Positions 1 through 64,000 of a stretch of 64,000 nt of DNA are shown piece by piece. Source of the stretch: Eledone cirrhosa (Eukaryota). Position numbers and translations under genes: made by a program. The DNA is taken from contig OZ024764.1 in assembly GCA_964016885.1 (NCBI GenBank), positions 4,960,001 through 5,024,000 on the forward strand. Direction: 5' to 3'. Position 1 is the stretch's first letter; every line of letters begins with the position of its first letter. The notes under the pieces are model-generated. The model searched no databases, was not told the origin of the DNA, and was given only the letters and a program-made list of their open reading frames with translations.

Positions 1-220
1 GATGAGGTAAGGAAAGCTGATTTTGCACAATTACACCTAGCTAAGGCAATGACACAGGATGGTGACTTCTGGCGCTATGCACAATTATAGAGGACTACAT
101 CCACAATCCACCAGACATTTTCCCTACCAACACCCCACACAAGTTCCCAAACCTCACCATAAAGTGGTCCCGCTGCAGCCATGACAAACGTGTCCAGTCC
201 ACACTGTACAGTGGTCTTGT
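1..220 (+). mobile_element. 3' end of a degenerate RTE-clade LINE
   Basis: Encodes DEVRKADFAQLHLAKAMTQDGDLWRYA; same sequence at about 17490, 28963, 45835, 52192 and 59520. Confidence 0.75.
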
Positions 221-293
221 AGGTGTCTTGCCAAAAATCAATATTGGGCCTTAAAACCTTGAGTCCCTTTTGTTCTGTGTATGAACATAAATA

Positions 294-480
294 ATTGTTT
301 CTACTTTTGGCACAAGGCCAGCAATTATCCAGTGCATTACTGGTACTTTATTTTATCGACCCCGTAAGGATGAAAGGCAAAGTTAACCTCGGCGGGATTT
401 GAACTCAGATCATACAGGGAGGTAACTATGCTTCAAAGCATGGCGTCCGACCCTCTACCGATACTGCCAATCCACCGCCT
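294..480 (-). mobile_element. tRNA-derived SINE (family 1) with target-site duplication, followed by a second truncated tandem copy (about 497-630)
   Basis: The minus strand has A-box TGGCAGTATCGG and B-box GAGTTCAAATCCC, flanked by the direct repeat tgaacataaata. Other copies at about 17874-18060, 29255-29442, 46126-46462, 52576-52762 and 59905-60092. Confidence 0.8.
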
Positions 481-708
481 GAACATAAATAAATAATTGG
501 TTCTACTTTAGGCACAAGGCCAGCAATTACCTAGTACATTACTGGTACTTTATTTTATCGACTCCGTAAGGATGAAAGGCAAAGTCAACCTCGGAGGGAT
601 TTGAACTCAGATCGGAAAGGGACGTAACTAAATAAATAATGTAGTATATATATATATATTTGTGTGTGTATCTATTTATATATTTAAGTATATTTTTTGT
701 AATCACAG

Positions 709-750
709 GACTGATACAGAGGAGGGTACCGCTCCAGAAAATAATGACGA
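709..750 (+). CDS. Microexon E1 (class A1, 42 nt, phase 2-2): TDTEEGTAPENND(E)
   Basis: Acceptor ttttttgtaatcacAG, donor GTacgt; paralog of the exons at 30525, 46542 and 53905; open in the frame shared by all 13 exons. Confidence 0.75.
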
Positions 751-808
751 GTACGTTTTACATACTATCTAACCATTATTCTATCTGTTCCTTCCCGTCT
801 CTCTCTCT

Positions 809-910
<102 letters not shown>

Positions 911-1035
911 AGGTGTATTACTGGTTGTGTAAAACGGTCCAATAAATTTTTGTTAGCAATATTAAGTCTCCACGCTTTTGTATATCTCCAATTCCATTCA
1001 AGGGAACAGCTAGATGATGTAAAACGGAGTATTTC

Positions 1036-1136
1036 TATCAAAATGAAAATCCGAAGGCAAGGTAAAATTTCCAATCATTTTAATCACATCGTGATTAAAA
1101 TGATTGGAAATCTTACCTTCCTTTGGATTTTCATTT

Positions 1137-1141
<5 letters not shown>
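1036..1141. repeat. Long palindrome/hairpin (about 50-bp arms) downstream of class A exons
   Basis: tatcaaaatgaaaatccgaaggcaaggtaaaatttccaatcattttaatcac ... gtgattaaaatgattggaaatcttaccttcctttggattttcattttgata; copies near 18397, 29765, 30802, 46831, 53097, 54178 and 60428. Confidence 0.9.
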
Positions 1142-1182
<41 letters not shown>

Positions 1183-1199
1183 CTGTCTCTTATAAACCA

Positions 1200-1462
1200 C
1201 GTTGGCTATTATGACACTCTCTCCAACATAGAGAGCTATGTTGGCTAATATGACTATCTCTCTCTATGTTGGCTATTATGACTCTCTCTCTCTCTCTCTC
1301 TCTCCCTCCCTCTCTATGTTGGCTATTATGACTCTCTCTCTCCCTCTCTATGTTGGCTATTATGACTCTCTCTCTCTCTATGTTGGCTATAATGACTCTC
1401 TCTCTCTCTATGTTGGCTATAATGACTCTCTCTCTATCTATGTTGGCTATTATGTCTCTCTC
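1200..1462 (+). repeat. Compound minisatellite (tatgttggctattatga + (ct)n, about 27-35 bp unit)
   Basis: Direct tandem repeats of variable copy number; also near 18547, 29910, 30952, 46982, 53252, 54329 and 60578. Confidence 0.95.
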
Positions 1463-1659
1463 TGTTCAAGCTTTATGAAGTTAGATGAACATCTTCAAAG
1501 TCCTCCCATATTCGCCTTGTCTAATATGCGTTCTTGTACCTGATTATTTCCCCCAAATCTCCTGGGAAGTTATAAACCATGATGGCTACCTATCTCACAA
1601 TTTCTTTCCTGCCCACCCCCTCATACCACCATAGTCTATTCGACCAATCAAACCTCAGA

Positions 1660-3030
1660 AACATGTCCCCACCCATTACCAACCCCAACAAACTCTGCCA
1701 TTACTACTACTTCTACTTTTCTTCTAGCCCTTACCAGCCCCAACAAACCCTGACATTATTACTACTATTATCCTTCTAGCCATGGGCTGAGGATAAATGG
1801 GGCTACCCCAAATTAATAAATGAATATGAATCCGCGAGTTACCAAGCACCCATGCAAAGCTTTAATTCAGAGACAGGAAGCATACACACCCCACTGCAAA
1901 AATTCACCCTTTCCCACGAGTGGTGGCAAATGCCCAAAACTCCGAGTTGGAACCATCAATGTAAGCACAATGAAAGGAAGAGCAGGAGAAATTGTAGAGA
2001 TGCTAGAGCGAAAGAAAATTGATGTATGCTGTGTGCAAGAGACTAGATGGAGAGCAGAGTCCGCTGGAGTCCTTGCAGGCAGAAGTCAGTGCTACCAATT
2101 TGTCTGGGTAGCAAATGACAACAGGATGGGAGGTGTAGCTATCCTATTAGCTGACAAATGGGTAGATAAGGTAATCTCAGTGAACAGGGTGAATGCAAGA
2201 ATAATGAAACTTGGACTAGTCCTGAATAAAACAATTGCCACAATAATATCAGCTTACGCACCCCAATTGGGGTTGCCAGCTGACTATAGCGGGGAATTTA
2301 GTTTAGAGGTCGGTGTCCACCAGGGTTCTGTTCTTAGCCCACTCCTGTTCGTTAAAGTATTGCAAGCAATAACGGAGGTGATTATGACCGGATGCCCATG
2401 GGAACTCCTATATGTGGATCATCTCATACTTATAGCCGAATCTATGGTGCAACTATACTTGCTCAGTATGTAGGAAAGGAGTAGGCTGGCTGCAAAAGGT
2501 TTTCTACTCAAAATGAAAAGCAGACTGTATGATGTGGGTATACGAATAGCAATGTTACATAGTAGTGAAACCTGGGCGCCGTCTGTGGAAGACTTGCATA
2601 GATTAGAAAGAAACGAAGCCTGCATGCTCCGATGGATGTGTAATAGTAATATACGCGAACGGCAAAGCATAAATGAATTGAGAGAGTGACTGAGCATAAG
2701 AGGAATGAAATGCTGTGTGCAGGAGAGGATGTTGCATTGGACATGTGATGCGTATGAAGGATGACAGCTGTATAAAAAGGTGTAGAGCAGTAGAAGTCGA
2801 TGGAAGCCGTGGAGTGGGGAGACCCAAGAAGAGCTGGGATGAGGTGATAAAAGCCGGACTCACTGTAAATGAGGTTGGTGTTAGGAAGGGCATCCAGCTG
2901 TAGGAATCAAGCCAGAATCAGTTCCTGTATGAGCAAGACAAGGTCAGCTGAACAGACACTGCCCACAACAGGACAACCCGTCTAACCCATGCTTGCGTGG
3001 AAGAATGGACGTAAAACAGTGATGAAGATG
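1660..3030 (+). mobile_element. Internally deleted RTE-clade LINE (APE endonuclease N-terminus fused to RT fragment), copy 1
   Basis: APE motifs GTINV, CCVQETRW and SAYAPQ joined directly to RT motif GVHQGSVLSPLLF; catalytic YADD mutated to YVDH; tail ending ggacgtaaaacagtgatgaagatga. Confidence 0.9.
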
Positions 3031-3035
3031 ATATA

Positions 3036-4968
3036 TCATATATGCTAGTGTACTATTTGACATTTGGAGCCTAAAAATATCTCTCCAAAACCAGGGGTCG
3101 ACTTGTCTGCTGAATATAGTATGTTACCTTTACCACTGAGGGGTAAACAGTGAAACTGCCTGCCTAACACTTGTTGTACACCACTTACCATAACTCTAGC
3201 AACCCACCACATTTATTTCTACTGAATCTCATATTTGTTAAGTTTAACGTAGAGATTATAGTAATATCAATGTCTTGCTGTTGCTTATAGGGTAGGTTAC
3301 CATACGGTAGGGTACTGTAGGGTAGGTTACCATAGGGCAGGTTACTGTAGGGTAGGATACTGTCTGGTAGGTTACCATAGGGTAGGTTACTGTAGGGTAG
3401 GTTACTATAGGGTAGGTTACCTTGGGTAGGTTACTGTAGTGTAGGTTACTGTAGGGTAGGTTACTATAGGGTAGGTTACTGTAGGGTAGATTACTCTAGG
3501 CTAGGTTACCATAGGGTAGGTTACTGTAGTGTAGGTTACCATAGGGTAGGTTACCACAGAGTAGGTGACCATAGGGTATGTTATTATAGGGTAGGTAACT
3601 GTAGGTTAGGTTACTGTAGGGTAGGTTACCTTATGGTAAGTTACTATAGGGTAGGTTACCATAGTGTAGGTTACCTTATGGTAAGTTACTATAGGGTAGG
3701 TTACCATAGGGTAGGTTACCTTATGGTAGGTTACCTTATGGTAAGTTACTATAGGGTAGGTTACCATAGGGTAGGTTACCTTATGGTAAGTTACTATAGG
3801 GTAGGTTACCATAGTGTAGGTTACCTTATGGTAAGTTACTATAGGGTAGGTTACCATAGGGTAGGTTACCTTAGTGTAGGTAAGAATAGGGTAGGTTACC
3901 ATAGGTTAGGTTACTGTAGGGTAGGTTACCATAAGGTAGGTTACTGTAGGGTAGGTTACCATAGGGTAGGTTACTGTAGGGTAGGTTACCATAGGGTAGG
4001 TTACTGTAGGTAGGTTACCATAGGGTAGTTTACCGTAGGTTAGGTTACTGTAGGGTAGATTAACATAGGGTATGTTAGCATAGGTTAAGTTCATATAGGT
4101 TGTTACCATATGGTAGGTTACTGTAGGGTAGGTTGCTATAGGGTAGGTTATCGTAGAGTAGGTTACTATAAGGTAGGTTACCATAAGGTAGGTTACCGTA
4201 GGGTAGGTTACTATAGGGTAGGGTATCATAGGATAGGTTACCATAAGGCAGGTTACCATAGAGTAGGTTACCTTAGGGTAGTTTACTATAAGATAGGTTA
4301 CCATAGTGTAGCTTACCATAGGGTAGGTTACCATAGGCAAGGTTACTATAGGGTGGGTTACCATAGGGTAGTTTATGATATGGTTGGTTACCATAGTGTA
4401 GGTTACTATAACATAGGTTACCATAGTGTAGGATACCTTAGATTAGGTTACCACAGGATAGGTTACTGTAGGTTAGGTTACCATAGGTTAGGTTAGCAAT
4501 GGGTAGGTTACTATAGGTTGTTACCATAAGGTAGGTTACTGTATGGTGGGTTACCATAGGGTAGGGTACCATAAAGTAGGTTATTATAGTGTAGGTTACC
4601 TTAGGATAGGTAACCATAGGGTAGGTTACTATGGGGTAAGTTACCATAGGGTAGGTTCCTATAGGGTAGGTTAACATAAGCTAGGTTACCTCAGGGTAGG
4701 TTACCATACCATAAAGTAGGTTACCATAGGTTTGTTAAGGTTAGGCTAGGCTGGTTTACTCGGTGAGTTAAAACTCACTTGTGACTGTAGTGTTTTAGAA
4801 GTGTCTCAATCTTTCATGCACCACTAAATTTTTTAACTATTTCCCCTGAAACTGCCTTATTTTTGGGGGTCATCTTATCAATCGAATAGCGTCCTAAATC
4901 TAAATTATACTTCAGAATTTTAGGGGCCGACTTATGTACCGGATAGACTTGTACACCGGCATATATGG
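3036..4968. mobile_element. Non-autonomous TIR DNA transposon (Tc1/mariner-pogo/Tc2-like, TA flanks) containing a 15-bp minisatellite, copy 1
   Basis: Left end TA|tcatatatgc(c/t)agtgtac..., right end ...gacttgtacaccggcatatatgg|TA (imperfect inverted repeats); subterminal ggggtcgactt/ggggccgactt; internal array at about 3287-4745. Confidence 0.75.
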
Positions 4969-4987
4969 TATATATATATATATGCAT

Positions 4988-5322
4988 GGAGGCACATGGC
5001 TTAGTGGTTAGAGCATTGGTCATGCAATCGAAAGGTTGTGAGTTCAATTCTCAGACCGGGTGATGTGTTGGTTCCTTGAGCAAGACACTTTATTTCACAT
5101 TGCTCCAGTTTACTCAGCTGTAGAAATGAGATGATAGGGACTGGGGTCCCTATCATTCCACTGCAAAGTGGTCGTGGAGGTGCCACGGCAAAAAAAGCAC
5201 CCAGCACTCACTGTAAATGAGGTTGGTGACAGGAAGGGCATACAGCTGTAGAAATCAAGCCAGAATCAGTTCCCGTCCCGCCCTTGCAAGCAGGGAAAAG
5301 TGGACGTAAAATGAAATGATGA
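4988..5322 (+). mobile_element. tRNA-derived SINE (family 2) with RTE-like 3' tail
   Basis: A-box TGGCTTAGTGG (4997), B-box GAGTTCAATTC (5040), ccttgagcaagacact core; tail shared with the RTE-associated tail (aggaagggca..cagctgtag). Copies at 21772-22105 and 34518-34852. Confidence 0.85.
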
Positions 5323-5399
5323 AAGAGAGATAGAGAGAAAGAGAGGGAGTGAGAGAGATACATTAAAACAATAACAGAAGGTCTGACTGGAGAATTTAC

Positions 5400-6218
5400 T
5401 TTAGAATTCCTTCACGGAAATGTCTTATTTATCTGTAACACAAACTTCAAAAAACAAGACAACCACTTAATAACCGATAGATCAAGTGAGCCCTCCAGCT
5501 AGATAGATTTCATTGTTACCAGAAGACAGAGTGACTGTTATAAACACAAAGTCCTTCCCTAGTGAAGAATGCACCTCCCAACATACCTTAGAATACAACC
5601 TGGAAGAAAAGAGTATAGATCAAAATCAAAAGGTCTTAAAGTCAATTTGGTAAAGACTAAAGTTCTAGTAAGTAGAAAGGAAAACAGGGCCCAGATCTCT
5701 TCAGGTAAACTGTCCTGCTCAGTGGGCAGAAAAGGAGTAGGTAGAAATTCCATCCTATGTCCCATATAGAAATGATGGGTACACAAAAGATGTTGTGGGA
5801 TCTCAGGAAGGCTAACAAAGAACGTAGCTTCTACATGTGGCCAGTGAACAGGGGCAGGAAATATCAAGAGCTCTCGGGTTACAATCTCCTTCAAATGCCC
5901 AGAAGTCTCTGCAGAGGTGGTAGATAGTTTCTGTTACTTAGGTGACTAAATCAGCAGTGGAGGAGGGTGGTCCAAAAACTCAGTAACAAGAGTGAGATTA
6001 GATTGGAGAAAGTGCAGGGATCTACTACTACTGCTAACTACAAAACATTTTTCCATCAAAATGAAGGGCAGACTGTATGATGCAGGTATACAAACAACAA
6101 TGTTGCACAGCAGCGAGACCTGGGCACTGTGTGTAGAAGATCTGTAAAGATTGGAAAGAAATGAAGCCTCCATGCTTCAATGGATGTGCCATAGTAATAT
6201 ATGCAAATGGCAAAACAT
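5400..6218 (+). mobile_element. Degenerate RTE LINE fragment (truncated by a junction into the minisatellite)
   Basis: SKGLKVNLVKTKVLVS and CSVGRKGVGRNSILC are homologous to the RTE at 43706; stops and frameshifts. Copies at about 22190-23000 and 34930-35750. Confidence 0.85.
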
Positions 6219-6775
6219 AGGTTACCATTGGGTAGGTTACTGTAGGGTAGGGTACCATAGGGTAGGTTACTGTATGGTAGGTTACATTTCGTTAGGTTAC
6301 TGTAGGGTAGGTTACCATAGGGTGGGTTACCATAGGGTAGGTTACTGTAGGGTAGGTTACCATAGGGTAGTTATGTAGGGTAGGTTACCATAGTGTAGGT
6401 TACTGTAGGGTAGGTTACCATAGAGTAGGATACTGTAGGGTAGGTTACCATAGGTTAGGTCACTGTAGGGTAGGTTACCATAGGGTAGGTTATTATAGGG
6501 TAGGTTACCATAGGTTAGGTTACTATAGGGTTGGTTGCCATAGGGTATGTTACCATAGGGTAGGTTACTATAAGGTAGGTTACCATACCATAGGTTAGGT
6601 TACCATATGTTTGTTAAGGTTAGGCTAGGCTGGTTTACTCGGTGAGTTAAAACTCACTTGCGACTGTAGTGTTTTAGAAGAAGTGTCTTAATCTTTAGTG
6701 CGCCACTAAATTTTTTAACTATTTCCCCTGAAACTGCCTTATTTTTTGGGTGTCGTCTTATGAATCGAATAGTGT
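6219..6775. repeat. 15-bp minisatellite plus right-hand part of the TIR element (partial)
   Basis: (tagggtaggttacca/ctg)n followed by the conserved right-arm sequence; copies at about 23000-23676 and 35750-36306. Confidence 0.85.
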
Positions 6776-6779
6776 CGTA

Positions 6780-7710
6780 TAGGACTATCTGGCATGTTTT
6801 CTATGGCTGGATGCCCTTCCTAACACCAACCACGTTTACAGTGTGGGGACTGGGAGGTTTTTACCATGTTAACTACACGGCCAATTTACAGCGTGGACTG
6901 TGTGTTTTATTGTCATGACACCTACACAACCTCATTTATTTAGGACTGGATGTTGTGTGACCAACATAATTTTACAGAGATGGGGGTGGGAGTAGTGGGG
7001 TGGGGGCGTATATTTGGTTAAGAGGTGCCTACTGACTGTAGGTTTCGCTTTGTACTTAGGCAAGGGTGGTCTTCTGTATTACTGCGTAGCGCCAAAGATC
7101 TCGGTCCAGTGACATTGTCTTGGAGAGGTGTAAGTGTGTGAGATCGGAATTTATCAATTCGTCCCAGGGTTTTCTGGGTCTGCCTACTCCGTGGCTACCA
7201 TCTATTTTGATCGCCCTGCACTTTTTTATACAGCTGTCGTCTTTCATGCGCATCACTTGACCATACCAACGTAGTCTTCTCTCGAGTAAACAACATCTGA
7301 TCCCTCTTATTCCTAATTTCTCACTTAGTTCATTTATGCTTTGCCGTTCACGTATATTACTATTACACATCCAGCGGAGCATGCAAACTTCATTCCTCTC
7401 CAGTCTGCGTATATCCTCTGCACACAATGCCCAAGTCTCACTGCCATGTAACATTGTTGTTCGTATGCAGGCATCATACAGCCTGCCTTTCATTTTTAGA
7501 GAGAACCCTTTAGCGGCCAATCGTACAATGAAAAGAGCGTCTGTGATACTTTTACCTGACACAAACCCAAACTGCATTTCATCTAGATCAATTCTCTCTC
7601 TGATTAGTTGCGCTATTACTTTTTCTGTGACCCTCATGAACTGGTCAATTAATTTAATGCCTCTATAGTTTCCCCTATCTAGGGCATCTCCTTTACCCTT
7701 GTAGCAGTTA
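6780..7710 (-). mobile_element. Internally deleted RTE LINE 3' part, antisense
   Basis: KGKGDALDRGNYRGIKL and QFGFVSGKSITDALF fused to LAAKGFSLKMKGRLYDAC...RRLRWYG; copies at about 23681-24611 and 36311-37241. Confidence 0.9.
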
Positions 7711-7846
7711 ATGATGATGATATATATATAAAAGAAATAGGATTTCGCTTCAAGCATATCTTTATACAATATGTATAAATATTTTGTATCTCCAAAGAAA
7801 TACGGTTTTAGGAAGCCTTAGCTCTGCAAACCCTGGGGGCTAACGT

Positions 7847-8011
7847 CCTCTGGTGATGTCCAGCAGAAGCAAAGGGGACAACCGTCTATCCATTTCAGGC
7901 TTAACTGGCCATCGTCAGGACAGTCCCTCCCACTGCTTGCGACTGCTGGCCAGTTAAGCATGAAATGCATAGACGGTTGTCCCCCTTGCTTCTGCTGGAC
8001 ATTACCAGAGG
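7847..8011. repeat. GC-rich inverted repeat (about 65-bp arms), MITE-like, upstream of class B exons
   Basis: cctctggtgatgtccagcagaagcaaaggggacaaccgtctat...cttaactggcca / tggccagttaag...atagacggttgtcccccttgcttctgctggacattaccagagg; copies at 24748-24912, 27574-27738, 37379-37543 and 40107-40271. Confidence 0.9.
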
Positions 8012-8127
8012 CCTTGAAACCCTAAGTCCCTTTTGTTCTGTGTATGAACAGAAATAAATAATGTAATATATATATATGTATGTGTGTGTATCTATTTATA
8101 TATTTAACTATATGTTTCTCATTACAG

Positions 8128-8205
8128 GAACACCACTAATTTCTCCGAAAAATTTATTACTTCTCTCCAATACAGCCTTAATAGCAATGATTACAAGAAA
8201 TTTAT
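8128..8205 (+). CDS. Microexon E2 (class B, 78 nt, phase 2-2): NTTNFSEKFITSLQYSLNSNDYKKF(M)
   Basis: tttaac branch-like motif, acceptor tttctcattacAG, donor GTaagt; length is a multiple of 3. Confidence 0.8.
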
Positions 8206-8565
8206 GTAAGTGTTACCTTAACATACTGTCTAACCATTGTTTAATCTGCTCCTCCCTCTACCTCTCCCTTTATACACACACACACATATATACCCCTATA
8301 TATATATGTATACACACACACACACAAATATATACACATATATACATATATATATACACACATATATATATAATCACATATATATATACATATATACAAG
8401 CGAGACACGGCCTGCTGACCAATCTCGCCTTAAGTGGGACAAAACCGTCCAACCCATGCTAGCATGGAAGATGGACTTTAAATGATGATGATATATACAC
8501 ACTGACACATATATATATACATATATATATACACATATATATACGCATATATTTATATATATATA

Positions 8566-8677
8566 TGAGTTCAAGTCCGCCGAGGTTAACTTTGCCTTTC
8601 ATCTTTACGAGGTCGATAAAATAAAGTACCAGTGGTGTACTGGGGTAATCGCTGGCCTTGTGCCAAAAGTAGAAACT
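8566..8677 (+). mobile_element. 5'-truncated SINE family 1, sense orientation
   Basis: gagttcaagtccgccgaggttaactttgcctttcatc...gataaaataaagtaccag, the reverse complement of the SINE at 294-480; copies near 25468, 28230, 38061 and 40763. Confidence 0.8.
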
Positions 8678-8797
8678 ATATTTATATATATATATATATA
8701 ACCAAAGATTAATATGGTTTGTTGATTACTTAATGAATACAGTTTTGCAATAGATTAGAAGCACTCAACAGTGAAAGTTTTCCTGGACTTTTTAATA

Positions 8798-9051
8798 TTA
8801 ACAAATGAAAAATATTCTCATAATCAAAATATATACTTTATTATATACATTTCAAAGGTATATGACATACCTCTACGGTCTTGATTCTTCAATTCCAGTA
8901 TTGCAGTCACTGCCAATACTGGAATTGAAGAATCAAGACCGTAGCGCTATGTCATAATCATATATTTTGTCTGATGAGGACGTACTGAAAAAACAACAAT
9001 ATATATAATATAGTATATATTTTGATTATGCGAATATTTTTCATTTGTTAA
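8798..9051. repeat. Nested foldback inverted repeat downstream of class B exons
   Basis: Outer arms ttaacaaatgaaaaatattc.cataatcaaaatatatact and its complement; inner arms ctacggtcttgattcttcaattccagtattg / caatactggaattgaagaatcaagaccgtag. Full copies near 25699 and 38286; half copies near 28465 and 40999. Confidence 0.9.
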
Positions 9052-9062
9052 CATTTTGAATA

Positions 9063-9128
<66 letters not shown>

Positions 9129-9194
9129 AGGTAAAATGAATAATGAAAGAGTTGCAAGCCTTTAAAACATATCTTTATAAAGCTCTTACATATG

Positions 9195-9249
<55 letters not shown>

Positions 9250-9253
<4 letters not shown>

Positions 9254-9480
9254 CATTTTATGTCCGCTTTTCCCAGCTTGCAAGGGTTGGGCTCTCACCA
9301 CCACTGGCCATGTTTTTCGTGGTCTTCCTTTTACTGGGATTTTTTAGCACCTCTTTACCCAGCGGTCATCCTCGATGCACATCACTTGTCCATACCATCT
9401 CAGTCTTCTCTCCTGCACACCACAACTCATCCCCAGTTTCTCTCTCAACTCATCTATGGTCTTGTTGTTCACGCATATTG
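9250..9480 (-). mobile_element. Short RTE 3' fragment, antisense
   Basis: DELREKLG..VQERRLRWYGQVM on the minus strand; copies near 26160, 38700 and 41205. Confidence 0.75.
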
Positions 9481-10231
9481 ACACACACACACATACACAT
9501 ATATATATTAATTCTATTGACTGATTAATAGCTCTTGTTAATTTTAAAACCATTCTGTTGAGAGCTTAATTCGTTTTGTGATATTTTGCAATAACACACA
9601 TACTGAATTCATCCGCCAAAACTAAGGGTTGCCCCCCCCCCCCCCCCCTGTGAAGCCCCACGTGGGTTTTGATAACGGTCAGTCCTTGGCTTGGCACTGA
9701 ACTAAAAGCCTGTTGCAAAAGTGACTTCCTTGTTCGATCATCATACAAAAAGCTTAACATTATTTGTCTAAGTAGACAGTACTTGATTTAGGAGTTGCAG
9801 AAACCCAATACTGGATATTACCAACCTTCCAGGGGTCCGGGTATAATTGTCCATCATATTTTATTTGTTTTACTCGAATTACTTGGTCGTGTCTATGGCT
9901 GTGCGGATAATTGTTTAACCATCGTCTCAGTGCGTTTGGCCTTTTAACTTACGTTGTTGCTCTAGTTCACTAGCTTCTATGGAGCGTTTCCCACACATCT
10001 CGGAAGTTGTTTTTCGTTAATTTCCAATAGCAGAAATGCAATTCTCGCTAATTTATATATATATATATATATACACGTATAAGGGATAACAAAATATCGT
10101 TATAGGTAATCCAGTTAGAGGTTGTGAATACTCTGTATTGTGGTTAGTCTTAGTCTACGGCGTTGTTTGACTCAACAAGAGGTTTCCGTAGGTGGCAAGT
10201 ATTTGAGTTCTCTTGAATTCCTATGTAAGTT

Positions 10232-12742
10232 TTGTTGTACACCAGTTACCATAACTCTAGCAACCCACCACATTTATTTCTACTGAATCTCATATTTGTT
10301 AAGTTTAACGTAGAGATTATAGTAATATCAATGTCTTGCTGTAGCTTATAGGGTAGGTTACCATAGGGTAGGTTACTGTAGGGTAGGTTACCATAGGGTA
10401 GATAGTGTCTCGTAGGTTACAATAGGGTAAGTTACGATAGGGTAGGATAGTGTTTGGTAGGTTACCATAGGGTAGGTAACTGTAGGGTAGGTTACGATAG
10501 GGTAGGATACTGTAGGGTAAGTTACTGGAGCGTAGGTTACCATAGGGTAGGTTACCATTGGGTAGGTTACCATTGGGTAGGTTATTATAGGGTAGGTTAC
10601 CACAGGGTAGGTTACCATAGAATAGGTTACTGTAGGGTATTTTACCATAGGGTATGTTACCATAGGGTAGGTTACCTTAAGGTAGGTTACCATAGGTAGG
10701 TTACCTTAGGGTAGGTGACCATAGTGTAGGTTACCATAGATTAGGTTCTGTATGGTAGGTTAGGTTACTATAGGGTAGGTTACCATAGGGTAGGTTACGA
10801 TAGGGTTGGTTGCCATAGGGTAGGTTACCATAGCGTAGGTTACTATTGGGTAGGTTACCATAGGGTAGGTTACTGTAGGTTAGGTTACGTAGGGTTGGTT
10901 ACCATAGGGTAGGTTGCCATAGAGTAGGTTATTATAGGGTAGGTTACCATAAGGTAGATTACCTCAGGGTAGGTTACTGTAGGGTAGGTTACCATGGGGT
11001 AGGTTACCATAGGGTAGGTTACCATAGTGTAGGTTATCTTAAATTAGGTTACCACAGGATAAGTTACCATATGGTAGGTTACTGTAGGTTAGGTTACCAT
11101 AGGTCAGGTTACCATAGGGTAGGTTACTACCATTGGGTAGGTTACTGTAGGGTAACATAGGTTACCATAGTGTAGGTTAATATAACATAGGTAACCATAG
11201 TGTAGGTTACTTTAGATTAGGTTACCATAGGGTAGGTTACCACAGGATAGGTTACCATAGGGTAGGTTACTATAGGTTGTTACCATAGGGTAGGTTACGA
11301 TATGGTTGGTTACCATAGTGTAGGTTACTATAACATTGGTTACCATAGTGTAGGTTACCTTAATTTAGGTTACCATAGGTTAGGTTACCGTATCGTAGGT
11401 TACTGTAGGTTAGGTTACCATAGGGTAGGTTACTATAGGGTAGGCTACCAATGATAGGTTACCATAGGGTAGGTTACCACAGGATATGTTACCATAGGGT
11501 AGGTTACTGTAGGGTAGGTTACTATAACATAGGTAACCATAGTGTAGGTTACTTTAGATTAGGTTACCATAGGGTAGGTTACCACAGGATAAGTTACCAT
11601 ATGGTAGGTTACTGTAGGTTGTTACCATAGGCTAGGTTACTATAACATAGGTTACCAAAGTGTAGGTTTCTATAGGTTGTTACCATAGGGTAGGTTACTG
11701 TAGGGTAGGTTACCATAGGTTAGGTTACCATAGTGTAGGTTACTGTAGGGTAGGTTACTGTAGGGTAGGATACTGTAGGGTAGAATACTGTAGGGTAGGT
11801 TACCATAGGGTAGGATACTGTAGGGTAGGTTACTGTAGGGTAGGTTACTGTAGGGTAGGATACTGTAGGGTAGGTTACTGTAGGGTAGGATACTGTAGGG
11901 TAGGTTACCATAGGGTAGGATACTGTAGGGTAGGTTACCATAGGGTAGGATACTGTAGGGTAGGTTACCATAGGGTAGGATACTGTAGGGTAGGTTACTG
12001 TAGGGTAGGTTACTGTAGGGTAGGATACTGTAGGGTAGGTTACCATAGGGTAGGATACTGTAGGGTAGGTTACCATAGGGTAGGATACTGTAGGGTATGT
12101 TACCATAGGGTAGGATACTGTAGGGTAGGTTACTGTAGGGTAGGTTACTGTAGGGTAGGATACTGTAGGGTAGGTTACCATAGGGTAGGTTACCATAGGG
12201 TAGGATACTGTAGGGTAGGTTACCATAGGGTAGGATACTGTAGGGTAGGTTACTGTAGGGTAGGTTACTGTAGGGTAGGATACTGTAGGGTAGGTTACTG
12301 TAGGGTAGGTTACCATAGAGTAGGATACTGTAGGGTAGGTTACTGTAGGGTAGGATACTGTAGGGTAGGTTACCGTAGGGTAGGTTACCATAGGGTAGGA
12401 TACTGTAGGGTAGGTTACTGTAGGGTAGGATACTGTAGGGTAGGATACTGTAGGGTAGGATACTGTAGGGTAGGTTACCGTAGGGTAGGTTACTGTAGGG
12501 TAGGTTACCATAGGGTAGGATACTGTAGGGTAGGTTACTGTAGGGTAGGTTACCATAGGGTAGGTTATTATAGTATAGGTTACCGTAGGGTAGGTTTCCA
12601 TGAAGTAGGTTACCACAGGGTAGGTTAACATAAATTAGGTTACCATAAGTTAGGTTACCATAGGGTAGGTTTCCACAAGGTATTAACATAAAGTAGGTTA
12701 CCATAGGGTAGGTTACCATAAGTTAGGTTACCAGAGGGTAGG
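10232..12742. repeat. Longest 15-bp G-rich minisatellite array (internal part of the TIR element, both termini lost)
   Basis: (tagggtaggttacca / tagggtaggttactg / tagggtaggatactg)n from about 10348; highly homogeneous at about 11750-12560. Confidence 0.95.
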
Positions 12743-14288
12743 AACATGTCCTCACCCATTACCAACCCCAACAAACTCTGCCATTACTACTACTTCTACT
12801 TTTCTTCTAGCCCTTACCAGCCCCAACAAACCCTGACATTATTACTACTATTGTCCTTCTAGCTATGGGCTGAGGATAAATGGGGCAACCCCAAATTAAT
12901 AAATGAATATGAATCCGTGAGTTACCAAGCACCCATGCAAAGCTTTAATTCAGAGACAGGAAGCATACACACCCCACTGCAAAAATTCACCCTTTCCCAC
13001 GAGTGGTGGCAAATGCCCAAAACTCCGAGTTGGAACCATCAATGTAAGCACAATGACAGGAAGAGCAGGAGAAATTGTAGAGATGCTAGAGCGAAAGAAA
13101 ATTGATGTATGCTGTGTGCAAGAGACTAGATGGAGAGCAGAGTCCGCTGGAGTCCTTGCAGGCAGAAGTCAGTGCTACCAATTTGTCTGGGTAGCAAATG
13201 ACAACAGGATGGGAGGTGTAGCTATCCTATTAGCTGACAAATGGGTAGATAAGGTAATCTCAGTGAACAGGGTGAATGCAAGAATAATGAAACTTGGACT
13301 AGTCCTGAATAAAACAATTGCCACAATAATATCAGCTTACGCACCCCAATTGGGGTTGCCAGCTGACTATAGCGGGGAATTTAGTTTAGAGGTCGGTGTC
13401 CACCAGGGCTCTGTTCTTAGCCCACTCCTGTTCGTTAAAGTATTGCAAGCAATAATGGAGGTGATTATGACCGGATGCCTATGGGAACTCCTATATGTGG
13501 ATCATCTCACACTTATAGCCGAATCTATGGTGGAACTATACTTGCTCAGTATGTAGGAAAGGAGTAGGCTGGCTGCAAAAGGTTTTCTACTCAAAATGAA
13601 AAGCAGACTGTATGATGTGGGTATACGAATATCAATGTTACATAGTAGTGAAACCTGGGCACTGTCTGTGGAAGACTTGCATAGATTAGAAAGAAACGAA
13701 GCCTGCATGCTCCGATGGATGTGTAATAGTAATATACGCGAACGGCAAAGCATAAATGAATTGAGAGAGTGACTGAGCATAAGAGGAATGAAATGCTGTG
13801 TGCAGGAGAGGAGGTTGCATTGGACATGTGATGCGTATGAAGGATGACAGCTGTATAAAAAGGTCTAGAGCACTAGAAGTCGATGGAAGCCGTAGAGTGG
13901 GGAGACCCAAGAAGAGCTGGGATGAGGTGATAAAAGCCGACCTTACCCAGTTGCACCTCTCAAAGGCGATGACACAGGACCGTCACCTCTGGCATCAAGC
14001 AGTAATACAGAAGACCCGACTCCCCAGGGCTACACGCGGAAGCTGAAGCGTATGCTCCCACCCTCTCCGACTGTAAAGTGGACATATAGGCGCCACAGAC
14101 AAAAAGCACCCAGGACTCACTGTAAATGAGGTTGGTGTTAGGAAGGGCATCCAGCTGTAGGAATCAAGCCAGAATCAGTTCCTGTATGAGCAAGACAAGG
14201 TCAGCTGAACAGACACTGCCCACAACAGGACAACCCGTCTAACCCATGCTAGCGTGGAAGAATGGACGTAAAACAGTGATGAAGATGA
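12743..14288 (+). mobile_element. Internally deleted RTE LINE, copy 2 (long-tail version)
   Basis: Same EN-RT junction as copy 1; retains KADLTQLHLSKAMTQDRHLW. Confidence 0.9.
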
Positions 14289-14292
14289 TATA

Positions 14293-16380
14293 TCATATAT
14301 GCCAGTGTACAAGTTGACATTTGGAGCCTAAAAATATCTCTCCAAAACCAGGGGTCGACTTGTCTGCTGAATATAGTATGTTACCTTTACCACTGAGGGG
14401 TAAACAGTGAAACTGCCTGCCTAACACTTGTTGTACACCACTTACCATAACTCTAGCAACCCACCACATTTATTTCTACTGAATCTCATATTTGTTAAGT
14501 TTAACGTAGAGATTATAGTAATATCAATGTCTTGCTGTAGCTTATAGGGTAGGTTACTGTTGGGTAGGTTACTGTAGCGTAGGTTACCATAGGGTAGGTT
14601 ACTGTAGGGTAGGTTACGATAGGGCAGGATACTGTAGGGTAAGTTACTGGAGGGTAGGTTACCATAGGGTAGGTTACCGTAGGGTAGGTTACCATTGGGT
14701 AGGTTATTATAGGGTAGGTTACCACAGGGTAGGTGACCATAGAATAGGTTACTGTAGGGTATTTTACCATAGGGTATGTTACCATAGGGTAGGTTACCTT
14801 AAGGTAGGTTACCATAGGGTAAGTTACCATAGGGTAGGTTACCTTAGGGTAGGTGACCATAGTGTAGGCTACCATAGGTTAGGTTCTGTATGGTAGGTTA
14901 GGTTACTATAGGGTTAGTTACCATAGGGTAGGTTACCATAGCGTAGGTTACTATTGGGTAGGTTACCATAGGGTAGGTTACTGTAGGTTAGGTTACGTAG
15001 GGTAGGTTACCATAGGGTAGGTTGCCATAGAGTAGGTTATTATAGGGTAGGTTACCATAAGGTAGATTACCTTAGGGTATGTTACCATAGGGTAGGTTAC
15101 TGTAGGGTAGGTTACCATAGTGTAGGATACCTTAAATTAGGTTACCACAGGAAAAGTTACCATATGGTAGGTTACTGTAGGTTAGGTTACCATAGGGTAG
15201 GTTATCATAGGTTAGGTTACCAAAGGGTAGGTTACTATAGGTTGTTACCATTGGGTAGGTTACTGTAGGGTAACATAGGTTACCATAGTGTAGGTTAATA
15301 TAACATAGGTCACCATAGTGTAGGTTACCTTAGATTAGGTTACCACAGGATAGGTTACCATATGGTAGGTTACTGTAGGTTAGGTCACCATAGGGTAGGT
15401 TACTATAGGGTAGGCTACTATAGGTTGTTACCATAAGGTAGGTTACTATAGGTTGTTACCATAGGGTAGGTTACTATAGGTTGTTACCATAGAGTAGGTT
15501 ACAATATGGTTGGTTACCATAGTGTAGGTTACTATAACATTGGTTACCATAGTGTAGGTTACCTTAATTTAGGTTACCATAGGTTAGGTTACCGTATCGT
15601 AGGTTACTGTAGGTTAGGTTACAATAGGGTAGGTTACTATAGGGTAGGCTACCAATGATAGGTTATGATGGGTTAGGTTCCATAGGGTAGGTTACCACAG
15701 TATATGTTACCATATGGTAGGTTAGGTTACCATAGGGTAGGTCACCATAGTGTAGGTTACTTTAGATTAGGTTACCATAGGGTAGGTTACCACAGGATAA
15801 GTTATCATATGGTAGGTTACTATAACATAGGTTACCAAAGTGTAGGTTTCTATAGGTTGTTACCATAGGGTAGGTTACTGTAGGGTAGGTTACTGTAAGG
15901 TAGGTTACCATAGGGTAGGATACTGTAGGGTAGGTTACCAGAGGGTAGGTTATTATAGTATAGGTTACCGTAGGGTAGGTTTCCATGAAGTAGGTGACCA
16001 TAGGGTAGGTTACTATAAGTTAGGTTACCATAGGGTAGGTTTCCATGAAGTAGGTTACCACAGGGTAGGTTAACATAAATTAGGTTACCTTAGGGTAGGT
16101 TACCATAAGTTAGGTTACCATACGGTAGGTTACCATAGGTTTGTTAAGGTTAGGCTAGGCTGGTCTACACGGTGAGTTAAAACTCACTTGTGACTGTAGT
16201 GTTTTAGAAGAAGTGTCTTAATCTTTCGTGCACCACTAAATTTTTTAACTATTTCCCCTGAAACTGCCTTATTTTGGGGAGGTTATCTTATCAATCGAAT
16301 AGCGTCCTAAATCTAAATTACACCTCAGAATTTTAGGGGCCACGCTATGTACCGGATAGACTTGTACACCGGCATATATA
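14293..16380. mobile_element. TIR element with 15-bp minisatellite, copy 2
   Basis: Left tcatatatgccagtgtacaagttga; right tagacttgtacaccggcatatat. Confidence 0.75.
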
Positions 16381-16479
16381 TATATGCAAAGAGAGCGAGA
16401 GAAACAGCGGGAGTGAGAGAGATACATTAAAACAATAACAGAGGTCTGACTGGAGAATTTACTTTAGAATTTTAAGAGA

Positions 16480-17800
16480 AAAGAGGAAGGTTTCAGACTT
16501 CTGGAATTCCTTCACGAAAATGTCCTATTTATCTGTAACACAAACTTCAAAAAATGAGACAACCACTTAATAACATATAGATCATGTGAGCCCACCAGCT
16601 AGATAGATTTCCTTGTTACCATAAGACAGAGTGACTGTTATAAACACAAAGTCCCTCCCTAGTGAAGAATGCACCTCCCAACATACCTTAGGAGACAAAC
16701 TGGAAGAAAAGATTATAGATCAAAATCAAAAGGTCTTAAAGTCAATTTGGTAAAGACTAAAGTTCTAGTAAGTAGAAAGGAAAACAGGGCCCAGATCTCT
16801 TCAGGTAAACTGTCCTGCTCAGTGTGCAGAAAAGGAGTAGGTAGAAATTCCATCCTATGTCCCATATAGAAATGATGGGTACACAAAAGATGTCGTGGGA
16901 TCTCAGGGAGGCTAACAAAGAACGTAGCTTCTACATGTGGCCAATGAACAGGGGCAGGAAATATCAAGAGCTCTCGGGTTACAATCTCCTTCAAATGCCC
17001 AGAAGTCTCTGCAGAGGTGGTAGATAGTTTCTGTTACCTAGGTGACTAAATCAGCAGTGGAGTAGGGTGGTCCCAAAACTCAGTAACAAGAGTGAGATTA
17101 GATTGGAGAAAGTGCAGGGATCTACTACTACTGCTAACAACAAAAAGTTTTTCCCTCAAAATGAAGGGCAGACTGTATGATGCAGGTATACAAACAACAA
17201 TGTTGCACAGCAGCGAGACCTGGGCACTGTGTGTAGAAGATCTGTAAAGATTGGAAAGAAATGAAGCCTCCATGCTTCAATGGATGTGCCATAGTAATAT
17301 ATGCAAATGGCAAAACATAAATGTACTGCGAGAGAAATTAGGCATAAGAGGGGTTACATGCAGTGTGCAGGAGAGGGATTGTTTTGGTATAGACATGTGA
17401 TGTGTATGAAGGGTGACAGCTGTATAAAAAGGTGCCGAACAAACAAAGTTGACAGAAACCGTGGAGTGGGCAGGTCTAGGAAGACATGGGATGAGGTAAG
17501 GAAAGCTGACTTTGCACAATTACACCTCGCTAAGGCAATGACACAGGAGGGTGACCTCTGGCGCTATGCACAATTATAGAGGACCTGCCCTCATAAATCC
17601 ACGAGCTGAGGCATATATCTAGTATGTAACACCTTCCCCACCATCATCCCTCCCAAACACCTTCACCCCTATAACTACATCCACAATCCACCAGACATTT
17701 TCCCTACCAACACCCCACACAAGTTCCCAAACCTCACCATAAAGTGGTCCTGCTGCAGCCATGACAAATGTGCCCAGTCCACACTGTACAGTGGTCTTGT
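16480..17800 (+). mobile_element. Degenerate RTE LINE fragment with 3' end
   Basis: KGLKVNLVKTKVL...WYRHVMCM...GVGRSRKTWDEV; multiple stops. Copies at about 44850-46050, 51180-52500 and 58500-59830; partial at 28683-29180. Confidence 0.85.
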
Positions 17801-18147
17801 AGGTGTCCTGCCAAAAATCAATATTGGGCCTTAAAATCTTGAGTCCCTTTTGTTCTGTGTATGAACATAAATAATTGTTTCTACTTTTGGCACAAGGCCA
17901 GCAATTATCCAGTGCATTACTGGTACTTTATTTTATCGACCCCGTAAGGATGAAAGGCAAAGTTAACCTTGGCGGGATTTGAACTCAGATCATACAGGGA
18001 GGTAACTATGCTTCAAAGCATGGTGTCCGACTCTCTACCGATACTGCCAATCCACCGCCTGAACATAAATAAATAATGTAATATATATATATATGTATGT
18101 GTGTGTGTATCTATTTATATATTTAACTATATTTTTTGTAATCACAG

Positions 18148-18189
18148 GACTGTTCCACTGCAGAGTTCCGCTAGAGGAAACAGTGACGA
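18148..18189 (+). CDS. Microexon E3 (class A2, 42 nt): TVPLQSSARGNSD(E)
   Basis: Acceptor ttttttgtaatcacAG, donor GTaagt; open in phase 2. Confidence 0.8.
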
Positions 18190-18490
18190 GTAAGTTTTAG
18201 TTTTACACACTATCTAACCATTATTCTATCTGTTCCTTCCCGTCTCTCTCTCTCTTTATATATATATATTTATATATACTAAGGTGTATTATTGGTTGTG
18301 TAAAACGGTCCAATAAATTTTTGTTAGCAATATTAAGTTCTCCACGCTTTTGTATATCTCCAATTCCATTCAAGGGAACAGCTAGATGATGTAAAAAAAT
18401 CCGAAGGCAAGGTAAAATTTCCAATCATTTTAATCATGTCGTGATTAAAATGATTGGAAATCTTACCTTCCCTTTGGATTTTCATTTTGA

Positions 18491-18525
<35 letters not shown>

Positions 18526-18994
18526 GACTCTGTCTCTTATAAACCACGTTGGCTATTATGACACTCTCTCCAACATAGAGAGCTATGTTGGCGATTATGA
18601 CTCTCTCTCTCCCTCTCTATGTTGGCTATTATGACTCTCTCTCTCTCTCTATGTTGGCTATTATGACTCTCTCTCTCTCTCTATGTTGGCTATTATGACT
18701 CTCTCTCTCTCTATGTTGGCTATTATGACTCTCTCTCTCTCTATGTTGGCTATAATGACTCTCTCTCTCTATCTATGTTGGCTATTATGTCTCTCTCTGT
18801 TCAAGGTTTATGAAGTTAGATGAACATCTTCAAAGTCCTCCCATATTCGCCTTGTCTAATATGCGTTCTTGTACCTGATTATTTCCCCCAAATCTCCTGG
18901 GAAGTTATAAACCATGATGGCTACCTATCTCACAATTTCTCTCCTGCCCACCCCCTCATACCACCATAGTCTATTCGACCAATCAAACCTCAGA

Positions 18995-20367
18995 AACATG
19001 TCCCCACCCATTACCAACCCCAACAAACTCTGCCATTACTACTACTTCTACTTTTCTTCTAGCCCTTACCAGCCCCAACAAACCCTGACATTATTACTAC
19101 TATTGTCCTTCTAGCCATGGGCTGAGGATAAATGGGGCTACCCCAAATTAATAAATGAATATGAATCCGCGAGTTACCAAGCACCCATGCAAAGCTTTAA
19201 TTCAGAGACAGGAAGCATACACACCCCACTGCAAAAATTCACCCTTTCCCACGAGTGGTGGCAAATGCCCAAAACTCCGAGTTGGAACCATCAATGTAAG
19301 CACAATGAAAGGAAGAGCAGGAGAAATTGTAGAGATGCTAGAGCGAAAGAAAATTGATGTATGCTGTGTGCAAGAGACTAGATGGAGAGCAGAGTCCGCT
19401 GGAGTCCTTGCAGGCAGAAGTCAGTGCTACCAATTTGTCTGGGTAGCAAATGACAACAGGATGGGAGGTGTAGCTATCCTATTAGCTGACAAATGGGTAG
19501 ATAAGGTAATCTCAGTGAACAGGGTGAATGCAAGAATAATGAAACTTGGACTAGTCCTGAATAAAACAATTGCCACAATAATATCAGCTTACGCACCCCA
19601 ATTGGGGTTGCCAGCTGACTATAGCGGGGAATTTAGTTTAGAGGTCGGTGTCCACCAGGGCTCTGTTCTTAGCCCACTCCTGTTCGTTAAAGTATTGCAA
19701 GCAATAATGGAGGTGATTATGACCGGATGCCCATGGGAACTCCTATATGCGGATCATCTCACACTTATAGCCGAATCTATGGTGGAACTATACTTGCTCA
19801 GTATGTAGGAAAGGAGTAGGCTGGCTGCAAAAGGTTTTCCCCTCAAAATGAAAAGCAGACTGTATGATGTGGGTATACGAATAGCAATGTTACATAGTAG
19901 TGAAACCTGGGCGCCGTCTGTGGAAGACTTGCATAGATTAGAAAGAAACGAAGCCTGCATGCTCCGATGGATGTGTAATAGTAATATACGCAAACGGCAA
20001 AGCATAAATGAATTGAGAGAGTGACTGAGCATAAGAGGAATGAAATGCTGTGTGCAGGAGAGGATGTTGCATTGGACATGTGATGCGTATGAAGGATGAC
20101 AGCTGTATAAAAAGGTGTAGAGCAGTAGAAGTCGATGGAAGCCGTGGAGTGGGGAGACCCAAGAAGAGCTGGGATGAGGTGATAAAAGCCGGACTCACTG
20201 TAAATGAGGTTGGTGTTAGGAAGGGCATCCAGCTGTAGGAATCAAGCCAGAATCAGTTCCTGTATGAGCAAGACAAGGTCAGCTGAACAGACACTGCCCA
20301 CAACAGGACAACCCGTCTAACCCATGCTTGCGTGGAAGAATGGACGTAAAACAGTGATGAAGATGAT
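18995..20367 (+). mobile_element. Internally deleted RTE LINE, copy 3
   Basis: 217-aa EN-RT fusion ORF 19155-19808, YADH. Confidence 0.9.
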
Positions 20368-20370
20368 ATA

Positions 20371-21752
20371 TCATATATGCCAGTGTACTATTTGACATTT
20401 GGAGCCTAAAAATATCTCTCCAAAACCAGGGGTCGACTTGTCTGCTGAATATAGTATGTTACCTTTACCACTGAGGGGTAAACAGTGAAACTGCCTGCCT
20501 AACACTTGTTGTACACCACTTACCATAACTCTAGCAACCCACCACATTTATTTCTACTGAATCTCATATTTGTTAAGTTTAACGTAGAGATTATAGTAAT
20601 ATCAATGTCTTGCTGTAGCTTATAGGGTAGGTTACCATAGGGCAGGTTACTGTAGGGTAGGATACTGTCTGGTAGGTTACCATAGGGTAGGTTACTGTAG
20701 GGTAGGTTACTGTAGTGTAGGTTACTGTAGGGTAGGTTACTATAGGGTAGGTTACTGTAGGGTAGATTACTCTAGGCTAGGTTACCATAGGGTAGGTTAC
20801 TGTAGTGTAGGTTACCATAGGGTAGGTTACCACAGAGTAGGTGACCATAGGGTATGTTATTATAGGGTAGGTAACTGTAGGTTAGGTTACTGTAGGGTAG
20901 GTTACCTTATGGTAAGTTACTATAGGGTAGGTTACCATAGTGTAGGTTACCTTATGGTAAGTTACTATAGGGTAGGTTACCATAGGGTAGGTTACCTTAT
21001 GGTAGGTTACTTTATGGTAAGTTACTATAGGGTAGGTTACCATAGGGTAGGTTACCTTATGGTAAGTTACTATAGGGTAGGTTACCATAGTGTAGGTTAC
21101 CTTATGGTAAGTTACTATAGGGTAGGTTACCATAGGGTAGGTTACCTTAGTGTAGGTAAGAATAGGGTAGGTTACTATAGGTTAGGTCACTGTAGGGTAG
21201 GTTAGCATAAGGTAGGTTACCATAGGGTAGGTTACTGTAGGTTAGGTTACCATATGGTAGGTTACCATAGGTTAGGTTAGCAATGGGTAGGTTACTATAG
21301 GTTGTTACCATAAGGTAGGTTACTGTATGGTGGGTTACCATAGGGTAGGGTACCATAAAGTAGGTTATTATAGTGTAGGTTACCTTAGGATAGGTAACCA
21401 TAGGGTAGGTTACTATGGGGTAAGTTACCATAGGGTAGGTTCCCATAGGGTAGGTTAACATAAGCTAGGTTACCTCAGGGTAGGTTACCATACCATAAAG
21501 TAGGTTACCATAGGTTTGTTAAGGTTAGGCTAGGCTGGTTTACTCGGTGAGTTAAAACTCACTTGTGACTGTAGTGTTTTAGAAGTGTCTCAATCTTTCA
21601 TGCACCACTAAATTTTTTAACTATTTCCCCTGAAACTGCCTTATTTTTGGGGGTCATCTTATCAATCGAATAGCGTCCTAAATCTAAATTATACTTCAGA
21701 ATTTTAGGGGCCGACTTATGTACCGGATAGACTTGTACACCGGCATATATGG
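20371..21752. mobile_element. TIR element with 15-bp minisatellite, copy 3 (contracted array)
   Basis: Same termini as copy 1. Confidence 0.75.
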
Positions 21753-24700
21753 TATATATATATATATGCATGGAGGCACATGGCTTAGTGGTTAGAGCAT
21801 TGGTCATGCAATCGAAAGGTTGTGAGTTCAATTCTCAGACCGGGTGATGTGTTGGTTCCTTGAGCAAGACACTTTATTTCACATTGCTCCAGTTTACTCA
21901 GCTGTAGAAATGAGATGATAGGGACTGGGGTCCCTATCATTCCACTGCAAAGTGGTCGTGGAGGTGCCACGGCAAAAAAAGCACCCAGCACTCACTGTAA
22001 ATGAGGTTGGTGACAGGAAGGGAATACAGCTGTAGAAATCAAGCCAGAATCAGTTCCCGTCCCGCCCTTGCAAGCAGGGAAAAGTGGACGTAAAATGAAA
22101 TGATGAAAGAGAGATAGAGAGAAAGAGAGGGAGTGAGAGAGATACATTAAAACAATAACAGAAGGTCTGACTGGAGAATTTACTTTAGAATTCCTTCACG
22201 GAAATGTCTTATTTATCTGTAACACAAACTTCAAAAAACAAGACAACCACTTAATAATCGATAGATCAAGTGAGCCCTCCAGCTAGATAGATTTCCTTGT
22301 TACCAGAAGATAGAGTGACTGTTATAAACACAAAGTCCTTCCCTAGTGAAGAATGCACCTCCCAACATACCTTAGAATACAACCTGGAAGAAAAGAGTAT
22401 AGATCAAAATCAAAAGGTCTTAAAGTCAATTTGGTAAAGACTAAAGTTCTAGTAAGTAGAAAGGAAAACTGGGCCCAGATCTCTTCAGGTAAACTGTCCT
22501 GCTCAGTGGGCAGAAAAGGAGTAGGTAGAAATTCCATCCTATGTCCCATATAGAAATGATGGGTACACAAAAGATGTTGTGGGATCTCAGGAAGGCTAAC
22601 AAAGAACGTAGCTTCTACATGTGGCCAGTGAACAGGGGCAGGAAATATCAAGAGCTCTCGAGTTACAATCTCCTTCAAATGCCCAGAAGTCTCTGCAGAG
22701 GTGGTAGATAGTTTCTGTTACTTAGGTGACTAAATCAGCAGTGGAGGAGGGTGGTCCAAAAACTCAGTAACAAGAGTGAGATTAGATTGGAGAAAGTGCA
22801 GGGATCTACTACTACTGCTAACTACAAAACATTTTTCCATCAAAATGAAGGGCAGACTGTATGATGCAGGTATACAAACAACAATGTTGCACAGCAGCGA
22901 GACCTGGGCACTGTGTGTAGAAGATCTGTAAAGATTGGAAAGAAATGAAGCCTCCATGCTTCAATGGATGTGCCATAGTAATATATGCAAATGGCAAAAC
23001 ATAGGTTACCATTGGGTAGGTTACTGTAGGGTAGGGTACCATAGGGTGGGTTACCATAGCGTAGGTTACTGAATGGTAGGTTACATTTCGTTAGGTTACT
23101 GTAGGGTCGGTTACATAGGGTAGGTTACCATAGGGTGGGTTACCATAGGGTAGGTTACTGTAGGGTAGGTTACCATAGGGTAGTTATGTAGGGTAGGTTA
23201 CCATAGTGTAGGTTACTGTAGGGTAGGTTACCATAGAGTAGGATACTGTAGGGTAGGTTACCATAGGGTAGTTATGTAGGGTAGGTTACCATAGTGTAGG
23301 TTACTGTAGGGTAGGTTACCATAGAGTAGGATACTGTAGGGTAGGTTACCATAGGTTAGGTCACTGTAGGGTAGGTTACCATAGGGTAGGTTATTATAGG
23401 GTAGGTTACCATAGGTTAGGTTACTATAGGGTTGGTTGCCATAGGGTATGTTACCATAGGGTAGGTTACTATAAGGTAGGTTACCATACCATAGGTTAGG
23501 TTACCATATGTTTGTTAAGGTTAGGCTAGGCTGGTTTACTCGGTGAGTTAAAACTCACTTGCGACTGTAGTGTTTTAGAAGAAGTGTCTTAATCTTTAGT
23601 GCGCCACTAAATTTTTTAACTATTTCCCCTGAAACTGCCTTATTTTTTGGGTGTCGTCTTATGAATCGAATAGTGTCGTATAGGACTATCTGGCATGTTT
23701 TCTATGGCTGGATGCCCTTCCTAACACCAACCACGTTTACAGTGTGGGGACTGGGAGGTTTTTACCATGTTAACTACACGGCCAATTTACAGCGTGGACT
23801 GTGTGTTTTATTGTCATGACACCTACACAACCTCATTTATTTAGGACTGGATGTTGTGTGACCAACATAATTTTACAGAGATGGGGGTGGGAGTAGTGGG
23901 GTGGGGGCGTATATTTGGTTAAGAGGTGCCTACTGACTGTAGGTTTCGCTTTGTACTTAGGCAAGGGTGGTCTTCTGTATTACTGCGTAGCGCCAAAGAT
24001 CTCGGTCCAGTGACATTGTCTTGGAGAGGTGTAAGTGTGTGAGATCGGAATTTATCAATTCGTCCCAGGGTTTTCTGGGTCTGCCTACTCCGTGGCTACC
24101 ATCTATTTTGATCGCCCTGCACTTTTTTATACAGCTGTCGTCTTTCATGCGCATCACGTGACCATACCAACGTAGTCTTCTCTCGAGTAAACAACATCTG
24201 ATCCCTCTTATTCCTAATTTCTCACTTAGTTCATTTATGCTTTGCCGTTCACGTATATTACTATTACACATCCAGCGGAGCATGCAAACTTCATTCCTCT
24301 CCAGTCTGCGTATATCCTCTGCACACAATGCCCAAGTCTCACTGCCATGTAACATTGTTGTCCGTATGCAGGCATCATACAGCCTGCCTTTCATTTTTAG
24401 AGAGAACCCTTTAGCGGCCAATCGTACAATGAAAAGAGCGTCTGTGATACTTTTACCTGACACAAACCCAAACTGCATTTCATCTAGATCAATTCTCTCT
24501 CTGATTAGTTGCGCTATTACTTTTTCTGTGACCCTCATGAACTGGTCAATTAATTTAATGCCTCTATAGTTTCCCCTATCTAGGGCATCTCCTTTACCCT
24601 TGTAGCAGTTAATGATGATGATATATATATAAAAGAAATAAGATTTCGCTTCAAGCATATCTTTATACAATATGTATAAATATTTTGTATCTCCAAAGAA

Positions 24701-25028
24701 ATACGGTTTTAGGAAGCCTTAGCTCTGCAAACCCTGGGGGCTAACGTCCTCTGGTGATGTCCAGCAGAAGCAAGGGGGACAACCGTCTATGCATTTCAGG
24801 CTTAACTGGCCATCGTCAGGACAGTCCCTCCCACTGCTTGCGACTGCTGGCCAGTTAAGCATGAAATGCATAGACGGTTGTCCCCCTTGCTTCTGCTGGA
24901 CATTACCAGAGGCCTTGAAACCCTAAGTCCCTTTTGTTCTGTGTATGAACAGAAATAAATAATGTAATATATATATATGTATGTGTGTGTATCTATTTAT
25001 ATATTTAACTATATGTTTCTCATTACAG

Positions 25029-25106
25029 GAACACCACTAATTTCTCCGAAAAATTTATTACTTATCTTTTATGCAGCCTTCCCTCCAATGATTACAAGAA
25101 ATTTAT
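25029..25106 (+). CDS. Microexon E4 (class B, 78 nt): NTTNFSEKFITYLLCSLPSNDYKKF(I)
   Basis: Acceptor tttctcattacAG, donor GTaagt; 10 clustered substitutions relative to E2 inside near-identical flanks. Confidence 0.8.
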
Positions 25107-25963
25107 GTAAGTGTTACCTTAACATACTGTCTAACCATTGTTTAATCTGCTCCTCCCTCTACCTCTCCCTTTATACACACACACACATATATACCCCTAT
25201 ATATATATGTATACACACACACACACAAATATATACACATATATACATATATATATACACACATATATATATAATCACATATATATATACATATATACAA
25301 GCGAGACACGGCCTGCTGACCAATCTCGCCTTAAGTGGGACAAAACCGTCCAACCCATGCTAGCATGGAAGATGGACTTTAAATGATGATGATATATACA
25401 CACTGACACATATATATATACATATATATATACACATATATATACGCATATATTTATATATATATATGAGTTCAAGTCCGCCGAGGTTAACTTTGCCTTT
25501 CATCTTTACGAGGTCGATAAAATAAAGTACCAGTGGTGTACTGGGGTAATCGCTGGCCTTGTGCCAAAAGTAGAAACTATATTTATATATATATATATAT
25601 AACCAAAGATTAATATGGTTTGTTGATTACTTAATGAATACAGTTTTGCAATAGATTAGAAGCACTCAACAGTGAAAGTTTTCCTGGACTTTTTAATATT
25701 AACAAATGAAAAATATTCTCATAATCAAAATATATACTTTATTATATACATTTCAAAGGTATATGACATACCTCTACGGTCTTGATTCTTCAATTCCAGT
25801 ATTGCAGTCACTGCCAATACTGGAATTGAAGAATCAAGACCGTAGCGCTATGTCATAATCATATATTTTGTCTGATGAGGACATACTGAAAAAACAACAA
25901 TATATATAATATAGTATATATTTTGATTATGCGAATATTTTTCATTTGTTAACATTTTGAATA

Positions 25964-26013
<50 letters not shown>

Positions 26014-26079
26014 AGGTAAAATGAATAATGAAAGAGTTGCAAGCCTTTAAAACATATCTTTATAAAGCTCTTACATATG

Positions 26080-26165
<86 letters not shown>

Positions 26166-27852
26166 TCATTATCATTTTATGTCCGCTTTTCCCTGCTTGC
26201 AAGGGTTGGGCTCTCACCACCACTGGCCATGTTTTTCGTGGTCTTCCTTTTACTGGGATTTTTTAGCACCTCTTTACCCAGCAGTCATCCTCGATGCGCA
26301 TCACTTGTCCATACCATCTCAGTCTTCTCTCCTGCACACCACAACTCATCCCCAGTTTCTCTCTCAACTCATCTATGGTCTTGTCGTTCACGCACATTGA
26401 CACACACATACATACACATATATATATTAATTCTATTGACTGATTAATAGCTCTTGTTAATTTTAAAACCATTCTGTTGAGAGCTTAATTCGTTCTGTGA
26501 TATTTTGCAATTTTGCAATAACACACATACTGAATTCATCCGCCAAAACTAAGGGCTGCCCCCCCCCCCCCCCCCCCCCTGTGAAGCCCCACGTGGGTTT
26601 TGATAACGGTCAGTCCTTGGCTTGGCACTGAACTAAAAGCCTGTTGAGAAAGTGACTTCCTTGTTCGATCATCATACAAAAAGCTTAACATTATTTGTCT
26701 AAGTAGACAGTACTTGATTTAGGAGTTGCAGAAACCCAATACTGGATATTACCAACCTTCCAGGGGTCCGGGTATAATTTTCCATCATATTTTATTTGTT
26801 TTACTCGAATTACTTGGTCGTGTCTATGGCTGTGCGGATAATTGTTTAACCATCGTCTCAGTGTGTTTGGCCTTTTAACTTATGTTGTTGCTCTAGTTCA
26901 CTAGCTTCTATGGAGCGCCTGCCACACATCTCGGAAGTTGTTTTTCGTTAATTTCCAATAGCAGAAATGCAATTCTCGCTAATTTATATATATATATATA
27001 TATATATACACGTATAAGGGATAACAAAATATCGTTATAGGTAATCCAGGTAGAAGTTGTGAATACTCTGTATTGTGGTTAGTCTTAGTCTACGGCGTTG
27101 TTTGACTCAACAAGAGGTTTCCGTAGGTGGCAAGTATTTGAGTTCTCTTGAATTCCTATGTAAGTTTATCTTGGAGTAATAATATTGAAAGCGTGAAGAA
27201 TAACATGGTCAACAGTACAAAAGAAGGTTTTTATTTACAGTATTAACAATTGTTTCACTGATTAAGTTGTCTAAAAATCGCTGAAAACTTAAAGCTGTGC
27301 CACTCAATCTACTATATATATTGGAAGTGGTCGGACGTTGTATATTTAAGTAAATAAGTAGGTGTAGTCGGATAAACGTCGAAACGGCTTGGTAGAATGC
27401 AGCGAAAATTTACACAGTTATGCAGAATTGTAGCAGTTAATGATGATATATATGTAAAAGAAATAGGATTTCGCTTCAAGCATATCTTTATACAATATGT
27501 ATAAATATTTTGTATCTCCAAAGAAATACGGTTTTAGGAAGCCTTAGCTCTGCAAACCCTGGGGTGCTAACGTCCTCTGGTGAGGTCCAGCAGAAGCAAG
27601 GGGGACAACCGTCTATGCATTTCAGGCTTAACTGACCATCGTCTGGACAGTCCCTCCCGCTGCTTGCGACTGCTGGCCAGTTAAGCGTGAAATGCATAGA
27701 CGGTTGTCCCCCTTGCTTCTGCTGGACATCACCAGAGGCCTTGAAACCCTAAGTCCCTTTTGCTCTGTGTATGAACAGAAATAAATAATGTAATATATAT
27801 ATATGTATGTGTGTATCTATTTATATATTTAACTATATTTTTCTCATTACAG

Positions 27853-27888
27853 CTCATATGATTCTTTAACCGATTACAAGAAAGTTAT
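27853..27888 (+). CDS. Microexon E5 (class B, 36 nt): SYDSLTDYKKV(M)
   Basis: Acceptor tttttctcattacAG, donor GTaagt; the other two frames contain stops (TGA, TAA). Confidence 0.8.
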
Positions 27889-29529
27889 GTAAGTGTTACC
27901 TTAACAAACTGTCTAACCATTGTTTAATCTGCTCCTCCCTCTACCTCTCCCTTTATACACACACACACATATATACCCCTATATATATATATGTATACAC
28001 ACACACACACAAATATATACACATATATACATATATATATACACACATATATATACATATATACAAGCGAGACACGGCCTGCTGACCAATCTCGTCTTAA
28101 GTGGGACAAAACCGTCCAACCCATGCTAGCATGGAAGATGGACTTTAAATGATGATGATATATATACACTGACACATATATATACATATATACAAATATA
28201 TATACGCATATATCTATATATATATATATGAGTTCAAGTCCGCCGAGGTTAACTTTGCCTTTCATCTTTACGAGGTCGATAAAATAAAGTACCAGTGGCG
28301 CACTGGGGTAATCGCTGGCCTTCTGCCAAAAGTAGAAACTATAATTATATATATATAACCAAAGATTAATATGGTTCGTTGATTACTCAACGAATACAGT
28401 TGTACAATAGATTAGAAGCACTCAACAGTGAAATTTTCCTGGAGTTTTTAATATTATTCAAAATATTAACAAATGAAAAATATTCTCATAATCAAAATAT
28501 ATACTTTATTATATATATTTCAAAGGTATATGACATACCTCTACGGTCTTGATTATTCAATTCCACTATTGGCAGTGACTATATATTTATAGGCAAAATG
28601 AATAATGAAAGAGTTGCAAGCCGTTAAAACATATCTTTATAAAGCTCTTACATATGTTATATATATATATATCATCATCATCAGCAGCGAGACCTGGGCA
28701 CTGTGTGTAGAAGATCTGTAAAGATTGGAAAGAAATGAGCCTCCATGCTTCAATGGATGTGCCATAGTAATATATGCAAATGGCAAAACATAAATGTACT
28801 GTGAGAGGATTTAGGCATAAGAGGGATTAGATGCAGTGTGCAGGAGTGGGATTGTTTTGGTATAGACATGTGATGTGTATGAAGGGTGACAGCTGTATAA
28901 AAAGGTGCCAAACGCACAAAGTTGACAGAGGCCGTGGAGTGGGCAGGTCTAGGAAGACTTGGGATGAGGTAAGGAAAGCTGATTTTGCACAATTACACCT
29001 AGCTAAGGCAATGACACAGGATGGTGACCTCTGGCGCTATGCACAATTATAGAGGACTACATCCACAATCCACCAGACATTTTCCCTACCAACACCCCAC
29101 ACAAGTTCCCAAACCTCACCATAAAGTGGTCCCGCTGCAGCCATGACAAATATGTCCAGTCCACACTGTACAGTGGTATTGTAGGTGTCCTGCCAAAAAT
29201 CAATATTGGGCCTTAAAACCTTGAGTCCCTTTTGTTCTGTGTATGAACATAAATAATTGTTTCTACTTTTGGCACAAGGCCAGCAATTATCCAGTGCATT
29301 ACTGGTACTTTAATTTATCGACCCCGTAAGGATGAAAGGCAAAGTTAACCTCGGCGGGATTTGAACTCAGATCATACAGGGAGGTAACTATGCTTCAAAG
29401 CATGGCGTCCGACCCTCTACCGATACTGCCAATCCACCGCCTGAACATAAATAAATAATGTAATATATATATATATGTATGTGTGTGTGTATCTATTTAT
29501 ATATTTAACTATATTTTTTGTAATCACAG

Positions 29530-29571
29530 GTCTGATTCACTGCCGAGGTCCACTATAGGAAACAGTGACGA
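29530..29571 (+). CDS. Microexon E6 (class A2 variant, 42 nt): SDSLPRSTIGNSD(E)
   Basis: Acceptor ttttttgtaatcacAG, donor GTaagt; 7 substitutions relative to E3. Confidence 0.8.
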
Positions 29572-29857
29572 GTAAGTTTTAGTTTTACACACTATCTAAC
29601 CATTATTCTATCTGTTCCTTCCCGTCTCTCTCTCTCTTTATATATACTAAGGTGTATTATTGGTTGTGTAAAACGGTCCAATAAATTTTTGTTAGCAATA
29701 TTAAGTTCTCCACGCTTTTGTATATCTCCAATTCCATTCAAGGGAACAGCTAGATGATGTAACAAAATCCGAAGGCAAGGTAAAATTTCCAATCATTTTA
29801 ATCATGTCGTGATTAAAATGATTGGAAATCTTACCTTCCCTTCGGATTTTCATTTTG

Positions 29858-29888
<31 letters not shown>

Positions 29889-30524
29889 TGACTCTGTCTC
29901 TTATAAACCACGTTGGCTATTATGACACTCTCTCCAACATAGAGAGCTATGTTGGCTAATATGACTCTCTCTGTATGTTGACTATAATGACTCTCTCTCT
30001 ATGTTGGCTATTATGACTCTCTCTCTCTCTCTATGTTGGCTATAATGACTCTCTCTCTCTCTATGTTGGCTATTATGTCTCTCTCTGTTCAAGCTTTATG
30101 AAGTTAGATGAACATCTTCAAAGTCCTCCCATATTCGCCTTGTCTAATATGCGTTCTTGTACCTGATTATTTCCCCCAAATCTCCTGGGATGTTATAAAC
30201 CATGATGGCTACCTATCTCACAATTTCTCTCCTGCCCACCCCCTCACACCACCATAGTCTATTCGACCAATCAAACCTCAGCAACATGTCCCCCACCCAT
30301 TAAAAACCCCAACAAACTCTGCCATTACTACTACTTCTACTTTTCTTCTAGCCCTTACCAGCCCTTTATTTTATCGACCCCGTAAGGATGAAAGGCAAAG
30401 TTAACCTCGGCGGGATTTGAACTCAGATCGGAAAGGGACGTAACTAAATAAATAATGTAATATATATATATGTATTTGTGTTTGTATCTATTTATATATT
30501 TAACTATATTTTTTGTAATCACAG

Positions 30525-30566
30525 GACTGATACAGAGGAGAGTACCGCTCTAGAAAAGAATGACGA
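30525..30566 (+). CDS. Microexon E7 (class A1, 42 nt): TDTEESTALEKND(E)
   Basis: Canonical AG/GTaagt; the other two frames contain stops (TGA, TAG). Confidence 0.8.
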
Positions 30567-30630
30567 GTAAGTTTTAGTTTTACATACTATCTAACCATTA
30601 TTCTATCTGTTCCTTCCCGTCTCTCTCTCT

Positions 30631-30694
<64 letters not shown>

Positions 30695-31382
30695 AGGTGT
30701 ATTATTGGTTGTGTAAAACGGTCCAATAAATTTTTGTTAGCTTTTGTATATCTCCAATTCCATTCAAGGGAACAGCTAGATGATGTAAAACGGAGTATTT
30801 GTATCAAAATGAAAATCCAAAGGCAAGGTAAAATTTCCAATCATTTTAATCTCGCCGTGATTAAAATGATTGCAAATCTTACCTTGCCTTTGGATTTTCA
30901 TTTTGATATATATATATATATGTATATATATGACTCTGTCTCTTATAAACCACGTTGGCTATTATGACACTCTCTCCAACATAGAGAGCTATGTTGGCTA
31001 ATATGACTCTCTCTCTCTCTCTCTCCCTCTCTATGTTGGCTATTATGACTCTCTCTCTGTCCCACTCTATGTTGGCTAATATGACGCTCTCTCTCTCTCT
31101 ATGTTGGCTATTATGACTCTCTCTCTCTCTATGTTGGCTATTATGTCTCTCTCTCTCTATCTATGTGGGCTATTATGTCTCTCTCTGTTCAAGGTTTATG
31201 AAGTTAGTTGAACATCTTCAAAGTCCTCCCATATTCGCCTTGTCTAATATGCGTTCTTGTACCTGATTATTTCCCCCAAATCTCCTGGGATGTTATAAGC
31301 CATGATGGCTACCTATCTCACAATTTCTCTCCTGCCCACCCCCTCATACCACCATAGTCTATTCGACCAATCAAACCTCAGA

Positions 31383-32755
31383 AACATGTCCCCACCCATT
31401 ACCAACCCCAACAAACTCTGCCATTACTACTACTTCTACTTTTCTTCTAGCCCTTACCAGCCCCAACAAACCCTGACATTATTACTACTATTGTCCTTCT
31501 AGCCATGGGCTGAGGATAAATGGGGCTACCCCAAATTAATAAATGAATATGAATCCGCGAGTTACCAAGCACCCATGCAAAGCTTTAATTCAGAGACAGG
31601 AAGCATACACACCCCACTGCAAAAATTCACCCTTTCCCACGAGTGGTGGCAAATGCCCCAAACTCCGAGTTGGAACCATCAATGTAAGCACAATGAAAGG
31701 AAGAGCAGGAGAAATTGTAGAGATGCTAGAGCGAAAGAAAATTGATGTATGCTGTGTGCAAGAGACTAGATGGAGAGCAGAGTCCGCTGGAGTCCTTGCA
31801 GGCAGAAGTCAGTGCTACCAATTTGTCTGGGTAGCAAATGACAACAGGATGGGAGGTGTAGCTATCCTATTAGCTGACAAATGGGTAGATAAGGTAATCT
31901 CAGTGAACAGGGTGAATGCAAGAATAATGAAACTTGGACTAGTCCTGAATAAAACAATTGCCACAATAATATCAGCTTACGCACCCCAATTGGGGTTGCC
32001 AGCTGACTATAGCGGGGAATTTAGTTTAGAGGTCGGTGTCCACCAGGGCTCTGTTCTTAGCCCACTCCTGTTCGTTAAAGTATTGCAAGCAATAATGGAG
32101 GTGATTATGACCGGATGCCCATGGGAACTCCTATATGCGGATCATCTCACACTTATAGCCGAATCTATGGTGGAACTATACTTGCTCAGTATGTAGGAAA
32201 GGAGTAGGCTGGCTGCAAAAGGTTTTCCCCTCAAAATGAAAAGCAGACTGTATGATGTGGGTATACGAATAGCAATGTTACATAGTAGTGAAACCTGGGC
32301 GCCGTCTGTGGAAGACTTGCATAGATTAGAAAGAAACGAAGCCTGCATGCTCCGATGGATGTGTAATAGTAATATACGCAAACGGCAAAGCATAAATGAA
32401 TTGAGAGAGTGACTGAGCATAAGAGGAATGAAATGCTGTGTGCAGGAGAGGATGTTGCATTGGACATGTGATGCGTATGAAGGATGACAGCTGTATAAAA
32501 AGGTGTAGAGCAGTAGAAGTCGATGGAAGCCGTGGAGTGGGGAGACCCAAGAAGAGCTGGGATGAGGTGATAAAAGCCGGACTCACTGTAAATGAGGTTG
32601 GTGTTAGGAAGGGCATCCAGCTGTAGGAATCAAGCCAGAATCAGTTCTTGTATGAGCAAGACAAGGTCAGCTGAACAGACACTGCCCACAACAGGACAAC
32701 CCGTCTAACCCATGCTTGCGTGGAAGAATGGACGTAAAACAGTGATGAAGATGAT
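31383..32755 (+). mobile_element. Internally deleted RTE LINE, copy 4
   Basis: 217-aa ORF 31543-32196. Confidence 0.9.
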
Positions 32756-32758
32756 ATA

Positions 32759-34498
32759 TCATATATGCCAGTGTACTATTTGACATTTGGAGCCTAAAAA
32801 TATCTCTCCAAAACCAGGGGTCGACTTGTCTGCTGAATATAGTATGTTACCTTTACCACTGAGGGGTAAACAGTGAAACTGCCTGCCTAACACTTGTTGT
32901 ACACCACTTACCATAACTCTAGCAACCCACCACATTTATTTCTACTGAATCTCATATTTGTTAAGTTTAACGTAGAGATTATAGTAATATCAATGTCTTG
33001 CTGTAGCTTATAGGGTAGGTTACCATACGGTAGGGTACTGTAGGGTAGGTTACCATAGGGCAGGTTACTGTAGGGTAGGATACTGTCTGGTAGGTTACTG
33101 TAGGGTAGGTTACCTTGGGTAGGTTACTGTAGTGTAGGTTACTGTAGGGTAGGTTACTGTATGGTAGATTACTCTAGGCTAGGTTACCATAGGGTAGGTT
33201 ACTGTAGTGTAGGTTACCATAGGGTAGGTTACCACAGAGTAGGTTACCTTATGGTAGGTTACCTTATGGTAAGTTACTATAGGGTAGGTTACCATAGGGT
33301 AGGTTACCTTATGGTAAGTTACTATAGGGTAGGTTACCATAGTGTAGGTTACCTTATGGTAAGTTACTATAGGGTAGGTTACCATAGGGTAGGTTACCTT
33401 AGTGTAGGTAAGAATAGGGTAGGTTACCATAGGTTAGGTTACTGTAGGGTAGGTTACCATAAGGTAGGTTACTGTAGGGTAGGTTACCATAGGGTAGGTT
33501 ACTGTAGGTAGGTTACCATAGGGTAGTTTACCGTAGGTTAGGTTACTGTAGGGTAGTTTACCGTAGGTTAGGTTACTGTAGGGTAGGTTAACATAGGGTA
33601 TGTTAGCATAGGGTTGGTTACCATAGGTTAAGTTCATATAGGTTGTTACCATATGGTAGGTTACTGTAGGGTAGGTTGCTATAGGGTAGGTTATCGTAGA
33701 GTAGGTTACTATAAGGTAGGTTACCATAAGGTAGGTTACCGTAGGGTAGGTTACTATAGGGTAGGGTATCATAGGATAGGTTACCATAAGGCAGGTTACC
33801 ATAGAGTAGGTTACCTTAGGGTAGTTTACTATAAGATAGGTTACCATAGTGTAGCTTACCATAGGGTAGGTTGTTACCATAGGCAAGGTTACTATAGGGT
33901 GGGTTACCATAGGGTAGTTTATGATATGGTTGGTTACCATAGTGTAGGTTACTATAACATAGGTACCATAGTGTAGGATACCTTAGATTAGGTTACTGTA
34001 GGTTAGGTTACCATAGGTTAGGTTAGCAATGGGTAGGTTACTATAGGTTGTTACCATAAGGTAGGTTACTGTATGGTGGGTTACCATAGGGTAGGGTACC
34101 ATAAAGTAGGTTATTATAGTGTAGGTTACCTTAGGATAGGTAACCATAGGGTAGGTTACTATGGGGTAAGTTACCATAGGGTAGGTTCCCATAGGGTAGG
34201 TTAACATAAGCTAGGTTACCTCAGGGTAGGTTACCATACCATAAAGTAGGTTACCATAGGTTTGTTAAGGTTAGGCTAGGCTGGTCTACTCGGTGAGTTA
34301 AAACTCACTTGTGACTGTAGTGTTTTAGAAGTGTCTCAATCTTTCATGCACCACTAAATTTTTTAACTATTTCCCCTGAAACTGCCTTATTTTTGGGGGT
34401 CATCTTATCAATCGAATAGCGTCCTAAATCTAAATTATACTTCAGAATTTTAGGGGCCGACTTATGTACCGGATAGACTTGTACACCGGCATATATGG
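32759..34498. mobile_element. TIR element with 15-bp minisatellite, copy 4
   Basis: Same termini as copy 1. Confidence 0.75.
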
Positions 34499-37400
34499 TA
34501 TATATATATATATGCATGGAGGCACATGGCTTAGTGGTTAGAGCATTGGTCATGCAATCGAAAGGTTGTGAGTTCAATTCTCAGACCGGGTGATGTGTTG
34601 GTTCCTTGAGCAAGACACTTTATTTCACATTGCTCCAGTTTACTCAGCTGTAGAAATGAGATGATAGGGACTGGGGTCCCTATCATTCCACTGCAAAGTG
34701 GTCGTGGAGGTGCCACGGCAAAAAAAAGCACCCAGCACTCACTGTAAATGAGGTTGGTGACAGGAAGGGAATACAGCTGTAGAAATCAAGCCAGAATCAG
34801 TTCCCGTCCCGCCCTTGCAAGCAGGGAAAAGTGGACGTAAAATGAAATGATGAAAGAGAGATAGAGAGAAAGAGAGGGAGTGAGAGAGATACATTAAAAC
34901 AATAACAGAAGGTCTGACTGGAGAATTTACTTTAGAATTCCTTCACGGAAATGTCTTATTTATCTGTAACACAAACTTCAAAAAACAAGACAACCACTTA
35001 ATAATCGATAGATCAAGTGAGCCCTCCAGCTAGATAGATTTCCTTGTTACCAGAAGACAGAGTGACTGTTATAAACACAAAGTCCTTCCCTAGTGAAGAA
35101 TGCACCTCCCAACATACCTTAGAATACAACCTGGAAGAAAAGAGTATAGATCAAAATCAAAAGGTCTTAAAGTCAATTTGGTAAAGACTAAAGTTCTAGT
35201 AAGTAGAAAGGAAAACTGGGCCCAGATCTCTTCAGGTAAACTGTCCTGCTCAGTGGGCAGAAAAGGAGTAGGTAGAAATTCCATCCTATGTCCCATATAG
35301 AAATGATGGGTACACAAAAGATGTTGTGGGATCTCAGGAAGGCTAACAAAGAACGTAGCTTCTACATGTGGCCAGTGAACAGGGGCAGGAAATATCAAGA
35401 GCTCTCGAGTTACAATCTCCTTCAAATGCCCAGAAGTCTCTGTAGAGGTGGTAGATAGTTTCTGTTACTTAGGTGACTAAATCAGCAGTGGAGGAGGGTG
35501 GTCCCAAAACTCAGTAACAAGAGTGAGATTAGATTGGAGAAAGTGCAGGGATCTACTACTACTGCTAACTACAAAACATTTTTCCATCAAAATGAAGGGC
35601 AGACTGTATGATGCAGGTATACAAACAACAATGTTGCACAGCAGCGAGACCTGGGCACTGTGTGTAGAAGATCTGTAAAGATTGGAAAGAAATGAAGCCT
35701 CCATGCTTCAATGGATGTGCCATAGTAATATATGCAAATGGCAAAACATAGGTTACCATTGGGTAGGTTACTGTAGGGTAGGGTACCATAGGGTAGGTTA
35801 CTGTATGGTAGGTTACATTTCGTTAGGTTACTGTAGGGTAGGTTACCATAGGGTGGGTTACCATAGGGTAGGTTACTGTAGGGTAGGATACCATAGGGTA
35901 GTTATGTAGGGTAGGTTACCATAGTGTAGGTTACTGTAGGGTAGGTTACCATAGAGTAGGATACTGTAGGGTAGGTTACCATAGGTTAGGTCACTGTAGG
36001 GTAGGTTACCATAGGGTAGGTTATTATAGGGTAGGTTACCATAGGTTAGGTTACTATAGGGTTGGTTGCCATAGGGTATGTTACCATAGGGTAGGTTACT
36101 ATAAGGTAGGTTACCATACCATAGGTTAGGTTACCATATGTTTGTTAAGGTTAGGCTAGGCTGGTTTACTCGGTGAGTTAAAACTCACTTGCGACTGTAG
36201 TGTTTTAGAAGAAGTGTCTTAATCTTTAGTGCGCCACTAAATTTTTTAACTATTTCCCCTGAAACTGCCTTATTTTTTGGGTGTCGTCTTATGAATCGAA
36301 TAGTGTCGTATAGGACTATCTGGCATGTTTTCTATGGCTGGATGCCCTTCCTAACACCAACCACGTTTACAGTGTGGGGACTGGGAGGTTTTCACCATGT
36401 TAACTACACGGCCAATTTACAGCGTGGACTGTGTGTTTTATTGTCATGACACCTACACAACCTCATTTATTTAGGACTGGATGTTGTGTGACCAACATAA
36501 TTTTACAGAGATGGGGGTGGGAGTAGTGGGCTGGGGGCGTATATTTGGTTAAGAGGTGCCTACTGACTGTAGGTTTCGCTTTGTACTTAGGCAAGGGTGG
36601 TCTTCTGTATTACTGCGTAGCGCCAAAGATCTCGGTTCAGTGACATTGTCTTGGAGAGGTGTAAGTGTGTGAGATCGGAATTTATCAATTCGTCCCAGGG
36701 TTTTCTGGGTCTGCCTACTCCGTGGCTACCATTTATTTTGATCGCCCTGCACTTTTTTATACAGCTGTCGTCTTTCTTGCGCATCACGTGACCATACCAA
36801 CGTAGTCTTCTCTCGAGTAAACAACATCTGATCCCTCTTATTCCTAATTTCTCACTTAGTTCATTTATGCTTTGCCGTTCACGTATATTACTATTACACA
36901 TCCAGCAGAGCATGCAAACTTCATTCCTCTACAGTCTGCGTATATCCTCTGCACACAATGCCCAAGTCTCACTGCCATGTAACATTGTTGTTCGTATGCA
37001 GGCATCATACAGCCTGCCTTTCATTTTTAGAGAGAACCCTTTAGCGGCCAATCGTACAATGAAAAGAGCGTCTGTGATACTTTTACCTGACACAAACCCA
37101 AACTGCATTTCATCTAGATCAATTCTCTCTCTGATTAGTTGCGCTATTACTTTTTCTGTGACCCTCATGAACTGGTCAATTAATTTAATGCCTCTATAGT
37201 TTCCCCTATCTAGGGCATCTCCTTTACCCTTGTAGCAGTTAATGATGATGATATATATATAAAAGAAATAGGATTTCGCTTCAAGCATATCTTTATACAA
37301 TATGTATAAATATTTTGTATCTCCAAAGAAATACGGTTTTAGGAAGCCTTAGCTCTGCAAACCCTGGGGGGCTAACGTCCTCTGGTGATGTCCAGCAGAA

Positions 37401-37659
37401 GCAAAGGGGACAACCGTCTATGCATTTCAGGCTTAACTGGCCATCGTCAGGACAGTCCCTCCCACTGCTTGCGACTGCTGGCCAGTTAAGCGTGAAATGC
37501 ATAGATGGTTGTCCCCCTTGCTTCTGCTGGACATCACCAGAGGCCTTGAAACCCTAAGTCCCTTTTGTTCTGTGTATGAACAGAAATAAATAATGTAATA
37601 TATATATATGTATGTGTGTGTATCTATTTATATATTTAACTATATTTTTCTCATTACAG

Positions 37660-37689
37660 GAACACCACTAATTTCTCCAAAACCGTTAC
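37660..37689 (+). CDS. Microexon E8 (class B, 30 nt): NTTNFSKTV(T)
   Basis: Acceptor tttttctcattacAG, donor GTaagt; same 5' end as E2/E4 but 48 nt shorter, in frame. Confidence 0.8.
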
Positions 37690-38550
37690 GTAAGTGTTAC
37701 CTTAACATACTGTCTAACCATTGTTTAATCTGCTCCTCCCTCTACCTCTCCCTTTATACACACACACACATATATACCCCTATATATATATGTATACACA
37801 CACACACACAAATATATACACATATATACATATATATATACACACATATATATACATATATACAAGCGAGACACGGCCTGCTGACCAATCTCGCCTTAAG
37901 TGGGACAAAACCGTCCAACCCATGCTAGCATGGAAGATGGACTTTAAATGATGATGATATATACACACTGACACATATATATATACATATATATATACGC
38001 ATATATTTATACATATATATATATACACATATATATACGCATATATTTATATATATATATGAGTTCAAGTCCGCCGAGGTTAACTTTGCCTTTCATCTTT
38101 ACGAGGTCGATAAAATAAAGTACCAGTGGTGTACTGGGGTAATCGCTGGCCTTGTGCCAAAAGTAGAAACTATAATTATATATATATAACCAAAGATTAA
38201 TATAGTTCGTTGATTACTCAACGAATACAGTTGTACAATAGATTAGAAGAACTCAACAGTGAAAGTTTTCCTGGACTTTTTAATATTAACAAATGAAAAA
38301 TATTCTCATAATCAAAATATATACTTTATTATATACATTTCAAAGGTATATGACATACCTCTACGGTCTTGATTCTTCAATTCCAGTATTGCAGTCACTG
38401 CCAATACTGGAATTGAAGAATCAAGACCGTAGCGCTATGTCATAATCATATATTTTGTCTGATGAGGACGTACTGAAAAAACAACAATATATATAATAAA
38501 GTATATATTTTGATTATGCGAATATTTTTCATTTGTTAACATTTTGAATA

Positions 38551-38582
<32 letters not shown>

Positions 38583-38652
38583 GTATAGGTAAAATTAATA
38601 ATGAAAGAGTTGCAAGCCTTTAAAACATATCTTTATAAAGCTCTTACATATG

Positions 38653-38700
<48 letters not shown>

Positions 38701-40387
38701 TCATTATCATTTTATGTCCGCTTTTCCCTGCTTGCAAGGGTTGGGCTCTCACCACCACTGGCCATGTTTTTCGTGGTCTTCCTTTTACTGGGATTTTTTA
38801 GCACCTCTTTACCCAGCAGTCATCCTCGATGCGCATCACTTGTCCATACCATCTCAGTCTTCTCTCCTGCACACCACAACTCATCCCCAGTTTCTCTCTC
38901 AACTCATCTATGGTCTTGTCGTTCACGCACATTGACACACACACACACACACACACATATATATTAATTCTATTGACTGATTAATAGCTCTTGTTAATTT
39001 TAAAACCATTCTGTTGAGAGCTTAATTCGTTCTGTGATATTTTGCAATTTTGCAATAACACACATACTGAATTCATCCGCCAAAACTAAGGGTTGCTCCC
39101 CCTCCCCCCTTGTCAAGCCCCACGTGGGTTTTGATAACGGTCAGTCCTTGGCTTGGCACTGAACTAAAAGCCTGTTGAGAAAGTGACTTCCTTGTTCGAT
39201 CATCATACCAAAAGCTTAACATTATTTGTCTAAGTAGACAGTACTTGATTTAGGAGTTGCAGAAACCCAATACTGGATATTACCAACCTTCCAGGGGTCC
39301 GGGTATAATTTTCCATCATATTTTATTTGTTTTACTCGAATTACTTGGTCGTGTCTATGGCTGTGCGGATAATTGTTTAACCATCGTCTCAGTGTGTTTG
39401 GCCTTTTAACTTATGTTGTTGCTCTAGTTCACTAGCTTCTATGGAGCGCCTGCCACACATCTCGGAAGTTGTTTTTCGTTAATTTCCAATAGCAGAAATG
39501 CAATTCTCGCTAATTTATATATATATATATATATATATATACACGTATAAGGGATAACAAAATATCGTTATAGGTAATCCAGGTAGAAGTTGTGAATACT
39601 CTGTATTGTGGTTAGTCTTAGTCTACGGCGTTGTTTGACTCAACAAGAGGTTTCCGTAGGTGGCAAGTATTTGAGTTCTCTTGAATTTCTATGTAAGTTT
39701 ATCTTGGAGTAATAATATTGAAAGCGTGAAGAATAACATGGTCAACAGTACAAAAGAAGGTTTTTATTTACAGTAGTAACAATTGTTTCACTGATTAAGT
39801 TGTCTAAAAATCGCTGAAAACTTAAAGCTGTGCCACTCAATCTACTATATATATTGGAAGTGGTCGGACGTTGTATATTTAAGTAAATAAGTAGGTGTAG
39901 TCGGATAAACGTCGAAACGGCTTGGTAGAATGCAGCGAAAATTTACACAGTTATGCAGAATTGTAGCAGTTAATGATGATATATATGTAAAAGAAATAGG
40001 ATTTCGCTTCAAGCATATCTTTATACAATATGTATAAATATTTTGTATCTCCAAAGAAATACGGTTTTAGGAAGCCTTAGCTCTGCAAACCCTGGGGGGC
40101 TAACGTCCTCTGGTGATGTCCAGCAGAAGCAAGGGGGACAACCGTCTATGCATTTCAGGCTTAACTGACCATCGTCTGGACAGTCCCTCCCACTGCTTGC
40201 GACTGCTGGCCAGTTAAGCGTGAAATGCATAGACGGTTGTCCCCCTTGCTTCTGCTGGACATCACCAGAGGCCTTGAAACCCTAAGTCCCTTTTGCTCTG
40301 TGTATGAACAGAAATAAATAATGTAATATATATATATGTATGTGTGTGTATCTATTTATATATTTAACTATTTTTTTCTCATTACAG

Positions 40388-40417
40388 TCCCACCACCACT
40401 ACAACCATGACATTTAT
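40388..40417 (+). CDS. Microexon E9 (class B, 30 nt): PTTTTTMTF(I)
   Basis: Acceptor tttttttctcattacAG, donor GTaagt; flanks near-identical to those of E5 while the exon body is largely different. Confidence 0.8.
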
Positions 40418-41458
40418 GTAAGTGTTACCTTAACAAACTGTCTAACCATTGTTTAATCTGCTCCTCCCTCTACCTCTCCCTTTATACACACACACACACA
40501 TATATACCCCTATATATATATGTATACACACACACACACAAATATATACACATATATACATATATATATACACACATATATATACATATATACAAGCGAG
40601 ACACGGCCTGCTGACCAATCTCGTCTTAAGTGGGACAAAACCGTCCAACCCATGCTAGCATGGAAGATGGACTTTAAATGATGATGATATATATACACTG
40701 ACACATATATATACATATATATATACACATATATATACGCATATATCTATATATATATATATGAGTTCAAGTCCGCCGAGGTTAACTTTGCCTTTCATCT
40801 TTACGAGGTCGATAAAATAAAGTACCAGTGGTGCACTGGGGTAATCGCTGGCCTTGTGCCAAAAGTAGAAACTATATTTATATATATATAACCAAAGATT
40901 AATATGGTTCGTTGATTACTCAACGAATACAGTTTTACAATAGATTAGAAGCACTCAACAGTGAAATTTTCCTGGAGTTTTTAATATTATTCAAAATATT
41001 AACAAATGAAAAATATTCTCATAATCAAAATATATACTTTATTATATATATTTCAAAGGTATATGACATACCTCTACGGTCTTGATTATTCAATTCCACT
41101 ATTGGCAGTGACTATATATTTATAGGCAAAATGAATAATGAAAGAGTTGCAAGCCGTTAAAACATATCTTTATAAAGTTCTTACATATGTTATATATATA
41201 TATATCATCATCATCATTATATGTCCGCTTTTCCCTGCTTGCAAGGGTAGGGCTCTCGCCACCACCGGCCATGTTTTTTGTGGTCTTCCTCTACTGCGTC
41301 TTCCTTCTACTGGGATTTTTTAGCACCTCTTTACCCAGCAGTCATCCTCGATGCACATCACTTGTCTATACCATCTCAGTCTTCTCTCCTGCACATCACA
41401 ACTTATCCCCAGTTTCTCTCTCAACTCATCTATGCTCTTGTCGTTCACGCACATACAC

Positions 41459-41491
<33 letters not shown>

Positions 41492-41717
41492 TATAAGGGA
41501 TAACAAAATATCGTTATAGGTAATCCAGGTAGAGGTTGTGAATACTCTGTATTGTGATTAGTCTTAGTCTACGGCGTTGTTTGACTCAACAAGAGGTTTC
41601 CGTAGGTGGCAAGTATTTGAGTTCTCTTGAATTCCTATGTAAGTTTATCTTGGAGTAATAATATTGAAAGCGTGAAGAATAACATGGTCAACAGTACAAA
41701 AAAAGGTTTTTATTTAC

Positions 41718-41823
41718 AGTATTAACAATTGTTTCACTGATTAAGTTGTCTAAAAATTGCTGAACACTTGAAGCTGTGCCACTCAATTTTAAATATGTTG
41801 TTAGCTTAACCAGATCATCAGAA

Positions 41824-41827
<4 letters not shown>
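41718..41827 (-). ncRNA. Candidate degenerate type I hammerhead ribozyme (Penelope-like-element style)
   Basis: Minus strand: UAUU-CUGAUGA-U-CUGGUUAAG...CUUAAUCAG-U-GAAAC-AAUU-GUU-AAUA; stems I and II pair, stem III is palindromic (ACAAUUGU); the core 10.1-11.1 pair is a U-U mismatch. Confidence 0.5.
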
Positions 41828-41870
<43 letters not shown>

Positions 41871-42223
41871 TACAAATTATGTCCATAGAACCATTTGATA
41901 AGATATATACACCATTTCCTCTCCCAATTAGCATAATCAACCACACAAAAAATCAATTAGACCAGGCTATAAGATTAAAAGGCACCTATGATAAAATAGT
42001 AGATAAATAAACGACAGCATTTCAATAGCATGTGGAAATCAATTAAATATATCGTCAACCATACACAATTAGGTATAAAATTAAAGTTAGAAGAAAAAAT
42101 GCATATACACATACCAGGATTACGTTTCTACGCTTTAGGGTTTCGTTCGCATTTGGAAATATACTATCAAGGATAAATTCGATATAAATTCTATAAATTT
42201 ATCAAGGATAAATTTATAGTATA

Positions 42224-43043
42224 CTAGCAGTAAAGCCCGGCGTTGCTCGGGGTCGCTCAGTAGCTGTGTTAAAGTTACAATGTTAAGTTTCTTTTTTGGC
42301 TTAAAAACTGTAGTGTCTACTGTGCAGACTTGCATGTGGTGTTTTTGATTAATATTCCCTCAACCAACAATATGCCTTATGAAGTTAAGAAAACATAACG
42401 ATAACCCAAATGTTATAACAAAAGAGGATGCTGGGGATAAAAACTGCACTGGTTATTTATTAACAAAGATCGAAAATGTAAACACTGCAACGCAGAGAAA
42501 AACATTAGCGTAACCAAATTATCAGTTATGTCTGTCTGCACGCCTATATCACCTCTCTGCACGACTGTCTGTCTGCACGCCTGAAATATTTGCTTGTTTT
42601 ACGTAGTCTTTAAATAGACTTGTTTTCAAGTAAAAATATTGTTTTAAAATGCTTTTAAATGGAAATGAAGCAAAACGGAAGCTTAGTGTTCGAACTGATG
42701 AATTTTGCAGGTCAATATTTTGCTGGCTCGACAACTGTTCGTGTATTGTATTGTGTTAATGTCATTTTAAACGCTGAGAAAGCCAGCGTAATTTTTTACG
42801 TAAGACGCTCAATGTAAACAGAACAAAGGGAAATAACTGATAACTTACGCTCAAAAATCGATACATTATATTCGATTTCGTCACATAGGGTGGGTCAATT
42901 TGAAATTTTTTTTTTCCCATGTCTTCGCTAGGGCTCAATGTACAAGTATAGCAATTTCGGTGCAATTCCGTGAGAGATTCTAAGAGGAGATGTGTGCCAA
43001 AAATCGATAGACAGACAGACAACCACAGTTTTATATATATAGA
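42224..43043 (-). mobile_element. Non-autonomous Helitron
   Basis: Minus strand starts TCTATATATATAAAAC..(GTCT)n and ends with hairpin CCCGAGCAACGCCGGG then CTAG; inserted between A and T with no TSD. Confidence 0.85.
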
Positions 43044-43149
43044 TTGCTCTGATTATTTAATTTATTAATTCATCATTGAGCCACATCGTGAATGGTTGCC
43101 AAAAACATATATATCTATGACTTTGTCTAGTTTGTGTATATGTAAATCT

Positions 43150-43250
43150 TTATATTGATTGTTCCTTATGTAGCACAGCCTTTCAGATTCCATCTTTGCG
43201 CACAAGTCTACAGCAAGCTGGTTGAAGAGTACTCTTGCACGGTGGAACAG
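43150..43250 (-). pseudogene. Helitron Rep-helicase coding fragment
   Basis: LFNQLAVDLCAKMESERLCYIRNNQ matches the Helitron Rep motif LFxQFxVDxYxKIExERLxYIRxNQ. Confidence 0.75.
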
Positions 43251-44725
43251 CAACGTAGTAAGTAAGGCAATCAAAGATATGAAGATGGGGAAGGCAACCG
43301 GTCCATCGGGTATAGCTGCCGAGATGCTGAAGGCATCTGGGTCTGTAGGTCACACTATAACCACACGTATTGTTAACCAGGTAATACTAGAAGGTGTCAT
43401 ACCAAAAGATTGGTGCAGTAGCATCATTGTCAACTGCTACAAAAGTAAAGGTGATGCACTAGATAGAGGAAACTATAGAGGTATAAAGCTGATGGACCAG
43501 GTCATGAAAGTAACAGAAAGAGTTATAGCACAGTTGAAGAGGCACCACTGATGCCCTCTTCCTTGTCAGGCAGTTACAGGAAAAGTACCTAGCTAAAAGT
43601 AAGCCACTCTACCTGGCATTTGTCGACCTTGAGAAAGCCTTTGACAGAGTTCCACGTGCTGTAATCTGGTGGGCTCTTAGAAAACTAGGAGTAGATGAAT
43701 AGCTTGTGAAAGTGGTACAAGCCATGTATAGGGGAGCAGTCAGCAAAGTTAGGATTAGCAATGAGTATAGCGAGGAATTTAGCGTACAGGTTGGGGTCCA
43801 TCAGGGTTCTGTTCTTAGCCCCCTCCTGTTCATCATTGTCCTGCAGGCAATAACGGAGGACTTTAAGACCGGATGCCCATGGGAACTCCTGTATGCTGAT
43901 GACCTCGCACTTATAGCTGAATCTATGGTAGAACTAGAGAAGAAATTCCAAACTTGGAAGCAGGGACTAGAAAGAAAGGGTCTCAAAGTCAACATGACAA
44001 AGACTAAGGTCCTTGTAAGTAGACGAGAAAACAGAACCCAGATCCCCTCAGGGAAATGTCCTTGCTCAGTATGTAGGAAACGTGTAGGTAGGAACTCCAT
44101 TCTCTGCCCCAAATGCAAACAATGAGTACACAAGAGATGTAGCGGGATCTCAGGAAGCTTAATTAAGAATGTAGGCTTCACATGCAGCAGCTGTGCTTGG
44201 ACAGCAAGCAGCAAACAGCCACAGGAAACAAGTACCACCAATCTCTGGGAGGGCTCTGGAGAAACAGTAGACAGCTTCTGCTACCTAGGTGACCGAATTA
44301 GCAGCGGAGGTGGGTGTTCAGAAAGTACAATAAATAGGGTAAGAATGGGATGGAAGAAGTTTAGGGAACTACTACCACTGCTAGCTGCAAAAGGCTTCTC
44401 CCTCAAAATGAAAGGCAGACTGTATGATGCGTGTATCCGAACAGCGATGTTGCATGGTAGTGAGACCTGGGCGCTGAAGGTGGAAGACTTACGTAGATTA
44501 GAGAGAAACGAAGCCTGCATGCTCCGATGGATGTGTAACAGTAATATACGCGAACGACAAAGCATAAATGAATTGAGAGACTGAGCATAAGAGGAATCAA
44601 ATGCTGTGTGCAGGAGAGGCGGTTGCGCTGGTATGGACATGTGATGCGTATGAAGGATGACAGCTGCATAAAAAGGTGCAGAGCACTAGAAGTCGATGGA
44701 AACCGCGGAGTGGGGAGACCCAAGA
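43250..44725 (+). mobile_element. RTE-clade LINE reverse transcriptase region (pseudogenised; most complete copy in the window)
   Basis: KATGPSGI, NYRGIKL, FVDLEKAFDRV, GVHQGSVLSPLLF, LYADD, FCYLG and RLRWYGHV motifs; internal deletion, stops and frameshifts. Confidence 0.93.
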
Positions 44726-46541
44726 TGAGGAGAGAAAGAGTGTGAGAGAGAGAGAGTGAGAGAAAGAGAGAAATAGAGGGATTGAGAGAGATACATTAAA
44801 ACAATAACAGAAGGTCTGACTGGAGAATTTACTTTAGAATTTTAAGAGAAAAGAGGAAGCTTTCAGACTTCTGGAATTCCTTCACGAAAATGTCCTATAT
44901 ATCTGGAACACAAACTTCAAAAAATGAGACAACTACTTAATAACCTATAGATCATGTGAGCCCACCAGCTAGATAGATTTCATTGTTACCAGAAGACAGA
45001 GTGACTGTTATAAACACAATGTCCCTCTTTAGTGAAGAATGCACCTCCCAAAATACCTTAGAAGACAACCTGGAAGAAAAGAGTAGAGATCAAAATCAAA
45101 AGGTCTTAAAGTCAATTTGGTAAAGACTAAAGTTCTAGTAAGTAGAAAGGAAAACTGGGCCCAGATCTCTTCAGGTAAACTGTCCTGCTCAGTGTGCAGA
45201 AAAGGAGTAGGTAGAAATTCCCATCCTATGTCCCATATAGAAATGATGGGTACACAAAAGATGTTGTGGGATCTCAGGGAGGCTAACAAAGAACGTAGCT
45301 TCTACATGTGGCCAATGAACAGGAGCAGTAAATAACAAGAACTCTCAGGTTACAATCTCCTTCAAATACCCAGAAGTCTCTGTAGAGGTGGTAGATAGTT
45401 TCTGTTACCTAGGTGACTAAATCAGCAGTGGAGTAGGGTGGTCCAAAAATTCAGTAACCAGAGTGAGATTAGATTGGAGAAAGTGCAGGGATCTACTACT
45501 ACTGCAAACTACAAAACATTTTTCCATCAAAATGAAGGGCAGACTGTATGATGCACAGCAGCGAGACCTGGGCACTGTGTGTAGATCTGTAAAGATTGGA
45601 AAGAAATGAAGCCTCCATGCTTCAATGGATGTGCCATAGTAATATATGCAAATGGCAAAACATAAATGTACTGTGAGAGAAATTAGGCATAAGAGGGATT
45701 AGATGCAGTGTGCAGGAGAGGGATTGTTTTGGTATAGACATGTGATGTGTATGAAGGGTGACAGCTGTATAAAAAGGTGCCGAACAAACAAAGTTGACAG
45801 AAACCGTGGAGTGGGCAGGTCTAGGAAGACTTGGGATGAGGTAAGGAAAGCTGACTTTGTACAATTACACCTAGCTAAGGCAATGACACAGGAGGGTGAC
45901 CTCTGGCGCTATGCACAATTATAGAGGACTACATCCACAATCCACCAGACATTTTCCCTACAAACACCCCACACAAGTTCCCAAACCTCACCATAAAGTG
46001 GTCCCGCTGCAGCCATGACAAACGTGTCCAGTCCACACTGTACAGTGGTCTTGTAGGTGTCCTGCCAAAAATCAATATTGGGCCTTAAAACCTTGAGTCC
46101 CTTTTGTTCTGTGTATGAACATAAATAATTGTTTCTACTTTTGGCACAAGGCCAGCAATTATCCAGTGCATTACTGGTACTTTATTTTATCGACCCCGTA
46201 AGGATGAAAGGCAAAGTTAACCTCGGCGGGATTTGAACTCAGATCATACAGGGAGGTAACTATGCTTCAAAGCATGGCGTCCAACCCTCTACCGATACTG
46301 CCAATCCACCGCCTGAACATAAATAAATAATTGTTTCTACTTTAGGCACAAGGCCAGCAATTACCTAGTACATTACTGGTACTTTATTTTATCGACCCCG
46401 TAGGATGAAAGGCAAAGTCAACCTCGGAGGGATTTGAACTCAGATCGGAAAGGGACGTAACTAAATAAATAATGTAATATATATATATGTATTTGCGTGT
46501 GTATCTATTTATATATTTAACTATATTTTTTGTAATCACAG

Positions 46542-46583
46542 TGCAGATACAAAGGAGAGTACCGCTCTAGAAAAGAATGAGGA
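46542..46583 (+). CDS. Microexon E10 (class A1 variant, 42 nt): ADTKESTALEKNE(E)
   Basis: Acceptor ttttttgtaatcacAG, donor GTaagt. Confidence 0.8.
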
Positions 46584-46647
46584 GTAAGTTTTAGTTTTAC
46601 ATACTATCCAACCATTATTCTATCTGTTCCTTCCCGTCTCTCTCTCT

Positions 46648-46723
<76 letters not shown>

Positions 46724-47441
46724 AGGTGTATTATTGGTTGTGTAAAACGGTCCAATAAATTTTTGTTAGCTTTTGTATATCTCCAATTCCATTCAAGGGA
46801 ACAGCTAGATGATGTAAAACGGAGTATTTGTATCAAAATGAAAATCCAAAGGCAAGGTAAAATTTCCAATCATTTTAATCTCGCCGTGATTAAAATGATT
46901 GCAAATCTTACCTTGCCTTTGGATTTTCATTTTGATATATATATATATATGTATATATATGACTCTGTCTCTTATAAACCACGTTGGCTATTATGACACT
47001 CTCTCCAACATAGAGAGCTATGTTGGCTAATATGACTCTCTCTCTCTCTCTCTCCCTCTCTATGTTGGCTATTATGACTCTCTCTCTGTCCCACTCTATG
47101 TTGGCTAATATGACGCTCTCTCTCTCTCTATGTTGGCTATTATGACTCTCTCTCTCTCTATGTTGGCTATTATGTCTCTCTCTCTCTCTATGTTGGCTAT
47201 TATGTCTCTCTCTCTCTATCTATGTGGGCTATTATGTCTCTCTCTGTTCAAGGTTTATGAAGTTAGTTGAACATCTTCAAAGTCCTCCCATATTCGCCTT
47301 GTCTAATATGCGTTCTTGTACCTGATTATTTCCCCCAAATCTCCTGGGATGTTATAAGCCATGATGGCTACCTATCTCACAATTTCTCTCCTGCCCACCC
47401 CCTCATACCACCATAGTCTATTCGACCAATCAAACCTCAGA

Positions 47442-48990
47442 AACATGTCCCCACCCATTACCAACCCCAACAAACTCTGCCATTACTACTACTTCTACTT
47501 TTCTTCTAGCCCTTACCAGCCCCAACAAACCCTGACATTATTACTACTATTGTCCTTCTAGCCATGGGCTGAGGATAAATGGGGCTACCCCAAATTAATA
47601 AATGAATATGAATCCGCGAGTTACCAAGCACCCATGCAAAGCTTTAATTCAGAGACAGGAAGCATACACACCCCACTGCAAAAATTCACCCTTTCCCACG
47701 AGTGGTGGCAAATGCCCAAAACTCCGAGTTGGAACCATCAATGTAAGCACAATGAAAGGAAGAGCAGGAGAAATTGTAGAGATGCTAGAGCGAAAGAAAA
47801 TTGATGTATGCTGTGTGCAAGAGACTAGATGGAGAGCAGAGTCCGCTGGAGTCCTTGCAGGCAGAAGTCAGTGCTACCAATTTGTCTGGGTAGCAAATGG
47901 CAACAGGATGGGAGGTGTAGCTATCCTATTAGCTGACAAATGGGTAGATAAGGTAATCTCAGTGAACAGGGTGAATGCAAGAATAATGAAACTTGGACTA
48001 GTCCTGAATAAAACAATTGCCACAATAATATCAGCTTACGCACCCCAATTGGGGTTGCCAGCTGACTATAGCGGGGAATTTAGTTTAGAGGTCGGTGTCC
48101 ACCAGGGCTCTGTTCTTAGCCCACTCCTGTTCGTTAAAGTATTGCAAGCAATAATGGAGGTGATTATGACCGGATGCCCATGGGAACTCCTATATGTGGA
48201 TCATCTCACACTTATAACCGAATCTATGGTGGAACTATACTTGCTCAGTATGTAGGAAAGGAGTAGGCTGGCTGCAAAAGGTTTTCTACTCTAAATGAAA
48301 AGCAGACTGTATGATGTGGGTATACGAATAGCAATGTTACATAGTAGTGAAACCTGGGCACTGTCTGTGGAAGACTTGCATAGATTAGAAAGAAACGAAG
48401 CCTGCATGCTCCGATGGATGTGTAATAGTAATATACGCGAACGGCAAAGCATAAATGAATTGAGAGAGTGACTGAGCATAAGAGGAATGAAATGCTGTGT
48501 GCAGGAGAGGAGGTTGCATTGGACATGTGATGCGTATGAAGGATGACAGCTGTATAAAAAGGTCTAGAGCAGTAGAAGTCGATGGAAGCCGTAGAGTGGG
48601 GAGACCCAAGAAGAGCTGGGATGAGGTGATAAAAGCCGACCTTACCCAGTTGCACCTCTCAAAGGCGATGACACAGGACCGTCACCTCTGGCATCAAGCA
48701 GTAATACAGAAGACCCGACTCCCCAGGGCTACACGCGGAAGCTGAAGCGTATGCTCCCACCCTCTCCGACTGTAAAGTGGACATATAGGCGCCACAGACA
48801 AAAAGCACCCAGGACTCACTGTAAATGAGGTTGGTGTTAGGAAGGGCATCCAGCTGTAGGAATCAAGCCAGAATCAGTTCCTGTATGAGCAAGACAAGGT
48901 CAGCTGAACAGACACTGCCCACAACAGGACAACCCGTCTAACCCATGCTAGCGTGGAAGAATGGACGTAAAACAGTGATGATGAAGATGA
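47442..48990 (+). mobile_element. Internally deleted RTE LINE, copy 5 (long-tail version)
   Basis: 217-aa ORF 47602-48255. Confidence 0.9.
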
Positions 48991-48994
48991 TATA

Positions 48995-51082
48995 TCATAT
49001 ATGCCAGTGTACAAGTTGACATTTGGAGCCTAAAAATATCTCTCCAAAACCAGGGGTCGACTTGTCTGCTGAATATAGTATGTTACCTTTACCACTGAGG
49101 GGTATACAGTGAAACTGCCTGCCTAACACTTGTTGTACACCACTTACCATAACTCTAGCAACCCACCACATTTATTTCTACTGAATCTCATATTTGTTAA
49201 GTTTAACGTAGAGATTATAGTAATATCAATGTCTTGCTGTAGCTTATAGGGTAGGTTACTGTAGCGTAGGTTACCATAGGGTAGGTTACTGTAGGGTAGG
49301 TTACGATAGGGCAGGATACTGTAGGGTAAGTTACTGGAGGGTAGGTTACCATAGGGTAGGTTACCGTAGGGTAGGTTACCATTGGGTAGGTTATTATAGG
49401 GTAGGTTACCACAGGGTAGGTGACCATAGAATAGGTTACTGTAGGGTATTTTACCATAGGGTATGTTACCATAGGGTAGGTTACCTTAAGGTAGGTTACC
49501 ATAGGGTAAGTTACCATTGGGTAGGTTACCTTAGGGTAGGTGACCATAGTGTAGGCTACCATAGGTTAGGTTCTGTATGGTAGGTTAGGTTACTATAGGG
49601 TAGGTTACGATAGGGTTAGTTACCATAGGGTAGGTTACCATAGCGTAGGTTACTATTGGGTAGGTTACCATAGGGTAGGTTACTGTAGGTTAGGTTACGT
49701 AGGGTAGGTTACCATAGGGTAGGTTGCCATAGAGTAGGTTATTATAGGGTAGGTTACCATAAGGTAGATTACCTCAGGGTATGTTACCATAGGGTAGGTT
49801 ACTGTAGGGTAGGTTACCATAGTGTAGGATACCTTAAATTAGGTTACCACAGGAAAAGTTACCATATGGTAGGTTACTGTAGGTTAGGTTACCATAGGGT
49901 AGGTTATCATAGGTTAGGTTACCAAAGGGTAGGTTACTATAGGTTGTTACCATTGGGTAGGTTACTGTAGGGTAACATAGGTTACCATAGTGTAGGTTAA
50001 TATAACATAGGTCACCATAGTGTAGGTTACCTTAGATTAGGTTACCACAGGATAGGTAACCATATGGTAGGTTACTGTAGGTTAGGTCACCATAGGGTAG
50101 GTTACTATAGGGTAGGCTACTATAGGTTGTTACCATAGGGTAGGTTACTATAGGTTGTTACCATAGGGTAGGTTACTATAGGTTGTTACCATAGAGTAGG
50201 TTACAATATGGTTGGTTACCATAGTGTAGGTTACTATAACATTGGTTACCATAGTGTAGGTTACCTTAATTTAGGTTACCATAGGTTAGGTTACCGTATC
50301 GTAGGTTACTGTAGGTTAGGTTACAATAGGGTAGGTTACTATAGGGTAGGCTACCAATGATAGGTTATGATGGGTTAGGTTCCATAGGGTAGGTTACCAC
50401 AGTATATGTTACCATATGGTAGGTTAGGTTACCATAGGGTAGGTCACCATAGTGTAGGTTACTTTAGATTAGGTTACCATAGGGTAGGTTACCACAGGAT
50501 AAGTTACCATATGGTAGGTTACTATAACATAGGTTACCAAAGTGTAGGTTTCTATAGGTTGTTACCATAGGGTAGGTTACTGTAGGGTAGGTTACTGTAA
50601 GGTAGGTTACCATAGGGTAGGATACTGTAGGGTAGGTTACCAGAGGGTAGGTTATTATAGTATAGGTTACCGTAGGGTAGGTTTCCATGAAGTAGGTGAC
50701 CATAGGGTAGGTTACTATAAGTTAGGTTACCATAGGGTAGGTTTCCATGAAGTAGGTTACCACAGGGTAGGTTAACATAAATTAGGTTACCTTTGGGTAG
50801 GTTACCATAAGTTAGGTTACCATACGGTAGGTTACCATAGGTTTGTTAAGGTTAGGCTAGGCTGGTCTACACGGTGAGTTAAAACTTAATTGTGACTGTA
50901 GTGTTTTAGAAGAAGTGTCTTAATCTTTCGTGCACCACTAAATTTTTTAACTATTTCCCCTGAAACTGCCTTATTTTGGGGAGGTTATCTTATCAATCGA
51001 ATAGCGTCCTAAATCTAAATTACACCTCAGAATTTTAGGGGCCACGCTATGTACCGGATAGACTTGTACACCGGCATATATA
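48995..51082. mobile_element. TIR element with 15-bp minisatellite, copy 5
   Basis: Same termini as copy 2. Confidence 0.75.
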
Positions 51083-52849
51083 TATATGCAAAGAGAGCGA
51101 GAGAAACAGCGGGAGTGAGAGAGATACATTAAAACAATAACAGAGGTCTGACTGGAGAATTTACTTTAGAATTTTAAGAGAAAAGAGGAAGGTTTCAGAC
51201 TTCTGGAATTCCTTCACGAAAATGTCCTATTTATCTGTAACACAAACTTCAAAAAATGAGACAACCACTTAATAATATATAGATCATGTGAGCCCACCAG
51301 CTAGATAGATTTCCTTGTTACCATAAGACAGAGTGACTGTTATAAACACAAAGTCCCTCCCTAGTGAAGAATGCACCTCCCAACATACCTTAGGAGACAA
51401 ACTGGAAGAAAAGATTATAGATCAAAATCAAAAGGTCTTAAAGTCAATTTGGTAAAGACTAAAGTTCTAGTAAGTAGAAAGGAAAACAGGGCCCAGATCT
51501 CTTCAGGTAAACTGTCCTGCTCAGTGTGCAGAAAAGGAGTAGGTAAAAATTCCATCCTATGTCCCATATAGAAATGATGGGTACACAAAAGATGTCGTGG
51601 GATCTCAGGGAGGCTAACAAAGAACGTAGCTTCTACATGTGGCCAATGAACAGGAGATGGAAATATCAAGAGCTCTCGGGTTACAATCTCCTTCAAATAC
51701 CCGAAAGTCTCTGTAGAGGTGGTAGATAGTTTCTGTTACCTAGGTGACTAAATCAGCAGTGGAGGAGGGTGGTCCAAAAACTCAGTAACAAGAGTGAGAT
51801 TAGATTGGAGAAAGTGCAGGGATCTACTACTACTGCTAACAACAAAAAGTTTTTCCATCAAAATGAAGGGCAGACTGTATGATGCAGGTATACAAACAAC
51901 AATGTTGCACAGCAGCGAGACCTGGGCACTGTGTGTAGAAGATCTGTAAAGATTGGAAAGAAATGAAGCCTCCATGCTTCAATGGATGTGCCATAGTAAT
52001 ATATGCAAATGGCAAAACATAAATGTACTGCGAGAGAAATTAGGCATAAGAGGGGTTAGATGCAGTGTGCAGGAGAGGGATTGTTTTGGTATAGACATGT
52101 GATGTGTATGAAGGGTGACAGCTGTATAAAAAGGTGCCGAACAAACAAAGTTGACAGAAACCGTGGAGTGGGCAGGTCTAGGAAGACATGGGATGAGGTA
52201 AGGAAAGCTGACTTTGCACAATTACACCTCGCTAAGGCAATGACACAGGAGGGTGACCTCTGGCGCTATGCACAATTATAGAGGACCTGCTCTCATAAAT
52301 CCACGAGCTGAGGCATATATCTAGTATGTAACACCTTCCCCACCATCATCCCTCCCAAACACCTTCACCCCTATAACTACATCCACAATCCACCAGACAT
52401 TTTCCCTACCAACACCCCACACAAGTTCCCAAACCTCACCATAAAGTGGTCCTGCTGCAGCCATGACAAATGTGCCCAGTCCACACTGTACAGTGGTCTT
52501 GTAGGTGTCCTGCCAAAAATCAATATTGGGCCTTAAAACCTTGAGTCCCTTTTGTTCTGTGTATGAACATAAATAATTGTTTCTACTTTTGGCACAAGGC
52601 CAGCAATTATCCAGTGCATTACTGGTACTTTATTTTATCGACCCCGTAAGGATGAAAGGCAAAGTTAACCTTGGCGGGATTTGAACTCAGATCATACAGG
52701 GAGGTAACTATGCTTCAAAGCATGGCGTCCGACTCACTACCGATACTGCCAATCCACCGCCTGAACATAAATAAATAATGTAATATATATATATATGTAT
52801 GTGTGTGTGTATCTATTTATATATTTAACTATATTTTTTGTAATCACAG

Positions 52850-52891
52850 GACTGTTCCACTGCAGAGTTCCGCTAGAGGAAACAGTGACGA
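52850..52891 (+). CDS. Microexon E11 (class A2, 42 nt): TVPLQSSARGNSD(E)
   Basis: Canonical AG/GTaagt; identical to E3. Confidence 0.8.
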
Positions 52892-53189
52892 GTAAGTTTT
52901 AGTTTTACACACTATCTAACCATTATTCTATCTGTTCCTTCCCGTCTCTCTCTCTCTTTATATATATATATTTATATATACTAAGGTGTATTATTGGTTG
53001 TGTAAAACGGTCCAATAAATTTTTGTTAGCAATATTAAGTTCTCCACGCTTTTGTATATCTCCAATTCCATTCAAGGGAACAGCTAGATGATGTAAAAAA
53101 ATCCGAAGGCAAGGTAAAATTTCCAATCATTTTAATCATGTCGTGATTAAAATGATTGGAAATCTTACCTTCCCTTCGGATTTTCATTT

Positions 53190-53233
<44 letters not shown>

Positions 53234-53904
53234 CTCTGTCTCTTATAAACCACGTTGGCTATTATGACACTCTCTCCAACATAGAGAGCTATGTTGGCGA
53301 TTATGACTCTCTCTCTCCCTCTCTATGTTGGCTATTATGACTCTCTCTCTCTCTATGTTGGCTATTATGACTCTATCTCTCTATGTTGGCTATAATGACT
53401 CTCTCTCTCTATGTTGGCTATAATGACTCTCTCTCTCTATTTATGTTGGCTATTATGTCTCTCTCTGTACAAAGTTTATGAAGTTAGATGAACATCTTCA
53501 AAGTCCTCCCATATTCGCCTTGTCTAATATGCGTTCTTGTACCTGATTATTTCCCCCAAATCTCCTGGGATGTTATAAACCATGATGGCTACCTATCTCA
53601 CAATTTCTCTCCTGCCCACCCCCTCACACCACCATAGTCTATTCGACCAATCAAACCTCAGCAACATGTCCCCCACCCATTAAAAACCCCAACAAACTCT
53701 GCCATTACTACTACTTCTACTTTTCTTCTAGCCCTTACCAGCCCTTTATTTTATCGACCCCGTAAGGATGAAAGGCAAAGTTAACCTCGGCGGGATTTGA
53801 ACTCAGATCGGAAAGGGACGTAACTAAATAAATAATGTAATATATATATATGTATTTGTGTTTGTATCTATTTATATATTTAACTATATTTTTTGTAATC
53901 ACAG

Positions 53905-53946
53905 GACTGATACAGAGGAGAGTACCGCTCTAGAAAAGAATAACGA
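53905..53946 (+). CDS. Microexon E12 (class A1, 42 nt): TDTEESTALEKNN(E)
   Basis: Canonical AG/GTaagt; one nonsynonymous change relative to E7. Confidence 0.8.
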
Positions 53947-54010
53947 GTAAGTTTTAGTTTTACATACTATCTAACCATTATTCTATCTGTTCCTTCCCGT
54001 CTCTCTCTCT

Positions 54011-54070
<60 letters not shown>

Positions 54071-54758
54071 AGGTGTATTATTGGTTGTGTAAAACGGTCC
54101 AATAAATTTTTGTTAGCTTTTGTATATCTCCAATTCCATTCAAGGGAACAGCTAGATGATGTAAAACGGAGTATTTGTATCAAAATGAAAATCCAAAGGC
54201 AAGGTAAAATTTCCAATCATTTTAATCTCGCCGTGATTAAAATGATTGCAAATCTTACCTTGCCTTTGGATTTTCATTTTGATATATATATATATATGTA
54301 TATATATGACTCTGTCTCTTATAAACCACGTTGGCTATTATGACACTCTCTCCAACATAGAGAGCTATGTTGGCTAATATGACTCTCTCTCTCTCTCTCT
54401 CCCTCTCTATGTTGGCTATTATGACTCTCTCTCTGTCCCACTCTATGTTGGCTAATATGACGCTCTCTCTCTCTCTATGTTGGCTATTATGACTCTCTCT
54501 CTCTCTATGTTGGCTATTATGTCTCTCTCTCTCTATCTATGTGGGCTATTATGTCTCTCTCTGTTCAAGGTTTATGAAGTTAGTTGAACATCTTCAAAGT
54601 CCTCCCATATTCGCCTTGTCTAATATGCGTTCTTGTACCTGATTATTTCCCCCAAATCTCCTGGGATGTTATAAGCCATGATGGCTACCTATCTCACAAT
54701 TTCTCTCCTGCCCACCCCCTCATACCACCATAGTCTATTCGACCAATCAAACCTCAGA

Positions 54759-56305
54759 AACATGTCCCCACCCATTACCAACCCCAACAAACTCTGCCAT
54801 TACTACTACTTCTACTTTTCTTCTAGCCCTTACCAGCCCCAACAAACCCTGACATTATTACTACTATTGTCCTTCTAGCCATGGGCTGAGGATAAATGGG
54901 GCTACCCCAAATTAATAAATGAATATGAATCCGCGAGTTACCAAGCACCCATGCAAAGCTTTAATTCAGAGACAGGAAGCATACACACCCCACTGCAAAA
55001 ATTCACCCTTTCCCACGAGTGGTGGCAAATGCCCCAAACTCCGAGTTGGAACCATCAATGTAAGCACAATGAAAGGAAGAGCAGGAGAAATTGTAGAGAT
55101 GCTAGAGCGAAAGAAAATTGATGTATGCTGTGTGCAAGAGACTAGATGGAGAGCAGAGTCCGCTGGAGTCCTTGCAGGCAGAAGTCAGTGCTACCAATTT
55201 GTCTGGGTAGCAAATGACAACAGGATGGGAGGTGTAGCTATCCTATTAGCTGACAAATGGGTAGATAAGGTAATCTCAGTGAACAGGGTGAATGCAAGAA
55301 TAATGAAACTTGGACTAGTCCTGAATAAAACAATTGCCACAATAATATCAGCTTACGCACCCCAATTGGGGTTGCCAGCTGACTATAGCGGGGAATTTAG
55401 TTTAGAGGTCGGTGTCCACCAGGGCTCTGTTCTTAGCCCACTCCTGTTCGTTAAAGTATTGCAAGCAATAATGGAGGTGATTATGACCGGATGCCCATGG
55501 GAACTCCTATATGCGGATCATCTCACACTTATAGCCGAATCTATGGTGGAACTATACTTGCTCAGTATGTAGGAAAGGAGTAGGCTGGCTGCAAAAGGTT
55601 TTCCCCTCAAAATGAAAAGCAGACTGTATGATGTGGGTATACGAATAGCAATGTTACATAGTAGTGAAACCTGGGCGCCGTCTGTGGAAGACTTGCATAG
55701 ATTAGAAAGAAATGAAGCCTGCATGCTCCGATGGATGTGTAATAGTAATATACGCGAACGGCAAAGCATAAATGAATTGAGAGAGTGACTGAGCATAAGA
55801 GGAATGAAATGCTGTGTGCAGGAGAGGAGGTTGCATTGGACATGTGATGCGTATGAAGGATGACAGCTGTATAAAAAGGTGTAGAGCAGTAGAAGTCGAT
55901 GGAAGCCGTAGAGTGGGGAGACCCAAGAAGAGCTGGGATGAGGTGATAAAAGCCGACCTTACCCAGTTGCACCTCTCAAAGGCGATGACACAGGACCGTC
56001 ACCTCTGGCATCAAGCAGTAATACAGAAGACCCGACTCCCCAGGGCTACAAGCGGAAGCTGAAGCGTATGCTCCCACCCTCTCCGACTGTACAGTGGACG
56101 TATAGGCGCCACAGACTAAAAGCACCCAGGACTCACTGTAAATGAGGTTGGTGTTAGGAAGGGCATCCAGCTGTAGGAATCAAGCCAGAATCAGTTCCTG
56201 TATGAGCAAGACAAGGTCAGCTGAACAGACACTGCCCACAACAGGACAACCCGTCTAACCCATGCTAGCGTGGAAGAATGGACGTAAAACAGTGATGAAG
56301 ATGAT
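54759..56305 (+). mobile_element. Internally deleted RTE LINE, copy 6 (long-tail version)
   Basis: 217-aa ORF 54919-55572. Confidence 0.9.
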
Positions 56306-56308
56306 ATA

Positions 56309-58410
56309 TCATATATGCCAGTGTACAAGTTGACATTTGGAGCCTAAAAATATCTCTCCAAAACCAGGGGTCGACTTGTCTGCTGAATATAGTATGTTAC
56401 CTTTACCACTGAGGGGTATACAGTGAAACTGCCTGCCTAACACTTGTTGTACACCACTTACCATAACTCTAGCAACCCACCACATTTATTTCTACTGAAT
56501 CTCATATTTGTTAAGTTTAACGTAGAGATTATAGTAATATCAATGTCTTGCTGTAGCTTATAGGGTAGGTTACTGTAGCGTAGGTTACCATAGGGTAGGT
56601 TACTGTAGGGTAGGTTACGATAGGGCAGGATACTGTAGGGTAAGTTACTGGAGGGTAGGTTACCATAGGGTAGGTTACCGTAGGGTAGTTTCCATTGGGT
56701 AGGTTATTATAGGGTAGGTTACCACAGGGTAGGTGACCATAGAATAGGTTACTGTAGGGTATTTTTCCATAGGGTAGGTTACCTTATGGTAGGTTACCTT
56801 AAGGTAGGTTACCATAGGGTAAGTTACCATAGGGTAGGTTACCTTAGGGTAGGTGACCATAGTGTAGGCTACCATAGGTTAGGTTCTGTATGGTAGGTTA
56901 GGTTACTATAGGGTAGGTTACCATAGGGTAGGTTACGATAGGGTTAGTTACCATAGGGTAGGTTACCATAGCGTAGGTTACTATTGGGTAGGTTACCATA
57001 GGGTAGGTTACTGTAGGTTAGGTTACGTAGGGTAGGTTACCATAGGGTAGGTTGCCATAGAGTAGGTTATTATAGGGTAGGTTACCATAAGGTAGATTAC
57101 CTCAGGGTATGTTACCATATGGTAGGTTACCATAGGGTAGGTTACTGTAGGGTAGGTTACCATAGTGTAGGATACCTTAAATTAGGTTACCACAGGAAAA
57201 GTTACCATATGGTAGGTTACTGTAGGTTAGGTTACCATAGGGTAGGTTATCATAGGTTAGGTTACCAAAGGGTAGGTTACTATAGGTTGTTACCATTGGG
57301 TAGGTTACTGTAGGGTAACATAGGTTACCATAGTGTAGGTTAATATAACATAGGTCACCATAGTGTAGGTTACCTTAGATTAGGTTACCACAGGATAGGT
57401 TACCATATGGTAGGTTACTGTAGGTTAGGTCACCATAGGGTAGGTTACTATAGGGTAGGCTACTATAGGTTGTTACTATAGGGTAGGCTACTATAGGTTG
57501 TTACCATAGGGTAGGTTACTATAGGTTGTTACCATAGAGTAGGTTACAATATGGTTGGTTACCATAGTGTAGGTTACTATAACATTGGTTACCATAGTGT
57601 AGGTTACCTTAATTTAGGTTACCATAGGTTAGGTTACCGTATCGTAGGTTACTGTAGGTTAGGTTACAATAGGGTAGGTTACTATAGGGTAGGCTACCAA
57701 TGATAGGTTATGATGGGTTAGGTTCCATAGGGTAGGTTACCACAGTATATGTTACCATATGGTAGGTTAGGTTACCATAGGGTAGGTCACCATAGTGTAG
57801 GTTACTTTAGATTAGGTTACCATAGGGTAGGTTACCACAGGATAAGTTACCATATGGTAGGTTACTATAACATAGGTTACCAAAGTGTAGGTTTCTATAG
57901 GTTGTTACCATAGGGTAGGTTACTGTAGGGTAGGTTACTGTAAGGTAGGTTACCATAGGGTAGGTTACCAGAGGGTAGGTTATTATAGTATAGGTTACCG
58001 TAGGGTAGGTTTCCATGAAGTAGGTGACCATAGGGTAGGTTACTATAAGTTAGGTTACCATAGGGTAGGTTTCCATGAAGTAGGTTACCACAGGGTAGGT
58101 TAACATAAATTAGGTTACCTTAGGGTAGGTTACCATAAGTTAGGTTACCATACGGTAGGTTACCATAGGTTTGTTAAGGTTAGGCTAGGCTGGTCTACAC
58201 GGTGAGTTAAAACTCACTTGTGACTGTAGTGTTTTAGAAGAAGTGTCTTAATCTTTCGTGCACCACTAAATTTTTTAACTATTTCCCCTGAAACTGCCTT
58301 ATTTTGGGGAGGTTATCTTATCAATCGAATAGCGTCCTAAATCTAAATTACACCTCAGAATTTTAGGGGCCACGCTATGTACCGGATAGACTTGTACACC
58401 GGCATATATA
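56309..58410. mobile_element. TIR element with 15-bp minisatellite, copy 6
   Basis: Same termini as copy 2. Confidence 0.75.
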
Positions 58411-60180
58411 TATATGCAAAGAGAGCGAGAGAAACAGCGGGAGTGAGAGAGATACATTAAAACAATAACAGAGGTCTGACTGGAGAATTTACTTTAGAAT
58501 TTTAAGAGAAAAGAGGAAGGTTTCAGACTTCTGGAATTCCTTCACGAAAATGTCCTATTTATCTGGAACACAAACTTCAAAAAATGAGACAACCACTTAA
58601 TAACATATAGATCATGTGAGCCCACCAGCTAGATAGATTTCCTTGTTACCATAAGACAGAGTGACTGTTATAAACACAAAGTCCCTCCCTAGTGAAGAAT
58701 GCACCTCCCAACATACCTTAGGAGACAAACTGGAAGAAAAGATTATAGATCAAAATCAAAAGGTCTTAAAGTCAATTTGGTAAAGACTAAAGTTCTAGTA
58801 AGTAGAAAGGAAAACAGGGCCCAGATCTCTTCAGGTAAACTGTCCTGCTCAGTGGGCAGAAAAGGAGTAGGTAGAAATTCCATCCTATGTCCCATATAGA
58901 AATGATGGGTACACAAAAGATGTCGTGGGATCTCAGGAAGGCTAACAAAGAACGTAGCTTCTACATGTGGCCAGTGAACAGGAGATGGAAATATCAAGAG
59001 CTCTCGGGTTACAATCTCCTTCAAATACCCGAAAGTCTCTGTAGAGGTGGTAGATAGTTTCTGTTACCTAGGTGACTAAATCAGCAGTGGAGTAGGGTGG
59101 TCCCAAAACTCAGTAACAAGAGTGAGATTAGATTGGAGAAAGTGCAGGGATCTACTACTACTGCTAACAACAAAAAGTTTTTCCCTCAAAATGAAGGGCA
59201 GACTGTATGATGCAGGTATACAAACAACAATGTTGCACAGCAGCGAGACCTGGGCACTGTGTGTAGAAGATCTGTAAAGATTGGAAAGAAATGAAGCCTC
59301 CATGCTTCAATGGATGTGCCATAGTAATATATGCAAATGGCAAAACATAAATGTACTGCGAGAGAAATTAGGCATAAGAGGGGTTAGATGCAGTGTGCAG
59401 GAGAGGGATTGTTTTGGTATAGACATGTGATGTGTATGAAGGGTGACAGCTGTATAAAAAGGTGCCGAACAAACAAAGTTGACAGAAACCGTGGAGTGGG
59501 CAGGTCTAGGAAGACATGGGATGAGGTAAGGAAAGCTGACTTTGCACAATTACACCTCGCTAAGGCAATGACACAGGAGGGTGACCTCTGGCGCTATGCA
59601 CAATTATAGAGGACCTGCCCTCATAAATCCACGAGCTGAGGCATATATCTAGTATGTAACACCTTCCCCACCATCATCCCTCCCAAACACCTTCACCCCT
59701 ATAACTACATCCACAATCCACCAGACATTTTCCCTACCAACACCCCACACAAGTTCCCAAACCTCACCATAAAGTGGTCCTGCTGCAGCCATGACAAACG
59801 TGTCCAGTCCACACTGTACAGTGGTCTTGTAGGTGTCCTGCCAAAAATCAATATTGGGCCTTAAAACCTTGAGTCCCTTTTGTTCTGTGTATGAACATAA
59901 ATAATTGTTTCTACTTTTGGCACAAGGCCAGCAATTATCCAGTGCATTACTGGTACTTTATTTTATCGACCCCGTAAGGATGAAAGGCAAAGTTAACCTC
60001 GGCGGGATTTGAACTCAGATCATAAAGGGACGTAACTCTATGCTTCAAAGCATGGTGTCCGACTCTCTACCGATACTGCCAATCCACCACCCTGAACATA
60101 AATAAATAATGTAATATATATATATATGTATGTGTGTGTGTATCTATTTATATATTTAACTATATTTTTTGTAATCACAG

Positions 60181-60222
60181 GTCTGTTCCACTGCAGAGTT
60201 CCGCTAGAGGAAACAGTGACGA
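60181..60222 (+). CDS. Microexon E13 (class A2, 42 nt): SVPLQSSARGNSD
   Basis: Canonical AG/GTaagt; one nonsynonymous change relative to E3/E11. Confidence 0.8.
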
Positions 60223-60522
60223 GTAAGTTTTAGTTTAACACACTATCTAACCATTATTCTATCTGTTCCTTCCCGTCTCTCTCTCTCTTTATATATATAT
60301 ATTTATATATACTAAGGTCTATTATTGGTTGTGTAAAACGGTCCAATAAATTTTTGTTAGCAATATTAAGTTCTCCACGCTTTTGTATATCTCCAATTCC
60401 ATTCAAGGGAACAGCTAGATGATGTAAAAAAATCCGAAGGCAAGGTAAAATTTCCAATCATTTTAATCATGTCGTGATTAAAATGATTGGAAATCTTACC
60501 TTCCCTTCGGATTTTCATTTTG

Positions 60523-60556
<34 letters not shown>

Positions 60557-61027
60557 GACTCTGTCTCTTATAAACCACGTTGGCTATTATGACACTCTCT
60601 CCAACATAGAGAGCTATGTTGGCGATTATGACTCTCTCTCTCCCTCTCTATGTTGGCTATTATGACTCTCTCTCTCTCTCTCTATGTTGGCTATTATGAC
60701 TCTCTCTCTCTCTCTATGTTGGCTATTATGACTCTCTCTCTCTCTATGTTGGCTATAATGACTCTCTCTCTCTCTCTATGTTGGCTATAATGACTCTCTC
60801 TCTCTCTATGTTGGCTATTATGTCTCTCTCTGTTCAAGGTTTATGAAGTTAGATGAACATCTTCAAAGTCCTCCCATATTCGCCTTGTCTAATATGCGTT
60901 CTTGTACCTGATTATTTCCCCCAAATCTCCTGGGAAGTTATAAACCATGATGGCTACCTATCTCACAATTTCTCTCCTGCCCACCCCCTCATACCACCAT
61001 AGTCTATTCGACCAATCAAACCTCAGA

Positions 61028-62400
61028 AACATGTCCCCACCCATTACCAACCCCAACAAACTCTGCCATTACTACTACTTCTACTTTTCTTCTAGCCCTT
61101 ACCAGCCCCAACAAACCCTGACATTATTACTACTATTGTCCTTCTAGCCATGGGCTGAGGATAAATGGGGCTACCCCAAATTAATAAATGAATATGAATC
61201 CGCAAGTTACCAAGCACCCATGCAAAGCTTTAATTCAGAGACAGGAAGCATACACACACCACTGCAAAAATTCACCCTTTACCACGAGTGGTGGCAAATG
61301 CCCAAAACTCCGAGTTGGAACCATCAATGTAAGCACGATGAAAGGAAGAGCAGGAGAAATTGTAGAGATGCTAGAGCGAAAGAAAATTGATGTATGCTGT
61401 GTGCAAGAGACTAGATGGAGAGCAGAGTCCGCTGGAGTCCTTGCAGGCAGAAGTCAGTGCTACCAATTTGTCTGGGTAGCAAATGACAACAGGATGGGAG
61501 GTGTAGCTATCCTATTAGCTGACAAATGGGTAGATAAGGTAATCTCAGTGAACAGGGTGAATGCAAGAATAATGAAACTTGGACTAGTCCTGAATAAAAC
61601 AATTGCCACAATAATATCAGCTTACGCACCCCAATTGGGGTTGCCAGCTGACTATAGCGGGGAATTTAGTTTAGAGGTCGGTGTCCACCAGGGCTCTGTT
61701 CTTAGCCCACTCCTGTTCGTTAAAGTATTGCAAGCAATAATGGAGGTGATTATGACCGGATGCCCATGGGAACTCCTATATGCGGATCATCTCACACTTA
61801 TAGCCGAATCTATGGTGGAACTATACTTGCTCAGTATGTAGGAAAGGAGTAGGCTGGCTGCAAAAGGTTTTCTACTCAAAATGAAAAGCAGACTGTATGA
61901 TGTGGGTATACGAATAGCAATGTTACATAGTAGTGAAACGTGGGCGCCGTCTGTGGAAGACTTGCATAGATTAGAAAGAAACGAAGCCTGCATGCTCCGA
62001 TGGATGTGTAATAGTAATATACGCGAACTGCAAAGCATAAATGAATTGAGAGAGTGACTGAGCATAAGAGGAATGAAATGCTGTGTGCAGGAGAGGATGT
62101 TGCATTGGACATGTGATGCGTATGAAGGATGACAGCTGTATAAAAAGGTGTAGAGCAGTAGAAGTCGATGGAAGCCGTGGAGTGGGGAGACCCAAGAAGA
62201 GCTGGGATGAGGTGATAAAAGCCGGACTCACTGTAAATGAGGTTGGTGTTAGGAAGGGCATCCAGCTGTAGGAATCAAGCCAGAATCAGTTCCTGTATGA
62301 GCAAGAAAAGGTCAGCTGAACAGACACTGCCCACAACAGGACAACCCGTCTAACCCATGCTTGCGTGGAAGAATGGACGTAAAACAGTGATGAAGATGAT
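61028..62400 (+). mobile_element. Internally deleted RTE LINE, copy 7
   Basis: 217-aa ORF 61188-61841. Confidence 0.9.
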
Positions 62401-62403
62401 ATA

Positions 62404-64000
62404 TCATATATGCCAGTGTACTATTTGACATTTGGAGCCTAAAAATATCTCTCCAAAACCAGGGGTCGACTTGTCTGCTGAATATAGTATGTTACCTTTA
62501 CCACTGAGGGGTAAACAGTGAAACTGCCTGCCTAACACTTGTTGTACACCACTTACCATAACTCTAGCAACCCACCACATTTATTTCTACTGAATCTCAT
62601 ATTTGTTAAGTTTAACGTAGAGATTATAGTAATATCAATGTCTTGCTGTAGCTTATAGGGTAGGTTACTGTTGGGTAGGTTACTGTAGCGTAGGTTACCA
62701 TAGGGTAGGATAGTGTCTGGTAGGTTACCATAGGGTAGGTTACGATAGGGCAGGATACTGTAGGGTAAGTTACTGGAGGGTAGGTTACCATAGGGCAGGT
62801 TACTGTAGGGTAGGATACTGTCTGGTAGGTTACCATAGGGTAGGTTACTGTAGGGTAGGTTACTGTAGTGTAGGTTACTGTAGGGTAGGTTACTATAGGG
62901 TAGGTTACTGTAGGGTAGATTACTCTAGGCTAGGTTACCATAGGGTAGGTTACTGTAGTGTAGGTTACCATAGGGTAGGTTACCACAGAGTAGGTGACCA
63001 TAGGGTATGTTATTATAGGGTAGGTAACTGTAGGTTAGGTTACTGTAGGGTAGGTTACCTTATGGTAAGTTACTATAGGGTAGGTTACCATAGTGTAGGT
63101 TACCTTATGGTAAGTTACTATAGGGTAGGTTACCATAGGGTAGGTTACCTTATGGTAGGTTACTTTATGGTAAGTTACTATAGGGTAGGTTACCATAGGG
63201 TAGGTTACCTTATGGTAAGTTACTATAGGGTAGGTTACCATAGTGTAGGTTACCTTATGGTAAGTTACTATAGGGTAGGTTACCATAGGGTAGGTTACCT
63301 TAGTGTAGGTAAGAATAGGGTAGGTTACCATAGGTTAGGTTACTGTAGGGTAGGTTACCATAAGGTAGGTTACTGTAGGGTAGGTTACCATAGGGTAGGT
63401 TACTGTAGGGTAGGTTACCATAGGGTAGGTTACTGTAGGTAGGTTACCGTAGGTTAGGTTACTGTAGGGTAGGTTAACATAGGGTATGTTAGCATAGGGT
63501 TGGTTACCATAGGTTAAGTTCATATAGGTTGTTACCATATGGTAGGTTACTGTAGGGTAGGTTGCTATAGGGTAGGTTATCGTAGAGTAGGTTACCATAA
63601 GGTAGGTTACCGTAGGGTAGGTTACCTTAGGGTAGTTTACTATAAGATAGGTTACCATAGTGTAGCTTACCATAGGGTAGGTTGTTACCATAGGCAAGGT
63701 TACTATAGGGTGGGTTACCATAGGGTAGTTTATGATATGGTTGGTTACCATAGTGTAGGTTACTATAACATGTGTATAACAGGTTACCATAGTGTAGGAT
63801 ACCTTAGATTAGGTTACCACAGGATAGGTTACTGTAGGTTAGGTTACCATAGGTTAGGTTAGCAATGGGTAGGTTACTATAGGTTGTTACCATAAGGTAG
63901 GTTACTGTATGGTGGGTTACCATAGGGTAGGGTACCATAAAGTAGGTTATTATAGTGTAGGTTACCTTAGGATAGGTAACCATAGGGTAGGTTACTATGG
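62404..64000. mobile_element. TIR element with 15-bp minisatellite, copy 7 (runs off the window)
   Basis: Left terminus as in copy 3; the array continues to the window end. Confidence 0.75.

Follow-up and report, generated by a model that had tools for sequence, protein, structure and literature searches.

A divergent M13/neprilysin-like gene carries, ahead of its transmembrane exon, an array of 107 micro-exon cassettes over 530 kb, 54 of class A and 53 of class B, which in coordinates outside those of the window spans G000:C25:4871418-5399532. The window, the stretch of 64,000 nucleotides analysed here, consists entirely of intron and micro-exon array of this one gene (1..64000, forward strand). 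On balance, we favour the reading that these tandem, frame-symmetric micro-exons are spliced as optional cassettes and would provide a probably enzyme-dead type II protein with many cytoplasmic tails. We propose that the array grew by unequal crossing-over from one juxtamembrane exon of the ancestral gene, that diversifying selection was the likely driver of change in the A exons, and that the B exons changed in blocks, by in-frame indels and a two-exon fusion, within flanks that may be young or homogenised by exchange between cassettes. Few genes are known to have large alternative-exon arrays (Dscam, MEG, SmVAL6), and these arrays mostly diversify surfaces exposed to other cells or hosts. 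In this gene, what varies would sit on the cytoplasmic side of a pseudo-peptidase, suggesting an unrecognised intracellular conflict or signalling diversity.

The micro-exon array

The five class B segments noticed in a preliminary description of the window are real. E2 (8128..8205, 78 nt), E4 (25029..25106, 78 nt, NTTNFSEKFITYLLCSLPSNDYKKF), E5 (27853..27888, 36 nt, SYDSLTDYKKV), E8 (37660..37689, 30 nt, NTTNFSKTV) and E9 (40388..40417, 30 nt, PTTTTTMTF), all on the forward strand, encode the peptides quoted there and share their boundaries, with the acceptor ..ttctcattacag and the donor gtaagtgttacc. They are interleaved with class A micro-exons of 42 nt on the same strand: E1 (709..750, phase 2/2, TDTEEGTAPENND, donor GTACGT), E3 (18148..18189, TVPLQSSARGNSD), E6 (29530..29571, SDSLPRSTIGNSD), E7 (30525..30566, TDTEESTALEKND), E10 (46542..46583, ADTKESTALEKNE), E11 (52850..52891), E12 (53905..53946) and E13 (60181..60222).

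E2 and E4 differ at 10 of 78 exon positions compared to 6 of 1,800 flank positions, and the surrounding divergence is as sporadic as described, with homology extending for 3.9 kb on the upstream side (95%) and 2 kb on the downstream side (96%). The flanks of E5 and E9 differ at 4 of 596 positions while the exon bodies are barely alignable. In the proposed constant-repeat/variable-insert architecture, the constant repeat is a duplicated intron rather than a constant coding unit. The 78-nt exons resemble fused pairs of shorter exon types and not inserts into one frame. E2 begins with 30 nt of the NTTNFSEKF exon type and ends with 33 nt of the N..M.DYKKF type, with an in-frame internal CAG at +48. 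We considered the 78-nt linker as a decayed acceptor, which is possible given an internal in-frame CAG in three of five such exons, yet a 30+15+33 fusion fits equally well.

Cassettes across the array were located by their flanks and not by reading frame, such that any having lost both flanks escape detection. All 107 are a multiple of three in length, in phase 2/2 and stop-free in one shared frame (frame 1); lengths not divisible by three and in-frame stops, which had been named beforehand as evidence against the earlier reading, were each found in 0 of 107. The other two frames contain stops in 88 and 40 of the 107 cassettes, and no stop can form at a junction from any exon end. For the 19 exon families, the chance of all being open in some one frame was ~3e-7 by shuffling. 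Distinct, non-microsatellite indels in the flanks are multiples of three in only 3 of 11 cases. Exon lengths range from 27 to 78 nt, three cassettes measuring 57 nt up to their actual GT. Translation of the segments, as originally suggested, is strongly supported at the level of sequence by frame, phase, selection and the fit to the downstream phase-2 transmembrane exon.

The introns between cassettes are ~98% alike, and cassettes whose flanks differ at 1–4 of 593 sites hold different, still in-frame exons; the frame-keeping change is therefore very recent. The array contains 56 distinct exons, and combining one A with one downstream B gives 392 distinct peptide pairs. A Lys or Arg falls within the last four residues of 27 of 31 B peptides versus 7 of 19 A peptides. 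In the paralog with one micro-exon, this juxtamembrane exon ends in basic residues, as B exons do throughout the array; the basic B ends may be mere inheritance. An array of this kind would escape standard annotation.

Possible exon choice and known exon arrays

We predict that the exon spliced to the transmembrane exon is a B exon, ending in basic residues, and that some A or B exons from further upstream are included as well. The choice of B exon could be guided by competing RNA pairing. Downstream of the exon, all 53 B cassettes carry a repeat arm complementary to an inverted, dock-like copy 130–170 nt upstream of the transmembrane exon (G000:C25:5413111-5413152). The predicted duplexes have energies of -53 to -60 kcal/mol (53/53), versus -22 +/- 3 for shuffled sequences, and the background at equal stringency was 1 in 3,104 windows. 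In the window, the candidate selector cores complementary to this site follow E2 (8451..8476), E4 (25352..25377), E5 (28118..28143), E8 (37917..37942) and E9 (40647..40672) on the forward strand. At one of 18 control acceptors of the gene the predicted duplex is more stable (-69 kcal/mol, 82% over 50 nt), and no in-frame join is possible there. The array holds 55 copies in the selector and six in the dock orientation; besides the dock itself, five dock-orientation copies lie inside the array. In the two older paralogs, no dock occurs within 260 nt of the acceptor. Dock and selectors are both fragments of a common dispersed repeat. A search for a docking site shared by the 54 A cassettes found only an upstream AT-rich 12-mer, which we take as chance. 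Upstream of the acceptor, all 53 B cassettes also have a near-perfect hairpin of ~170 nt (7846..8012 for E2, forward strand, -135 kcal/mol, z -16.9).

Dscam-type docking/selector clusters are defined by the use of one and only one exon per mRNA, by an intronic arm of each alternative exon that is complementary to one docking site, and by conservation of this pairing across species with compensatory change. Our array resembles such clusters in its tandem duplicated exons and in an intronic arm, repeated many times, that is each time complementary to the same site beside a flanking constitutive exon. This layout is predicted by the partial stem-loop duplication model (PMC6071210). It differs in that exons of 27–78 nt encode an unstructured peptide, whereas Dscam exons encode Ig domains, in that two exon classes are interleaved rather than placed in separate clusters, and in that the pairing elements are dispersed-repeat fragments of which 49 of 53 selectors are identical, so that there is nothing to count for covariation. 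We raise as a tentative possibility that a Dscam-scale isoform generator has newly arisen in this one copy, with a repeat-derived dock picking one of 53 B exons. A single juxtamembrane exon would then have become 107 positively selected micro-exons, and a dispersed repeat inserted before the transmembrane exon would have become the docking site. On this scenario, one enzyme-dead neprilysin-like surface protein would bear cytoplasmic tails that differ between cells.

The array also resembles the Schistosoma MEG genes, which have many short same-phase exons between long, transposon-rich introns and rapid amino-acid change (10.1101/2023.06.21.545858, PMC4350168). SmVAL6 has 38 exons and yielded 35 isoforms from 67 clones via exon skipping, in a tail on a conserved domain (PMC2270263). 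However, MEG proteins are secreted, host-facing and mostly built of micro-exons, whereas the part encoded here is predicted to be cytoplasmic and attached to an M13 fold. Furthermore, the exons here arose recently by copying of one or two cassettes, their introns are highly similar, and their splicing is a prediction.

A constitutive chain of all exons, giving one disordered cytoplasmic tail of ~1,420 residues, is in our estimation unlikely. All 107 exons joined do form 1,421 codons with no stop, splice sites are near-consensus in 96 of 107 cassettes, and the long introns (median 6 kb, at least 102 of 106 above 950 nt) impose no steric bar to joint inclusion. Moreover, a dispersed-repeat arm after the B exon (8563..8685, forward strand) is ~90% complementary over 125 nt to the arm before A exons (e.g. 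window 287-410), which could favour B-to-A joins. Against the chain, the strong diversification of single pieces of 10–14 residues is hard to select within 1,400 residues, and the array-wide basic B ends match a juxtamembrane exon. Eight copies have odd splice sites (four borrowed acceptors, three weak donors, one without GT), and a constitutive chain would in any case leave these out in frame.

The neprilysin-like host gene

The gene covers 765 kb (G000:C25 ~4.864-5.630 Mb) and includes a satellite intron of >100 kb. The array is positioned upstream of the transmembrane exon (C25:5413283-5413395, phase 2 in, phase 1 out, ALLMAVIIFITIITSILISIS) and 18 intact M13-like exons (C25:5416317-5629521), and the phases of the transmembrane exon join the array to the first of these. 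The remainder downstream of the array comprises 605 intact codons, with no stop or frameshift across the 19 exons, and includes an M13-like ectodomain of 570 residues (3.0-Gb genome). One N-proximal hydrophobic segment precedes the ectodomain, from which we infer a type II topology, and hydrophobic counterparts of the transmembrane exon exist in three paralogs. The micro-exons are thus predicted to encode the cytoplasmic N-tail of the host protein. We rejected the idea that the Thr/Ser-rich peptides are extracellular and mucin-like: the gene showed no second hydrophobic exon, and it is the M13 ectodomain that would have to lie outside.

Pfam M13 profiles matched 4 of 13 single exons scanned, in the right order and all below the curated cut-offs (E-values of 0.0099 in one of eight exons, and 4e-4, 0.013 and 3.7e-5 in three of five). 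Two M13 profiles run against the genome did not return this locus among the listed matches. The zinc motif HExxH is replaced by HKIFH, changing the catalytic Glu to Lys; the paralogs have HEIFH (7.2 Mb), HQIFH (7.5 Mb) and HEIFH (25 Mb), and hence this residue varies as K, E, Q and E among close paralogs. The segment at what we take to be the position of the neprilysin catalytic His reads YSP in all four copies. A conserved-looking Cys is also lost (KYSF, versus KYSC in three paralogs). The host protein is probably enzyme-dead.

This copy contains AVNAFYY and QENIADLG, corresponding to VNAFY and (G)ENIAD, which PMC2259306 gives as M13 motifs. The type II layout and both motifs are shared with the M13 family (neprilysin, ECE-1) and non-peptidase homologues like Drosophila Gone early, as is an expansion specific to the lineage in which catalytic residues are lost. 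Among ECE-1a-d, only the N-terminal tail and the localisation differ (PMC2259306, PMC4815360, PMC4242634). ECE-1 has four tails and Gone early a tail of 129 residues, whereas 107 duplicated micro-exons could build the tail here. Single-exon queries for protein relatives, short and fast-evolving, gave 0 of 43 and 0 of 74 candidates; these weak queries gave one repeat-like junk match among 1.84 billion, and none in the Atlas at 0.9. No title or abstract opening within our partial literature coverage describes this gene.

We consider it improbable that the exons were coding and selected until recently in a copy that is now silent or decaying, the array being a by-product of unequal crossing-over. 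Several features would fit decay: the start exon known from the paralogs is truncated after ~34 nt both here and in the 98%-identical neighbouring copy, the gene is very long with its satellite intron, and the nearest paralog differs by 13 non-synonymous and 4 synonymous changes, E-to-K and C-to-F among them. The ectodomain dN/dS of 0.8–1.4 is also compatible with decay. However, neither the 19 downstream exons nor the 107 micro-exons contain a stop or frameshift, the frame-keeping change is very recent, and an upstream ATG in strong context, with a phase-2 donor, is present here as well as in both neighbouring copies. In the paralogs at C25:7.49 and 25.04 Mb, the micro-exons are preceded by an ATG exon that ends in phase 2; the only replacement starts found here are a candidate ATG GA|gtaaac at C25:4866248 and ATGs formed at AT|G exon junctions.

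Paralogs and selection

Three paralogous genes contain sixteen further cassettes, all open and a multiple of three in length, extending this pattern to 123 of 123 cassettes at four loci. All four gene copies are open from the transmembrane exon to the stop, with length differences in multiples of three only. The micro-exons number 1, 4 and 9 in the paralogs versus 107 here; together with the near-identical introns, this is a series for the birth of an array, and possibly also for that of a repeat-derived docking/selector system.

Diversity in class A reaches 0.25 for exons versus 0.01–0.03 for flanks, and is 0.35/0.29/0.15 by codon position. Among 50 of 54 copies, the synonymous rate is 0.8 times and the non-synonymous rate 3.6 times that of the flank (P 7e-11); adding the four most divergent copies raises the synonymous rate to 2.7 times. 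By these rates, the class A exons show diversifying selection. Pooled within-exon dN/dS did not exceed 1 (20.5 synonymous, 90.5 non-synonymous, P 0.28; B groups 0.25–1.2). Class B exons exceed flank rates 6–40-fold at both synonymous and non-synonymous sites, and therefore block replacement or flank homogenisation also acts.

Targeted rewriting between AG and GT, by templated conversion or exon-directed hypermutation, seems very unlikely. It would account for the synonymous sites of B groups, 10–41 times faster than flanks, for the block of five out of six adjacent bases changed between E2 and E4, and for the dN of the transmembrane exon (0.46–0.59 between paralogs versus 0.05–0.09 for the ectodomain). 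Yet the search for donors proposed in the preliminary description found the E2 variable block and the E9 body each once in 3.0 Gb (<=1 mismatch), at its own site, for these 2 of 56 distinct exons, and synonymous sites evolve at the flank rate in the 50 A copies. Exon substitutions fall into all six classes, and neither A/G nor C/T changes are in excess relative to flanks; the lack of A/G excess also argues against reverse-transcribed A-to-I editing as a source of variation.

Non-coding repeat cassettes or an assembly artefact, conceivable in a region almost wholly of repeats and recent duplications, is a reading close to refuted by the shared open frame at four loci, the codon-position asymmetry, the phase match to the M13-like gene and, for an artefact, contigs from three runs of one sample (possibly the assembly's own source, and swamped by repeats) that carry some array exon variants and do not cover E4. 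A Pfam scan of 150 of the 394 flank open reading frames gave transposon domains and weak matches only.

Extent and frame of the micro-exon array

The window contains 13 short segments, micro-exons E1–E13, each bounded by a fixed acceptor and donor flank. Eight belong to class A, all 42 nt long, and five to class B, at window positions 8128, 25029, 27853, 37660 and 40388 (78, 78, 36, 30 and 30 nt, respectively). All 13 share one open frame, with phase 2 at either end. The preliminary description of class B exons as variable in sequence and length between near-identical flanks was accurate: besides the five lengths, E2 and E4 differ at 10/78 exon and 6/1,800 flank positions, and the bodies of E5 and E9 are barely alignable, with flanks differing at 4/596 positions.

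Anchoring on these flanks within ~800 kb of contiguous DNA located 107 cassettes (a micro-exon plus flanks) between positions 4,871,418 and 5,399,532 of contig OZ024764.1 (C25) in the 3.0-Gb genome. These comprise 54 A, 49 B and four B-type cassettes whose acceptor is supplied by a neighbouring repeat, and their exons fall into 56 different sequences encoding 50 peptides, with B exons of 27, 30, 33, 36, 57 or 78 nt. The claim that every length change is in frame holds across the array: lengths that are not multiples of three and frame-1 stops both number 0/107, and stops in the other two frames number 88 and 40. Among flank indels, 3/11 are multiples of three. By shuffling, a common open frame for 19 family representatives has a chance of ~3e-7. 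Splice sites are unusual in 11 copies, with GT missing in one. We consider the array real and coding-constrained, its exons very probably translated now or until very recently, as had been proposed for class B.

Higher-order duplications, with a ~21.8 kb unit (A A A B30 B30 B36) present three times at C25:5114700-5174100 and others of 20-23 kb at C25:5180000-5261000, show recent block amplification. Arrays of a 15-nt satellite with TAGG motifs accompany the cassettes (window 3287-4708, 10348-12742 and seven further places).

The M13-like host gene and its predicted tail

A hydrophobic, transmembrane exon of 113 nt (phase 2 in, phase 1 out) lies 14 kb past the last cassette. Joined to the 18 further exons that follow, the last reaching C25:5,629,521, it gives 605 codons without internal stops. 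Pfam M13 profiles were matched by 4/13 single exons scanned, in the right order and with scores below cut-off. The host gene has the M13 motifs VNAFY and ENIAD (PMC2259306), its zinc motif is HKIFH, and its product is probably not an active peptidase. Because the M13 family has a type II layout (PMC4242634), the tail on the cytoplasmic side is predicted to be encoded by the micro-exons. The Ser/Thr content of the array (24%) and the NTTNFS peptide with two N-glycosylation sequons (window 8128-8145, 37660-37677) are odd in such a tail, and are taken as coincidence. One host-gene intron (C25:5458400 to beyond 5564000) is filled over >100 kb by a 48-nt satellite, with a unit similar to the acceptor and initial bases of the exon that follows; in the paralog at 7.5 Mb this satellite covers ~1.6 kb.

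Our best reading, held with moderate confidence, predicts that combinatorial splicing of the array gives a variable cytoplasmic tail. Constitutive splicing of all micro-exons into one chain is a less probable alternative, for which all 1,421 residues are open and joint inclusion is sterically possible. Under combinatorial splicing, B exons would suit as alternatives for the membrane-adjacent place, since B peptides end basic (K/R among the last four residues in 27/31, vs 7/19 A peptides), like the lone micro-exon of the one-exon paralog.

In 53/53 B cassettes, a repeat fragment (the selector) ~210-290 nt past the donor is complementary over 42 nt to a candidate dock, an inverted copy of the repeat 131-172 nt before the transmembrane exon. 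The B arm/dock duplexes reach -53 to -60 kcal/mol; A cassettes have a median of -18, and shuffled sequences give -22 ± 3. The array holds 55 repeat copies in selector and six in dock orientation. This layout fits the docking/selector model, which accounts for mutually exclusive exons (PMC6071210); it is a lead, not a result. At equal stringency the background was 1/3,104 windows, and that window may be the nearest paralog's own dock copy. No dock copy lies within 260 nt of the acceptor in the two older paralogs, although one of them shows a less exact match at a distance of 1.9 kb. At 1/18 other acceptors of the host gene the same B arm forms a duplex stronger than the dock's, so a chance origin of the pairing is a real possibility. 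We found no upstream dock common to A exons; arms downstream of B and upstream of A are mutually complementary. A near-perfect 170-nt hairpin lies ~120 nt before each B acceptor (e.g. window 7846-8012; z -16.9), and hairpin arms of different B cassettes could cross-pair.

The array would work like Schistosoma SmVAL6 and the micro-exon genes (MEGs), which have same-phase small exons (PMC2270263, PMC4350168, 10.1101/2023.06.21.545858), and possibly like Dscam-type clusters. The M13-like host is not a MEG. In ECE-1, another M13 body, tail variants set localisation (PMC4815360). A literature search of partial coverage found no description of this gene.

Paralogs and the start of the gene

Three likewise intact paralogs on C25, at 7.2, 7.5 and 25 Mb, are 98, 87 and 80% identical to the host gene over the first 450 residues. 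They carry four (plus two in a partial 5' duplicate, C25:7296000-7308000, minus), one and nine micro-exons, respectively. The transmembrane exon is hypervariable among paralogs (113, 98 and 89 nt), with dN of 0.46-0.59 vs 0.05-0.09 for the ectodomain, where dN/dS is 0.8-1.4. These transmembrane/stalk exons (C25:5413283, 7498831, 25176278) are 5-9 times more divergent than ectodomain exons, with length changes in frame. A fifth copy of the terminal exon (C25:24978197-24978434, minus) had no partner in searches that used the middle exons.

The two older paralogs (7.5 and 25 Mb) have an ATG exon with a phase-2 end, which is cut after ~34 nt in the host gene. This truncation, the zinc motif HKIFH and a lost Cys would speak for recent silencing of the host gene, which we consider unlikely; at C25:4,866,248 a candidate ATG is followed by a phase-2 donor. 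Array exons finish with AT in 43/107 cases and begin with G in 84/107. The paralogs' ATG exon (C25:25041720, 7491826) looks like an exonised transposon, since it lies inside a dispersed repeat with 71 genome matches; the ATG position is shifted between the two, phase still 2. Donor-like GTAAGT sites occur within a 57/69-nt tandem repeat (C25:4864580-4864935) in the putative non-coding first exon, the end of which is common to the host gene and the 25-Mb paralog.

Diversification of exon bodies

Class A diversity is 0.25 in exons vs 0.01-0.03 in flanks, with its maximum at codon positions 1 and 2. When 50 A copies are placed on a spanning tree, the four most divergent being omitted, synonymous sites changed at 0.8x and non-synonymous sites at 3.6x the rate of the flanks (P 7e-11); including the full set of 54 raises these values to 2.7x and 5.2x. 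Within exons, omega was 2.0 in class A (P 0.03-0.05) and 0.25-1.2 in six B groups; the pooled value is not significant (P 0.28). In four B groups, synonymous (10-41x) and non-synonymous (6-33x) sites are both faster than flanks.

Cassettes whose flanks differ at 1-4 of 593 sites can encode unrelated peptides, so selection on single substitutions alone is insufficient as an explanation. We infer that B exons may change by block replacement with filtering for frame, or alternatively that flank-homogenising exchange surrounds old exon bodies. Templated conversion from donors elsewhere had been suggested and found no support in the two cases searched: neither the variable block of E2 nor the body of E9 has a second copy in the genome. 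Targeted rewriting of exon bodies seems quite improbable, and an artefact is scarcely credible. The 78-nt exons look like fusions of 30-nt and 33-nt types, because their start matches the former at 28-29/30 and their end the latter at 24-26/33 positions.

Follow-up and report, generated by a model that had tools for sequence, protein, structure and literature searches.

Class A exons in a large tandem array of micro-exon cassettes, probably from an octopus, diverge far faster than the introns around them. We regard it as reasonably probable, from sequence comparison, that positive selection on these exons acts together with homogenisation of their introns, and that the cassettes are spliced to a transmembrane exon, giving a variable cytosolic tail on a likely non-catalytic neprilysin-like ectodomain. 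The window (the whole 64,000-nt stretch analysed, 1..64000, forward strand) holds 13 of the 103 cassettes of the array, including the eight of class A listed in Table 1. Cassettes are spaced over the whole array with a median of 6.1 kb, in DNA composed of LINE and SINE fragments, microsatellites and a 15-nt satellite, with units about 0.6–3% divergent. Near-identical 20-kb blocks are present in this highly repetitive region.

Table 1. Cassettes of the window (window positions) and features of the array and the downstream gene (contig positions)
Feature	Position	Strand	Product or remark
E1, class A (T-type), 42 nt, phase-2	709..750	+	TDTEEGTAPENND; donor weakened to GTACGT
E2, class B, 78 nt	8128..8205	+	NTTNFSEKFITSLQYSLNSNDYKKF
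E3, class A (P-type), 42 nt	18148..18189	+	TVPLQSSARGNSD; identical contig in public DNA runs
E4, class B, 78 nt	25029..25106	+	NTTNFSEKFITYLLCSLPSNDYKKF
E5, class B, 36 nt	27853..27888	+	SYDSLTDYKKV
E6, class A (P-type variant), 42 nt	29530..29571	+	SDSLPRSTIGNSD
E7, class A (T-type)	30525..30566	+	TDTEESTALEKND
E8, class B, 30 nt	37660..37689	+	NTTNFSKTV
E9, class B, 30 nt	40388..40417	+	PTTTTTMTF
E10, class A (T-type)	46542..46583	+	ADTKESTALEKNE
E11, class A	52850..52891	+	same sequence as E3
E12, class A (T-type)	53905..53946	+	TDTEESTALEKNN
E13, class A (P-type)	60181..60222	+	SVPLQSSARGNSD
Cassette array	G000:C25:4871418-5399532	+	103 phase-2 cassettes (54 class A, 49 class B), ~530 kb
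Transmembrane exon, phase 2 to 1	C25:5413283-5413395	+	follows array
Neprilysin-like ectodomain, 19 exons	C25:5416317-5629521	+	VNAFY, HKIFH, ENIAD

A preliminary description had singled out E3 and E6, and its counts were reproduced on re-measurement: 7 of the 42 exon bases differ, all changing the amino acid (T>S, V>D, P>S, Q>P, S>R, A>T and R>I), and the flanks are identical over 85 nt upstream (0/85) and 70 nt downstream (0/70; 0/155 in total; Fisher P=1.3e-5). The changes listed there for E1/E7, E7/E12, E3/E13 and E7/E10 are also correct, each pair being weak individually (P=0.25, 0.21, 0.38 and 0.012, respectively). Exon-versus-flank comparison gave P<0.05 in 22 of the 28 class A pairs of the window, which are not independent of each other. 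The fact that all seven E3/E6 changes are nonsynonymous is not significant by itself (about 0.75^7), and the claim of selection needs the whole array.

Alignment of the class A cassettes bore out the described pattern of exons outpacing their own introns, which is stronger across the whole array. Exons were 4- to 19-fold more diverged than flanks across a set of 27 disjoint class A pairs: 97/1134 vs. 152/32999 (18.6-fold) when pairs were matched on the upstream flank and measured downstream, 53/1134 vs. 205/36723 (8.4-fold; exon changes 46 N and 3 S) in a second pairing, and still 27/1134 vs. 338/61848 (4.4-fold, P=9e-10) for pairs picked for exon likeness. Eight hand-picked block pairs, chosen from the exon list and not unbiased, summed to 14/1171 vs. 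111/85311; the four largest recent block pairs (2/733 vs. 54/60503) contain too few changes for a test. The divergence profile was taken from masked pairwise bins, microsatellites having spoiled its multiple-alignment version; each of the 12 flank bins, which extend to 2.5 kb, lay at 0.006–0.034, vs. 0.243 for the exon (class A, 1403 of 1431 pairs).

Positive selection fixing amino-acid changes is the likely cause of the class A exon divergence, as judged from codon comparisons. On 18 of the 19 edges of the spanning tree for class A, 38.5 N and 3.5 S changes were counted (P=0.010 against the intron spectrum), and relative to the flank-based expectation synonymous changes stood at 0.9-fold and nonsynonymous changes at 3.4-fold. 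For 16 distinct P/T coding sequences omega was 9.6 (LRT P=0.001), and with all 19 class A coding sequences it was about 4 (P=0.005); these tests use 13 codons only and presuppose a tree in spite of recombination between units. As class A synonymous changes run at the intron rate and amino-acid changes above it, the data point to positive selection and not to hypermutation. Selection on the peptides, one of two causes offered earlier, thus stands for class A; for class B, where omega is not above 1, it does not.

The other cause offered, gene conversion homogenising the introns, also held. Divergence between P- and T-type class A cassettes fell from 0.306 in the exon through 0.024 and 0.019 to 0.0073 at 1–2.5 kb, close to the within-type 0.0062, and E7 vs. 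E3 differ at 11/42 positions in the exon and at 2/1421 in the intron 1–2.5 kb downstream. The nearest neighbour by downstream flank was of the other exon type for 0 of 50 cassettes at 0–250 nt, 5 of 47 farther out and 9.3 of 48 at 1–2.5 kb. Because divergence between exon types reaches background within 1–2.5 kb, recombination between the repeated units likely keeps the introns alike. Within class A exons, a single site gave four-gamete conflicts (8 of 78 pairs), too little to demonstrate conversion inside them. Selection and homogenisation, presented as alternatives in the preliminary description, are thus supported as acting together.

The peptides of that description are not of a secreted toxin-like or gamete-surface kind: the cassettes lie upstream of the transmembrane exon of an intact, 20-exon neprilysin-like (M13) gene. 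PF01431 scored above cut-off at C25:5629399, 4 of 12 exons taken singly matched PF01431 or PF05649 below cut-off, and the last exon matched human neprilysin (E=1e-4). An alternative last exon at C25:5417963 was rejected, being an internal M13 exon. The exon after the array has a 17-residue hydropathy of 3.0 (2.5–3.0 in the paralogs) and is a putative type II anchor. Active-Nep motif criteria were taken from PMC8223033: NAY/NAFY is present as VNAFY, and ENIAD(xGG) as ENIADLGA in all four paralogs, its last G being A. The zinc motif is HKxxH (HKIFH) instead of HExxH, with HEIFH in two paralogs and HQIFH in one, and the C-terminal CxxW is absent, all four having LLFW. On these motifs the ectodomain is likely catalytically dead.

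The other paralogs share this ectodomain and carry 4, 1 and 9 cassettes at the corresponding position, which places cassette number among four young paralogs at 1, 4, 9 and 103. The lone cassette of the 7.50-Mb paralog encodes RRWGKWPAKHKCC, directly before the anchor, and the independent array of the 25.1-Mb paralog repeats the exon-versus-flank pattern (0.066 vs. 0.016). Searches for protein relatives were weak as blanks: none came from a 59-aa single exon or from last-exon frames, the best ESM Atlas match (0.88) was unnamed, and HMMER against 1.84 billion representatives returned one hit, an unrelated tandem-repeat protein. Neprilysin-1-like transcripts are reported from octopus salivary and digestive glands (PMC12607849), though not necessarily of the present subfamily.

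We propose that selection would fix amino-acid changes in class A cassettes while inter-unit recombination keeps the introns alike, and that the cassettes would be spliced to the transmembrane exon, probably in variable subsets as in SmVAL6. The outcome may be a disordered N-terminal tail in many variants, predicted to be cytosolic, on a constant and likely non-catalytic peptide-binding ectodomain. Class B would represent copies of an ancestral juxtamembrane exon with a basic end and a YxxPhi-like motif, and class A putative spacer or bait modules. No credible signal-peptide exon was found in 111 kb upstream. A candidate ATG exon of phase 2, near C25:4866207, lacks a counterpart in the two older paralogs, and an ATG with donor common to those two sits in a dispersed repeat; neither was accepted as the start. 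Possibly the start ATG is made at a cassette junction (39 cassettes end in AT and 80 begin with G). N-X-S/T sequons in the all-in tail numbered 46 vs. about 34 expected from composition, a point against any firm assignment of topology.

Among candidate drivers we tentatively favour an arms race in which the tail is bound or cut by a protein of an intracellular pathogen or parasite; the alternatives are reproduction, and venom or digestion. A bolder version, which we consider doubtful, is that about 100 micro-exons under diversifying selection are spliced combinatorially into thousands of cytosolic tails on a dead neprilysin, a variable receptor or bait in which B tyrosine motifs would serve signalling or sorting and A cassettes would be rapidly evolving decoy substrates for pathogen proteins. 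If true, this would be a cephalopod diversity-generating locus operating in a Dscam-like way at the cytosolic surface of the membrane. The locus is a candidate cephalopod variable receptor of immunity or reproduction.

The same selection and homogenisation could instead act on cassettes that are mostly constitutive, yielding one low-complexity tail of about 1,377 aa, with diversity between repeats, individuals and paralogs and none among isoforms. In agreement with this, end-start junctions between cassettes create no stop codons, all 103 being joinable, the GTAAGT donor is kept in 96 of 103, and the only complements of the shared flanks in the first and last intron were short AT-rich stretches, at most 18 nt long and attributable to chance, with no docking site. 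All 103 cassettes sum to 1,377 codons vs. ~633 constant codons, small symmetric exons thus making up most of the coding region. Yet the array tolerates numerous identical copies, a few cassettes whose donor is dead and remnants lacking an acceptor, and the basic end kept in 30 of 35 distinct B exons suits a place beside the anchor, although splice-site constraint may explain it. Moreover, small symmetric exons of SmVAL6 are skipped in many combinations (PMC2270263). We consider a constitutive tail unlikely.

It is less likely still that no positive selection is involved, the exons merely escaping intron conversion (because mismatches or indels bar it, or because selection acts solely to retain existing differences) and drifting neutrally under frame constraint. 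Class B fits such an escape, as does the decay of divergence with distance: its spanning tree (19 of 29 edges) held 41.5 N and 15.5 S changes with no N excess (P=0.83), synonymous changes were 5- to 19-fold above the flank expectation, omega was near 1 (B78 LRT P=0.52), and 11 of 24 disjoint pairs were unequal in length. Against it stand the class A synonymous rate, equal to that of introns, with omega about 4–10, and the mostly amino-acid-changing variants of the 25.1-Mb array. Constant exons also speak against it, with S at the intron rate (0.6-, 1.2- and 1.1-fold) and N above neutral (1.4-, 1.9- and 1.4-fold), every indel being a multiple of three. An apparent twofold synonymous excess in constant exons disappeared once the flanks were widened and base composition was corrected for.

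Exon-targeted hypermutation or cDNA-templated change (e.g., edited transcripts copied back) would explain why changes end sharply at exon borders and why class B synonymous sites are high. It is, however, very unlikely, as the synonymous rate equals the intron rate in class A and constant exons, transitions make up 46/107 of exon changes vs. 48% in introns, and an A/G excess is absent. Unusual constraint on the introns (splice regulators or docking sites), with exons only seeming fast, is largely refuted: cassettes and paralogs 20 Mb away do share 85 nt of upstream and 70 nt of downstream flank, but transposon-derived DNA 0.5–2.5 kb off is equally or less diverged (0.006–0.011) than nearer flanks, the flank complements are those chance matches, and no Rfam match lies in 17500–31000.

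A non-coding repeat or assembly artefact, suggested by the repetitiveness and 20-kb blocks of the region and by the lack of RNA seen, is equally remote. The phase-2 frame has stops in 0 of 55 distinct exons vs. 21 and 41 of 55 in the other two, lengths are multiples of three in 100 of 103 cassettes (the other three becoming so with a nearby GT), and identical variants recur across copies; lack of nonsense changes alone is weak evidence (P about 0.04). Contigs from short reads of one public sample, which may be the assembly's own and whose two runs look like genomic DNA from a single source, contained three exon types with shared flanks: E3 (0 differences, flanks included), a T-type exon, and a 36-nt exon of the type of the 25.1-Mb paralog, not R type. 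E6 was not found in these contigs; its sequence is present four times identically in the assembly. As far as testable, the objection of assembly error was not borne out.

Diversifying selection this strong usually falls on secreted or surface-exposed parts of proteins; here it falls on tiny cassettes predicted to form the intracellular tail of a peptidase that is likely dead. In Dscam1 and clustered protocadherins, a constant region is joined to variable cassettes arranged in tandem, which encode extracellular domains of fixed size and are picked via docking sites or promoters. The present array shares the joining of variable tandem cassettes to a constant region, but its cassettes are tiny, unequal and predicted to lie on the cytosolic side, with no docking site found in the first and last intron. 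In conotoxins, the coding segments diverge, chiefly through amino-acid replacement, and the introns remain similar. Accelerated exon evolution is likewise described for snake venom toxin genes in the part of PMC2711939 consulted. The array resembles both toxin groups in its diverging coding segments, mostly amino-acid changes and similar introns; toxins, however, are secreted products of multigene families, and here single-gene cassettes precede a membrane anchor, without a signal peptide found.

Schistosome MEG and SmVAL6 genes combine small symmetric same-phase exons, transposon-rich introns and high dN/dS, as far as the passages seen of PMC4350168 and PMC2270263 go, and in SmVAL6 an ordinary domain carries a tail encoded by micro-exons, which splicing combines in many ways (PMC2270263). 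The array shares these exons, introns and dN/dS, and small symmetric exons form most of its coding region. MEGs, in the same passages, are secreted with a signal peptide and flatworm-restricted; here an anchor exon follows an array in which one ancestral exon was copied in tandem together with its introns, the copies being placed N-terminal to a transmembrane segment and predicted to be alternatively spliced. Drosophila Nepl proteins are non-catalytic M13 members, mostly predicted to be secreted (PMC8223033, PMC2259306, in part), and the present gene shares with the M13/Nepl group a type II anchor, an M13 ectodomain, lineage-specific expansion and catalytic motif loss. In the literature searched, neither this locus nor a micro-exon array in any M13 tail was found described, and as a target of this pattern of divergence a variable tail, probably cytosolic and on a peptidase that is likely dead, was not found in print either.

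The pattern itself is already known from opsins and snake toxins. Exon 5 of the human red/green opsins forms a 'peak of divergence' under gene conversion, in the portion of PMC3924837 used here, and the array is similar in its duplicates, homogenised introns and sharp peak on the selected exon; the peak decays into homogenised introns, with a nonsynonymous excess in class A and not in class B. The opsins are two whole genes with two key sites, whereas here about 100 intragenic cassettes of 9–26 codons are still diversifying, and the 54 class A copies, each with kilobases of neutral flank, offer clean natural replicates of selection versus gene conversion.

Thirteen CAG/GT-bounded segments of 30-78 nt (E1-E13), eight of class A (42 nt) and five of class B, were found on the + strand of the window (G000:C25:4960001-5024000; C25 is contig OZ024764.1 of the 3.0-Gb genome), whose DNA includes SINE and LINE fragments and microsatellites of octopod appearance. 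Comparison of E3 and E6 showed differences at 7 of 42 exon bases, all seven changing the residue in the open frame, vs 0 of 155 flank bases (P=1.3e-5), as the preliminary description had proposed. Four of its smaller pair examples proved individually weak, but P was below 0.05 (exon vs flank) for 22/28 of the window's class A pairs, which are not independent of one another. E3 with its flanks was matched exactly in short-read contigs from one public sample, which also hold a T-type exon (one of the two main class A types, P and T) and a 36-nt paralog-type exon; E6, absent among the contigs seen from that sample, is present four times, identical, in the assembly. The exon-over-intron divergence is real and statistically solid.

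Divergence, obtained for 1403 of the 1431 class A pairs after masking of simple repeats, was 0.243 in the exon vs 0.006-0.034 in each of the 12 flank bins, which extend to 2.5 kb, confirming that class A exons diverge faster than their own introns. When each cassette was used once (27 disjoint pairs), matching on one flank and measuring on the other gave exon/flank ratios of 18.6 and 8.4; matching on exon likeness, which biases against a fast exon, gave 4.4 (P=9e-10). For class B, exons were equal in length in 13 of the 24 disjoint pairs, and these gave 30/526 exon differences vs 63/9235 in the flanks of all 24; the array of the 25.1-Mb paralog gave 0.066 vs 0.016 (21 pairs). The flank bins, the disjoint pairs and the 25.1-Mb array therefore leave intron constraint as no explanation: flanks of such low divergence to 2.5 kb are mostly transposon-derived DNA.

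Of the two causes offered earlier, positive selection was supported for class A and not for class B. Along 18 of 19 edges of the class A spanning tree, nonsynonymous changes numbered 38.5 and synonymous ones 3.5 (P=0.010 vs the intron mutation spectrum); against each edge's flank expectation, with edges conditioned on a difference, synonymous change was x0.9 and nonsynonymous x3.4. In the codon model, omega was 9.6 with the P and T types alone (P=0.001 for a departure from 1); with the whole of class A it was about 4 (P=0.005). Transitions made up 46/107 exon changes vs 48% in introns. For class B a nonsynonymous excess was absent (P=0.83; 41.5 nonsynonymous changes and 15.5 synonymous ones along 19 of 29 edges). 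Its synonymous sites changed at 5-19 times the flank expectation, reflecting either old exons within younger flanks or local mutability. In the constant exons downstream of the array, synonymous change equaled the intron rate, nonsynonymous change was 1.4-1.9 times neutral (P=0.14, 5e-5 and 0.006), and all indels were in frame.

Homogenisation of introns, the other cause, was also upheld. Divergence between P and T types, 0.306 in the exon, falls to 0.024 in the first 250 nt downstream, to 0.019 in the stretch up to 1 kb and to 0.0073 at 1-2.5 kb, vs 0.0062 within types at this last distance; the exchange may be conversion or unequal crossing-over. A cassette's nearest neighbour by flank was of the other type in 0/50, 5/47 and 9.3/48 cassettes over the same intervals. 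E3 and E7, of different types, differ at 11/42 exon and 2/1421 far-downstream positions; E1 and E7, both T-type, at 12/1500 of the latter. Four-gamete-type evidence did not demonstrate recombination within class A exons. The red and green opsins have the same peak-of-divergence signature (PMC3924837, excerpt).

The 664 kb read around the window contain 103 cassettes, 54 of class A and 49 of class B, with 55 distinct sequences among them. A stop codon interrupts the phase-2 frame in 0 of these distinct sequences, vs 21 and 41 of them for the other two frames. Length is a multiple of three in 100/103, and in the remaining three with an adjacent GT; seven have altered donors. The tail with every cassette included would have 1,377 residues and be rich in T, E, N, S and K. 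A basic patch ends 30 of the 35 distinct B exons, and 16 contain YxxPhi, a motif with sorting and signalling meaning, whose persistence may be due to splice-site constraint. In class A, each of four divergent cassettes of R type has a class B downstream flank about 170 nt beyond it; the two sites read have a B exon remnant with its acceptor replaced by a SINE end. Most repeat units carry a strongly G-skewed 15-nt satellite (25-160 copies). Higher-order duplications show either that the array is still expanding or that it is partly mis-assembled.

Coordinates of the cassette array, the host gene and related features
Feature	Location	Strand	Description
Cassette array	C25:4871418 to 5399532	+	103 cassettes
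15-nt satellite	window 20622-21492, 23002-23488 + 9 other places		
R-type cassettes	C25:5100139, 5276887, 5338386, 5355120		
Higher-order duplications	C25:5114600-5180000, 5180550-5268000		20-23 kb blocks, 99.8-100% identity
Candidate first exon	C25:4864560-4864935		57/69-nt tandem unit
72-nt inverted repeat	C25:4865007-4865078 + 4869019-4869090		98.6%
First exon + first intron fragment	G000:C4:192475071-192475915		85% alike
Anchor exon	C25:5413283-5413395		phase-2 start, hydrophobic anchor coded; next exon downstream of array
~46-nt-unit tandem array	G000:C25 about 5458000-5617370		
Catalytic glutamate position	C25:5618006-5618073		
Paralog	7.16-7.25 Mb		4 cassettes + second partial 5' copy with 2; HEIFH
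Paralog	7.50 Mb		single cassette coding RRWGKWPAKHKCC; HQIFH
Paralog	25.1 Mb		7 A-like + 2 B-like cassettes; HEIFH
Weak M13 C-terminal match	G000:C25:24978256-24978339	-	head to head with 25.1-Mb paralog

Past the anchor exon, 19 further exons, all open and with chained phases, lead to a stop at C25:5629521. The constant-exon product matches the M13 family and keeps VNAFY and ENIAD. It has HKIFH in place of HExxH and LLFW in place of CxxW, and on the published distinction between active and neprilysin-like proteins (PMC8223033, excerpt) we regard the host protein as neprilysin-like and probably non-catalytic. At the catalytic glutamate position the host gene has K, the 7.50-Mb paralog Q and the other two paralogs E. 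What we take to be the transition-state histidine position of neprilysin is seemingly Y in all four family genes.

The candidate first exon, presumably non-coding and located 6.5 kb upstream of the array, has a donor that the 25.1-Mb paralog retains. Each of its tandem units has a GTAAGT donor-like site, and unit copy number varies among the region's three copies. Between the two arms of the inverted repeat lies a 4-kb part of the first intron that contains a candidate ATG exon; the fragment on another chromosome has lost the donor. Further downstream, the ~46-nt-unit array is made of copies of the acceptor region from the small exon preceding the zinc-motif exon, forming a long series of 3' splice-site look-alikes, and reaches up to about 160 kb in the host gene (middle 76 kb unread) and a few kb in the paralogs.

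The ectodomain is common to the host gene and the three paralogs. Between paralogs, the transmembrane exon is hypervariable, with 25/89 and 33/98 differences and additional in-frame indels (introns ~96% alike). Three of the four genes have a basic KR or RRK site after the anchor. The single cassette of the 7.50-Mb paralog is basic, dicysteine and adjoins the anchor; M13 proteins have type II membrane topology, and the cassette would fit a cytosolic juxtamembrane segment. The weak C-terminal match is possibly a fifth family member.

We propose that unequal exchange between transposon-rich units would multiply a symmetric exon with the frame unharmed, that continued exchange would erase intron differences, and that selection would retain and add amino-acid differences in the cassette exons. 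By analogy with micro-exon subset splicing of schistosome SmVAL6 (PMC2270263, excerpt), variable cassette subsets would be spliced to the anchor exon. As the driver, our preferred guess is an intracellular arms race; reproduction or gland secretion are possible alternatives, and octopus glands contain neprilysin-like transcripts (PMC12607849, excerpt).

The open-access literature searched gave no description of a micro-exon array, either for an M13 tail or for a cephalopod. The elements of the present case are known: dead M13 proteins have expanded in Drosophila (PMC8223033, PMC2259306, excerpts), schistosomes have fast-evolving micro-exon genes (PMC4350168, excerpt), and exons outpace introns in snake toxins (PMC2711939, excerpt) and opsins as they do in the cassette array.
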